64,000 nucleotides of DNA from the NCBI GenBank assembly GCA_951406725.2, contig CATOCA020000001.1, positions 10,478,001 to 10,542,000 on the forward strand, given 5' to 3'. Shown here piece by piece: positions 1-64,000 of this stretch. Below the pieces are notes generated by a model. It made no database searches. It worked only from the letters and a program-made list of their open reading frames with translations, and had not been told where the DNA came from. The DNA is from Octopus vulgaris. Its lineage: Eukaryota. Positions within the stretch are counted from its first letter, which is position 1, and every line of letters starts with the position of its first letter. A program made the translations under genes and the position numbers.

Positions 1-959
1 GGTCAAGAATCGGGTATAAAGCAAATAATTCAATCTGTCATTTTTTAAATTTTAGCAGGAGGAAGTAAATTTCAAAATAGCTGGGAATTCTTTGTGAAGG
101 ATTAAAAAGAAAGTTGTAAAATAATTTAGAGGATGGTACGCTAGTTTGTTGTCTGTGAAGAGTAGACGCATTGAGATCATGGCACAAACCAAGGAAGAGT
201 TTGAAGCGGGAGATAAACCAAAATATCTGGGCAAATAACAGATTTGTAGCTTGCTGTTTGATCTGTGTCTCCGTCTTTCTTATATATACTTGAGAATCAT
301 TTGCAATGTACCATTTCAGATATATTCATCATAATAATATGTCGATGACAAGTTGTATATAGATAATAACATGTGTTACAAGTGTATAGTTTTTTTAGAA
401 CAGTTGTTATTAATTTTCTGCTCTACTGTGTAGAATTTATCTTCACTCATGCGGAAAGAAAACTGCTTCATTAAGGAAGACGTATGACATTCAAATGTCT
501 TCAAATATTTCCTTAATCAGATGACATTCTGGTTAACTGCAGCATAAATGTTTAAGAAAGAGAGCAGGTGTAAGATCCTACTTGGAGTGGGGTATCATGT
601 GTTTGTGGTTCGAGTTTTGTTGACGGACTTGGTTGATAACGGAATTAAGTGGATGAATAAAAGAATGCCAGAAAGCGATATCTAGATGTGAGGGAGAAAA
701 TGCCATCTCATCAATACTGGCACAGATATAAGAAAAGAAATGCTCAACTTAGAAAGGAAGAGCGTTATCAAGTGATAATTATATGAGATAATTGTTGAAT
801 TGTTAGATTATGTAGTATGTCTCAATAAACAGAGTAGAATAAGGTTTGTTAGTCTATTTCGTTGTAGACCTAAACATTGAGCTAGGGTATAGTAACACTG
901 TAGAAAGTATAAAAATGTTAAACAAACCCTTAGGGGTCACCAGTTGACCATTGGCGAAA

Positions 960-1377
960 GGATAGTCTGGCAATTATAAACACGTTAGCTGACATGGAGG
1001 ATTGGAAGGGAACTGCAGGTTGGAAAGGGATTTCCTGTATTTAGACACAGTTGCAAGGCCTTATGCGTGGCAGTAGGATTCGGCTCCTTACCATACATCT
1101 GAAGTGGTTGTCTGAGTACTTATGCAGTTTTAGTGGACCCATTTGTAAACTTCCTAGTTTCCCTGATTGAAATCTCATTGATTAGTTTGTATGGGACACG
1201 GTTGAGAAATATACCATTCGCTCTGACTGCAACACCAAAGTTGAGCTGGTGGCCAAAACTAAAGAAGTTGTCAAAGGTTTTTTTCCCGCTGTCAATAAGA
1301 GGAGCAGAGGTGTCAGGTTTCAGGGACGTCTTGTGTACCAAACAAATTATTGATGAAATCAATAAACTTCTTTTACA
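960..1377 (-). mobile_element. CR1/L2-like ORF2 fragment
   Basis: Decayed pre-RT region (..ALQLCLNTG.FP..PDYP) interrupting an exon cassette. Confidence 0.4.
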
Positions 1378-1830
1378 TACCGATTGACTCTCAGGTTCAA
1401 GATCTGAAGCTCATTTCTCAACACTTCCTTCCAGTTTTCTTGAGGTTCTCTCCACATTTACAAATCGGTGCTCTTTATACAGCTGATCTTATTCATACAC
1501 ATCACATGGTCATACTAGCACAGTCGTCTGTCTTGCGTACTACATACATGTGATAACTCTCGACTTTTATCTTAAAACGTGTCAGCATTTTATACCTGCA
1601 CGCTGACAGTCACCATCCAGTGGAGCGTGCTGGTTCCATTTTGTTCAAGCCTTTACACGTCCTCTGTGTTCACTACATACATTTCACTACTATGTAGCTT
1701 ACACAGCTGTCCATACACAGGCTGCCCATTGGTGATCAGAAAGTCCCACAATAATAAAATATATATTATTAATATCTAGATTTAAAATATTTTATTATAA
1801 ATTTGAAAAACCTTGAAATATTTATTTCAG

Positions 1831-1856
1831 TGTTTCCCAAATCTCAGAACAAGCAG
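1831..1856 (+). pseudogene. Truncated 26-nt exon cassette (FPKSQNKQ), frame-shifting
   Basis: 5' part of exon 21708 joined to a CAG|GTaaat donor; 26 nt is not divisible by 3. Confidence 0.55.
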
Positions 1857-2461
1857 GTAAATAGGTTTACCTGAGCTATTTTGTTCGTAGGAATTATTAA
1901 GAATATGTTCTATTCCTAAATTCCAATTGCACGTTTTAGCTGTAAACTGATTATATTAAAGGGATCGATATTACTGACATTTCATAATTTAACCACTCAA
2001 GTTAACATGTTTGGTAAAATGGATAATTTAGAAGACACAATAGATTGAATATTCTCTTTTTGAACGGGGATATATAATATGTTATACTTTATCACGTGAG
2101 TAAAAGATTTTGTTTGTTTTACATTTTACTACGTTTACTGACTGGTTATTGTTGTTGCTATTCAAGCAGGTGCCTCTCATTATCTGGTTCACTTACAAGG
2201 AAATGCATTCCAAGTTTGAACACTTTTCTTTCTTCACGACGAGGAAATCTATCACTACATCCATTAAAGATTGTCTTTGTCCAAGTGGAAGATTTTCGTC
2301 TGTTGCACAGACTACCATTGCCACTTTCCCATTCATAAATATAGATACTGACTGTATGATGCAATGCAAGCCAATGCATTCAAAGAAATGACACACGTAT
2401 TGAAGGAAGACAGGATACTGAACATTTTAGATAGCCTAGTTCAATATTTAAGAGACGAGAA

Positions 2462-2927
2462 CTCATCTTGTTTGTTGTTAACACAACGTTTAGGCTGATA
2501 TACCCTCCAGCCTTCATCAGGTGTCTTGAGGAAATTTCGAACCTGGAGGTATTAATAACACGCACCAAGTATGGATTCAGAACATCCGTATACCGCAAGC
2601 CGACCTTTACCGGACGATACATCAACTTCATTTCCCACCATCCTTACAGTGTAAAGAGAGGGATTGCTCAGTGCCTAAAACATCGAGTAAAGAATATAAG
2701 TAGCGATCGTGAAACCCACAACGAAGAAATGATCACGCTAAGTAACAATCTATTAAGCAACAACTACCCAAAAACATACTATCCACTCCAATTATGAAGA
2801 AAAGAGAGGATGAAACCAATAAACTGTCCAGTCTGTCTACCTTATGTGAAAGGCCTCTCCGAAAAGATACAAAAGATATGCGGCCCATATAACATCGGGC
2901 CACTATTCAAGAGTAAAACCACACTTC
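2462..2927 (+). mobile_element. Penelope-like element fragment (inverted pLTR plus RT thumb/linker)
   Basis: FRTSVYRKPTFTGRYINFISHHP..NNYP..CLPYVKGLSEKI; mutated hammerhead on the minus strand at 2480-2525. Confidence 0.8.
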
Positions 2928-3430
2928 TTCCTTCAGCATTTGGTGATGATGTCGCTCACACCAGAATTCTCTCTGATCGCTTGATTACGGATATATATAT
3001 CACCGAACTGTAATGTGACATCCGACATAATTAAACAATATTGCAATTACTTCACGTAATTATCTCTTTATAACACTGTTTCTCATTAGTTTAGTTTTCT
3101 TCTCTTATATCTGTACCTTAAACTCACTCAAATGCAGAGAGATATGAAAGGAAAGGCATAGAGGAAGAATACTGTTATAAAGAGGTAATTAAATAATTTC
3201 AATCTTGTTAAAACATGCTGGATATCTGAATACAGAGAGGATAGATAGGAAATCTGCGCATATTTTGAAGGCTCTAATTAATGTGTTAAACAGTATGAGT
3301 TGCTCACCAAAGATATAGTGGTCATCCGTTGACCATTTAAGAAAAAAATGTCGAATAATATCAAAATATAGATTAAGAACTAAAACCAAATCATACAATA
3401 AAATGTAATACGTGAAAATATTCATTTCAG

Positions 3431-3481
3431 ATTATGGAAGAGATTTCGCCAAAAGGACCCAACCCAGTTTAAAACATTATG
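3431..3481 (+). pseudogene. Exon cassette with donor GT>AT (YGRDFAKRTQPSLKHY)
   Basis: Paralog of 13728-13778; acceptor and frame intact; donor reads ATgagttt. Confidence 0.65.
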
Positions 3482-5074
3482 ATGAGTTTAAAATTATATT
3501 ACCTCATCGATTTCCATAAAGATTCCGTCATGTTTCACTGATAGTAAATTTACCATGAACTTATATGAAGTAAATTAGGTGGTAACAGTTTTGGGGGACA
3601 TCTGATATTTCTTTCTCCTAGACCTGTGTAGAATTAATTATTCCTCACTTGGGATGAAATCTATGTCATTCAGGGGTCTTCAAATATTTTCTACATGAGA
3701 TGACATTCTGGTGAACGTAGATGTGGGCAGTTAAAATTAAAGATTACCAGCAGCAATGTTTCACACAGCGAGTAGGTGTTTGTATCTAAAGTGAAAGGAA
3801 TTTGAAGACAGATATTTGATGATTAACCTTGTTGACACTGGAAGTGAGCAGAAAATTATAAGATTGTTTGATTAGTGAGTTCTACTGTAGATGTGAAAAC
3901 GCCATGTCATAGATGCGTCACAAATACGCACGTTGATGTGGGCAGTTAAAATCAAAGATTACCAGAAGCAATATTTCACAGAGAGCAGGTACTTTCTGTC
4001 TAACGGTAAGTGGTGTGACCAGTTTTTGTAGATAGATATATGGTTATCCACTTGCTTGACATTGGAGTTGAGCAGAAAACGAGAAGTTTGGTTCGTGACG
4101 TTTACTACGGTAGAGGTGAAAACGCTATGTCATAGATGTGACAGAAATACCACCTTGACCATGATCGACTGACTGAGTGTATTGACGACACCAGAGATCA
4201 CAGTACACCCTCCACTTCTGTCTTCATCTTGACCTTCTCACCTACGTAGCATGTCGTATTTCGTCAAACACTCACTTTTGGATTCGCTCTCAGTGACCTC
4301 CTCTGCTCGCGTATATAACTCTCAACAACTGAGCATCTCTTAATATTTTCAGTGAGCTGGTTACCTGTCCCATCTGAAATTTTGTCATAAGTTTTTAGTG
4401 ATGATGTCTCTCACACCTGATTTCCCTCTGATCGCCTCACTCTTGATGTGCAAATTTAGCAACACTCCCAAACCTCGATTTTTCGATTGTGCTTTGGGCC
4501 ATTATCAGACTCACATCCTCCATCTTCATTATGTAACAGCTTTCAAACCTGTTGTAAATTGCCGGTAAATAGGTGTTGTTGAAGAGGTTTATGTGATTGG
4601 TTCAATCCGACTTCGTTTTGAGACCAACTTTCATATATCAACGCAATGTATTGTGACATCCAACATAATTTAACAATATTGCAATTACTTCACGTAATTA
4701 TCTCTTTATAGCAATGTTTTTCAGTAGTTGAGTTATCCTCTCTTTATACCTGTGCCTTAAACTCCCTGAAAATCAGAGAAATACGGAAGGAAAGAGAAAA
4801 CTAAAAGCAAAATATTGTTATAAAGAGACAATGAAATTAAATAATTACAATATTGTTAAATTATATTTGATGTCTGAATACAGAGAGTAAAGAGAGGAAA
4901 TTAGTTAATATTTTGGTGGCCCTTTATATAGAGTTTTGTTATATTGAAAGCGTGCATAGTGGTCAGCCGTTGACCATTGACAAAAGAAATAAGTCACAAT
5001 AGTGAAATATAGATTATTAACAAAGATAAGCACATCATGCTATACAACGCAAATCTTGGAAATATTCATTTCAG

Positions 5075-5161
5075 AACATTCAACAGCAAGTATAGTAACC
5101 GGAGCCAGTGCCGATTCCGGTTTACAATCATCTTCTGGAGTAGATGAATCAGAGGAAGAAT
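5075..5161 (+). CDS. Phase 1-1 micro-exon, 87 nt (EHSTASIVTGASADSGLQSSSGVDESEEE)
   Basis: aatattcatttcAG / GTaagtat, length divisible by 3, no stop. Confidence 0.7.
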
Positions 5162-7899
5162 GTAAGTATGAAATAATATTAAGTTACCGATTTCTATACA
5201 TTTCAATTTATCTCAGAGCTTTTGTATGTTAGAACGACTGAGTACAGATTCTATCCCTAATTAGATTCGAAAGTTTGTTGTATAATAATTCTATTCAATA
5301 TATCGATATTATGAAATTTCACAAAATATCCAACGAAGTTAGCGTGGTTTGTAACATGGAAAATTGAAACGGGAATATATTTAGTATAGTTTTGAGAAAG
5401 AGAGAACTAAGCTAATTTGTTTAGGAATATAAATTTAGAGTTAATGACAGCCGTTTTTGTCACATTTTTTACCACATTCACTCGTAGGTTATTATTGTTA
5501 TTGTTGTTATTTAAACGGATGCTTCTCATAATCTAGAAGAATTACAATGAAATTCGTTTCAAGTGTAAACTCTCTGTTATGTTACACTGGTAGTAATTTC
5601 ATTATTACATCCACTACACATTGTCTTTTCCCGAATAGAAAACATTTCTTTGCTACTGTGATAATCGGTATCTGCCTTTCTTACTTCATGAAAGATACAG
5701 GTTGCACGATGCAAGTGAATCACAGGTAACAACCCCGACACTTATCGTTAGATGTCCAGGCTCCTATGGGCTAGATGAGTTGTCGCTGTCCAAGTCAGTT
5801 CTTCTTCAGAACTACTTCCCTTCTTCATTCGTAAAGGAACATATCTCACTTAAACATCACTGCTTTCATGTAGTGCTATGCCATTCCTGACACCAACCAC
5901 TTTCTAAAGGGTTCTAGGTGCATGTTATTGTTGCAAAGCATGTGAAATATTATCGTCTCTCTAAGAAAATGTCCAACAAAATCAGGAACGAAGAATTTGA
6001 GCTTGAGGATTGCAGCAGGAAAGAAGTAGTTATCTTTGGGTATAAGGCAAGGTGAGGCTGTACATTAGAAAGTTTCAAGTCTTGTATAAGGTTTTGTTGT
6101 AGGCATCACATAATGGTGGAGCTTTCGGGTATAAAGTTGGTGTGATTGATGGCTGGAGGAAGAGAGAAAGATTTTGCGTACAATTTAAGCTAAAGCGAAA
6201 CTAATTCGCAAGTTGGCACCGATTGCAATTATGATTGCTAAGATTTCCATGGTCAGAGATCAACTACACATCGACAAAATAACTCTAATGAGACTGAAAG
6301 TGTGACTGCAAAAGAATCCGTTGACATCCTGAGTGTTTGGGACATGCCTTGTAAAAGTGGGACCAACATACATAGAAAAATAGAAGTGATTTGAATGTTG
6401 TATGGTTGGATCAGTCTAATGCTTAGGGATGTGAACAACATAAACCATCGAGAAAAGCAATGGCCTTCGTTTACATACAGGAGGATTTTAAAAATATGAC
6501 GAAGAGTTGGTTTAACAATTTCCAAATGCTATTCGTTACACACATATTATACAGAGAGTAGGATTGGCGTGAAACTAGAGTAGGATGCAAAATGTCAGTC
6601 TTTGTTAATGAGATGTTACTCAGATCAGCAGACTGCTCAGCAGATATGGCTGAAGAAACATCATCGATGACATACAAATAAGGGAAAGAGATCAAAAGAA
6701 TATGCTAATAGTTTTGGACAACCGGAATGGATTTAATCCTTGGTCGAGATTAAGACTTAATGCAAATAAATAATACGGTTTTTTAATTGTCAAAGGGCAG
6801 CAGAAACAAGTGATATACAACGTATCAAGAGAAACCATGACATATTTTAATGACAAATTTGTAAGTATTTCGTATGCTGGTAGGCTTCCCTATTGTCTAG
6901 TAAGAATAGAGATATTGAGATCATGGTAAAAATCGATAATGGTTTATAAGCAATAGATTTGTGAAAACCTCAAAGTAAATATAGTATATGATGTTTCTAG
7001 CATGGCTTGCGTATGTATTTTTGAGAATCAGTTCTATTATGTACCATTTCGGATGCATTTTATGCAATGATGTGTAGATAAACGGCGGTGTAGTTTTGGG
7101 GGTACCTGATACCAATTTCGCCAACAACTTAGTAGAATAAATTATTACTCATCTGGAAAGAAAACTGTTTCCGTAAGGAGGTTTCACACATCTTCTGTAT
7201 CAGAAGACATTCTGGCGAACGTTGGTGAGAGCGGTTAAACTTAAAGATTACCAGCAGCAATGTTTCACGCAGAGAGTAGGTGCTAGTTGTCTAAAATGAA
7301 GTGGTGTGAAATGTATTTGAAGATCGATATTTGATGATTAACCTTGTTGACATTGGAAGTGAGCAGAAAATTATAAGAATGTTTGATTAGTGAGTTCTAC
7401 TGTAGATGTGAAAACGCCATGTCATAGATGCGTCATAAATACGCAGGTTGATGTGGGCAGTTAAAATCAAAGATTACCAAAACCAATGTTTCACGGAGAG
7501 AGCAGGTACTTTCTGTCTAACGGTAAGTAGTGTGACCAGTTTTTGTAGATAGATGTATGGTTATCAACTTGCTTGTCATTGGAGTTGAGCAGAAAACGAA
7601 AAGTTTGGTTCGTGAGGTTTACTACGGTAGAGGTGAAAACGCTATGTCATAGATGTGACAGAAATACCACCTTGACCATGGTCGACTGACTGAGTGTATT
7701 GACGACACCAGAGAACACAGTGCATCCTCCACTTCTGTCTTCATCTTGACCTTCTCACCTACGTAGCATGTCGTATTTCGTCAAACACTCACTTTTGGAT
7801 TCGCTCTCAGTGACCTCCTCTGCTCGCGTATATAACTCTCAACAACTGAGCATCCCTAAATAATTTCAGTGAGCTGGCTACCTGTCCCATCTGAAATTT

Positions 7900-8200
7900 T
7901 GGCATAAGTTTTTAGTGATGATGTCTCTCACACCTGATTTCTCTATGATCGCCTCACTCCTGATGTGCAAATTTAGCAACATTCCATAACCTCGATTTTT
8001 CGATTGTGATTTTGGCCATTATCAGACTCACATCCTCCATCTTCGTTGTGTACCAGCTTTCACACCTGCTGTAAATTGCAGGTAAATAGGTGTCGTTGAA
8101 GAGATTTATGCGATTGGTCCAATCCAGCTTCGTTTTGAGACCAACTTTCACATATCTATGCAATGTACTGTGACATCCAACATAATTGAACAATATTGCA
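7900..8200 (-). mobile_element. RTE LINE fossil (copies near 4385-4670, 14690-14980 and 16550-16840)
   Basis: LFNDTYLPAIYSRCESWYTTK..IREKSGVRDII resembles the RTE motif LFNSTVLPAMLYGSETW..IRERSGVRDII. Confidence 0.65.
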
Positions 8201-8609
8201 AATACTTCACGTAATTATCTCTTTATAGCAATAGTTTTCAGTAGTTGAGTTATCCTCTTTTTATACCTGTGCCTTAAACTCCCTGAAAATCAGAGAAATA
8301 CGGACGGAAAGAGAAAACTAAAAGCAAAATATTGTTATAAAGAGACAATGAAATTAAATAATTACAATATTGTTAAATTATATTTGATGTCTGAATACAG
8401 AGAGTAAAGATAGGAAATTAGTTCATATTTTGGTGGCTCTTAATATAGAGTTTTGTTGTAATGAATCTGTAAAGCGTGCTGACCAAAAGCATAGTGGTCA
8501 GCCGTTGACAATTGAACATAAAGATATCTTACGGTAATGGAATATTTTTGATTGATAGATATAATCACATTATAGTGTAAAATGTAAAACTTGAAAATAT
8601 ATTTTTCCG

Positions 8610-8672
8610 ACACATAGTCGCAAACAATACTGTCTCAAAACTTTCCTATGCTTGAAACAGAATCATTTGATC
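8610..8672 (+). pseudogene. Dead 63-nt exon cassette
   Basis: Cassette flanks conserved, but acceptor is CG, donor is ATgagtat, and there is an in-frame TAG. Confidence 0.55.
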
Positions 8673-9499
8673 ATGAGTATAAAATATCATTACCTTATCG
8701 ATTACTGTAAATTTTAACTTTACTGAATGACTGACAACATCTTCCAATCCACATTTTGCATTTGAAAAGTTTGATGCATAATAATTCTATTAAATATTTG
8801 TTGTGCAAGATTTTTTTATGTGAAGTCGTGTGTTGAAACAGATATTATTATATTTCGGAATGGTCATTTTGCCAGTTTAGCCAATAAAACATATCGATAT
8901 TATTGCAATTTCACAAAATATCCGATGTGGTGAGAATGGTTTGTAAAAGGGATAACTTCGAAGACAATAGATTTTATATTTCACTTTGGAAGAGAAAACT
9001 AATATTTGTAGTTTTTAGCGATAAACATTCGTGTTAATGACATTTCTCTTTGTTTTACATTTTATATTATGTTTGCTGATAGATTAATATTGTTATTTTG
9101 GCTGATATTTCTAAAAAAGTACTTTGAAAGGTATTTCAAGTATAAGCAGTCTGTTTTATTTCACAGATATTTCATTACATCCGCTAAACATTGCCCTCAT
9201 CCAACTTACTTCTGTGATAGTTGTTGTCTATATTTCTTACTTCAAAACAGATACTGGTTGCAAGATACTATACAATAATTGACAATCTCTTCATCCTTCA
9301 TCGTCTGATTACCACGCTCCCACCTCTTGATCGGATAGCAGACACATCTCAGTTAACCATTCTAGGTTTTATATGAGGGTATAATTTCCTAAAACAAACC
9401 ATTTGATAAAGTGTCCTAGGTGCATTTTATTGTGGTACAAGCAAAAGAAACGTTGATGTCTTTCTAATAAAACCTCAAAGAAAGTCAGGAATTAAACTT

Positions 9500-10450
9500 T
9501 TAACTGAGAGATTGCAGCAAGAAGGAGGCAAGAGCAAAAACTGCATTATATAAGCATTATATAATAGTAAGGGTTTGTAGTATAAAATTGAAGGGATTTA
9601 TGACTGATATAAGGCAGAAAGAGTTCACTTATGAAAGGAATCTGAATCACAATTAATTGGCCAATTGAAATTAGTTTCAATCCTTAATGACATGCTTTAC
9701 GTGGATGTACATGCTAAGAGATCACCTATACAACTACAAAATAATTGATATGTGATGGAAAGTGTTCAGATGACTGGAATCCGCTGACTTTCTTGGTTTG
9801 AAGGACATGAAATGTCAAACTGGGATCAACACACAAAGGAGAATTGAAGTAATTTGAATGTTGTATGGCTTGATCGCTCTAAAGCATATGGTTGTGGACC
9901 ATACAAATTATTGATGAAATCAATGAACTTCTTTGACATACTAGGGCAGTGTGAAGGTCTGATGATGAGCTGGTATAACAATTTCAAAAGGCAGCTCATT
10001 ACAAACCATTTTACAGGGACTGTCATCGGAATTGGAGCAGGGTGCACAATATTAATCCTTCAGTTTCGAGATGTTACTTAGATCAGTAGTCTGCTCAGAA
10101 GAAATGACCCAAGTGAAAGAACAAGACAAGACATTCATGGATGACATAAAAATACTATGTAGAGACCAAAATGTTATGCAAATATTTCTGGATAGCCTGG
10201 GTGGACTGATTACTTTGTCAAGAATTTGACTTAAAGCAAATAAATAATACAATCTGTTATTTGTGGAAGATCAGCAGAACAAAGTGAAGTTCAAAGTAGC
10301 AGGAGAAACTATGTATACGTTTAGGGAAAAACTTATAAAATTTTCGGACAGTGTTGCGCTGCCTCTTTGTCCAATAATTGTAAGGGCATTAAGATGAAAA
10401 CGAAAACATGGGAATGGGTTAAAAGAAAGAGAATATTCGAAACTTGCTGG
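9500..10450 (+). mobile_element. Degenerate Hero/NeSL-like non-LTR RT fossil
   Basis: VVWLDRSKAYG..GCTI..FMDD resembles WLDLANAYGSVPH..GCTISP..AFMDD; many stops. Related copies at about 1-230, 5990-6900, 19080-20030 and 21829-22100. Confidence 0.6.
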
Positions 10451-11672
10451 CAAACGTAAGATTCAATGCTTCCAGTTTGATCTATATTTGCGTCATGCTT
10501 ATATATGCTTAATTGTCAGTTATTGTGTATCATTTCGGATATGTTTATGCAATAGTATGTAGATGACCAGTTAAATGTAGTTAATAAGGTTTTGTGCAAG
10601 TGTACAATGTTTCAGGATACTTGATGTCGCGATGTCAGATTGTTTGAAGTTAGTCCAGCAATTAGAAATTGGTGTGCAGAAATTGATTTATCTAAAATAG
10701 TAAAAAGTCGTTTCTGTTTTGTTTATTCGATAGTTATTTACATAATTCTCTGATAAAATTGGTGCTGGGGCGGGCTTATCTCAATTTTGTATGTCTATTT
10801 TGTGTCGGAGAGAGAATTCTTACCACAAGTAGTTTAATTTCTACTCAGCCCTTTAATAGATCTATAACCAGAGGTAGCTGGTCATAGCCTCAGTGAAAAA
10901 TACAGATCTAACCCGTCAGATATTCCATTCTTTCATTTTGTTAATCATCACACAAGGAACTGCTAAAATGCCTCGTTTTGTTGTGTACGGCGGATTGTGG
11001 TAGCAGTCAGGGTAGAATATGATATCTCTCCACCGTGCAGTTTGTAATTGTACATCTGATCTCCTTCTAGTGTTAACGACTTTTGTAATGGTCAAGTTAA
11101 ACATTGCCAGATAATCACGGATTTCTCTCTATAGTAGTAAGCTCAACTGGTGTATATCAGTATTTTCAGCTAGCGAGACTACTGGTGTAGCTATTTCTGT
11201 GTTTATCGACAATTAATGGGACGGAAGTGTTTTGGAAATGGTGTTCTATGAACTGTGTGCAATATTTTAGTTAAATTAGGAAGATTTGAGTTATTATATC
11301 ACGAATTATGTCGGATGTTGCAGTTAAAAAATATTATCTCTTCATATCTTTTAACAATGTTTTAAAACTTTTATTTTTGCTGTTGTCTTTTCTTAGATAC
11401 AACATTAAATTTATCGTTCCATCCACTAAGCATTGTCTTTATCGAAGTAATGACTTTGGTTTTCTGCTGAGAAACCATTGTCTCTTTCTCTTTCAAGATA
11501 AATACTAGCTGCATATAACAATACAATCGAATACATCCTCATCATTTATCGTCTGATGTTCTTTCTAAAATGTATTTGATGGGCGGTCTCTACCCAAGAC
11601 ACGTCCTATTCTGAGATACTATCCACCCCCATTGGTCGAGGAACATATGTCTCTTAAAGATACCCGCTTTTC

Positions 11673-12033
11673 TACCGATTGACTCTCAGGTTCAAGATCT
11701 GAAGCTCATTTCTCAACACATCCTTCCAGTTTTCTTGAGGTTCTCTCCACATTTACAGATCGGTGCTCTTTATACAGCTGATCTTATTCATACACATCAC
11801 ATGGTCATACTAACACAGTCGTCTGTCTTGCGTACTACATACATGTGATAACTCTCGATTTTTATCTTAAAACATCTCAGCATTTTATACCTGCACACTG
11901 ACAGTGACCATCCAGTGGAGCATGCTGGTTCCATTTTGTTCAAGACTTTACACGTCCTCTGTGTTCACAACATACATTTCACTACTATGTAGCATACACA
12001 GCTGTTCATACACAGGCTGCCCATTGATGATCA
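11673..12033 (-). mobile_element. RTE-like LINE 3' fossil (copies at 1378-1740 and 21256-21615)
   Basis: Minus translation MLHSSEM..LEQNGTSMLHWM..QDRRLC*YDHVMCM, similar to the RTE at 42.1 kb. Confidence 0.65.
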
Positions 12034-12125
12034 GAAACTCCAACAATAATAAAATATATATTATTAATATCTAGATTTAAAATATTTTATTATAAATTTT
12101 AAAAACCTTGAAATATTTATTTCAG

Positions 12126-12151
12126 GGTTTCCCAAGTCTCAGAACAAGCAG
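12126..12151 (+). pseudogene. Truncated 26-nt exon cassette, second copy
   Basis: Duplicate of 1831-1856 with AG and GT present. Confidence 0.55.
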
Positions 12152-12756
12152 GTAAATAGGTTTACCTGAGCTATTTTGTTTGTCACAATTATTAAGAATA
12201 TGTTCTATTCATAAATTTCAATTGCACGTTTTAGCTGTAAACTGATTATATTAAAGGGATCGATATTACTGACATTTCATAAATTATCCACTCAAGTTAA
12301 CATGTTTGGTAAAATGGATAATTTAGAAGACACAATATATTGAATATTCTCTTTTTGAACGGGGATATATAATATGTTATTCTTTATCAGGTTAGTTAAT
12401 GATTTTGTTTGTTTTACATTTTACTACGTTTACTGACTGGTTTTTGTTGTTGTTATTCAAGCAGGTGCCACTCATTATCTGGTTCTCTGACAAGGAAATG
12501 CATTCCTAATTTGAACACTTGTCTTTCGTCAAGACTAGTAAACCTATCACTACATCCATTAAACATTTTCTTTATCCAAGTGGAAGCCTTTCGTCTGTTG
12601 CACAGACTACCATTTCCACTTTCCCATTCATAAAAGTAGATACTGACTGTATGATGCAATGCAAGCCAATGCATTCAAAGAAATGACACACGTATTGAAG
12701 GAAGACAGGATACTGAACGTTTTAGATAGCCTAGTTCAATATTTAAGAGACGAGAA

Positions 12757-13224
12757 CTCATCTTGTTTGTTGTTAACACAACGTTTAGGCTGATATACCC
12801 TCCAGCCTTCATCGGGTGCCTTGGGGAAATATCGAACCTGGAGGTATTAATAACACGCACCAAGTATGGATTCAGGACATCCGTATACCGCAAGCCGACC
12901 TTTACCGGACGATACATCAACTTCATTTCCCACCATCCATACAGTGTAAAGAGAGGGATTGCTCAGTGCCTAAAACATCGACTACAAAATATAAGTAGCG
13001 ATCGTGAAACCCACAACGAAGAAATGATCAAGCTAATTAACAATCTATTAAGCAACAACTACCCAAAAACATACAATCCCCTCCAATTATGAAGAAAAGA
13101 GAGGATGAAACCATTGAACTGTCCACAGTCTGTCTACCTTATGTGAAAGGCCTCTCCGAAAAGATACAAAAGATATGCGGCCCATATAACATCGGGCCAC
13201 TATTCAAGAGTAAAACCACACTTC
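12757..13224 (+). mobile_element. Penelope-like element fragment, duplicated copy
   Basis: Segmental duplicate of 2462-2927; minus-strand hammerhead remnant at 12775-12820. Confidence 0.8.
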
Positions 13225-13727
13225 TTCCTTCAGCATTTGGTGATGTTGTCACTCACACCAGAATTCTCTCTGATCGCTTGATTACGGATATATATATCAC
13301 CGAACTGTAATGTGACATCCGACATAATTAAACAATATTGCAATTACTTCACGTAATTATCTCTTTATAACACTGTTTCTCATTAGTTTAGTTTTCCTCT
13401 CTCATATATGTACCATAAACTCATTCAAATACAAAGAGATAAGAAAGGAAAGGCATAGAGGAAGAATACTGTTATAAAGAGGTAATTAAATAATTTCAAT
13501 CATGTTAAATTATGCTGGATATCTGAATACAGAGAGGATAGATAGGAAATCTGCGCATATTTTGAAGGCTCTAATTAATGTGTTAAACAGTATGAGTTGC
13601 TCACCAAAGATATAGTGGTCACCCGTTTACCATTTAAGATATAAATGTCGAAGAAAATCAAAATATAGATTAAGAAATATAACCAAATCATAAAATAAAA
13701 TGTTATAAATGAAAATATTCATTTCAG

Positions 13728-13778
13728 ATTATGGAAGAGATTTCCCCAAAAGGACCGAACACAGTTTAAGTCTTTATG
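13728..13778 (+). CDS. Phase 1-1 micro-exon, 51 nt (YGRDFPKRTEHSLSLY)
   Basis: aatattcatttcAG / GTgagttt, open frame. Confidence 0.7.
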
Positions 13779-15384
13779 GTGAGTTTTTAATTATATTACC
13801 TCATCGATTTCCATAAAGATTCTGTCATATTTCACTGATAGTAAATTTACCATGAGCTTATATGAAGTAAATTAGGTATTTACAGTTTGGGGGGACATTT
13901 GATATTTCTTTCCTCTACACCTGTGTAGAATTAATTATTACTCACTTGGGATGAAATCTATGTCATTAAGGTGTCTTCAAATATTTTCCACATCAGATGA
14001 CATTCTGATGTACGTAGATGTGGGCAGTTAAAATTAAAGATTACCAGCAGCAATGTTTCACAGAGAGAGTAGGTGCTTGTTGTTTGAAGTGAAATGGTGT
14101 GAAATGTATTTGAAGACAGATATTTGATGATTAACCTTGTTGACACTGGAGGTGAGCAGAAAATTATAAGAATGTTTGATTAGTGAGTTCTACTGTAGAT
14201 GTGAAAACGCCATGTCATTGATGCGTCACAAATACGCAGGTTGATGTGGGCAGTTAAAATCAAAGAGTACCAGAAGCAATATTTCACAGAGAGAGCAGTT
14301 GCTTTCTGTCTAACGGTAAGTGGTGTGACCAGTTTTTGTAGATCGATATATGGTTATCCACTTGCTTGACATTGGAGTTGAGCAGAAAACGAGAAGTTTG
14401 GTTCGTGAGGTTTACTACGGTAGAGGTGAAAACGTTATGTCATAAATGTGACAGAAATACCACCTTGACCATGATCGACTGACTGAGTGTATTGACGACA
14501 CTAGAAATCACAGTGCACCCTCCACTTCTGTCTTCATATTGACCTTCTCACCTACGTAGCATGTCGTATTTCGTCAAACACTCACTTTTGGATTCGCTCT
14601 CAGTGACCTCCTTTGCTCGTGTATATAACTCTCAACAACTGAGCATCTCTTAATATTTTCAGTGAGCTGGTTACCTGTCCCATCTGAAATTTTGTCATAA
14701 GTTTTTAGTGATGATGTCTCTCACACCTGATTTCCCTCTGATCGCCTCACTCTTGATGTGCAAATTTAGCAACACTCCCAAACCTCGATTTTTCGATTGT
14801 GCTTTGGGCCATTATCAGACTCACATCCTCCATCTTCGTTGTGTAACAGCTTTCAAACCTGTTGTAAATTGCCGGTAAATAGGTGTTGTTGAAGAGGTTT
14901 ATGTGGTTGGTCCAATCCGACTTCGTTTTGAGACCAACTTTCATATATCAACGCAATGTATTGTGACATCCAACATAATTTAACAATATTGCAATTACTT
15001 CACGTAATTATCTATTTATAGCAATGTTTTTCAGTAGTTGAGTTATCCTCTCTTTATACCTGTGCCTTAAACTCCCTGAAAATCAGAGAAATACGGAAGG
15101 AAAGAGAAAACTAAAAGCAAAATATTCTTATAAAGAGACAATGAAATTAAATAATTACAATATTGTTGAATTATATTTGATGTCTGAATACAAAGAGTAT
15201 AGATAGGAAATTAGTTAATATTTTGGTGGCTCTTAATATAGAGTTTTGTTATATTGAAAGCGTGCATAATGGTCAGCCGTTGACCATTGACAATAGAAAT
15301 AAGTCACAATAGTGAAATATAGATTATTAACAAAGATAAGCACATCATCCTATACAACGCAAACCTTGAAAATATTCATTTCAG

Positions 15385-15465
15385 ATATTCCAACACAAAT
15401 TCACAGTGCCAGTCCCGTTCCCCATTCTCAATTACATTCTGGAGTAGATGAATCAGAGGAAGATT
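15385..15465 (+). CDS. Phase 1-1 micro-exon, 81 nt (IPTQIHSASPVPHSQLHSGVDESEED)
   Basis: aatattcatttcAG / GTaagtat, open frame. Confidence 0.7.
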
Positions 15466-17260
15466 GTAAGTATGAAATAATTTCAAGTTACCGATTTCTA
15501 TACATTTCACCTTCTCCCGAGCTTTTGTATGTTAGAACGACTGAGTACAGATTCTATTCCTTAATTAGATTCGAAAGTTTTGTTGTATAATAATTCTATT
15601 CAATATATCGATATTACAGAAATTTCACAAAATATCCAACGAGGTTAGCGTGGTTTGTAAAATGAAAAATTGAAACGGGAATATATTTAGTATAGTTTTA
15701 AGAAAGAGAGAACTAAGCTAATTTGTTTAGGAATATAAATTTAGAGTTAATGACATCTGATGTGACATCTGATATTTCTTTCCTCTACACCTGTGTAGAA
15801 TTAATCATTACTCACTTAGGATGAAATCTATGTCATTAAGGTGTCTTCAAATATTTTCTACATGAGATGACATTCTGGTGAACGTAGATGTGGGCAGTTA
15901 AAATCAAAGATTACCAGCAGCAATGTTTCACACGGCGAGTAGGTGTTTGTAGTCTAAAGTGAAATGTATTTGAAGATAGATATTTGATGATTAACCTTGT
16001 TGACACTGGAAGTGAGCAGAAAATTATAAGATTGTTTGATTAGTGAGTTCTACTGTAGATGTGAAAACGCCATGTCATAGATGCGTCACAAATACGCAGG
16101 TTGATGTGGGCAGTTAAAATCAAAGATTACCAGAAGCAATATTTCACAGAGAGCAGGTACTTTCTGTCTAACGGTAAGTGGTGTGACCAATTTTTGTAGA
16201 TAGATATATGGTTATCCACTTGCTTGACATTGGAGTTGAGCAGAAAACGAGAAGTTTGGTTCGTGAGGTTTACTACGGTAGAGGTGAAAACGTTATGTCA
16301 TAGATGTGACAGAAATACCACCTTGACCATGATCGACTGACTGAGTGTATTGACGACACCAGAGATCACAGTGCACCCTCCACTTCTGTCTTCATCTTGA
16401 CCTTCTCACCTACGTAGGATGTCGTATTTCGTCAAACACTCACTTTTGGATTCGCTCTCAGTGACCTCCTCTGCTCGTGTATACAACTCTCAACAACTGT
16501 GCATCTCTAAATATTTTCAGTGAGCTGGTTACCTGTCCCATCTGAAATTTTGTCATAAGTTTTTAGTGATGATGTCTCTCACACCTGATTTCCCTCTGAT
16601 CGCCTCACTCTTGATGTGCAAATTTAGCAACACTCCCAAACCTCGATTTTTCGATTGTGCTTTGGGCCATTATCAGACTCACATCCTCCATCTTCGTTGT
16701 GTACCAGCTTTCACACCTGTTGTAAATTGCCGGTAAATAGGTGTTGTTGAAGAGGTTTATGTGGTTGGTCCAATCCGACTTCGTTTTGAGACCAACTTTC
16801 ATATATCAACGCAATGTATTGTGACATCCAACATAATTTAACAATATTGCAATTACTTCACGTAATTATCTCTTTATAGCACTGTTTTTCAGTAGTTGAG
16901 TTATCCTCTCTTTATACCTGTGCCTTAAACTCCCTGAAAATCAGAGAAATACGGAAGGAAAGAGAAAACTAAAAGCAAAATATTGTTATAAAGAGACAAT
17001 GAAATTAAATAATTACAATATTGTTGAATTATATTTGATGTCTGAATACAGAGAGTATAGATAGGAAATTAGTTCATATTTTGGTGGCTCTTAATATAGA
17101 GTTTTGTTATATTGAAACTGTAAAACGTGCTGTCCAAAAGCATAGTGGTCAGTCGTTGACCATTGACAATAGGAATATGTCACAATAGTGAAATATAGAT
17201 TATTAACAAAGATAAGCACATCATGTTATACAACGCAAACCTTGAAAATATTCATTTCAG

Positions 17261-17341
17261 ATATTCCAACACAAATTCACAGTGCCAGTCCCGTTCCCCT
17301 TTCTCAATTACATTCTGGAGAAGATGAATCAGAGGAAGATA
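17261..17341 (+). CDS. Phase 1-1 micro-exon, 81 nt (IPTQIHSASPVPLSQLHSGEDESEED)
   Basis: AG/GT intact; 3 nt different from 15385-15465. Confidence 0.7.
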
Positions 17342-18191
17342 GTAAGTATGAAATAATTTCAAGTTACCGATTTCTATACATTTCACCTTCTCCCGAGCTT
17401 TTGTATGTTAGAACGACTGAGTACAGATTCTATTCCTTAATTAGATTCGACAAGTTTTGTTGTATAATAATTCTATTCAATATATCGATATTACTGAAAT
17501 TTCACAAAATATCGAACGAGGTTAGCGTGGTTTGTAAAATGAAAAATTGAAACGGGAATATATTTAGTATAGTTTTGAGAAAGAGAGAACTAGGTTAATT
17601 TGTTTAGGAATATAAATTTCGAGTTAATGACAGCCATTTTTGTCACACTTTTTATCATGTTTACTTGAAGGTTATTATTGTTATTGTTGCTATTTGAACG
17701 GATGTTTCTCATAATCTAGAAGAATTATAATGAAATGCGTTCCAAGTGTAAACTCTCTGTTATGTTACACTGGTAGTAATTTTATTATTACATCCACTAC
17801 ACATTGTCTTTTCCCGAATAGAAAACATTTCTTTGCTACTGTGATAATCGGTATCTGCCTTTCTTACTTCATGAAAGATACAGGTTGCACGATGCAAGTG
17901 AATCACAGGCAACAGGCCGAACATTTCTCGTCAGATTTCCAGGCTCCTATGGACTAGATGAGTTGTCACTGTCCAAGTCAGTTCTTCTTCAGAACGAAAT
18001 TAGTTAATATTTTGGTGGCTCTTAATAAAGAGTTTTGTTATATTGAATCTGTAAAGCGTGCTGACCAAAAGCATAGTGGTCAGCCGTTGACCATTAAAAA
18101 TAAAGATATCTTACGGTAATGGAATATTTTTGATTGATAGATATAATCATATTATAGTGTAAAATGTAAAACTTGAAAATATATTTTTCCG

Positions 18192-18254
18192 ACACATAGT
18201 CGCAAACAACACTGTCTCCAAACTTTCCTATGCTTGAAACAGAATCATTTGATC
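18192..18254 (+). pseudogene. Dead 63-nt exon cassette, second copy
   Basis: Duplicate of 8610-8672 with the same lesions. Confidence 0.55.
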
Positions 18255-21200
18255 ATGAGTATAAAATATCATTACCTTATCGATTACTGTAAATTTTAAC
18301 TTTACTGAATGACTGACAACATCTTCCAATCCAAATTTTGCATTTGAAAAGTTTGATGCATAATAATTCTATTAAATATTCGTTGTGCAAGATTTTTTTA
18401 TGTGAAGTCGTTTGTTGAAACATATTATTATATTTCGGAATGGTCATTTTGCCAGTTTACCCAATAAAACATATCGATATTATTGTAATTTCACAAAATA
18501 TCCGATGTGGTGAGCATGGTTTGTAAAAGGGATAACTTCGAAGACAATAGATTTAATATTTCACTTTGGAAGAGAAAACTAATATTTGTAGTTGTTTAGC
18601 GATAAACATTCGTGTTAATGACATTTCTCTTTGTTTTACATTTTCTACTATGTTTGCTGATAGATTAATGTTGTTATTTTGGCTGATATTTCTAAAAAAG
18701 TACTTTGAAATGTATTTCAAGTATAAGCAGTCTGTTTTATTTCACAGATATTTCATTACATACGCTACACATTGCCCTTATCCAACTTACTTCTGTGATA
18801 GTTGTTGTCTATATTTCTTACTTCGAAACAGATACTGGTTGCAAGATACTATACAATAATTGACAATCTCTTCATCCTTCATCGTCTGATTACCACGCTC
18901 CCACCTCTTGAACGGATAGCAGACACATCTCAGTTAACCATTCTAGGTTTTATATGAGGGTATAATTTCCTAAAACCAACCATTTGATAAAGTGTCCTAG
19001 GTGCATTTTATTGTGGTACAAGTAAAAGAAACGTTGATGTCTTTCTAATAAAACCTCAAAGAAAGTCAGGAATTAAACTTTTAACTGAGAGATTGCAGCA
19101 AGAAGGAGGCAAGGGCAAAAACTGCATTATATAAGCATTATATAATAGTAAGGGTTTGTAGTATAAAATTGAAGGGATTTATGACTGATATAAGGCAGAA
19201 AGAGTTCACTTATGAAAGGAATCTGAATCACAATCAATTGGCCAATTGAAATTAGTTTCAATCCTTAATGACAAGCTTTACGTGGATGTACATGCTAAGA
19301 GATCACCTATACACCTACAAAATAATTGATATGTGATGGAAAGTGTGCAGAGGACTGGAAATCCCTGACTTTCTTGGTTTGAAGGACATGAAATGTCAAA
19401 CTGGGATCAACACAAAAAGAAGAATTGAAGTAATTGGAATGTTGTATGGCTCGATCGCTCTAAAGCATATGGTTGTGGACCATACAATTTATTGATGAAA
19501 TCAATGAACTTCTTTGACATACTGGGGCAATTTTAAGGTCTGATGATGAGCTGTTATAACAATTTCAAAAGGCAGCTCATTACAAACCATTTTACAGGGA
19601 CTGTCATCGGAATTGGAGCAGGGTGCACAATATTAATCCTTCAGTTTCGAGATGTTACTTAGATCAGTAGTCTGCTCAAAAGAAATGACCCAAGTGAAAG
19701 CACCAGACAAGACAGTCATGGATGACATAAAAATACTATGTAGAGACCAAAATGTTATGCAAATATTTCTGGATAGCCTGGGTGGACTGATTACTTTGTC
19801 AAGAATTTGACTTGAAGCAAATAAATAATACAATCTGTTATTTGTGGAAGATCAGCAGAACAAAGTGAAGTTCAAAGTAGCTGGAGAAACTATGCATACG
19901 TTTAGCTTTAAACTTATAAAAGTTTCGGCCAGTGTTGCGCTGCCTCTTTGTCCAATAATTGTAAGGGCATTAAGATGAAAACGAAAACATGGGAATGGGT
20001 TAAAAGAAAGAGAATATTCGAAACTTGCTGGCAAACGTAAGATTCAATGCTTCCAGTTTGATCTATATTTGCGTCATGCTTATATATGCTTAATTGTCAG
20101 TTATTGTGTATCATTGCGAATATGTTTATGCAATAGTATGTAGATGACCAGTTAAATGTAGTTAATAAGGTTTTGTGCAAGTGTACAATGTTTCAGGATA
20201 CCTGATGTCGCGATGTCAGATTGTTTGAAGTTGTCCAGTAATTAGAAATTGGTGTGCAGTAATTAATTGATTTATCTAATTTAGTAAAAAGTCGTTTCTG
20301 TTTTGTTTATTCGATAATTATTTACTTCATTCTCTGATAAAATTCGTGCTGGGGCGGGCTTATCTCAATTTTGTATGTCTATTATGTGTCGGAGAGAGAA
20401 ATCTTACCACATGTAGTTTAATTTCTACTCAGCCCTTTAATAGATCTATAACCAGAGGTAACTGGTTATAGCCTCAGTGAAAAATACAGATCTAACCCGT
20501 GAGATATTCCATTCTTTCATTTTGTTAATCATCACACAAGGAACTGCTAAAATGCTGCGTTTTGTTGTGTACGGCGGATTGTGGTAGCAGTCAGGGTAGA
20601 ATATGATATCTCTCCACCGTGCAGTTTGTAATTGTACATCTGATCTCCTTCTAGTGTTAACGACTTTTGTAATGGTCAAGTTAAACATTGCCAGATAATC
20701 ACGGATTTCTCTCTATAGTAGTAAGCTCAACTGGTGTATATCAGTATTTTCAGCTAGCGAGACTACTGGTGTAGCTATTTCTGTGTTTATCGACAATTAA
20801 TGGGACGGAAGTGTTTTGGAAATGGTGTTGTATGAACTGTGTGCAATATTTTAGTTAAATTAGGAAGATTTGAGTTATTATATCACGAATTATGTCGGAT
20901 GTTGCAGTTAAAAAATATTATCTCTTCATATCTTTTAACAATGTTTTAAACTTTTATTTTTGCTGTTGTCTTTTCTTAGATACAACATTAAATTTATCGT
21001 TCCATCCACTAAGCATTGTCTTTATCGAAGTAATGACTTTGGTTTTCTGCTGAGAAACCATTGTCTCTTTCTCTTTCAAGATAAATACTAGCTGCATATA
21101 ACAATACAATCGAATACATCCTCATCATTTATCGTCTGATGTTCTTTCTAAAATGTATTTGATGGGCGGTCTCTACCCAAGACACGTCCTATTCTGAGAT

Positions 21201-21707
21201 ACTATCCACCCCCATTGGTCGAGGAACATATGTCTCTTAAAGATACCCGCTTTTCTACCGATTGACTCTCAGGTTCAAGATCTGAAGCTCATTTCTCAAC
21301 ATTCCTTCCAGTTTTCTTGAGGTTCTCTCCACATTTACAGATCGGTGCTCTTTATACAGCTGATCTTATTCATACACATCACATGGTCATACTAGCACAG
21401 TCGTCTGTCTTGCGTACTACATACATGTGATAACTCTCGATTTTTATCTTAAAACATGTCAGCATTGTATACCTGCACACTGACAGTGACCATCCAGTGG
21501 AGCATGCTGTTTCCATTTTGTTCAAGACTTTACACGTCCTCTGTGTTCACAGCATATATTTCCCTACTATGTAGCATACACAGCTGTTCATACACAGGCT
21601 GCCCATTGATGATCAGAAACTCCAACAATAATAAAATATATATTATTAATATCTAGATATAAAATATTTTATAATAAAATTTAAAAACCTTGAAATATTT
21701 ATTTCAG

Positions 21708-21779
21708 GGTTTCCCAAGTCTCAGAACAAGCAAGTCCAGACAGAGGCATTTACTTCAAAAGATGCATCACAGCAAGTTG
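21708..21779 (+). CDS. Phase 1-1 micro-exon, 72 nt (FPKSQNKQVQTEAFTSKDASQQV)
   Basis: atatttatttcAG / GTgagtat, open frame. Confidence 0.75.
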
Positions 21780-22115
21780 GTGAGTATAAAATAACTAATT
21801 GAATTCTATCAATTTTACCTTCACCTGAGGCATTCATCGATTACTTAATAATACTAAGGAGAGATCAGAAGGATATGCAAATAATTCTGGTTAGACTGGA
21901 TTAACTCATTATTTGGGCAAAAGTGTGGTTTAAATCGAATAAGTAGTGCTGTGTATCGTTTGTAAATGATCAGCAGAAACAAGTGAAGTTACAAATAGCA
22001 GAGAAATCATGCCAAAAGCTTGAAGACAATGGTACGGTAGCTTGCTGAGAGACACGTCTTGAGGTAATAGGATCAAGGCACAAACTGTGATGCGGTTAAA
22101 AAACAACATATATAA

Positions 22116-22852
22116 ACTTTATATATTTAAAACTGAGAATGTGTGTCTGTCTGTCTGTCTGTCTGTGTGTTTCCCTAAAACTTGAGAACTACACAACCAA
22201 TTTCATTCAAATTTTACATATGCCTTACTTAGGGTCCGGGGAGTGTCATGGGCCAACGAAAATGTTCAACTTCTTGCCTAGAGCGAGCCCATAGCAATAT
22301 CATATCTTCTCCACTATTTCAGTATTACGTGTTAAAAGTGAAACAAAAATAATTCTCTATTTTATGTCAGATGCTTTCATTTTAACAATAAAAATAATAA
22401 TAACAATTGAATTATATGTAGTAAGTAATAATTAAAATCAAACTAAATTATAATATAATCGTAACATAACAAAAGGAAAAGTCGCAATTGGTATAAAATT
22501 GCATCAATGATTTGAACTAGAATAAGTGGTTTCACATGAATGGGAATTAAATTAAAAATAAAATTAGCGAGCAGAAATGGAATAGTCCAGATGGATAGTA
22601 AAAAGTTAAATTAAAGAAAAGACTATTGTCTATAAAGTATAAAATGCAGAGAAATAAGAAGAGCTAAAAATTCCAGTCTGTTATATATTTTGAGTATTGT
22701 TATCACTAGCGATATCAAGATATAACTTTGTATTTTGCATTTTATGTGTAGATGTATATTTATAGATATAAATGTAATATGTACACAAATATATACACAT
22801 ATATACATGCACTAGCACTATGACAACGGCAACGATGGGTCTTTAATGCTAG
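22116..22852 (+). mobile_element. Non-autonomous Helitron-like element (duplicate at about 28138-28875)
   Basis: 5' TATATA..(GTCT)n region, 3' CTAG|T terminus, interrupts older intron sequence. Confidence 0.5.
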
Positions 22853-22969
22853 TGCAAAATAAATTTGGCGCTTCCAGTTTGATTTATGTCTCTGTCTTGC
22901 TTATATATTCTTGAAAGTCAGTACTATTCCAAATATAATTCCTTTGCTGTAATAAGTAAATGAACGTTC

Positions 22970-23034
22970 ATATATATATATATACATATATGATACATAA
23001 ACATGTATATATATATATAATATATATAATATAT

Positions 23035-23081
<47 letters not shown>

Positions 23082-23083
23082 TA

Positions 23084-23125
<42 letters not shown>

Positions 23126-23250
23126 TATAAATATATATATCAACATACATCTATATATACATACATATACATATATACATTCACACACACATAAATATGT
23201 ATGTGTATGCGTGTGTGCGTGTGTGTATGTGCTTGTGTGTTTGTGTGTGT
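22970..23250. repeat. (TA)n/(TG)n microsatellite (paralog at 28993-29283)
   Basis: Directly visible. Confidence 0.95.
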
Positions 23251-23982
23251 ACAGATAATGAGTTTCTATACAAGAGTACCGTGTTTTGGGATACCTGATA
23301 TCACTTTCTGCTCCACTTGCTTAGGAGCAAACATTGTTCACCTGAAAATAACTGATTATTAAGGAGGATTAATGACATTGAAATATCTTCAAATGTTTCC
23401 AGAATCATATCCTATTCTGATGAATTGTGATGTGGGGATTTAAGGTTAAAGATTACCAGCAGTAACCTTTTAAAAAGAGAGCAGGTGTATATTAATCCTA
23501 CTTGATGTATTGTGACATGCGTTTATGGTTAGATGTTTGGAGTCCAGCTTCATTGACGTCAGAATGAGAAGAGGAGAAGAATGTTGATTAGAGAAATCTG
23601 CAGGTGATAAGACAAGGCCAAATCATTGATAGGGCTCCGACTGATGAAAGGGCAAATTAATCTAGGTGATTATCAGTGTTTTCAAATGAAAAATTAAAGA
23701 AGGTAATGATTAGATTATATAGATGTCTTAATAGGGTTATTGTTAGATTATGTAGGATGCCATAATTGGGATATATAGGAAGGTGAGTCTATTTAGTTGT
23801 GGACCTGTATATTGAGATATTACATGGTATTACTGTAGAAAGTATGAAAATGTCGACCCGAGCAGTACTGGTCACCAGCTGACCAGCAACGACAGGAATA
23901 CCTCACAAGAATAAAATTTTGATTATTAAGAAATATAAAGATGTTTTTCTATGAAGGGTAAAATTTAGAATATTTATTTCAG

Positions 23983-24033
23983 AGACGCCAGCACTTGTTG
24001 ACAATGAAGTTCAAACAGAAGTAGGACCAGTTG
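23983..24033 (+). CDS. Phase 1-1 micro-exon, 51 nt (TPALVDNEVQTEVGPV)
   Basis: atatttatttcAG / GTgagtat, open frame. Confidence 0.75.
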
Positions 24034-24379
24034 GTGAGTATAAATCAACATTACCTTTTTGATTTCTATCTAGTTTGCCATTACCTCATCTACTTTATTA
24101 AGGAGGATACGTGAGAAGTAAATGAGATATGTAAGATGTCTTAATTGAGAGCGGAGATTTAGGAATGCCAATCAATTTTGTTGAGGGCATCAATAATGGG
24201 CCCACTATCCGAAGTAGAGATGAGTAGCATATTGGAACCTGCATTAAGGAAATATAGGAAAATAATCCCTAAAATTTGGTTCATAATTTCCCCCCTGGCG
24301 TACAGCATGCTTCTAAAACCCCAAGATTCCGTGTTTGATTTCAGGCAGTGACGTGAATAATAATGATGATGATGATGAA

Positions 24380-24444
<65 letters not shown>

Positions 24445-24461
24445 TAATAATAATAATAATA

Positions 24462-26817
24462 GTTCAGCTGCTCAATGGAATTATGAGAGACCCAAAGAAA
24501 ACACCTGAATGGTTAGCACGTGGCATTACTTACCTACTCCCAAAGAATAACGAAACCAACCTTCCAAAAAACTATAGGCCTATAACCTGTCTATCCACCA
24601 CGTATAAAATCCTAACATCTATCCTGGCGGAGAAAACATATGCATTCATGGAGAAGAACGATATTCTCCCCATTGAACAAAAAGGGTGCCGCCGAGGCTC
24701 TTACGGATGCAAAGATCAACTGCTAATCAAGCGTATGATCCTTGAGAACTGTCACAACAAGCGCAGAAATTTCAGCACCGCATGGATTGACTATAAAAAG
24801 GCCTTCGACAGTATACCGCATCCATGGATCTTGAGATCGCTGGACATCTTCAAAATTTCCCCTGTGATTTCAAACTTCCTGAAGCACAATATGTCGTTGT
24901 GGAATACGAATCTCCAATTATACCACTCTAATGGAGTACTTGCCTAAGAAAATATAAACATCAACTGTGGAATTTTTCAAGGTGACTCACTTTCACCTTT
25001 AATATTCTGCATAGCCCTAATACCACTTACAAGTGAATTAAACAGAACAGGGTATGGGTATAAAATTGCCAATAAAAAAATAAGCCATCTATTTTATATG
25101 GATGACTTAAAACTTTATGGTAAAGACAATAATGAACTTGAAGGCCTATTGCACACCATGAAAGCATTCAGCGATGACATCGGGATGGAGTTTGGACTTG
25201 AGAAGTGTGCCAAGGCAACTTTCCAGAAAGGTAAAGTGAAGACCACAAATTCAGTCGTGTTAGATGTTGACACAGTCATAAGAGAGCTTGAGCAAGAACA
25301 AACATACAAATATTTAGGGATAAATGAAGGGTCTGGTATTCAGCATGCAAGCATGAAAGAGAAAATCAGGAAGGAATGTTATAGGAGAGTTCGTGCAGTC
25401 CTGAAATCTGAACTAAATGCACGTAACAAGGTGTTAGCTATAAATTCCTTAGCAGTTCTAGTTGTTACTTATAGCTACGATGTGTTGAACTGGAATATGA
25501 GTGAAGTAAAGAATATAGATAGAAAAATACGCAAGCTGCTGAGTTGTAATAGGATGCACTACCCAAAGGCAGACGTAGATCGCCTTTACCTTCCCAGAGC
25601 CCAAGAAGGTCGAGGCCTGATCCAATTTGAACTAGCTTACAAAACAACCACAATTGGACTGGCCAAATATCTCGAAATATCGAATGACTGGATGCTAAAG
25701 CTCGTGGAAAATCACGAGAGACGAAAGAAGCTTCATTCTATCATAAAGGAAAGCAAAAAATTTGCTATTGATCTCGTGCAGGATACCCAAACTGAACAAC
25801 CCGAGGGAAGTAGGGCAACTATTGTTGCAAAGAAGGTAAAAATGATGCCAATGAAGAAAGCGCACGAGCAATTGGCTGATAGGTGGGAGGAGAAACCTCT
25901 GCACGGCAAATATGTGACCCGCATCAAACAAGCTGATGTTGACCAGAAGCAAACCCATCAGTGGCTACGGAGCTCAGGGCTAAAAGCAGAGAGCGATGGT
26001 TTCATCCTGGCTGCTCAAGATCAAAGCCTATTAACCCGGAACTACCAGGCCAATGTGATGAAAAATGGAGCAGACCCAAAATGCCGATTCTGCAACGACA
26101 TGATTGAAACAGTGGACCACCTAATCTCTGGATGTAAAGTCTTAGCACCAGTGGAGTATAAATTAAGACATGACAGAGTTGGCCAATATCTCCACTGGCT
26201 AATAAGTCGGCATTACAATATCAAAACTGCCGACAAGTGGTATAATCACCACCCTGAGGCTGTAACTGAAGGAGAAAATGTAACCATTCTGTGGGACTTT
26301 CCAGTACATACAGACCGACCCATCAAGGCCAATAAACCAGATATTGTTGTGAAAGACCAAAACAATAAAGTTTGCTTATTGATCGACATGAGCATCCCCT
26401 GTGATCATAATATCTCAGCGAAAGAGTTTGACAAGCTCAGAAAATATAAAGACCTACTCATTGAAATTGAGAAAATGTGGCATCTCAAGGCAGTTACAAT
26501 ATCAGTGATCGTAGGAGCACTAGGAATGATCAAGAAGGGAACCGAAAATTATATGAGAATGATCCCTGGCTTACCAACCCTGCAAGAAGTGCAAAAGATT
26601 GTCTTAACTGGTACATCACACGTATTGAGAAGAGCATTGTCGATGTGAGAACTGTTGCTGCTCATGTATTTTAATTTAACTTTAAAAAAAAAAAAATGAA
26701 CGAACTACTGAGTTTGGTTTAATGGCTTACCAATGTATACTATGAGTTTCTTTGCCCTAGGAGTCGGGAAGACACTCGGCAAGAAATGGAAGAGAATTTG
26801 AAAGAAGAAAAAAAAGT
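24462..26817 (+). mobile_element. Dong/R4-clade non-LTR retrotransposon, 5'-truncated (RT, CCHC, restriction-like endonuclease)
   Basis: Motifs NYRPITCL, EQKGCRRG, AWIDYKKAFDS, GIFQGDSLSP, YMDD, CRFC..ETVDHLISGC, RHD, KPDIV, IVGALG. One in-frame TAA at 24945-47, with both ORFs in the same frame. (TAA)n on both flanks. Confidence 0.9.
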
Positions 26818-26870
26818 AATAATAATAATAATAACAACAACATCGAAAAATACCTTAGGAATTTCCCCAA

Positions 26871-26916
26871 AGCACCTGATGAAGGCTGCAGGGTATAACA
26901 GCCGAAACGTTGTGCT
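26871..26916 (+). ncRNA. Minimal type-I hammerhead ribozyme in a Penelope-type pseudo-LTR
   Basis: AGCAC-CTGATGA-A-GGCTG(loop)CAGCC-GAAAC-GTT-GTGCT: intact core, stem II, palindromic AACGTT stem III, stem I AGCAC/GTGCT. Confidence 0.7.
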
Positions 26917-26959
26917 AACAACAAACAAGATCAGGCCATATATTTAAATAAGGTAAATA

Positions 26960-28120
26960 ATTTTAGATAGCAGTTCCTAAAGAACCATTGTAATGGTACG
27001 AGAATGGTGTTTGTTGATGCCATGTGTCGCAGGCTATAAGGCATGGAAAATGATGGGAATATACAAGAGATGTACAGTGACCTAAAGCGAAATCAACCAT
27101 TCCCAGCCATGGACAGTTTGAAATGCCGAATGAAACGAAGAATCAAAATATTTCAGCTTAGTGATTTCATGAAGAAAGAGGAAGAAAGAAGTTGAGAGTT
27201 GTGTAAAGAAAGTAAGAGTTTAGAGTGCAACACGAGGTGATGCTGTACCACAGAACGTATAGAAACGTTGTACTCAGTTATGTTATAAGCATAACCTGGA
27301 AGAAGAGATTTGGGGTATAAAGGTGAACCGATTGATGACCTGTACATACAAGAAAGTGTTTACTTACCAAAGCAAGTGGCAGCAGGACAATTTCAATAGA
27401 GAATGGTAAGGTTTACATGGGCTTAGATATCAGCTACATATCTATAAAAGAATGGCTATCTGAGTAAATGTGTCCGGAGGACTGGAATCACCGGACCTCC
27501 AGCGTGTGCGCAACAAGCATTTTCAATCTGGAATTAATGCAAGAAGGAAAGGAGAATATAACTGATTTGAAAGATGTATGGCCTGATCTGGCTAATGCTT
27601 ATTGTTCTATACCATAGAAATGGTTGATGGAAGCAATGAACGATTAATAGGAGATTAAAGATCTGATTAGGAGCTGCTATAATGATTTCACAATGCGGTT
27701 CATCACAGAAAATGTTACAACACACTGGCATCGTGTTGAGACAGGAATTTGAATAGCCGTATGTTGACAATATGAGCCATTTGGTTTGAGATGGTTATGA
27801 GGATGTTACTTATATCAGCAGAAAGGGCTCAAGTGAATTACAACAAGAAGGCATTCATGGATTACTTAATAATACTAAGGAGAGATCAGAAGGATATGCA
27901 AATAATTCTGGTTAGACTGGATTAACTCATCATTTGGGGCAAAAGTGTGGTTTAAATCGAATAAGTAGTGCTGTGTATCGTTTGTAAATGATCAGCAGAA
28001 ACAAGTGAAGTTACAAATAGCAGGAGAAATCATGCCAAAAGCTTGAAGACAATGGTACGGTAGCTTGCTGAGAGACACGTCTTGAGGTAATAGGATCAAG
28101 GCACAAACTGTGATGCGGTT
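26960..28120 (+). mobile_element. Degenerate Hero/NeSL-like non-LTR RT fossil
   Basis: WPDLANAYCS, RFIT, AFMDY remnants with frameshifts. Confidence 0.6.
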
Positions 28121-29022
28121 AAAAAACAACATATATAAACTTTATATATTTAAAACTGAGAATGTGTGTCTGTCTGTCTGTCTGTCTGTGTGTTTCCCTA
28201 AAACTTGAGAACTACACAACCAATTTCATTCAGATTTTACATATGCCTTACTTAGTGTCCGGGGAGTGTCATGGGCCAACGAAAATGTTCAACTTCTTGC
28301 CTAGAGCGAGCCCATAGCAATATCATATCTTCTCCACTATTTCAGTATTACGTGTTAAAAGTGAAACAAAAATAATTCTCTATTTTATGTCAGATGCTTT
28401 CATTTTAACAATAAAAATAATAATAACAATTGAATTATATGTAGTAAGTAATAATTAAAATCAAACTAAATTATAATATAATCGTAACATAACAAAAGGA
28501 AAAGTCGCAATTGGTATAAAATTGCATCAATGATTTGAACTAGAATAAGTGGTTTCACATGAATGGGAATTAAATTAAAAATAAAATTAGCGAGCAGAAA
28601 TGGAATAGTCCAGATGGATAGTAAAAAGTTAAATTAAAGAAAAGACTATTGTCTATAAAGTATAAAATGCAGAGAAATAAGAAGAGCTAAAAATTCCAGT
28701 CTGTTATATATTTTGAGTATTGTTATCACTAGCGATATCAAGATATAACTTTGTATTTTGCATTTTATGTGTAGATGTATATTTATAGATATAAATGTAA
28801 TATGTACACAAATATATACACATATATACATGCACTAGCACTATGACAACGGCAACGATGGGTCTTTAATGCTAGTGCAAAATAAATTTGGCGCTTCCAG
28901 TTTGATTTATGTCTCTGTCTTGCTTATATATTCTTGAAAGTCAGTACTATTCCAAATATAATTCCTTTGCTGTAATAAGTAAATGAACGTTCATATATAT
29001 ATATATATATATATACATAAAC

Positions 29023-29065
<43 letters not shown>

Positions 29066-29074
29066 TGATACATA

Positions 29075-29112
<38 letters not shown>

Positions 29113-29124
29113 TGATACATAAAC

Positions 29125-29157
<33 letters not shown>

Positions 29158-30012
29158 TATAAATATATATATCAACATACATCTACATATACATACATAT
29201 ACATATATCCATTCACACACACATAAATATGTGTGTGTGTGCGTGTGTGCGTGTGTGTATGTGCCTGTGTGTTTGTGTGTGTACAGATAATGAGTTTCTA
29301 TACAAGAGTACCGTGTTTTGGGATACCTGATATCACTTTCTGCTCCACTTGCTTAGGACAAACATTGTTCACCTGAAAATAGCTGCTTATTAAGGAGGAT
29401 TAATGACATTGAAATATCTTCAAATGTTTCCAGAATCATATCCTATTCTGATGAATTGTGATGTGGGGATTTAAGATTAAAGATTACCAGCAGCAACCTT
29501 TTAAAAAGAGAGCATGTGTATATTAATCCTACTTGATGTATTGTGACATGCGTTTATGGTTAGATGTTTGGAGACCAGCTTCATTGACATCAGAATGAGA
29601 AGAGGAGAAGAATGTTGATTAGAGAAATCTGCAGGTGATAAGACAAGGCCAAATCATTGATAGGGCTCCGACTGATGAAAGGGCAAATTAATCTAGGTGA
29701 TTATCAGTGTTTTCAAATGAAAATTAAAGAAGGTAATGATTAGATTATATAGATGTCTTAATAGGGTTATTGTTAGATTTTGTAGGATGCCATAATTGGG
29801 ATATATAGGAAGGTGAGTCTATTTAGTTGTGGACCTGGATATTGAGCTATTCCATGGTATTACTGTAGAAAGTATGAAAATGTCGACCCGAGCAGTACTG
29901 GTCACCAGCTGACCAGCAACGACGGGAATACCTCACAAGAATAAAATTTTGATTATTAAGAAATATAAAGATGTTTTTCTATGAAGGGTAAAATTTAGAA
30001 TATTTATTTCAG

Positions 30013-30063
30013 AGACGCCAGCACTTGTTGACAATGAAGTTCAAACAGAAGTAGAACCAGTTG
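30013..30063 (+). CDS. Phase 1-1 micro-exon, 51 nt (TPALVDNEVQTEVEPV)
   Basis: AG/GT intact; duplicate of 23983-24033 with one substitution (G>E). Confidence 0.75.
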
Positions 30064-30361
30064 GTGAGTATAAATCAACATTACCTTTTTGATTTCTATC
30101 AAGTTTGCCATTACCTCATCTACTTTATTAAGGTGGATACGTGAGAAGTAAATGAGATATGTAAGATGTCTTAATTGAGAGCGGAGATTTAGGAATGCCA
30201 ATCAATTTTGTGGAGGGCATAAATAATGGGCCCACTGTTGAAAGTATATAAATATTGACCGAAACCTGTGTGAACTCTTGATGATAGGAATCTCTCACAA
30301 TAACAGAATATAGATTATTGTAATGATAAAATGGTTTTAGTGTAAATAATATTTATTTCAG

Positions 30362-30415
30362 AGAATCTAAAGCTTGAAGGGAAATAAGTGCAGACGATGG
30401 TAGCAGAGCCAGTTG
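30362..30415 (+). pseudogene. Dead 54-nt exon cassette (NLKLEGK*VQTMVAEPV)
   Basis: AG intact, in-frame TAA (probably from CAA), donor ATaagtat. Confidence 0.65.
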
Positions 30416-31207
30416 ATAAGTATAAAATAACAGCCCACAAATGTCTATTTTGCCTTTGTTTCTATGGCTGCCTCATGTGTCGATAGAGAAAATGGTGAAA
30501 TACGACAGAGAGTGATCTGGGAGGGAGGGTTAGTTTATAAGTTTGTGAAAGGAAGTAGTAGAGGAAGGAGGAATGGTGGATATGTTTGGGAATGAGAAAC
30601 AGTAGGGCATCATATGTGCATGTAGGTACATGAGGGAGAATGGAAGAGAATGCGACATGTGCGGGGGAGGCATTGTTGGGGGACAAACAGGCGCTTATGC
30701 CCTTGATTTAGGTTGGTGGTTGTTCTCAAGCACAGCAAACTGCCAAGTGACTGTTAGGCTCAACATTTCAAGATCATTACTCACCATTTCGTCCCATTCT
30801 TCCTGGGAGTTCATTAGGGAAATCTGGAGGTGAGAGAACAATGCCATATCATAGACTGGGCTCCGATAGATGAAAGGGAAAATTAAGCTAAGAGATAATC
30901 AGTGTTATCAAGTGATAATTATATAAGATAATTATTAGATTATGTAGATATCTTAATAGAGTGATCTTAGATTATGTGGGATGTCTTAATATGGAGATAT
31001 ATGAAGGTTAGTCTATTTAGTGGTGGACCTGAATATTGAGTTATTACATGGTATCCCTATAGGAAGTATGAAAATGTTGACCCAAGCCGTAAGGGTCACC
31101 AGTTGACCATCAAGGACAGGAATGTCACAGAATAACAAAATTTTGATTATTAATTAAGATAAAGACATTTTTCTGTAAAGTGTAAAATTTAGAAAATTTT
31201 GTTTCAA

Positions 31208-31258
31208 TTACTTTAACGCTTGTTGACAATGAAGTCCAAACAGAGGTGGAGCCAGCTG
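31208..31258 (+). pseudogene. Exon cassette with acceptor AG>AA (TLTLVDNEVQTEVEPA)
   Basis: tttcAA acceptor, intact GTgagtat donor, open frame; an in-frame upstream AG at 31191-92 could substitute. Confidence 0.6.
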
Positions 31259-31789
31259 GTGAGTATAAATTGCCAATACCTTATTGATTTCGATCAATTT
31301 TACCATTATCCAAACAACTTTGTTTGACAGAATGACTGAGAACAAGTTCTTTTGCTACATTTATTTCGAATGGTTAGCTACACATTTTTTTTCTATTCTT
31401 GTACAACTACAGGAATATCCAAGAAATGGATTTTATAGTAAAGTGGAAGCATCAGATATTCTTCCACTCAGAAAAAAGGCGTCTCAAGATAAGGAGAAAT
31501 ATGCAAAAGATAAAATATAAACCCTTAAGCGGTTCTGTCCCTTTAAGGAGAATAAATACCGTCTGTCATCTCAATTTAGTCTCTCTCGTCCTCTCCCTTT
31601 TTCGCTCTCTTCCACTCCCTTTGTATACAACAAGCAGCAGCTCCTCTCGTTCCCAGTCAAGTAACCACATCAATTTGTTTTTTAAAATATTGTTATTATT
31701 GAAATTTAATAAAATGTCCACCAAGGTTATCGCTGTTGGCAAAATGGCTAAATTAGAAAACAGAATAGAGTTAATATTGTCCTTTGGGA

Positions 31790-32000
31790 AGGTGGTGAGC
31801 TGGCAGAAACATTAGAACGCCGGGCGAAATGCTTAGCTTTACTTCATCTGTCTTTACATCCTAAGTTCAAATTCCACCGAGGTCGATTTTGCCTTCCATC
31901 CTTTCGAGGCCGATAAATTGAGTACCAGTTGCGTACTGGGGTCGATCTAATCGACTGACTCCGTCGCCAAAAGATTCTGGCCTTGTGCCTAGAGTAGAAA
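31790..32000 (+). mobile_element. tRNA-derived SINE (related minus-strand copy at about 57120-57280; fragment at 62345-62450)
   Basis: ggtggtgagctggcagaa A-box-like head, gttcaaattcc B-box, agtaccagttgcgtactggggtcgat body. Confidence 0.7.
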
Positions 32001-34429
32001 ATGATATTGTCCTTTAGAATAGGAACTAAAAGGATTTTGTTGTTTAAAGGTAAACGGGTGATTTAATGACAAAGTGTTTGTTCGTTTTACATTTTTAGTA
32101 AGCTTACTGATTGATTATTGTTGTTGGTGCTTTTGCTTAACCAGATGTTATGGTGAAACTTGTTCCAATAGTGAACAGCCTGGTTTTTTTTCACTGTCAT
32201 TACGTCCACTATTCAACCATTACATCTATTCAATATTGCCTTTATTCAAGTAGAAGGCTGTTTTGCAGCTCAGACAAACTCTCTCTCTCTCTCCGCCTTT
32301 CTTTGTTTCTCTCTTTTTCTCTCTCTCTCTCTTTCTCGCTCCCTTTCACTATCTGCAAGTTTCAATACAGTAAATGATATCATCCTCTCCCTTTTATCAT
32401 CTGCTCTCTATGCTCCCATGTACTGGATGGGTGGTCACTGTCCATGTCATAACAGTAAACTACCCATAATGATTGCTTGAGGATTACCTCTCAATTAACC
32501 ATTCCAGCTTTTTCATGGTGGTATGCCCTTCTTATCACCAACCACTTTACAAAGGGTCCTGGGTGAATATAATTGTGGCACAAACACTACAAGAGATTGC
32601 CATGTCCTCGGCAAGATTAAACCTCCCTCTCAACCTTACGGTGTCAATTCTCATCCAACAACCACCTCCTAGTGTGTAGTGGGAGCATTTGATCATAGCA
32701 CCAGCATTAGTGAGGTTGTGTCACATTCCAAATTATTAGAAAGTTAGTCCTCACTACTCTATGATGTGTTTGTTCACTGATATGTTTAAGATGGGAGAAG
32801 AAGAGATTATAGAAGAATCGGAATGCAAAGACTAAAAGATACGAGACAATAAGGATAAAAAAAGTGATTCGAAGGAGCGGTGGAGGCTGACAACAGTAAA
32901 TGATGGAGACTGAGTTACAACGGTGTGTGAGGTACCAGAGTGCTTAATTATTTATTAACATTCCTTGGTTGCTCACTCTCACTGTTTCTCTTGCCCTCCT
33001 CCTCTCACTGGGTAATCATGTATGTCTTCTACTATAGGACACCTGTTTCAATCCCTCTGTCACAGTCGAACCTGTCATCCCCTGACACACGACCACCTCC
33101 TCCTCCAATGCTCTCCCTCTCAAAGGTTTTTTGTCTTGCAAGTTCTTTGGTGACCCCCACCAGTGCTTGTGGATCCAGACCCCACTGTAAGGTTGTTGGT
33201 GTTGGGAAGAGTATCCAGCTGTAAAATCCTGCCAAATCAGACAGTGAAGCCTGGTGCATTCTTCTCCCTAGCCAGCCCCTGACAAAACGTACAAACCCAG
33301 CCAGAATGGGGAACCGACGTTCAATGATGATAGTGGTAGTGATGGTAGGTAGCGATGGATACTAATTACTTGCAAATACATCAAAGTTATACATGTTAAA
33401 TTAGGAGATAGACTGACCAAATCTCAACTGAGATAATGGATAATTACAGGTTTCTGGATTGCCATAAATACTAGTAATTACTAAAAGATCACATGGGTAA
33501 TTACAGGGTTATATATTTCTGTGAATATTTTCATATATATCTGTATATTTGTAAAACACTAATTAGTATTTTAAATCAGAGCATTTAGAATTAGCCCAGC
33601 ATTAAGGAAGTGGAGTGCAGAAAGTTATTGACTATAAATTATCAATAATTATTCGTTATCTCTAAATCGGTAAAAGGCAATTTCTGTTTTGTTTATTCGA
33701 ATTTTATTTACCTCATTCATTCATAGAATTGGTGTTGGGGCTAATCTAATTTTTAACGTCTAACATGGGGTCAGGGAGAGAGAGAGAGCGAGAGAGAGAG
33801 AGAAAGAGAGAGATCATAAATCTTACGATTGGTCGTGTAATAGCTACTCAGGCCATATTTAGTACTCACATACATACACACACACATATATAACAATACG
33901 CAGCTGGTCACAGCCTCCGTAAAAAACACCCAGATCTAACCCGTCAAATATTCCATTCTTTCATCTTGTTAAACATCACAGAGTTAACTTACAAAATACA
34001 GTGTTTTGTTTTGTGGGGTGGAGTGTGGTAGCAGTCGGGATGCAATAAATTATTTCCTCATTGTTCAGTATGTGGTTGTACATGTGTAGACCTTCTAGTA
34101 TTAACCACAATTGAAGTGGTCAAGGTATACATAGCCAGATCATCATGGATATCGCTCTTCAGTAACAAACTCCGCTGGTGTATATCAGTGTTTTCAGCTT
34201 GTAACCCCACTGATGTCGCTATTTCCGTGTTTATCTACAATAAATGAAATGGAAAGTGTCTTGAAAATGGTGTGGTAGGAATGTTGTGCAATGTTTTCGT
34301 TAAATTGAGAAGATTTGATATTTTTTGTGACTCGAATTGCGTAGGAAGTTGCTGTTACAAATTAATATTACCCATTCATGTCTTTTGAAAATTTAATATA
34401 ATTTTATTTCTGTTGTTATTGTTATTCAG

Positions 34430-37306
34430 ATGATCACTACATGCAGATACCACGTTTTGACTGTAAAAGTATTATGAAGTCGCATTCATCCAAATTCCGT
34501 CCCCTTTGCCCAGCTGTGTCCAAAATATTGCAGCTCACAGACTCCGATAATGATTCCAAGAACCTGGTCACAGTTTCAAGAATCGTTGAAATCTGCAATG
34601 GAATAGTAACCTATTCACCAGATTTGAAGTTAATAAGTTGTGCCACAACAGGCGGTGATTTTGATTTTCATTGTTCTTCTAATGTCACAGACATGACAAG
34701 AATTGGTGAACACACTGTTCTAGCCACAATTCCTTTCCGCAAGAAAATAGTTTTCATTAATCCATCAAGTTTCCACATAAAATCTCTGGATTATAGTTTC
34801 TTTACAATTTCTATTTCGAACATTCTACATTTGTAGGGACTGAAATGTTTAGTAAGACAATATATCTCATAGACTGGGATAAAAATAAATTTGAAGAAAA
34901 ATTTAGTGTGCAAGAAATTGTTGGAAACATAGCAGTTGGTCCACAGTATCATATCTTAATAGCCTTAGCTAATATAAATAGAATTAGCTGTTACACAATA
35001 GATGGCAGACACTTGTTTCAGTTGAGGACCCATTCCATCGATATTCCAACCGACCTTACCGTATATCGAAATTATTCTTACGCTCTGCAAGGAAATGTAA
35101 TTTACAAGATTTCAGCAAACGGTGCTGTGTCCCAAAGAGAAATTGGGATAAAAGCTCGATATATTTGTGTGGCAACAAATAATATTTACTTGACTGACCG
35201 TTTTGGTCTTGTACATATTATTAGGACAAATAAAGATTTTTGGCCTCGGCTGTCTTACCATCACCAAGACCATGTCCCGAGCCTGATAAACCAAATCCAT
35301 ATTGATGACCCCTCCAACATTACAACGATTCTACCTATGTCAGCCTCTTCAGTAGTAATTATATATCGGGATCTAAAAGCTATATTAGTTACTGGCGAAG
35401 GGCAACCGTTTGGTGGAAAATGTTTAACCTTTAAACTCCAGCCTTCTGTTTTCTGCAGAGTGGATTCGAACACATTTATTGTCCTTTTTAGTGAGGACAG
35501 GAAACTTCAATATGTTACCTGTCCACAACTAACTGAAGGTGATTTAATAGACGTCGAAAACAATTACATTCAAATGTGTCATATGGTATCAAATAGGTGT
35601 TTGGCTCTGACCACCAATGAAGGTAACGTGGAGGTACATATTTTATTGATTAAAACGGATCATGTCGACATTGTAAACAGAATTTCATTGGAACATGACA
35701 ATGTCGCCATTGCTGCTACTCCAATTAATTTTGTAGTTGTAGACAGAAAGAAACGTAACTTGATATTTTATTCAAGCTTTGGTGAGGAGCTTTCCAAGAA
35801 ACACATTGAGTTCAATGGCTATCCTCATCATGTTTTCACAGACAAATTATACTTCTATGTTATCTTCAGGAGAGAGTCTTTGATGACTTGTTACAATATA
35901 ACTGGACAAAGGAAATGGCAGTTGAAACTTCCTTCAAACTTTCGCTGTCACGCTGCTGTTTTCCAAGGAACAGCTTATGTGCTGGACGATCTGCTCAGTC
36001 GGATTCTTCTTTACAAGTACCATGACTGGTCAGACTGTCATGTAACCTTTCAAAACCCTTATAATAAAAATCTAAATATTCGACTCGAAGAAAAGGAGAA
36101 TGACCAAGTTCTCATTGGTGAAATATGTCATCTGGCAAATGGACAGTTGGTGTTGTCCGACATATATAATGATTGTTTGTTATACATTTCCAACGAAGGG
36201 AACATTGTGTCTAGATTATCTCTGCCGTCTACAGCTACAGATATATGTCGATGGAATTATAATCAGATAGGCGTCACATTACCTCTAGAGAAGCAATTAC
36301 GGGTCTTCGGAAACGTATCAAAGACAGTTATATGTGTAGCATTAAACCAGGCTTATGTACGGGTGTGTAAGCTGGGTGAAAGTCATATTATTTGTTATTG
36401 CGATAAACCATCGCATTTAGATATTTTAAACATTAACAATTGTAATCAAGTTCAAATAATTCATAAAATTAATATTCCTTTTGTAATGAAATCATTATCG
36501 TTAGAAAATGAAACACTAAAACTATTGATTGTTGGTAAGAAAACAGTATTCTTCTACAAGATCACCAGGAGGAGGACGAGGGGGAGAAAGAGGAGGAGGA
36601 GAAGACGTGTTTTACCATCCCAAGTGAAAACACCCTCCAATCTCTATGGTTATGACGGTGGTCCTTATAGCATTGAGATGATACCCAATATTTTACTGTC
36701 GCAAGGGAAAACACAATCCAATCTCTATGGTGGACGTATTGATAAAATGTGTGTCCATTTGATAGACAACAGCCGCATGTTTGCTGTAAATGAGCATGAC
36801 TTGCTGGTGAAAGATCATGTCACAAGAAGCCAAATTAACATGTTCATCGATCTGGTAGATGTATTTTCTAGAAACATCAGTCTCAGTGAAATGTTGTCTT
36901 CTAGATTGTATCTACAAGATCTCACTGTTTCTGATAAAGCTCATGAAGTTGTTGTCCCTCAAAGTTTTGGAGATAAACATCCAGTGGAGATTGGTTGTTT
37001 GGTTATTACAGAAAATAACCTGGTTGCTTTATATGACAGCACAAATGAAAACATTAAGATATTAACTTTTGATGGTCAACTTGTTGACTCTATCAAGTTA
37101 AATGTTGTCCCTAGACATATGTGTTGCTGGCGATCAAACACATTGGTTATAACGACCAATAACTATCAACTTCTGACATTAAAAGTGGAATTCCCATTGG
37201 TCTTGGCAACTTACCACACGGAAAATAGATACAATTGTATCGCTTGTCGATCCGACAATCTACTGGTGTGTAGCAGCAGCAGCAGCAGCAGAAGCAGTAG
37301 TAGTAT

Positions 37307-37342
<36 letters not shown>

Positions 37343-39305
37343 CAGCAGTAATGTTGGTGGTGGTACCCGCATACCCGAAATTGAAAACGGCCTGTTTTAT
37401 ATATATATCGATGAAATACAGTCAGCTGTCCGTATTATGAGAGAAATAGACTTATTTTGGATGTGCTACAGATATAATATCACCCATATCTCAGTTATTG
37501 CTAATGACAACATCATCGTCAATACCGAGAGGCTCATCACTATTCTGAACCCGAACGGGCAATATTTATATTCATTTAAGCACAGTATTTATTCCCGACC
37601 CATTTCTATGGCAACCGATGATACTTATTTGTACATTACTGGACGGAAGAACATCTATGAAAACACGAAAAAGTATCGTATTGTCTCATTGTTGCAGAAC
37701 GGTGAATACAAGAGAATATTCTTAAATGAAAGACATTATAAACGTCCGTTGGATTTCAACAGTATTAACTGTAAAGGCCCGAGAATTGTTGCAAACTATG
37801 ACTCGTACTTATATATTGAAGGTTTGTACAAGATTAATCGGCAAAAATTCCCCGTTTCACGGTTACAAACAAACAATTGTCCTGTTCAAGTAAAAGATAT
37901 CGATATCTCTGATGAAGGAAAGACAGTTGTGTGCGAAATGGCCAATAGTGGAAATGTTAAACTATTTGATGATGACGGGAAGTTGCTATGTTACAGAGAT
38001 TTTGGAAGTTTTGTTGGTGGTGTATGTTTTACAGGAGAAAGAAATATCTTGGTCACAGTCCCTAACAGACAAGAAATATTTCAACTGAAGTCACAAAACT
38101 TGGAGAAATATAAAGTTTGGGAAAGTCGAGTACCTTATGGTATAATATGGAGAAAAGTGGGAAATATTTACTGGTGTGTACATATCAACATGATTGAATG
38201 TGATACTATAAAAATTGATGGGGACCAACTGAAGGTTCTGGAATCTATGTTGTTATCGAATATTGATTTTGGCCTTCATTTCCCTTCCATTACATCTCAG
38301 AAGAACAAGGGAATGTTCAGTAATGAATTATTTAACAAACTTAAAAACGGTGGCGATGGAGGAGAAAGAAGAAGTACATCAAGAGAAATAGAAGTAAGAC
38401 GTGGTAATTACATAGCGGAAAGTATGTTAGGAATTGATGAAATATCAGTGAGAAGACTGCCACATAGAACAGCAATGTTCCCGCTTTCATTTTCTCTGTC
38501 TGGTTTACTAGATTCAAATTCGATGTTTTGTTTTCTTAATGCTTTTAAGCTAATTATGTTACAAGACAATAGTATCGTCGTGCTCCTCCATAAATGTACT
38601 CTCATGGTCACCAGTGGAGACGGTCATCTGCTTTACAGTCAAACATTTGAAAAAGAAGCTCAAGATATATGTCAATGGACCGATGAATCATTTGTAGTCC
38701 TCTTTCGTGACGATAAACAACTGATGTTCTTCGATACAGATTTGTGTCTTTTAAAAAAGATCACAACTGAAAAACCATACAATTTAATGTACAAAAAGAA
38801 CGGCAAAAATCTGGTATGTGTGTTTGAAGACGCTCCAAATGAATGTAGTAATATTCCATATGTGACATACGCAGACATACTTCACATTGGCGGTGAAATG
38901 TACGAGTATAAGGGCCGAGTGAATTTAGGGAAGGAGGGGAAGGTTGTAGCAATGGGTGTGACATCGAATGAAGACATTGTCGTTCTTAAGTACAAGGAAG
39001 ATCATTACGATGTATGTTGGTACAGAGACAATTGGGTAAGAAGTCAACAACTAATGATTCAAGGTGAGGAACCATTTCCAAACATTTTCAACAAATCCTT
39101 GACCATCCACGGCGAAAATATTTACATATCAGATTTTAATAACAATATCCACCAAGTATCTGTAGACAGCAAATGCGAAATCTTTCTCAGCTCTCAGGAA
39201 ATTGAAGTCTGTCACATCAAGGCCATACATGTTTCGGATTATTTCATCATGATTTACGGAAATTTGGACAACCGTTTTGATGGATTATTTTATTATGAGA
39301 GATAA
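34430..39305 (+). CDS. Giant terminal exon encoding about 6 tandem NHL-like beta-propeller domains (TRIM/B-box-NHL-like C-terminal region); one frameshift at about 34797-34836
   Basis: Acceptor ttattcAG at 34428-29, phase 1 (xAT GAT CAC TAC ATG). Frame 1 is open to 34836; frame 3 is open from 34797 to TAA 39305 (1486-aa ORF). A ~270-aa unit recurs with blade motifs such as LVLSDIYNDCLLYISNEG..LPSTATDICRWNYNQIGVTLP, VALYDSTNENIKILTFDG..VPRHMCCW and EAQDICQWTDESFVVLF. Family call is by motif resemblance only. Confidence 0.8.
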
Positions 39306-39476
39306 GGCCCTATATTGAATCAATATATGTTACGAGCAATTGGCATTAGCAGCCTTTTGACTATATTTCTTTATTCGATGGGATGCTTCTGGAATAGTCA
39401 CACAAAATACGTAGGTTTTAACCTGGATCCTCGAACAAAGATAGTTACCATAATGATTCCTAATTAGTTAATTGAT

Positions 39477-39482
39477 AATAAA
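39477..39482 (+). promoter_or_regulatory. Candidate polyadenylation signal AATAAA
   Basis: 172 nt after the stop codon; a second AATAAA at 40288-40293 is followed by a T-rich stretch. Confidence 0.4.
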
Positions 39483-39813
39483 ATATTAATGAACTAGAAA
39501 CAGTGTATGTATTCCACTGGAATAGCGTTTCACCCCCCATCCACACACACACACACAATGACGACATTATCTGATTCAAATTGTTACTCTTATATGTTAA
39601 CAATCTTATAAAAGAAACACAAAACTCCATTTCAATTCTTATCTTTTCTCACCTTGTCGTCTTTCCTCTCAGCAAATCTTTCAAATGTTTTTTTTTCTTT
39701 ATTTGAATATATTTTATATATTTAACCCTAATTTAAAGATAATGCTTAATCTTAGAAAGTTTGTTTGAATTAATCACAAAATTATATTCATAAACCAATG
39801 CTCGAAATATATA

Positions 39814-40203
39814 TCTCTCTCTATATAAACGGCAGTTTGTCTGTCTGTGTGTCTGTGTGTCTGTGTGTCTGTCAGGTTGTACCCTCACCCTGACCACGGC
39901 TTTCAACCGATTCTGATGAAACTTGACACACACATAGCCCAATGTCATAGTTCAAAACTAACGCAGCGAAAATTTTGAAAAGTTCCCCCAGTTCTGAAAA
40001 ATATCGATAAATTCGACATGGGGTCGAGAATCAGAAACACAAATTGCAAACTGTCTAGGGGACTCAACTCCACCTTTTTTAACTAAAAAAAAATTTACCA
40101 TCATTTTTTTCCATCTTTTTGCTGTTTTTTGGATATAACTCTCTAAAAATGCTTTATAGTTATTTACCTTACAAACCTGAGCAACGCCGGGCGATACTGC
40201 TAG
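39814..40203 (+). mobile_element. Non-autonomous Helitron
   Basis: A|TC 5' end, (GTCT/GT)n, 3' gcaacgccgggcgatactgCTAG|T; 3' part shared with 55009-55381. Confidence 0.7.
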
Positions 40204-42059
40204 TTACATTGTAAAGCTACGGCAGAACATATTCTAAAATATATATTACATCATACGTTATAGAGCTGTGTGATTCATCTCAATGTAAATAAATAATATA
40301 TTATTCAACAAAAAGATGTTTTCCTGATTTTCTTATTTTTAAAAACTGTTTTGATATTAATGGGGTTTGATAGGTCTAGTTTACAAATCTTTGATACTAT
40401 TTCAGCATGTCACAGAGAGAATCTGTTCCAGATATTTTGTTGTAATTTCGATGAAGAGCAGCCGTTCTAAATGTTCAGTGGCAACACAGAAGAACTTGGT
40501 AAGGACTACCACAGATCTTCATTGTAGATTTCGACAAGATCGATATAAGCTGTGTGGGTAGAATTTGTAGAGACTGCATGGAATCAGGCATTGTATTGGC
40601 CACCTGTCTGAAATATGTTTACAGCAACATTAAGTTCATTTGCGGATGCACGCACACAAACACACACACATCCGCAAACATACATACACAGGCATACAAA
40701 CACACACCGACACATATATACACAGTGTTTGTTCTAAAGAGGATTAAATTAGATTCGTTTGTGTAAGAAACGATGGTCAGGCTATTAGAGAAACCCAACT
40801 TAGAATCTCAGACGTTCCCACCGATCATAATGGGTCTCGATTAAAAAATGCGTGTGTGTGTGTGTGTGTGTGTGTGTACATACATATGTACAAGTACGCA
40901 CATCGCCCATGCCATTCTCTTTGTCATCATTTAACGTCTACTTTTCCATGCTCGCATGGGTCAGACAGAATTTATTCAGGCAGATTTTCTATAGCTGGAC
41001 GCAATTGCTGCTTCCAACTCTCACCTGTTCCCAAGCACGGCAATATTTTCCGACGGCCGGACATCACTTGTATTGATGGTAAGGCCGTTTTTAGTCATCA
41101 CATGATATCAAGTACACACATGATGAGCTTCTTTCAGTTTCCGGTTACTAAATCCACATACAAATCCTTTGGTTAACCTTTGACCTAAAGGAGAAGATAA
41201 ATAGCCCAAGTTACCGTGAAGTGGGACTGAACTCGCGACCACATACTTAGGAAGAAAGCTTTTGAACCACACAACCATGGGTTATTAATCTTCTTAAGGT
41301 CAACATTTACTGTTTCGAAACGAATTCTATGCCCTATAGCTGAAATCCCTTTTTTCAGAAAACTGAATCGCTTCAAATTGGTTGAAAAGGGTCAGTGCTC
41401 CGATACATTTCAAAATATTAAACTTCATTCAGAGAATTAGCGTAGATGAGATGCAGCTTTTGTTTTATGCCAAGGAGAAATACTACTGAGGCTCAGTTTC
41501 AAGCAAGGCAAGGAACAGAGGGATTGGTTGGACAGAGCTCTCTGACCTACTGTCCGTAACATCCCACCTACACCAGCCTGAAAGAGAGAAGCTGGACATT
41601 CCTAGGATGATGTTGATGACTATGATGATGGTGATGAAAGAGAATTGGTTGAGTAATATAGGAAATCTCCATCTTTCAAGTTGGTATGACATTGTGTTTG
41701 AATGACCCTCCAACTTTTTGCTGAATAACAATTATAGAAACAGGTTTCTATATAAGGGAGTTATGCTGAGCTGGGGGGTCACCGGTTTCCCTGTACACTG
41801 AGTTCATCAGGGAATCAAGGAAATTAAAGCCGGTCCTGACTACCTTGGGGCTGTATTTGTTCAACATCTATTTGTATCATTGGAAGCCTAAGATGAGAAT
41901 GTAGTCTTTACGTGTAGCAGATGTCCAGGTTCTTTAAACACTAGGAACGTACAAAAATAGACTCCCTCAAAAGTCAGGAGGACCCTTAGAAGTAGCAGAC
42001 TGTTTGCTTAGGTGGCCAAGTTGAATGTTGTGGGGTGATGTTGTTCCAAAGGCATAACT

Positions 42060-42560
42060 GCTTGAATAAGAATAGGCTGGGCAAAGTTCTGAGAGCTACT
42101 ACATCTGTTAGTAACGATAGGTCACTCCCTCTGAGTGAAAGGCAGATTGTATGATGCCTATGTACGAACAGCTGCGCTACATGATTGTGAAACATTGGCT
42201 GTGACTAGTGAAGATATGCGAAGGCTTGAAACAAATAAAGCCAGTATGCTCCGCTGGATGAGTAATATCAGTGAGCGTATACAACAGTTTGTAAGTGATT
42301 TGAGAGAAGGACTGTGTATACGAGGCATTAGATCTAGTGTGCAAGAGAGAAGACTGCGCTGGTATGATCATGTAATGAGTATGAATGAAAACTCTCTCAT
42401 CAAGAGGTGCTGATCTCTAATTGTGAAGGAAACACTGCGGAAGGAGTAGGCCCAAGAAAACGTGGGACGAAATGGGGAGAAAGGATCTTCAGACGTTGGG
42501 TCTCACAGAAGGGATGACAAGGACCGAGACACAGGACGGTTTGCTATGCTTGAGAAAAGA
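42060..42560 (+). mobile_element. RTE-like LINE 3' fragment
   Basis: KGRLYDAYVRTAALHDCETLAV..QERRLRWYDHVMSM..RPKKTW. Confidence 0.75.
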
Positions 42561-43284
42561 CGTCAGGCGAAGTAAAATCGTGGTTGATCTTGCATATAGG
42601 CATGTCCCCTGCATCTCTTTTAAGCTGAGCGTACCTAATCTTGTGCGCTCGTGGAGGCTGGTGCAATGTAAAATTCAGCCTCACTGGTGCCACATCAACA
42701 CAATCAGAACACTCTATAAACTGACTGACGTTGGAAATGGTATCCAGACGTTAGAAAAAGGATCCACTTAAGCGGTGATCTGCTGTCATTCCACTTACCA
42801 TCGCTGTCCGATGATATAAAAAACAAACAATCTTGCGGGTACCCTTTCATTGGACGAGGTGAAAACCATCGTTAGTTTATGATTAGTGATATTGTTCAGA
42901 GAGACTTGCTTTAGAGAACAGCTACTACAATGCGCTGTGTCTTTCGAAAGACATGAACCAGCATCCGAGGTGTAGTGTAGCTCGGTGTAAAGAACTTAGA
43001 AGTATCCGACGACATCGGCGACACGAATCACTCGGCAAATGATCAAAACTGAACGGTGCCGGCAAAGATGGATCCCACCACCAAAATATACATCCTCTCG
43101 TTTCATGACGTCAGCATGTGTGTCTATCTGTCTAAGTCTCCCTGGAAGTCGAACCGAAACTAGGGCCGTTTCACCGCCTTTCTCCAGTCAGTTTCTGACT
43201 GCTAGCTTTGTTCGGTGTGTCCGTCTTATAGCTTTGTTGTCATGTTTCCCAAATGACGCTAGACGAAAAGAGAAAACCGCGACT

Positions 43285-44050
43285 TACGAGGAAAGAAGAG
43301 AGAGAGAGAGAAAGAAAGAGAGAAAGAAAGAGAGATAGAAAGAGAGATAGAAAGGTAGAGAAAAAAGAGTACGTAAAGGAAAACTAAAAGAGTGAAAGAA
43401 AGAAAGAAAAACACAGAAACAAAGGAAGAAAGAAAGAAAGAGGAAAGAATAGTAGAAAGAAGAAAAGAAAGGAAGTATGAAATGAGGAAGGAAATAAAAC
43501 AAAGAAAGAAGAGAAAGAAAGAAGGAAATAAAGTGAGAGTGGAAAAAAGAAAGGAAGAATAAACAAACGGCGAAGTTATTTTGCGAAGGAGAAAATAAGA
43601 TTGATAACAAATGAGACAGAGAATGAAAGAAAGAAAGAGATAAGAAAGAAGGAAAGGAAGAAGGGAGAAAGTAAAGAAGAAAGAAAGAAAGAAAGAGAGA
43701 AAGAATAAAAGAAAGAAAGAAAGAAAGGAGGAGATAAGAAAGAAGGAAATAAAGAAAAACTGACAGAAAGACAGAAAGAAGGAAGAAAGAACAAAAGAAA
43801 CAGAGATAGAAAGATAGAAGATGGAAAATAGAAAACAGAAAGGAAGAAGGAAGGAAAGAAGGACTGAAAAAAGGCAGATAAACTGAAAGACAGAAAGAAG
43901 GAAGAAAGAAAGCAAGTTATATTGAAAGATAGAAGGAAGAAAAGAGAAAAAAGAATGAATGAATAAAAGAAAAAAGGAAGGAAATAAGGAATGAACGAGA
44001 TTGAAAGAAATAGGACGTGATAATGGAATAAAGAGAAGGATGAGAGGGAA
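43285..44050. repeat. Polypurine (GAAA/GGAA) low-complexity tract
   Basis: Directly visible; similar tracts at 59925-60300 and 61040-61660. Confidence 0.95.
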
Positions 44051-44609
44051 GAGATTATCCCAGACGGGGCAAAGATAATTCCTCTTCTTGACACCCCGTT
44101 CTTCTTTTCAACTGAATTACTTTCGGTTGGGTTAAATCGAATCTGTGTCTCTGCGAAGACTTCAGAAAACTGCCAAATATGATTGAATGGAAATAAGAGA
44201 TCGAACTGATTATAAAAGGCAAATAAGTTTAGCGAAGAGGAAACTATTGTTTTATTTAAATCTTATATTTTTTACTGGTTTCAGTAATTCGACTGCGGCC
44301 ATGCTGGGGCACCGTTTTGATGAATTTTAATCGCATGAATTACCCCTCTAGATTTTTCTTTTATAATTATGCATACTACTTCTAGTAACGGTGTCTTTTG
44401 CCAAACGGCTATACCACAAGGACGTAAACAAAGAAACACTGGTTGTCAAGCGGGGTGGCTTCTCGAACGCAAACACAAAGACACGCGCACAAACATACAA
44501 GCACAAACACATAAGTATGTATGTATATATGTATACGACGGGCTTTTTTCCGTTTCCATCTACCAAATACACTCACGATATTCTGATGGGGCAGAGGTTA
44601 TAGTAGAAG

Positions 44610-45830
44610 GGCATCTTTTGAAGCTGTTTATTTAATTGCAAGAGATAAAAGAAACCCCAAACAACATCGGCGAAGAACTTGTATTAGCAGCAGCAATGAA
44701 AACATCTGGAATTATTCATTGAAATAACATGCAGATGAATCAAAGTTCGACTGCGAAATGATAATGTTGGTATTTGTATTTCAGAAATGAATAATGATTA
44801 ATTGGAGTAAATTATGCGAAGGTTTTTAAACAACGTCTCTAAACATGCAATTCAATTAGATGAAGCAAGTAAAATTACAAACTATAGTAATATAGAATAG
44901 GGTCCAGGAAGATTGGTTCGTTAGAAGGGGACTTTGTAGCTAAAAGTAGATGAAAGGCGCAGGAGTGGCTGTGTGGTAAGTAGCTTGCTTACCAACCACA
45001 TGGTTCTGGGTTCAGTTCCACTGCGTGGCATCTTGGGCGAGTGTCTTCTGCTATAGCCCCGGGCCGACCAATGCCTTGAGAGCGGATTAGGTAGACGCAA
45101 ACTGAAAGAAGCCGGTCGTATATATGTATATATATGTGTGTGTATATGTTTGTGTGTCTGTGTTTGTCCCCTAGCATTGCTTGACAACCGATGCTGGTGT
45201 GTTTATGTCCCCGTCACTTAGCGGTTCGGCAAAAGAGACCTATAGAATTATTACTGGGCTTACAAAAGAATAAGTCCCGGGGTCGAGTTCCTCGATTAAA
45301 GGCGGTGCTCCAGCATGGCCGCAGTCAAATGACTGAAACAAGTAAAAGAGTAAAAGAGAGATAGAAGTATGCCTTGGATGGTATAAATGTAATGTAGTAT
45401 GTAATAAAGATGCGGAAGCTATGATAAGGAGGGAAATTGGGGTTCAAGTTAAATTTGTAAGATAAAAACCCTATTTCTGTCACTTATTGCAATCTTCACT
45501 GAGAGGTGTTGGTTTCTCACAAAATATTTCCAGATACTTTTGCAATATTACAAGAAGCGGTTAACATTATTAACGTTATTAAAATTCTTGTTCTCAATAG
45601 TTTCCTCTTCTGTGAGAAAATGGCATCCAATTTCAGCAAAGTTTTATGAAGAACAGAAGTGTGATGAATCTGAAATGGAGAAGCTTTGAAACAATTGTTA
45701 GAACTTTAAGAAAATGAAGACATAATATTCCTGCTGGGATTAAATTCAGATTTGTTCCACAATAAAGATTCGTTATACAAATTATTCTATTTGTCAGACA
45801 TTTTTGGACAACTTAATAAACGTAATATGT
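44610..45830 (+). mobile_element. hAT (Charlie/Buster-like) transposase fossil interrupted by a SINE
   Basis: ASFEAVYLIA..IGEELVLAAA, AIQLDEAS, and an LH-EV-WLS-like remnant near 45494. Confidence 0.55.
44956..45358 (+). mobile_element. tRNA-derived SINE (octopus OK-like)
   Basis: GGCGCAGGAGTGGCTGTGTGG A-box, GGTTCAGTTCC B-box, central TA/TG microsatellite, (gtaaaaga)n tail. Confidence 0.85.
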
Positions 45831-46709
45831 CTGTACAAAAGGGAAAACACTGAAATTTCTTATTCAAATAAAAGATTCAAGCTTTCATTTAAGAAAAATG
45901 AAACACATGGTTGATCGTAAAGACGAATGCCACTTCCCCGCAGCTGAATTTCGTCGAGATACCTGTGCATCTGTCTCAATCTTCCACCACCGACCAGATA
46001 TTTCTGCCATCGACCTACATGCTGTTAACAATGGGAACCGGCTTCTTACACATTTTAAGCCGTTGGAGCTCCAAGGAGTCGAGGCTTAGGGTACATGTCA
46101 GCTGCAGATGGACGGCTACTTTCTCTGTCATTGTCGGTCTTAGGTCAGGTGAGGAGGATTCTGATGGTTGGGTAGGGCTGCAACATAACACTCAGAGAGA
46201 GAGAAAGAAAGAATTAGAGAAAAGAGAGAGAGAGAGTGAGAGAGAGAGAGAAATGTTAGTGAGGAAAAGAGACGACTCAAATGGTGCTTGGATTTGACGG
46301 TAATGTCCCACCGATACGCACAGATGCGGGAGAGGAGAGCCGAGAAGCTTCCCGACTGGAACAGCGATTTCCAGCAGAAGACCCGTCTTGGGAAGGCAGC
46401 CATTCTCACAGATGTGTGCGACGCACCGAATTTGTTTCCTCATAACTCCCCGCCAAACGGACATATTTAATTAAATTTTCTGTTAATACGCTTCAGATGG
46501 TGATCATTCTGATTATATCGGAATTTGTAGCGAAACAAATTTGTCTGTGGGCGGAAAGATGAGTTTCGTAAAATTCACACGAATTGTCTGTGTTTGCTCA
46601 CAACTTTAACAAAAATGGGTTATTTTCTAAGGTAATTTTCTACAAATACGTTACAGTGTGTGTAAAATGCGATTATATTGGAATTTAATATGGAAAGAAA
46701 AAATAATGG

Positions 46710-46759
<50 letters not shown>

Positions 46760-46879
46760 ACGCACATCCTAATTTTCTTCGAAACTTCAAGTTTCCTTTT
46801 GTCGATATGTGACCTGTTGTGCCATGTATGTGTAATAATCCACCAAATTAATTTTCTCTTATTCATTTCCGATATGATT

Positions 46880-47997
46880 TTTCACGCTGAGAGTTGCTGA
46901 AGCATGGAACAATCTGCCGGCATCAGTTGTTAATTGTCTGAGCACTGCATCCTTCAAAACTGCCATGCTTTCTGAGATTCGCCAAAACTATACCTGATTT
47001 TCTCCCTCCATACACACGCAAGCATGGAACAAACTGCCGGCATCAGTTGTTAATTGTCTGAGCACTGCATCCTTCAAAACTTCCATGCTTCCTGAGATTC
47101 GCCAACACTATACCTGATTTTCTCCCCTCCATACACACACAAGCATGGAACAAACTGCCGGCATCAGTTGTTAGTTATCGGAGAACCGCATCCTTCAAAA
47201 CTTCCATGCTTCCTGAGATTCGCCAACACTACACCTGATTTTCTCCCCTCCATACACACGCAAGCATGGAACAAACTGCCGGCATTAGTTGTTAGTTGTC
47301 GGAGCACTGCACTTTTCAAAACTTCCATGCTTCCTGAGATTCGCCAACACTACACCTGATTTTCTCCCCTCCATACACACGCAAGCATGGAACAAACTGC
47401 CAGCATTAGTTGTTAGTTGTCGGAGCACTGCACCCTTCAAAACTTCCATGCTTCCTGAGATTCGCCAACACTACACCTGATTTTCTCCCCTCCATACACA
47501 CACAAGCATGGAACAACCTGCCGGCATCAGTTGTTAGTTGTCGGAGCACTGCATCCTTCAAAACTTCCATGCTTCCTGAGATTCGCCAACACTACACCTG
47601 ATCTTCTCCCCTCCATACACACTCAAGAATGGAGCAACTTGCCGGCATCAGTTGTTAGTTGTCGGAGCACTGCATCCTTCAAAACTTCCATGCTTCCTGA
47701 GATTCGCCAACACTACACCTGATTTTCTCCCCTCCATACACACTCAAGAATGGAGCAACCTGCCGGCATCAGTTGTTAGTTGTCGGAGCACTGCATCCTT
47801 CAAAACTTCCATGCTTCCTGAGATTCGCCAACACTACACCTGATCTTCTCCCTCCATACACCAAGCATGTATCTGACTCATACATTGTTCGCTTTCCAGA
47901 CATTTGTACATTACTGCATACACCTTATACGCACTTTCTGACAAGTTGTGGTGCACCTGAGCACTGTATACAATAATTTCATTATTATTATTATTAT
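46880..47997 (+). repeat. Eight 121-bp tandem units derived from a CR1 LINE 3' end
   Basis: Units start at 46900, 47020, 47141, 47262, 47383, 47504, 47625 and 47746; each encodes AWNKLPASVVSCRSTASFK; unique 3' UTR and (ATT)n tail follow. Confidence 0.9.
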
Positions 47998-49495
47998 TTT
48001 ATAATTGTAATCGACACACTCTGAAAGGCATTTATAGAAAATTCCATAAAAAATTTATTATTTTTCTGAAAGTTGTGAAAAAAGCCAGACGCCTTGTGTG
48101 AATTTTCCAAAACTCCTCACATCGAAGAAGGAAAAATGTTTTCATCAAATATTCCGATATAATCGCAATTTACAGCATGAGAAGCTCAGTTTTAGAAAAT
48201 ATAATTTAAAATCTCCATTTTCTGGAAGCTCTGAGGCAGGAAATTCGGGTGTCAAACATCTGAAGCAATACCGAAAGGCATTTAATATCTTCACACTGAA
48301 CTCCTTCATAACCGTCGAGATGCGTCAATTTCCGTCGATTTCCGTTCTCGTAGCTGTTTCCCGGCAACACAGCTCCGTCACACATCCATGAGACCGGCCT
48401 GCGATGAGTAAAAACAGTGTGTCGAGATGTTTCGGTGGTAGAGGCGTCGTCACTATGAGCTGAATTGTTCTCCGTTAGATGGCATTCACTTGTTTCCTGT
48501 TCTATTCTCATCACTTCCGGTCTGATCCCTTTCCTTCTCGAAGTTTACTTTCACATTTTTGCAGCTTAAAATAGGACGACAACCAGTGCACGGCTGCACT
48601 AAACTGCACTTTCATTGCATATTCTTGCTCCCTTCTCTTTGTAGTGGACAGTCAATGGCTAATCTTTGCAGTTATCTGACCAAATGCCAATTATAAAATA
48701 GAAACTATTAGATTGAGGGAAATGTCTGTGCGTCGTGTTAAAATAATGATTGTTTTATGCAAGAATTTATTCAAAAGCAACAAATATTCTTCAAAATAAA
48801 GACCAAACGCACGAACTTTTTCCTCAACTTAATAAATAAATTTTGAAGCAATTAAAGAAATCAGAGGTTTCATTTAGTATGCGATGTTTGGCTGCTATTT
48901 CTAGCAGCTGCCTCCACAATAGGTGCAGGGTGCAGTGTGAAGATTACGAGGAGGAAATTAAGGGCTAAGAATTGCAATATTAAACCCTTCGATCTATTAT
49001 TTACATTAAATCATTTTTGGAAATCTTCAAATTCTGCGCAAGAAAAAAATACAATTTAAAGCGAAAAGGGATTCAATAAGAGTTATTGTTCTTACCCTTT
49101 CAACGTTGACTCCTCCCACCACTTTGCATAATGTAGACTGACTCCGCCCATTTTGCTTTCTTTATGAACTCATACCCTTCCCCTATTACTAAATATATAT
49201 CGTCCAATAAGCGCGCTCTCCCTCTTTGTCTCTTTCTCTTCGCCTCCCTCTCCCACCTCCTCATATATTACCCAATGCTTCCCCCTCCCTTGCTTTTACT
49301 CTTAATTCCCTCTGTCTGTACCTCACTAAACCCTTAATGCATTTTCATACTCTTTCTCCCTCCCCTACAAAACATATCCTCCCACTTCTCCCTCTTTGTC
49401 TCCTTTCTCTCAGAACCTCATTATATATTCATTTAATCACCGCCCACCTCCCTTGCAAAAGCGTTCACCTCTTCCTCTCCCTCACTAACTGTATA

Positions 49496-49499
<4 letters not shown>

Positions 49500-49529
<30 letters not shown>

Positions 49530-49760
49530 ACGCATTCTGTCTCTCTCTCTCTCTCACTCTCATTCTTTCTCTGCTTCCTCATACATTAATATATCCCTCC
49601 CCTTCCCTAGGCTTTCTCTCTCTCACTCTTTCTTCCTTCCTTTCTCTCTCTCTCTCTCTCACGCATTCTGTCTCTCTCTCTCCCACTCTCATTCTTTCTC
49701 TGCTTCCTCATACATTAATATATCCCTCCCTTCCCTAGGCTTTCTCTCTCTCACTCTTTC

Positions 49761-49808
<48 letters not shown>

Positions 49809-49896
49809 ACTCTCACTCCCACTCTCTGCTTCCTCATACATTAATATATCCCTCCCCTTCCCTAGGCTTTCTCTCTCTCACTCTTTCTTCCTTTCT

Positions 49897-49935
<39 letters not shown>

Positions 49936-50940
49936 ACTCTCATTCTTTCTCTGCTTCCTCATACATTAATATATCCCTCCCCTTCCCTAGGGTTTCTCTC
50001 TCTCACTCTTTCTTCCTTTCTTTCTCTCTGTCTCTCTCTCTCTCACGCATTCTGTCTCTCTCTCTCTCCCACTCTCATTCTTTCTCTGCTTCCTCATACA
50101 TTAATATATCCCTCCCCTTCCCTAGGTTTCTCTCTCTCACTCTTTCTTCCTTTCTTTCTCTCTCTCTCTCTCTCCCACTCTCATTCTTTCTCTGCTTCCT
50201 CATACATTAATATATCCCTCCCCTTCCCTAGGGTTTCTCTCTCTCACTCTTTCTTCCTTTCTTTCTCTCTGTCTCTCTCTCTCACGCATTCTGTCTCTCT
50301 CTCTCCCACTCTCATTCTTTCTCTGCTTCCTCATACATTAATATATCCCTCCCCTTCCCTAGGCTTTCTCTCTCTCACTCTTTCTTCCTTTCTTTCTCTC
50401 TGTCTCTCTCTCTCACGCATTCTGTCTCTCTCTCTCCCACTCTCATTCTTTCTCTGCCTCCTCATACATTAATATATCCCTCCCCTTCCCTAGGGTTTCT
50501 CTCTCTCGTTCCCTTTCCTCCTTTCTCTCTCTCTCTCTCTCTCACACGCATTCTCTCTCTCTCTCTCTCTCCCACTCTCACTCCCACTCTCTGCTTCCTC
50601 ATACATTAATATATCCCTCCCCTTCCCTAGGGTTTCTCTCTCTCGTTCCCTTTCTTCCTTTTGCTCTCTCTCTCTCTCTCACGCATTCTCTCTCTCTCTC
50701 TCTCTCCCACTCTCATTCTTTCTCTGCTTCCTCATACATTAATATATCCCTCCCCTTCCCTAGGGTTTCTCTCTCTCACTCTTTCTTCCTTTCTCTCTCC
50801 CTCTCTCTCTCTCTCCCACATTCTGTCTCTCTCTCTCTCCCACTCTCATTCTTTCTCTGCTTCCTCATACATTAATATATCCCTCCCCTCCCCTAGGGTT
50901 TCTCTCTCTCACTCTTTCTTCCTTTCTTTCTCTCTCTATC
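49500..50940 (+). repeat. CT-rich minisatellite, about 11 units of 105-135 bp
   Basis: Core cttcctcatacattaatatatccctccccttccctagg recurs between variable (CT)n spacers. Confidence 0.9.
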
Positions 50941-51209
50941 TCTCCCACCTCCTTATATCTTACCCTCTCCCTCTTCCTCTCCCTTTATCCCTAAGAAACC
51001 TTACTTTCTTACAAATAAATTATATTTTCAGATTTACCTTCAAATTTCTCTCTCGCTAATTATTTTACCAGAAGCTAATTATTTAACTAACCATTAATTA
51101 CATAATTACTGTGTAGTTCTTAATTGAGCAACTTAAATAGCCGAGACAGTGATGAACAATTTAAGAAGCATTTATTCAAAGAATCCTCCTACACCTGGTT
51201 TGACATCAT

Positions 51210-51912
51210 GCTAGAAATAACAGCCCACTACACTCAAAGTTGCTTTGTTTTTCATACGAAATTGAAAGACAATTTAAGAAGCATTTATAAAACTTTTTCC
51301 CGGATCTGGTCAGACTTCTTCCTCGAATGAGAAACCAAGTGAAGAAGCGTCTATAAAACGTATTGGTGGTCTGGTATCTTGCTAGAAATAACAGCCCACT
51401 ACACTCAAAGTTGCTTTGTTTTTCATACGAAATTGAAAGACAATTTAAGAAGCATTTATAAAACTTTTTCCCGGACCTGGTCAAACTTCTTCCTCGAATG
51501 AGAAACCAAGTGAAGAAGCGTCTATAAAACGTATTGGTGGTCTGGTATCTTGCTAGAAATAACAGCCCACTACACTCGAAGTTGCTTTGTTTTTCATACG
51601 AAATTGAAAGACAATTTAAGAAGCATTTATAAAACTTTTTCCCGGACCTGGTCAAACTTCTTCCTCGAAAGAGAAACCAAGTGAAGAAGCGTCTATGAAA
51701 CGTATTGGTGGTCTGGTATCTTGCTAGAAATAACAGCCCACTACACTCAAAGTTGCTTTGTTTTTCATACGAAATTGAAAGACAATTTAAGAAGCATTTA
51801 TAAAACTTTTTCCCGGATCTGGTCAGACTTCTTCCTCGAAAGAGAAACCAAGTGAAGAAGCGTCTATAAAACGTATTGGTGGTCTGTTATCTTGCTAGAA
51901 ATAACAGCCCAT
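51210..51912 (+). repeat. 171-bp tandem repeat, about 4 copies
   Basis: gctagaaataacagcc at 51210, 51381, 51552, 51723 and 51894. Confidence 0.95.
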
Positions 51913-52069
51913 TACGCTATACTTTACATTGTTATCATGAAGGACACTTTAAGAAGCTTCTGGAGAAATATAGTCCAGTTGGGGATCAAATGTGATGCTA
52001 GAAATAACAGCCAAGTATGTTAAAGTTTGGTTTTGTGTTTCATATGAAAATGAAGGACACTTCGAAACT

Positions 52070-54135
52070 CTTCTCTCTTCTTCCTCATTCTGCATTAATA
52101 CCTCATCCTTCCCCTCTTCCTTTCTCTAATACATGATAGACTCCCTCTCTTATCACACACATCATTCCCTCTCCTTCTCTACTCCTTTCCCTCCCCCTCT
52201 TTCACTTATTTATGTTATTGTTTAACCCCGCCTCCCTCATCCCTCGTTTTCTCTCAACTCCTACTCTCCCTCCCTCACAAAGCATATATCTCATACATCA
52301 CCTCTCTTTCCTTCCCCCTCCCTCACTTTTTGTCTCTCTCCCTCCCTCTTTACCACCTCATATCTCATACTCTCCCTCTACCTCTTTTGCGCTCCGCCCC
52401 ACGTCACACTCTCCCTCTCTTTCTAAACCTATGTATCCTTCTCTCTCTCCCTCCACCTCCTTATATAATATTCTCTCATTCTCTTACCTCATTCTTTCCC
52501 TCCTTTTCTCCTCCCTTTCCCTCTCCCTCTCTTTCTCTATGTCTGGCTTTCTCTCTCTTTGCTCTCTCGATTTCTTCTCTATTTCAGTCTCTCTCTTTCT
52601 CCCTCTCGCTTCTCATGTCTCTCTCTCTGTCTCCGTGTCTCTGTTTGTCTGTCTCTCTCTTTCTCCCTCTCTCCCTCTCCCTCTCTCTATTACCTTATTA
52701 TATATTAATGCTCCGCCTTTTTACTCTTTCTCTCTCATCTCATACTCCTCCTCTCTTCTTAACATTTATTTCTCTAATCCCTCCTCCTTCCTCCCCTTCT
52801 CTCCCTCCTTCTCTCTCTTTCTTCTCATCATTTTTACAGAATTACGTCGCCTTCCTCTCTTCTCTCTCTCATTCTTTCTTTCTTTCTTTTTGTTTCCCTT
52901 TACTTACTTTCTCTTTTCTTTCTTTCTTTCATTTTCCTTTCTTTCCTCCTTTCTTTTTTCTTTCCTTTTCCATTCTTTCTTTCTTTTTTCTTTCTTTCTT
53001 TCTTTCTTTCTTTTTTTAATTTTCTTATTTGTTTGTTTGTTTGTTTGTTTCTTTCTTCCTTCATTTCCCTCATTTCTTTCTTTCTTTCTTTCTTCCTTTC
53101 TTTCTCTTTCTTTCTTTCATTCATTCCTCTTCCTTTCTTTATTTCTTCTTTCATTTCTCTCATCTTTTTCTGTTTCCTTCTTTCATTTTCGTTATTTCTT
53201 TAGTTTTCTTTCAGTTTTTCATTTCCTTCTTCTTTCCCTTCATTCTCTTTTCTTTCTTCGCTCTTATCTTTCCTTCTCCTTTGCTTCTTTTCTTTTTCTT
53301 CCTTTCTTTTTTTCGTCGTTGTTTCGTTGCTTTTCTTTGTTTTCTTTTCCTTTTCTCCTTTTTCTCTCTCTCCCTCTCGCCCAGCTCTTATCTTTCTCTC
53401 TTTCTTTCCTTCTTTTTTCCTTCTTTTTCCTTCTTTCTTCCCTTCATTCTTTCTATCTTTCCTTCTTTTTCCTTCTATCTTTTCTTCTTTCCTTTCTTTC
53501 CCCTTTCCTCCTTTCTATTTTTGTTTCATTCTTTCTAAATTTCCTTCTTTTCCCTTTCTATCTTTCTTTTCTTTCTACCTTTCCTTCCTTCTTTTTCTTT
53601 TCTTGCTCCTTTCTTTCTCCCTTTCTTTCTTTCTTTCTTAATTTCTTCCTTTCTTTCTTTCTTTTTCCTTTCTTTCTTTCTTTATTTATTTCTTCCGCTC
53701 TCATTTCATGTATTATTACAGAATCACATTACTTTTTTCCTTCCCCCCTCCCTTCTATCATTCCTTCTTTTTCTCTTTTCTTTCTTCCTCCCTCTCTCTT
53801 TCTCTTTCATTCTTTCCTTCTTTTTACTCTCTCTCTCTCTCTCTCTCTCACACTCATTCTTTCTCTTAATCTCATTGTTTCTATCTCTCTCTCATTCTTT
53901 CTTTCTTTTTCTTTCTTTCATGTTTGTTTACCATTACTTACTTTCTTTTTTCTTTCTTTCTTTCTTTCTTTTTTCTTTCTTTCTCTCTTTTTTTCTTTCT
54001 ATCTATCTTTCTTTCTTTCTTTCTTTACTCTTCCTTTCTTTCTTTTTGCTTTCTTTCTTTCTTTCTTTCTCTCTTTGTGTTTTCTTTCTTTCCTTTTCCT
54101 CTTTCTTTCTTTCTATTTTCTTTCTTTCTTTCCGA
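52070..54135. repeat. Polypyrimidine (CT/CTTT) low-complexity tract
   Basis: Directly visible. Confidence 0.95.
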
Positions 54136-55008
54136 GCAACAACGAATGGATTAATTGTTGCTGTGTTTAAAATCTACGAAACTAACCCCCGAATTTAGGC
54201 GGAGGTAAAAATGCCTATCGTTTTGAAGTGTCACATTTATATAGTTATGTTCTCATAACAATACAGACATGTCTAGTTAAGACATGATTTTGCGAGAATG
54301 ATTTAATGAAGACATCAAGACAGTTGAAATATTTGGGCGAAGATGGCACAGAATGACCCAATCAAGAAAGAACTGGAAGGGCATCGTGAGCAGCGACGTG
54401 TAACAGCATCCGATAGAATGAATCAGTACAGTCAGATATTAATACTCAAAGAAACATATAAATATAATTAATGGCATAAGAAAGGTTAACTGTCAGAAAT
54501 ATTTCAGAGGAGATTGAACGTGATTCCTTCTTGCTGTTGACACCTGGGGAAATGTCCTTTGAGTGAATTTCTCTTAATCAGCTGATAATAATACATTTAT
54601 AAATCTTATGATACATTTCTCAACTACTACATACACACATATAGGCGATCCTTCGATATAACTCGGGGAAATGTCACTTTTAATCAACTGTTAAGTTACA
54701 GCGCTCGGTAAATTCATTAAAATTTATTTATTTATTTTCGTAGGTGAAAATTGACAGACTTCGAAGGCAGCATAAAGTGAAAGAGAGAGGAAATGGATAT
54801 GGATGTGTGTATGTGTCGATGGGGGTTGCGAGACAGAAAGCGTGTGTTGTGTGTTGCTAAGAGAGGCTAACTTAATACTTTTCCTTAATTTGTGTTCCCT
54901 GGAAACTAATTAAAGACTAAGAAACGAAAGTGTAAAAAAGCGAAATTGTGAGATGTCAAGCGAAAAACGAATCAGTGACGTAGAAAAATGTTCGATATTT
55001 ATTGATAA

Positions 55009-55381
55009 TCTTTATATATAAAAGTAAGGTTGTGTGTCTGTCTCCTACGATTTAGATTCCTAACTACTCCCACATTTTGCGGTGCAGTTTAACCAAAACC
55101 GGGTATCTTATAGTCGTGATTCATATCGAGCCCTTCTGGGTATTAGCGTACGTCTACGATGAGTCTACGATTAAAAAAAAAATTACCATCATTTTTTTCC
55201 ATTTTAATGCATTTTTCGCTATTATATAAGGGAAGTAACTCTCTAGAAATGTCTTCGATGAGTCAACGATTTAAAAAAAAATTATAATGCATTTTTTGCT
55301 ATTTTTTGGCTATAACTCTCTAAAAATGCTTATATAGTTATTTCCCTTACAAACCCGAGCAACGCCGGGCGATACTGCCAG
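55009..55381 (+). mobile_element. Non-autonomous Helitron
   Basis: A|TC start and the same 3' terminal ~130 nt as 39814-40203 (CCAG|T). Confidence 0.65.
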
Positions 55382-56649
55382 TGTGTTATAAACACTTCGA
55401 TGTGTTATTCTCATTAAATCATATTTGGAAACCTGTAGAGTTTGCGCAAGAAAACAGATTTCATTAGACTCAATAAAAAGGAAAACAGTTTAAAGCAAAA
55501 AGGGTTGTGGTAAGAGTTATCCTTGCTCTGACTCTCTACTTCCCCGCCCTTCGTTATATATTCCTTACCTCTGACTCTCCCTCTCTCAGTAGACACTCTC
55601 ACCCCATTTAATGTGGACTGACTCCGCCCCTCTTACCTCTTACCCTTCCTCTATTAGTAAATGTATTTGCCTTCTCTCTCTGTAGCTAACAGTCTCTCTC
55701 TTCCCGCCTCCTTATATATTACAGTGCCTCTCCCTCTCTTGCCTTCTATTTCCATCCCCTTTCTCTCTCTCTCTCTCTCTCTCACACACCTACAATACAT
55801 AGCAATCGACTACTCCCTCTTTGTCTCCTCTCTCCCTCCTCCACTTCATTATATATTTATTTTAAACCCCGCCTCCCTTGCCATACCGCTCACCTCATCC
55901 CCTCCCTCACTTACTGATACTATATATCAGTTTCTCTTCCTCTCTCTAACCTCATACATTAACGTGTCCCTCCCCTTCCCTAGGTATCCCTCTCTCTTTT
56001 CCTTTCTTCCTCTCTATCTCCCTCCTCCTCTTCATTATATTATTACCCTCTCCTTCTTCCTCTCCTTTTATTTCTAACAACTTCTCTGATTTAAATTTTG
56101 GTGCAGCTTAATTTAAATAATTAATTATTTAACTAATGACTAATTACATAAATACTTTGTAAGTTTATAATTGAAGAAATTAAATAGTGCAAGCATTGAA
56201 GGACAATTTAAGAAGCATTTATTAAAATAATTGTCCTCTACATGATTTCACATTATGCTAGAAATAACAGCCAACTGCACACAAATTTACATTTGTTTCC
56301 ATTAAATAATTAAAAGGGACATTAAGAAGCATTTTAAAAATCTTTTCCCATATGTGGTATTCTTCATTCTAGAAATAGAAGCCGTGTGACTTTCAATTCA
56401 CTATGTTTGTCATATAAAAATTTGAAGGACAATTGAGAAGAATTTATAAAAGAAAGAGACCAACATATTTTCTCACATCTTACTAGAAACAGAAAGCAAG
56501 TCCTTCAAAGTTTATAGTTTTTCAGTTGTAACTGGAAGGACACTTCGAGAAACACCGCTACTTCTGCCTTCTCTCCAACACAACATTCTCCCACACTCTT
56601 ACTAAAACCTTTATATCATTTGCTCTCTCTCTCTCTCTGTCTTTCTCTG

Positions 56650-56699
<50 letters not shown>

Positions 56700-56763
56700 A
56701 AGAGAGAGAGAGGAGTGTATTGTCATTCGCTTGAAGCATTGTATATTGTTTGTAAAAAATATA

Positions 56764-57022
56764 AAGTGTCTTGAATGGCACAACAGTGCACTATAATAAC
56801 AACTATGGACTATAATAACTGTTATAATTTAATCATCCATAGTCTGATATAACATTTCGGAATATAGAAAAAACCATTGGAAAACCGATTGTAGCAGTGA
56901 CTCGATCAATTCCTAGGGATATCTGAAGAAGGAATTTTTATATCCCGAAATTTTGTATCAAACTATGGATGATTAAATTATAACAGTTATTATAGTGCTT
57001 TGTTGTGCCTTTCAAAACACAT
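56764..57022. mobile_element. Foldback/MITE-like long inverted repeat
   Basis: ctataataactgttataatttaatcatccatagt pairs with actatggatgattaaattataacagttattatag; arms extend to ggcacaaca/tgttgtgcc. Confidence 0.65.
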
Positions 57023-57047
57023 TCTTTTTCTCTCTCTCTCTCTCTCA

Positions 57048-57094
<47 letters not shown>

Positions 57095-57286
57095 ATACAC
57101 ACACACACAGAGTCTTTTAAATTCTAGGCGCAAGGCCCGAAATTTTGGGGGAGGAGTCCAGTTGAATAGATCGACCCCAGTAAGCAACTGGTACTTAGTT
57201 TATCGACCCCGAAAAGGTAAAGGACAAAGTTGACTGCGGCGGAATTTGAACTCAAAACGTTGACACAGACGAAATATATGTATTTC

Positions 57287-57688
57287 GATGCAGGAGTGGC
57301 TGTGTGGTAAGTCGTTTGTTTACCAACCACATGGTTCCGGGTTCAGTCCGACTGCGTGGCATCTTGAGCAAGTGTTGTCTGCTATAGCCTCGGGCCGACC
57401 AAAGCCTTGTGAGTGGATTTGGTAGACGGAAACTGAAAGAAGCTCGTCGTATATATGTATATATATGCGTGTGTGTGTTTGTGTATCTGTGTTTGTCCCC
57501 CTAGCATTGCTTGACAACCGATGCTGGTGAGTTTATGTACCCGTCAACTAGCGGTTCGGCAAAAGATACAGATAGAATAAGTACTGGGCTTACAAAAGAA
57601 AAAGTCCCGGGGTCGAGTTGATCGATTAAAGGCGGTGCTCCAGCATGGCCGCAGTCAAATGACTGAAACAAGTAAAAGAGTAAAAGAG
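57287..57688 (+). mobile_element. Same SINE family
   Basis: Near full-length match to 44956-45358. Confidence 0.85.
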
Positions 57689-58089
57689 TATATATATATA
57701 TACTTTTACCCCCTCCCGCTCTCGCTAAACTATATATCCCTCCCCTTCTCTCACCCTCTGTCTCTTTATGTTCCACTTTCTTTTCCTTCTCTCTCTCTCT
57801 CTCTCTCTCCTCTCTCACTTTATCTCTCTCCCCATATCTTTCTCTCTCTCTCTCTAAAGGACACTTTACAGATCAACTACAAAAATATTCCCCCACCCAT
57901 GATTTCATATCCTGCTAGAAAATACAACCAATTACCTTCAAACTTGCATTTACTTTCAATTGAAGGACAGTTTAAGAAGCATGTATTAGAACATTTCCTA
58001 TATGTGGTCAATCTTCACGCTAGAAACAGAAACCAAATGACTTCAAATTTTGTTTGTTTTTCATATAAGAATTGAAGGATGTTTCCAAA

Positions 58090-58392
58090 TTATCATCATC
58101 ATCATCATCATCGCTTAACGTCCGCTTTCCATGCTAGCATGGGTTGGACGGTGTTGACTGAGGGCTGGCGAACGAGATGGCTGCACCAGGCTCCAATCTT
58201 GATCTGGCAAAGTTTCTACAGCTGGATGCCCTTCCTAACGCCAACCACTCCGAGAGTGTAGTAGGTGATTTTTACGTGCCACCGGCACGGGGGCCAGTCA
58301 GGCGGTACTGGCAATGACCTCACGCAAATCTTTTTACACATGCCACCGGCACAGGAGGTCAGTGACGTGACGTTGGTAACGATCACGCTCGA
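58090..58392 (-). mobile_element. SINE/LINE-tail repeat with (ATG)n tail (related pieces at 33130-33340 and 40920-41050)
   Basis: catcatcgcttaacgtccgctttccatgctagcatgggttggacgg motif recurs in the window. Confidence 0.55.
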
Positions 58393-58464
58393 AAGGTTTC
58401 CAAAGTATTTATAAAAGCAATTGATCTCCAAATGATCTCAAAATATTTAATAAAAACGGTAACT

Positions 58465-58900
58465 ATGCATCCAGGCCTCAAACCCATATCTCCAGAAAGA
58501 CATTCAGCACCTAGAACGGGTTCAACACTTAGCCAACGGAATGATCGTGGGCCTGTCTAAGCTTACGGATGAGGAACGTCTCCAACGGCTGGCATTACCT
58601 TCACTCGAACAACGGAGAATGCGGGGAGAACTCATCCCAGCTTTCAACATCTTCAACGGGAATATAAATCTACCATTTGCGGAGTTTTTCACCCCTGCGC
58701 CGGATAGGGGTTTTCGTGAGCACGATTGGAAACTCTATCCCCGACACTTTCGACTCAACAGGCAAAAGGCTACATTCTCCATCCGTATCGCAGCCCCGTG
58801 GAACAAGCTACCACAAGATGTCATTCAACTGCCCACCACTCCCCTGTTCAAAGAGGCTCTGGACAATTGTGACGACTGTATAAAACAATAACTGCTTTTC
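58465..58900 (+). mobile_element. CR1/L2 LINE 3' fragment
   Basis: PYLQKDIQHLERVQ..EERLQRLALPSLEQRRMRGELI..FSIRIAAPWNKLP. Confidence 0.85.
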
Positions 58901-58929
58901 TTTTTTAACATGGCTTAAGCATATTGTGC

Positions 58930-59137
58930 TCTTTTACTCTTTTACTTGTTTCAGTCATTTGACTGTGGCCATGCTGAAGCACCGCCTTCACTAGAGCAAA
59001 TCGACCCCGGGAGTTATTCTTTGTAAGCCTAGTACTTATTCTATGAGTATCTATTTCCTAACCGCTAAGTTACGGAGACATAAACACACCAGCATTGGTT
59101 GTCAAGCGATGTTGGGGAGACAAACACAGACACACAA

Positions 59138-59210
<73 letters not shown>
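58930..59210 (-). mobile_element. 3' half of the same SINE ending in (CA)n (a similar piece lies at about 44275-44610)
   Basis: Reverse complement of the SINE 3' half. Confidence 0.75.
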
Positions 59211-59213
<3 letters not shown>

Positions 59214-59666
59214 TTAGAATTTACAAAAAGGACAGACCAAACAATATGAAAAACATTACAAATTTGAAAGTCTTTAATAATGGAAGGCAAAATGAAGTGT
59301 GCTGCTCTCAGCTACCATCTTAAGCTCCGATAGTGTGGGCGCATTGCCTCTGAAGATGGACAGGTAGAAAGCCTCAGCCAGTGCTGCTGTGGGGGTGGCG
59401 CCAAAAGAGACAGGTCTGAATCGGTTTTCCGTTTATATAGTTTCCATCGCGAGCCTCGTTGTGACCTCGCGCATGGCAAATGGATGCAGGTGGGGTATCG
59501 CTCAGGTCTCGTAGATGGCAATGGCTGCCGCGAGATCTCATCCAATATGGTGCTTGCTGCTTGTGCCGCTACAAGTCGTTGCTTGCTGCTTCCGGAATGA
59601 TGCGAGACAATATAGAGGTCAGGTTCTCTAACAAAGGCCGAAATAATTATGCGAAGGAGATAATTA

Positions 59667-59917
59667 TTGGGTTAGGGTGTAATTATTGTCTTTTTTTTTC
59701 CAAAAATTTATTCAACGAAAACAATAACAATATTTAACAAAAACATCTTTAAATGACGGTCTGACCGTCTGTCAAGCAAATGGCAAGCAGTAACTGAGGT
59801 AGATGGTGAATATGCTCCGGAATAATCATTTAAAGATGGTTTTGTTACATGTTGTTATAATATTTTTATTGAATAAAATTTGTTAAAAAAAGCTGCAATA
59901 ATTATGCCCCAACCCAA
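59667..59917. mobile_element. Tc1/mariner-type MITE
   Basis: TA|TTGGGTTAGGGTGTAATTATTG ... CAATAATTATGCCCCAACCCAA|TA; imperfect ~90-bp TIRs with TA TSD. Confidence 0.75.
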
Positions 59918-60303
59918 TAGATTGCGTGAGGGAGAGAGAGGGGGAGAAAGAAAGGAAGGAAAATAGAATTAAAGGAAGAAGAAGAGAAAGGAAAAGAATG
60001 AAATGAAGAAAGAAAGAAGGAGAGAGGAGGGAGGGGAAAACGCGACGTTATTCTGTCATAAAGTATGACATAAGAGTGAAAGAAAAAATGAGAAAGAGAA
60101 TGAGAGAAAGAAAGAAATAAAGAAGAGAAAAAAGAATGAAAGAAATAATTAAAGGAAGAAAGAAGGAAATAAATGAAGGAAAGAAGAAAGGAGGTAAGGA
60201 AGGAAGGAAGAAGGAAACAAGGAAAGGGAGGGAGAGGAAAGACAGAAAGTAAATAATGAAGTAAGAATTAAAGGAAGAGAGAAAGAAATAAGGAAAGAAA
60301 CTT

Positions 60304-61041
60304 AGGAGCGGCTGTGTGGTAAGTAGCTTGCTAACGAACCACATGGTTCTGGGTTCAGTCCACTGCGTGGCACCTTGGGCAAGTGTCTTCTACTATAGCC
60401 TCGGGCCAACCGAAGCCTTGTGAGTGGATTTGGTAGACGGAAACTGAAAGAAGCCCGTTGCATATATGTATATATATATGTATGTGAGTGTATATGTTTG
60501 TTTGTGTTTGTCCCCCCTCCAACATCGCTTGACAACCGATGCTGGTGTGTTTACGTCCCCGTAACTTAGCGGTTCGGAAAAAGAGAACGAAAGAATGAGT
60601 ACTAGGCTTACAAACAATAAGTCCTGGGGTCGATTTGCTCGACTAAAGACGGTGCTCCAGTATGGCCACAGAATAAAAGTAAAAGTAAAAAGAGGGGGCG
60701 CAGGAGTGGCTGTGTGGTAAGTAGCTTGCTTACCAACCACATGGTTACGGGTTCAGTCCTACTGCGTGGCACCTTGGGCAAGTGTCTTCTACTATAGCCT
60801 CGGGCCGACCAATGCTTTGAGAGTGGATTTGGTAGACGGAAACTGAAAGAAGCCCGTTGCATATATGTATATATATATGTATGTGAGTGTATATGTTTGT
60901 TTGTGTTTGTCCCCGTAACTTAGCGGTTCGGAAAAAGAGAAAGAAAGAATAAGTACTAGGCTTACAAAGAATAAGTCCTGGGGTCGATTTGCTCGACTAA
61001 AGACGGTGCTCCAGCATGGCCACAGAATAAAAGTAAAAGAG
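60304..61041 (+). mobile_element. Head-to-tail tandem pair of the same SINE (60304-60693, 60697-61041)
   Basis: Two copies sharing private variants; the second has an internal deletion of about 40 nt. Confidence 0.85.
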
Positions 61042-62011
61042 GGGGGGCAGTATGAGTAGAGAGACAAAGAGAAAAAAGTGTTAATATATAATGAGGTAAT
61101 AAAGAGAGAGGGGAGGGAGAAGAAGAAAGAAAGGAAGGGAGAAAGAGAGACAGACAGACAGAGGGAGAGAGGGAGAGGGAGAGACAGACAGACAGACTTG
61201 CATATGAAGGGACAGGGAGAGACTGAGATAGAGAAATTGAGGGTAAGGGTGAGGTAAGAGATAAAGCAAGGGAGGCGGAGTGGTTAAAAAAGATATATTA
61301 TGAGGGGCTGAGAGACAAAGAGGGATGTGTCGATTGTTGTGTGTTGTAGGAGGGAGGGAAGGAGAGAGAGAGAGAGAAAACGAGAGGGTATAAGGTAAGA
61401 GAATAGATGAGGCGGAATGATATAGTAATACATATGAGTGGGGGAGAGAGATAGAGAGAGCATGAGGTAGGAGGGAGATTAAGAAAAGCGGAATGACGTA
61501 GCAATATACAGATCGAAAGGGAGAGAGAGAAAAGAAAGGGGGAGCATACAGTAATATATAATGAGGTGGGAGGGGGAGAGAGAAAGCAAGAAAGGGGGAG
61601 CATACAGTAATATATAATGAGGTGAGACAAGGTGAGAGAGCAGTGGGAGGGGAGAGAGAATGTAGGTGAATTTTTGCGTGTGTGCAAGTGTATGCGTAAG
61701 TGTGTATATCTATGTATACGCTTATATATTGGTGCGCATGCATGTATGTACGCACACCCCTGTTAAATGAAAGAATAGCCTCCTGTCTTATTCTCCCGTA
61801 AAGCTTTCCGGCTTTTCAAAGAAAATATATTCAACACAATCAACTATTCATAGTGTGGGAAAGTTTGTTTCAAGCCGGGCGAACCTAATACAATAAAAGA
61901 ATGCGTCTAAATGTGCAGCAGACGGTGTTCACATGTTGATGCATGTGCGCAGACGAAACTGCTTGGTTCGAAGCGAGAGAATATCGAATAAATAAAAGAA
62001 TAAATTAGAAT

Positions 62012-62147
62012 GAACTAGAAAGGCACCCAAAGAGCGCAGACCTCCGCCAAGCAACCCATTTCCACCCATATACACGAATGCCCCAAAAATAGCCAATTTC
62101 TCAAACAAACATCAGCAGAAATATAACCTCCTTGGCGAGGGTAAAAA
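62012..62147. mobile_element. Small Helentron/DINE-like non-autonomous element
   Basis: Subterminal inverted repeat cctccgccaag ... cttggcgaggg with A-rich ends. Confidence 0.4.
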
Positions 62148-62454
62148 AAGATAACACGGCCATATAATTAAAAAAAAAAACCCTTTCAAAACAGGAATCA
62201 TTTGAAGCAATTAAATACATCACCACCACCACCACCACCACCACAAATATCCTACCACTAACACCACCACTACGACTACAAACATTATCATCAGCATTAT
62301 CATTGCTTCCACTTAGACCACATACACCACCATAGCTTTTCACCATTTCGGGGTCGATAAATTAAGTACCAGTTACGCACTGGTGTCGATATAATCTACT
62401 TAATCCATTTGTCTGTCTTTATTTGTCCTCTCTTCGTTTAGCTCTTTGTGGGTA

Positions 62455-64000
62455 GTTTGGCATCCTTTCTGTCTCGGGAGACAATGGAGTTGCGCATTTT
62501 TTTTTTTTTTTTTTTTCCTAGGTCTAGTCCGGCTGTTATATTTTATTTCCCGTTACATTTCTTGCTGTGGCTGTGTAGTCCTATCCTGGACAAACACTCC
62601 CTCTGGCAGGTACTGCAAATGTAGCGAAGACTGTTCCTGGCTGATTGTAGTGCCATGGTCTCTTGTTTATGTCTCTTCCTTTCTTTCCATTTCTCCTCTC
62701 TCTTTTTGTCACTCCTCTGTATACCCTCTTTTACTGTACGTCACCATTCTCCACGGTTGCCGGCGACTGCCTCCCAACCGCTAATGTTGATGTTGCAGGC
62801 CTTCATATCCCTTTTGCAAACATCCTTGTAACGTAAGATCGGTCTACCCACAGACCTAGTACCCCTAGCAAGCTCTCCGTAGAGTATGTCCTTGGGGATT
62901 CTGCCATCTTTCATACGGCTAGCATGCCCAAGCCATCTCATACGTCTTTGTGTGAGGAGTGCAAACATGCTTGGTATTCCTGCTTGCCTGAGGACATCTT
63001 TGTTGGGGATATGATTCTGCCATTTGATGTGGAGGATTTTTCGGAGGCAGCGCAGGTGAAAGATGTTTAGGCGACGCTCTTGGCGTGTGTATAGCGTCCA
63101 GGTCTCGCTTCCATACAGTAGAGTGCTGAGTACACATGCCTCGTAGATCTTCATTTTTGTGGTCTTGGTCAGCTTATTGTTGTCCCAAGCCCGTTTGGAG
63201 AGTTGGGCCATCGCAGCAGCTGCCTTGCCAATGCGTATATTGAGCTCAGCGTCAAGGGATAGGTTGTAGGTGACGGTAGAGCCTAGATAGGTAAACTTCT
63301 CCACCTCTTGTAATCTGTGGTCTCCAATATGTATGTTTGGGATGTCCGATGTAGCCTGGCCCATGATGTTGGTCTTCGTAAGGCTGATAGCTAAGCCAAA
63401 GTCGTTACATGCTTGCTCAAAACAGTTAATGAGCCTTTGGAGGGCTTCTTCTGTGTGTGTTACCAGAGCGGCATCATCAGCAAATAGCATCTCCTTGATC
63501 AGGACGTTTCTGATTTTAGTCTTGGCACACAGGCGCGAGAGATTGAACAGTTTCCCGTCACCTCTACTGTGCAGAAACACTCCATCATCTGATGTCTGAA
63601 AGGCATGTGACAGCAAGAGTGAGAAGAAGATGCCAAACAATGTAGGAGCGAGGACACAGCCCTGCTTTACCCCGTTTTTTATTTGGAAGGCGGCTGATGT
63701 TGAACCGTTGTGCTGTATGGTGCCTTGCATGTCATCATGGAAAGACTTGATGATCCTCAGCAGCTTTGGTGGACATCCGATTTTTGGAGCAGGATTAAGA
63801 GGCCTGTTCTGCTTAGCGAGTCAAAAGCCTTTGTTAGATCAATGAAGGCCATATATAATGGCATTTTCTGCTCTCTGGACTTCTCCTGAAGTTGGCGTAT
63901 GGAGAATATCATATCGATAGTTGATCTGCTTCTTCTAAAGACACACTGCGATTCCGGATAGATTCGAGAAGCAAGTAGTTGTAGCCTGGCCAGGATAACG
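62455..64000 (-). mobile_element. RTE (BovB-like) LINE, RT and 3' end, running off the window edge
   Basis: GVKQGCVLAPTLF, FADD, FTYLGS, LLYGSETW, WLGHASRM; frameshifts near 63780 and 62745. Confidence 0.9.

What the first reader, a model, noticed from the sequence alone, without database searches (positions are those of the whole stretch)
1831..39305. Birth-and-death array of symmetric micro-exons feeding a giant multi-propeller exon
Seen: at least 14 cassettes share flanks (..aaatattYatttcAG and GTRagtatRaaat..ttacc..cgatttc), so they descend from one ancestral exon. Seven are intact, all phase 1-1 (5075, 13728, 15385, 17261, 21708, 23983, 30013), and splice without stops onto the phase-1 acceptor at 34430. 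The joined peptide reads ..GVDESEEE-Y-YGRDFPKRTEHSLSLY-D-IPTQIH..-R-FPKSQNKQVQTE..-E-TPALVDNEVQTEVGPV-E-TPALVDNEVQTEVEPV-D-DHYMQIP... Seven more cassettes are defective. Inference: a length- and sequence-tunable disordered linker, open to combinatorial splicing, on a six-propeller recognition protein. The ORF track misses this structure entirely.
Basis: partly seen in the sequence, partly recalled or inferred. Interest (0 to 1): 0.85.

Follow-up and report, generated by a model that had tools for sequence, protein, structure and literature searches.

The report
Octopus ligase-propeller fusion with micro-exon linker
The tiny repeated exons are real and lie in an octopus gene that likely joins an ankyrin-RING ubiquitin-ligase head to a giant exon predicted to fold into six propellers; three of them carry likely docking sites for the pairing protein LC8, but this copy of the gene is broken by a one-base deletion.

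Summary
All 14 cassettes are there as described: 7 intact phase-1/1 exons and 7 defective. (1) The giant exon is frameshifted at 34811, so the frame entered at 34430 stops at 34834-34836, after 134 codons. One other genomic copy shares the deletion; six close copies lack it. (2) The array is the linker of an octopus ankyrin-RING gene whose ATG lies 40.8 kb upstream. Its relatives end in a death domain; here a six-propeller exon, taken from a separate family of giant single-exon genes, ends the gene. Nine copies of this tail exist, 97.7-99.7% identical, with different cassette sets and, in four, different heads. Contigs of four RNA-like runs join cassette 30013 to 31208 to 34430, all in the intact frame, so sister copies or alleles seem to be the expressed ones. 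Three of the seven intact cassettes fit published LC8-binding rules; binding is untested. The scan had already noted the LC8 cassettes and the propeller family on other DNA; their fusion is what this window adds.

The parts
1831..1856 (+). Defective A-type cassette, cut to 26 nt by a new GT donor (not a multiple of 3)
3431..3481 (+). Defective B-type cassette (donor AT)
5075..5161 (+). Intact C-type cassette, 87 nt, phase 1-1; Ser/acidic, no LC8-rule match
   Evidence: near-identical peptide in O. sinensis model P0096
8610..8672 (+). Defective D-type cassette (acceptor CG, donor AT, stop)
12126..12151 (+). Defective A-type cassette, 26 nt
13728..13778 (+). Intact B-type cassette, 51 nt; no LC8-rule match
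15385..15465 (+). Intact C-type cassette, 81 nt
17261..17341 (+). Intact C-type cassette, 81 nt; copy of 15385 in a 1.87-kb duplication
18192..18254 (+). Defective D-type cassette
21708..21779 (+). Intact A-type cassette, 72 nt; fits LC8 rule (N-K-Q-V-Q-T-E); same length, flanks and 3' end as the first death-domain exon of sister genes
23983..24033 (+). Intact E-type cassette, 51 nt; fits LC8 rule (D-N-E-V-Q-T-E)
24357..26648 (+). Non-LTR retroelement reverse-transcriptase frames (one stop between them) lying between the two copies of the E-cassette unit
30013..30063 (+). Intact E-type cassette; donor used in RNA-like contigs
30362..30415 (+). Defective F-type cassette (stop, donor AT)
31208..31258 (+). 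E'-type cassette; acceptor AA here and in 2 other copies, AG in 5 of 8; included in RNA-like contigs of 4 of 4 runs
34430..39305 (+). Giant last coding exon, six predicted beta-propeller units; intact copies read 1611-1613 codons from the acceptor
34810..34836 (+). One-base deletion at 34811 and the premature stop it causes (34834-34836)

Best explanation
The window holds the middle and end of a frameshifted copy of an octopus gene in which phase-1 micro-exons likely join an ankyrin-RING head to a giant exon predicted to fold into six propellers, and in which the Q-T-bearing micro-exons likely act as docking sites for the dimerising protein LC8. Shown: the exon anatomy, the head 6-41 kb upstream in an open frame, the deletion, nine tail copies with different cassette sets, and joints from the last cassettes into the giant exon. 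Inferred: (a) the cassettes arose from the first death-domain exon and multiplied by unequal crossing over; phase 1-1 keeps the frame whatever their number; (b) a propeller exon from a separate single-exon family replaced the death domain; (c) each A/E/E' cassette binds one LC8 dimer, so cassette number (1-7 per copy) and skipping would set how firmly two chains are paired and how far the RING sits from the propellers; (d) the intact product would be a RING ubiquitin ligase with binding surfaces at both ends, working like a TRIM-NHL protein with LC8 in place of the coiled coil; (e) this allele would give at most a 681-residue truncated protein and is probably decaying.
For: Head: nine exons from ATG (G000:C31:10437189) to a first cassette, all with GT donors and, after the first, AG acceptors; no stop in 546 codons through the seven window cassettes, first stop at codon 682; Pfam Ank and zf-C3HC4_3 above cut-off. 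O. sinensis model P0096 runs RING > cassettes C, C, B, C, A. Sister genes end in a death domain. Cassette flanks align with death-domain exon 1 flanks (z 4-29), the 34430 flank does not; cassette 21708 matches such an exon without gaps at 33 of 72 nt, shuffles mean 18.8, max 32 of 2000. Propeller exon: 132 matches in the genome, 36 in open frames of 1600 codons or more (counted by hand); the fused copies form one clade (100) beside the single-ORF gene P0005/P0006 (96) (quick tree). AlphaFold2 models all-beta in six blocks, mean pLDDT 74, best solved matches are multi-propeller proteins, NHL-type look-alikes. RNA-like contigs: joints 30063>31208 and 31258>34430 (GT..AG) in 4 of 4 runs from 4 studies, all with the extra base at 34810. 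LC8: 16 of 28 distinct 51-nt cassette peptides fit a rule written from PMC6607443, against 0.58 on average in shuffles (max 5) and 24 of 5025 windows in propeller proteins; the Q codon shows no amino-acid change but synonymous changes among 8 diverged cassette types (chosen for having Q there, so partly circular); all 9 tail copies keep 1-7 rule-fitting cassettes; the genome encodes a canonical LC8.
Against: No LC8 binding was measured or modelled. The E-type motif has N, not K/R, at position -3, and 4 of the 7 intact window cassettes (B, C types) plus the upstream cassette fail the rule; in two C29 arrays most of 14 cassettes have lost the Q anchor. No transcript evidence here links the head or cassettes A/B/C to cassette E; that link rests on exon order, frame and database gene models, some of which may come from this same genome. 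No copy in this assembly is clean end to end: the 4 copies with a head in range have broken propeller frames (134, 134, 357, 1493 codons; the last a one-base loss in a run of A, possibly an assembly error), while the 2 copies with intact frames show no head in 75 kb upstream (one has an assembly gap at -18.9 kb). The runs are RNA only by guess and no DNA run was laid as control. Pfam finds no family above cut-off in the giant ORF. E3 activity and targets are untested.
Confidence: 0.55

Rival explanations
1. The array is a neutral by-product: unequal crossing over in a repeat-rich chromosome keeps copying one symmetric exon, and the fused genes are mostly dying duplicates with no tuned function.
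For: 7 of 14 cassettes are defective; 7 of 9 propeller copies are broken as assembled; the window copy has 14 private amino-acid against 5 silent changes, near the neutral ratio of about 3.8 to 1; cassette gains follow 2-10 kb duplications that also carry retroelements.
Against: pN/pS 0.23-0.61 in all 28 pairs of copies; contigs from four studies carry the intact frame and the spliced cassettes; every copy keeps at least one rule-fitting cassette next to the propeller exon; O. sinensis has the same E-to-propeller join (P0001, P0112).
Confidence: 0.22
2. One reading: the cassettes form a disordered spacer of adjustable length with no particular partner.
For: B- and C-type cassettes are Ser/Pro/acidic and have no LC8 motif; symmetric exons coding disordered linkers by tandem duplication are a known pattern (PMC3632108, abstract).
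Against: The conserved columns across diverged cassettes are K(-3), Q(0), T(+1), which a mere spacer does not need; death-domain sister genes carry K-E-T-Q-T, the core listed for a dynein intermediate chain binder (PMC6607443 supplement rows).
Confidence: 0.13
3. The cassette-plus-propeller tail is expressed on its own, from other 5' exons, and only sits behind ankyrin-RING genes because they share recombining introns.
For: 5 of 9 tail copies show no head in the 47-75 kb fetched; the two O. sinensis models with the E-propeller join start with unrelated short leaders; the RNA joints seen reach back only to cassette E.
Against: In 4 of 9 copies a head lies upstream on the same strand with no assembly gap and no death-domain exon found between; the RING exon ends in phase 1, as every cassette needs; P0096 joins RING to this subfamily's C, B and A cassettes.
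Confidence: 0.1

Closest known systems
Octopus 'E3 ubiquitin-protein ligase MIB2-like' database models (e.g. XP_029652960.1, XP_036355957.1)
   Same: Ankyrin repeats, one C3HC4 RING, then 51-nt phase-1 cassettes; isoforms differ in cassette number.
   Different: They end in a death domain; this subfamily ends in a 1,600-residue propeller exon. The label is automatic annotation; I found no paper on the family.
Mind bomb 1/2 ligases
   Same: Ankyrin repeats followed by a RING of the same Pfam family.
   Different: No Mib/Herc2, ZZ or SH3-like N-terminal domains in the Pfam scan of full-length relatives, one RING only, and a long added tail. The Mind bomb domain list is recalled, not from a call.
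Multivalent LC8 clients (ASCIZ, KANK1 L2, dynein intermediate chain)
   Same: Several Q-anchored motifs in a disordered linker; LC8 pairs two chains and can stiffen such linkers (PMC12017986 passages; PMC12803091 abstract).
   Different: Here one motif sits in one symmetric exon, so valency can change by exon duplication, exon loss and skipping; binding is not yet shown.
TRIM-NHL proteins
   Same: RING at one end, a pairing element in the middle, NHL-like propeller at the other end (layout recalled); propeller look-alikes are molluscan NHL clusters.
   Different: No B-box found, ankyrin repeats before the RING, six propellers rather than one, and the parts come from two separate octopus families.
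Symmetric exons coding disordered modules (PMC3632108)
   Same: Phase-symmetric, tandemly duplicated, often alternatively spliced exons carrying short motifs (abstract).
   Different: Here the module appears to descend from an exon of a folded domain and is still turning over between gene copies that are 98-99% identical.

Membership tests
Mind bomb (MIB1/MIB2) | Ankyrin repeat array | tested here: met
   Pfam Ank above cut-off in two upstream exons
Mind bomb (MIB1/MIB2) | C3HC4 RING after the ankyrins | tested here: met
   zf-C3HC4_3, 29.8 bits, cut-off 27
Mind bomb (MIB1/MIB2) | N-terminal Mib/Herc2-ZZ-Mib/Herc2 and repeat domains (recalled) | tested here: not met
   The predicted gene starts at the same first exon as the short ankyrin-first models; Pfam shows only Ank, RING and Death in P0080, P0103, P0109
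Mind bomb (MIB1/MIB2) | Two or three terminal RINGs (recalled) | tested here: not met
   One RING exon upstream; none in the giant ORF
Octopus ankyrin-RING-death-domain family | Ankyrin-RING head and phase-1 cassette linker | tested here: met
Octopus ankyrin-RING-death-domain family | C-terminal death domain | tested here: not met
   No death-domain exon match between RING and 34430; present in 3 of 3 sister loci fetched
LC8/DYNLL client | Anchor: Q at 0, small branched or H-bonding residues at -1 and +1 | tested here: met
   V-Q-T in 21708, 23983, 30013 (and 31208); V-Q-T binders are listed in the paper's table. Not met in B and C cassettes
LC8/DYNLL client | Polar -4, large or basic -3, D/E/P at +2 | tested here: inconclusive
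   A-type N,K,E fits all three; E-type D,N,E lacks the preferred K/R at -3
LC8/DYNLL client | Motif lies in a disordered region | not tested
   Inferred from composition and position between folded domains; no disorder predictor was run
LC8/DYNLL client | Measured binding to LC8 | not testable with these tools
   Needs ITC or pull-down
TRIM-NHL | RING | tested here: met
TRIM-NHL | B-box and coiled coil after the RING (recalled) | tested here: not met
   Only short cassettes lie between RING and propeller; no B-box in Pfam scans
TRIM-NHL | NHL six-bladed propeller | tested here: inconclusive
   Predicted propellers; Atlas first hit 0.91 with NHL in 52% of members; weak hits to NHL proteins at E 7e-6 to 5e-5; no Pfam NHL hit in the window ORF
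Microexon in the strict sense (3-27 nt; recalled) | Exon length | tested here: not met
   Intact cassettes are 51-87 nt

The most novel reading that the evidence does not exclude
Octopuses have built a modular family of ubiquitin ligases in which a death-domain exon was recycled into one-exon-one-site LC8 docking units; exon copy number and skipping set the dimer valency, and recombination inside the cassette introns swaps variable ankyrin-RING heads onto either a death domain or a captured six-propeller tail, giving a combinatorial sensor-ligase repertoire that re-invents the TRIM-NHL design from unrelated parts.
Probability: 0.3. Interest if true: 0.85.

Novelty: new variant of a known kind. 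Interest (0 to 1): 0.6.

Why it matters
It shows a new multi-domain protein being assembled by exon shuffling, recently enough that nine copies still differ by only 0.3-2%, and it gives a natural series (1-7 sites per gene copy, 1-4 per splice isoform in a sister gene) for testing how the number of LC8 sites tunes pairing and activity of a RING ligase. It also flags two large octopus families, each with over 100 genomic matches, that annotation breaks up and for which my searches found no paper. The copy in this window is itself probably a dying one, which lowers its own importance.

Tried and rejected
A-to-I editing rescuing the AA acceptor at 31206-31207: considered because RNA-like contigs use exon 31208; rejected as unnecessary, since 5 of 8 genomic copies have AG, one with an identical exon. 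Assembly error as cause of the 34811 deletion: unlikely, a second locus (C31:4.67 Mb) has the same deletion and the same AA acceptor, and the site is not a long run; a false duplication is not the cause either, the two loci differ at dozens of sites and have different heads. No RNA holder listed: the run search had no holder on record as RNA. Joints among the upstream cassettes (5075-23983) could not be examined in reads and stay open. A structural model of LC8 with a cassette peptide was not available. Origin of the 34430 acceptor from the second death-domain exon: no similarity found. A second exon-identity count (17 of 72) was out of register by one base and is not used. First Pfam scan of the giant ORF: nothing above cut-off. 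Ankyrin-RING search with P0060 1-165 returned mostly bacterial ankyrins. One chance match (CIYV..., a repeat) was dropped from the 29 distinct cassette peptides before the count of 28; I counted only family-type cassettes and ignored chance matches. Literature searches that found no description of either family: and a term search in PMC9068888; the library lacks most subscription papers and bioRxiv supplements are closed, so gene lists I could not see may name these genes.
Full report
1. Observation. A motif scan of the window found the acceptor and donor flanks described, and the cassettes at the stated places. Seven are intact AG..GT exons of 51-87 nt, phase 1-1 and stop-free; seven are defective in the ways listed under parts. 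Their upstream flanks are homologous (z 3-43 among seven tested), and a flank pattern with a 51-nt gap gives 50 genomic matches against 0 for the reversed control. Self-comparison shows that the array grew by nested duplications: 1378-5449 recurs at +10295, 8414-12153 at +9582, 13894-15755 at +1870 and 21828-24206 at +6021, at 94-98% identity. So there are about six cassette types (A, B, C, D, E/E', F), not fourteen independent ones.

2. The error in the finding. The frame entered at 34430 in phase 1 reads 134 codons and stops at 34834-34836; the 1502-codon ORF is in another frame. Of the 7 closest genomic copies, 6 have one more base at 34811; the seventh (C31:4.67 Mb) shares the loss. Copies at C31:9.04 Mb and C31:2.78 Mb read 1613 and 1611 codons from the acceptor. 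The window copy has 14 private amino-acid changes and 5 silent ones. It is therefore most likely a decaying copy or null allele; as the stop is in the last exon, a 681-residue truncated product is possible (inference).

3. The host gene. The nearest named proteins are all from octopods. Upstream of the window (200 kb fetched) lie ankyrin exons, a RING exon and one more cassette. Nine exons from an ATG at G000:C31:10437189 to the cassette at 10473151 have canonical splice sites and, joined in a script to the seven window cassettes, give 546 codons without a stop. Pfam confirms Ank and C3HC4 RING. One ankyrin exon has 131 matches in the genome and 30 database relatives, most labelled MIB2-like; full-length ones are ankyrin-RING-cassettes-death domain, as are three sister loci fetched. 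An O. sinensis model (P0096) runs from the RING into C, C, B, C and A cassettes of this subfamily.

4. Origin of the cassettes. The first death-domain exon of sister genes is itself a 72-nt phase 1-1 exon with the same flanks (z 4-29). Cassette 21708 has the same length, flanks and 3' end and matches one such exon at 33 of 72 positions without gaps (shuffles 18.8, max 32 of 2000). An earlier scan note (e1-9554478) suggested this origin; these two calls are my test of it.

5. The giant exon. Its first 300 codons have 132 genomic matches, mostly on C28; 36 lie in open frames of at least 1600 codons, i.e. whole genes in one exon (counted by hand; one checked). Two AlphaFold2 models built on 35- and 36-row alignments are all-beta in six blocks (pLDDT 74; pTM 0.44 and 0.58, so the arrangement of the blocks is uncertain); Foldseek returns multi-propeller proteins at 8-11% identity. 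Profile comparison of the six units gives probabilities of 40-97% in 12 of 15 pairs. Look-alikes are molluscan NHL clusters and, weakly, NHL proteins. The profile search over 1.84 billion proteins gave only 16 hits. In a quick tree of 31 rows the fused copies form a clade (support 100) sister to the single-ORF gene P0005/P0006 (96), inside the stand-alone family (midpoint root, careful search unfinished). Those stand-alone proteins have an extra N-terminal stretch of about 150 residues that the fused exon lacks. The intron before 34430 is unrelated to cassette flanks and was found only at the nine fused loci. I read this as capture of a truncated propeller gene behind the cassettes, in place of the death domain.

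6. Birth and death across nine copies. The copies (window; C31 at 2.78, 3.19, 4.32, 4.67, 9.04, 11.74 Mb; C28:8.16 Mb; C4:176.56 Mb) are 97.7-99.7% identical to the C28 copy in the exon (8 compared) and mosaic upstream. They carry 1-7 cassettes that fit the LC8 rule. Four have a head in range, and the four RING exons differ from one another, which points to head swapping by recombination in the cassette introns (inference). Five show no head in 47-75 kb; one of these has an assembly gap just above its array. Seven of nine propeller frames or acceptors are broken as assembled; the C28 break is one A missing from a run of five and may be an error. pN/pS is 0.23-0.61 in all 28 pairs.

7. Expression. 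Four runs from four studies, RNA by guess and held as contigs, were laid on 29300-39500 (4 of 24 listed). All four show a joint from 30063 to 31208 and one from 31258 to 34430 with GT..AG ends, and all four carry an extra C behind 34810 at the full depth. At several sites private to the window they carry the other copies' base. So spliced, in-frame transcripts of the tail seem to exist, from sister loci or other alleles. No DNA run was laid as control. For the wider family, RefSeq isoforms of one O. sinensis locus hold 4, 3, 2 and 1 cassettes and those of another differ likewise; such isoforms usually rest on RNA-seq alignments (own knowledge). Splicing among this window's cassettes 5075-23983 remains unshown.

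8. Mechanism. Across cassette types the most conserved columns are K, Q, T and a late P, giving D/E-K-x-V/T/S-Q-T. PMC6607443 (passages and supplement rows seen) describes the LC8 motif as Q at 0, small branched residues at -1 and +1, a polar -4, a large often basic -3 and D/E/P at +2; PMC12017986 (passages) names V-Q-T as an anchor and says LC8 pairs two client chains; PMC12057147 (passages) quotes a gephyrin site, E-D-K-G-V-Q-C-E, close to cassettes; PMC12803091 (abstract) shows that many weak sites can turn a disordered linker into a rod. A rule written from these passages is met by 16 of 28 distinct 51-nt cassette peptides (shuffles 0.58; 24 of 5025 background windows) and by 3 of the window's 7 intact cassettes. 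The rule was written after I had seen the peptides, so the contrast is a description, not a blind test. The genome encodes an 89-residue LC8. The likely working model: LC8 zips two chains together through the Q-T cassettes, which pairs the RINGs (many RING ligases need pairing; own knowledge) and holds the propellers at a set distance; B and C cassettes add flexible length. Against: N at -3 in the most amplified type, and loss of the anchor in most C29 array cassettes.

9. Comparison and novelty. It is not a Mind bomb or a TRIM-NHL member by the tests above, though it would work like a TRIM-NHL ligase. Symmetric exons that carry short motifs are known (PMC3632108, abstract). Seven paper searches and one term search found no description of either octopus family (listings and abstract starts seen). 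I wrote the LC8 reading down before looking up earlier scan notes; these had reached the same idea at another locus (e1-9502820, e1-9554478) and had described the six-propeller family in another genome (e1-9520755). They are not independent proof. A look-up by the propeller sequence returned nothing. What this window adds is the fusion of the two families, its nine-copy turnover and the read joints.

10. Verdict. Real feature, partly misread; new variant of a known kind; architecture about 0.85 likely, LC8 mechanism about 0.6, both together 0.55; interest 0.6.

Noticed in passing
G000:C29:24096001-24102000 (L182) and 29248001-29254000 (L183): Compact arrays of 8 and 6 cassettes of the same 51-nt family at a period of 154-166 bp, in L183 right after a RING exon; many have lost the Q anchor and several gained C-x-x-C. 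Similar arrays recur at many places on C29 and C27.
   Followed up: partly
G000:C31 about 10468085 and 10469258 (9.9 and 8.7 kb before the window): Two copies of a small exon between the last ankyrin exon and the RING exon; some database isoforms include it, others skip it.
   Followed up: no
window 10860-11397 and 20444-20981: Degenerate copies (75%) of the intron and acceptor that precede the giant exon, ending at the acceptor; found only at the fused loci.
   Followed up: partly
window 37296-37350 and about 36570-36620: In-frame poly-Ser and poly-Arg tracts between propeller units vary in length among copies and in the contigs.
   Followed up: no
window 46900-47861 and 51205-51915: Tandem arrays of 121 bp x 8 and 171 bp x 4.2 at 95-97% identity; pieces of the second appear at the ends of two database gene models, probably as annotation artefacts.
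   Followed up: no
window 62741-63820 (-), 58463-58891 (+), 2435-2797 and 12730-13092 (+): Retroelement remnants; the first has a reverse-transcriptase Pfam hit, the others are judged by eye.
   Followed up: no
G000:C28, about 2.4-25.4 Mb: A very large cluster of single-exon six-propeller genes of about 1800 codons, unnamed in databases.
   Followed up: partly
G000:C1:216.93-216.96 Mb and 102.71-102.73 Mb: Tandem runs of the family's last ankyrin exon, most with stops.
   Followed up: no

Follow-up and report, generated by a model that had tools for sequence, protein, structure and literature searches.

Duplicated micro-exons with candidate LC8 motifs, related to a death-domain exon, in the linker of octopus ankyrin-RING genes

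Introduction

TRIM proteins share a RING-B-box-coiled-coil tripartite motif, and MIB1 and MIB2 possess an N-terminal Mib-Herc2/ZZ module. Pairing of client proteins can also be provided by LC8, which, as described in passages of PMC12017986, binds two client chains side by side in parallel orientation and lends stability to weak dimers nearby. Of 19 peptides predicted by a matrix in PMC6607443, LC8 bound only 7. Among measured binders in DataSheet1 of PMC12057147, ZFPM1 (1.6 uM), Pac11 QT2 (0.62 uM) and Bmf (0.7 uM) resemble the octopus consensus described below (Asp at -4, Lys at -3, then VQT).

Here we analyse a window of 64,000 nucleotides from Octopus vulgaris (contig CATOCA020000001.1, positions 10,478,001 to 10,542,000), in which a sequence-only reading had proposed that exon duplication multiplies LC8-type motifs in a propeller protein. 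The families to which this locus relates are an ankyrin-RING-death family and a multi-propeller family of octopus; judged by paper listings, we found no description of either in the open-access literature.

Results

The host gene is broader than a propeller protein. Upstream of the window lie ankyrin exons at -27.3 and -15.3 kb, a following exon at -12.8 kb, an intact C3HC4 RING exon at -6.3 kb and a linker exon at -4.8 kb, and a propeller-only product was rejected because of this ankyrin-RING gene. Between RING and propeller, the host linker consists of low-complexity, phase 1-1 micro-exons. Continuity from RING to propeller was traced through annotated models P0193, P0224 and P0008 and individual joins, not through one spanning contig. 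The closest named proteins are from Octopus, and most relatives are ankyrin-RING-linker-death proteins, predicted to act as ubiquitin ligases. A death-domain query of the genome returned 136 matches, and nine loci end in a large propeller exon instead of a death domain; no death-domain remnant was found in the window or in the sequence examined around these nine loci.

The features of the window are listed below. RNA-contig joins, here and throughout, derive from four runs taken as RNA by inference, none of which is recorded as RNA.

1831-1856 (+): truncated copy of the 21708 exon, breaking just before the VQT codons; the next GT lies at a shifted phase, and read-through reaches a stop after 5 codons.
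3431-3481 (+): linker exon copy, 51 nt, without a GT donor.
5075-5161 (+): intact linker exon, 87 nt, phase 1-1, Ser/acidic; LQS at 5113, weak as an LC8 candidate; RNA-contig join at 5161.
8610-8672 (+): dead exon copy with CG acceptor, stop and AT donor; second copy at 18192-18254.
12126-12151 (+): second truncated copy of the 21708 exon.
13728-13778 (+): intact linker exon, 51 nt, QT motif absent; join 13777 to 15384.
15385-15465 (+): intact linker exon, 81 nt; TQI with Pro at -2, an unlikely LC8 site; RNA-contig joins.
17261-17341 (+): duplicate of the 81-nt exon at 15385, with the same poor motif; join 17341 to 21708.
21708-21779 (+): intact 72-nt exon, the best LC8 candidate (Lys at -3, VQT, Glu at +2; motif 21725-21745).
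23983-24033 (+): intact 51-nt exon with VQT anchor and Asn at -3; motif 24000-24020, binder status uncertain.
24357-26648 (+): non-LTR retroelement reverse-transcriptase frames, intronic, between the two duplicated blocks.
30013-30063 (+): duplicate of the 23983 exon; motif 30030-30050, in a block 97.8% identical.
30362-30415 (+): dead exon with a stop at motif position -2 and an AT donor.
31208-31258 (+): VQT exon with an AA acceptor in the window copy; the exon type is spliced in RNA contigs.
34430-39305 (+): terminal exon for tandem NHL-like beta-propellers, lacking one base near 34810-34813; RNA-contig joins to 34429.

As assembled, the terminal exon reads from its acceptor for 134 aa before the frame ends and would yield a product truncated within the first propeller; the proposed dimerisation of propellers is therefore not supported for this copy as it stands. 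Propeller exons read to the common end at two of eight loci (1611-1613 aa). The same frame gap near 34810 occurs at C31:4.67 Mb, which makes a random assembly error unlikely as its cause, and the frameshift could still be a polymorphic allele. At 34810 the extra base is present in all four runs, three of which also have the window-specific base at 35057; the window locus may therefore be intact in other animals.

The multi-propeller family has 133 genomic matches, mostly on C28, and 57 proteins, all named Octopus or Argonauta. Sites in assembly G000 include C28 (mainly 2-25 Mb), C27:8.4-8.6 Mb and C25:23372277, with the window copy at 34430-39305. Many members are open frames near 1800 aa with tandem NHL-like propellers behind an N-terminal domain of their own, of which we found no remnant upstream of 34430. 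No Pfam family scored above its cut-off in this family, and sequence matches to NHL were weak (E 0.04-0.09). The predicted model of P0008 (97% identical; pLDDT 72) consists of tandem propellers whose top structural matches are NHL domains; its first propeller aligns with Brat NHL at Z 21.0 and rmsd 3.2 over 238 residues, and Atlas NHL clusters match at 0.90. An Atlas search with P0189 gave no usable match.

All eight peptides cited by the sequence-only reading are present on the + strand of the window, with motifs starting at 21725, 24000, 30030, 31225, 30379, 15387, 17263 and 5113; the coordinates originally reported for them are exon starts. Three of the eight, in the exons at 21708, 23983 and 30013, are credible as LC8 sites. 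Each peptide lies in a short segment with a shared acceptor 5' and a GT(A/G)AGT donor 3', an intact pattern from which 30362 and 31208 deviate. Intact exons (AG/GT, phase 1-1, no stop) number seven in the window: 5075, 13728, 15385, 17261, 21708, 23983 and 30013.

Candidates were judged by residue classes as we interpreted them from section 9 of PMC6607443. The anchor rule (Gln at 0, flanked at -1 and +1 by polar or hydrophobic residues of medium size, with Pro absent inside the motif) admits 21708, 23983 and 30013 and excludes 15385, 17261 and 5075. Exon 21708 also passes every other position rule, whereas 23983 and 30013 have a small residue, Asn, at -3. The motifs of 15385 and 17261 were rejected for Pro at -2, and that of 5075 for combining Leu at -1 with a small residue at -3, although entries in PMC12057147 suggest that Leu at -1 is perhaps tolerated. 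Those of 30362 and 31208 were rejected since both lie in broken exons. Where counterparts of 30362 were found (8 of the 9 loci examined), all have a stop and no GT donor; the acceptor of 31208 is AA in the window and two paralogues and AG in five other paralogues. A loose QT pattern matched nine times in the six frames of the window, four times in these exons and five times elsewhere. Over 151 residues, linker composition falls on the disordered side in a charge-hydropathy test (0.421 versus a boundary of 0.466), which speaks to composition only.

Comparison with known clients separates these candidates further. Motifs of the family consensus, which resemble several measured micromolar binders, are somewhat more likely than not to bind LC8. 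For the 23983/30013 motif, the Asn at -3 has two precedents among the entries of PMC12057147 that we compared, and they point opposite ways. Nup159 QT5, which agrees with the 23983 motif at 6 of 8 positions, binds weakly, at 13.1 uM; a Nup159 segment identical to the 23983 motif from -3 to +1 is labelled a non-binder, a label that is second-hand, and is an AlphaFold false positive. Binding of LC8 by the 23983/30013 motif is something we lean slightly against. In the window, 21708 is the likely LC8 binder, and 23983 and 30013 would at best be weak and dependent on avidity. The octopus LC8 gene itself is intronless and encodes 89 aa (L127:1489-1758). It lies within the L127 stretch, G000:C25:23625837-23629088. 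The single-exon relative most similar to the window propeller exon (65%) is some 250 kb away, a proximity that is probably coincidental.

Exon duplication, as originally proposed, is evident from the blocks 21828-24206 and 27849-30236, which are 97.8% identical. Between one and six intact exons of the 23983/31208 type occur per locus across nine loci, in agreement with the suggestion that copy number varies. Elsewhere in the window are further non-LTR reverse-transcriptase frames (62741-63820, -) and tandem arrays at 46883-47908, 49497-51022 and 51196-52008, repeating every 121, about 131 and 171 bp, respectively.

The expectation that splicing varies motif number was likewise supported, by spliced joins and skipping in RNA contigs and by annotated isoforms with 0-4 motifs. 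Joins were observed from 15463 and 17341 to 21708, 21778 to 23982, 24032 to 30012, 30063 to 31208, 30062 to 34429 and 31257 to 34429; most are bounded by GT..AG, and their short side has 20-50 letters. They occur in three of the four runs and not in run X8; individually, 21778 to 23982 was seen in three runs and 30062 to 34429 in two. The contigs may stem from any paralogue, such that they reflect exon skipping and paralogue differences together. By gene, annotated isoforms contain 0-2, 2-4, 1-3, 1-2, 2-4 and 1 motifs, with one off-register match discounted; which isoforms belong to one gene we deduced from their contigs and names. In O. sinensis, model P0224 ends in a truncated-exon read-through (compare 1831 and 12126 of the window), giving a short ankyrin-RING form without propeller.

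An alternative reading is that the motif functions in the death-domain branch and the Asn -3 version of the propeller subfamily does not bind, its copies being passengers of recent segmental duplication; we place it a little short of an even chance. The non-binder label on the near-identical Nup159 segment and the small residue at -3 favour it, as do the near-identical blocks flanking a retroelement, the six of eight propeller exons that fall short of the common end, and Q>E variants, which we found in two paralogous exons and in P0008/P0194. Against it stand the measured affinity of Nup159 QT5 despite its Asn at -3, the retention of VQT in 18 of 20 exons of the 23983 type, and the splicing of Asn -3 exons to the propeller exon. 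Such passengers would be compatible with our preferred explanation, an LC8 cassette derived from death exon 1, for the remaining family.

Evidence for that derivation comes from the exons and their flanks. Linker exons and death-domain exon 1 have acceptor region, donor region and phase in common, and intron-flank scores to death exon 1 have a median of 46 versus 15.5-17 in 400+400 controls. In the window gene, scores to death exon 1 are 31-46 for linker exons, 19 for the ankyrin acceptor and 24.5 for the propeller acceptor. The 72-nt linker types are 53-64% identical to death exon 1 in register, versus 34-36% after codon shuffling; exon 21708 matches it in length and phase, with 53% identity. 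Death exons form one clade in an unrooted tree (support 95), with Lys or Arg at -3 in 44 of 51 and Gln at 0 in 6 of 51. The death-domain fold is old, and from fold age, not from a root, we infer that the death exon is the parent of the linker exons. Given the common flanks, phase and sequence, a duplicated death exon 1 is the probable source of the motif. We regard the exon-duplication anatomy and the kinship of linker exons with the death exon as all but settled.

For a family-wide census, we took 80 of the 136 death-domain rows, sampled the 10 kb preceding each and pooled these regions with loci similar to the window exons; the remaining rows comprised stop-ridden C1 arrays, small-exon-only matches and some loci already sampled. 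The C1 matches (G000 C1:216930502-216965055 and C1:102708438-102734549) run in tandem over linker and death domain with no intron-sized gap and are possibly processed or collapsed copies. Of 249 intact exons in the sample, 171 are linker exons, which fall into 20 types; the rest are 51 copies of death exon 1 and 27 other exons. An LC8-type anchor is present in 104 of the 171 linker exons, always in one of nine registers, compared with a background of 158 in 85,439 windows of propeller-family proteins and none in the 51 death exons. When flanks are included (large or basic -3, polar -4, non-hydrophobic +2), 50 of the 171 pass all position rules. Linker exons were found in 51 of the 80 upstream regions, of which 11, 17, 18 and 5 have 0, 1, 2 and 3 anchors, counts that are lower bounds. 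Because the register is fixed across the family, chance occurrence of the motifs is excluded, a conclusion for which the window alone is insufficient.

One motif per symmetric exon, as first suggested, holds for these phase 1-1 exons with their fixed register. Strict conservation of QT does not: 67 of 171 exons have no anchor, with repeated anchor loss in the C29 clade. On C29, linker exons form tight tandem arrays spaced 152-166 bp apart (for example G000 C29 24097059-24098374, L090), with up to 8 linker exons per gene, some cut to 36 nt without motif. Over the 20 types, the least variable of 13 columns are 0, -3, +1 and -1, and position -1 alternates among V, T, S and M.

Codon tests of constraint at K-3/V-1/Q0/T+1 were mixed, with support across exon types. 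We estimated omega with our own MG94-type likelihood, since IQ-TREE codon runs removed absent codons from the model and were dropped. With one sequence per type, omega was 0.34-0.44 in the motif versus 0.70-0.86 elsewhere in 10 of 10 draws (p 0.002-0.035; the draws are not independent). Pooling 93 sequences gave 0.76 versus 0.98 for other codons, which is not significant (p 0.13). Without the C29 clade, a post hoc split, the values were 0.44 versus 0.86 (p 0.001), and in that clade alone 2.7 versus 1.6, with motif codons changing faster than neutral; this could mean that sites were lost under selection, or that gene conversion has distorted the tree. For 54 sequences chosen by death-domain position alone, omega was 0.50 versus 0.75 (p 0.051, or 0.013 with a flank-only tree). 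A parsimony test was not significant for motif versus other codons (p 0.073) or versus introns (p 0.26). Constraint across types but not in the pool suggests a motif held over the deep radiation and dispensable in many recent copies.

The same data bear on whether the linker exons are neutral spacers, that is, decaying duplicates of death exon 1 that set length only and whose LC8 likeness was copied from one chance ancestor. Non-motif codons near neutrality (omega 0.75-0.98), the many dead exon copies, the non-significant pooled test and the repeated anchor losses on C29 are what such decay would produce, and Lys at -3, at times with Gln at 0, was already present in death exon 1. We nevertheless consider it unlikely, as motif codons are constrained across long-stemmed exon types and show synonymous change at those same codons, changes at -1 stay mostly within LC8-allowed residues, and LC8-type motifs recur in O. 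bimaculoides gene models. Service of the constrained residues to another partner or a splicing enhancer, to which the constant motif-to-acceptor distance might point, is improbable, because third codon positions in the motif vary as freely as intron sites, arguing against a nucleotide signal, and the constraint falls on the very positions by which the LC8 motif is defined in the section of PMC6607443 used here.

Discussion

The proposed link to LC8 finds more support in the family at large than in the peptides listed earlier. The octopus ankyrin-RING linker is a set of duplicated phase 1-1 micro-exons akin to death exon 1, many with one likely LC8 motif. As an explanation of the linker as a whole, we consider the following slightly more probable than not. 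A duplicate of death exon 1 would have lost helix-forming residues, kept Lys at -3 and gained VQT. Immediately after the RING, LC8 dimers could then hold two chains side by side in parallel, and chains joined in this way would pair RINGs together with death or propeller domains, much as TRIM ligases are paired by a coiled coil. Pairing raises the activity of RING ligases of this type. With one candidate motif per small exon, exon number and splicing would set the sites per protein, and exon gain, loss, skipping and point decay may tune that number.

We put forward the full proposal only tentatively: in octopods, a death-exon duplicate may have become an LC8 cassette whose copy number and splicing act as a dial for ankyrin-RING dimerisation, and one branch may have swapped the death domain for NHL propellers, yielding a TRIM-NHL-like ligase with LC8 in place of the coiled coil. 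If true, one genome would contain both a parent exon and its graded descendants, so that the emergence of a short linear motif out of a folded-domain exon could be followed. Exon number and splicing would in that case also have produced LC8 clients ranging from 0 to about 7 sites, a ready-made series for testing ligase activity against valency.

The arrangement resembles ASCIZ/ATMIN and Nup159, which in the accounts given in PMC12017986 and PMC6607443 have several QT-anchored motifs, strong and weak mixed, in a disordered stretch between folded domains. In contrast to both, the octopus proteins have one predicted motif per symmetric exon, in numbers that vary by paralogue and isoform, and the motif exon is akin to a death-domain exon.

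Mind bomb (MIB1/MIB2) is the database label for the relatives, and the likeness extends to ankyrin repeats followed by a zf-C3HC4_3 RING in Pfam scans of relatives. Unlike MIB1/MIB2, the three relatives scanned (P0191, P0070 and P0186) have no Mib-Herc2 or ZZ, and the octopus proteins have a single RING, then the micro-exon linker, then a death domain or propellers. With TRIM-NHL proteins (Brat, TRIM2/3, TRIM71), the window gene would share a RING and a propeller modelled as six-bladed and NHL-type. It differs in that no B-box family was found by Pfam in P0193, P0191 or P0070, in a predicted disordered linker where TRIMs have a coiled coil, in ankyrins before the RING and in several propellers in tandem. 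The octopus ankyrin-RING-propeller architecture is instead a joining of two unrelated octopus families.
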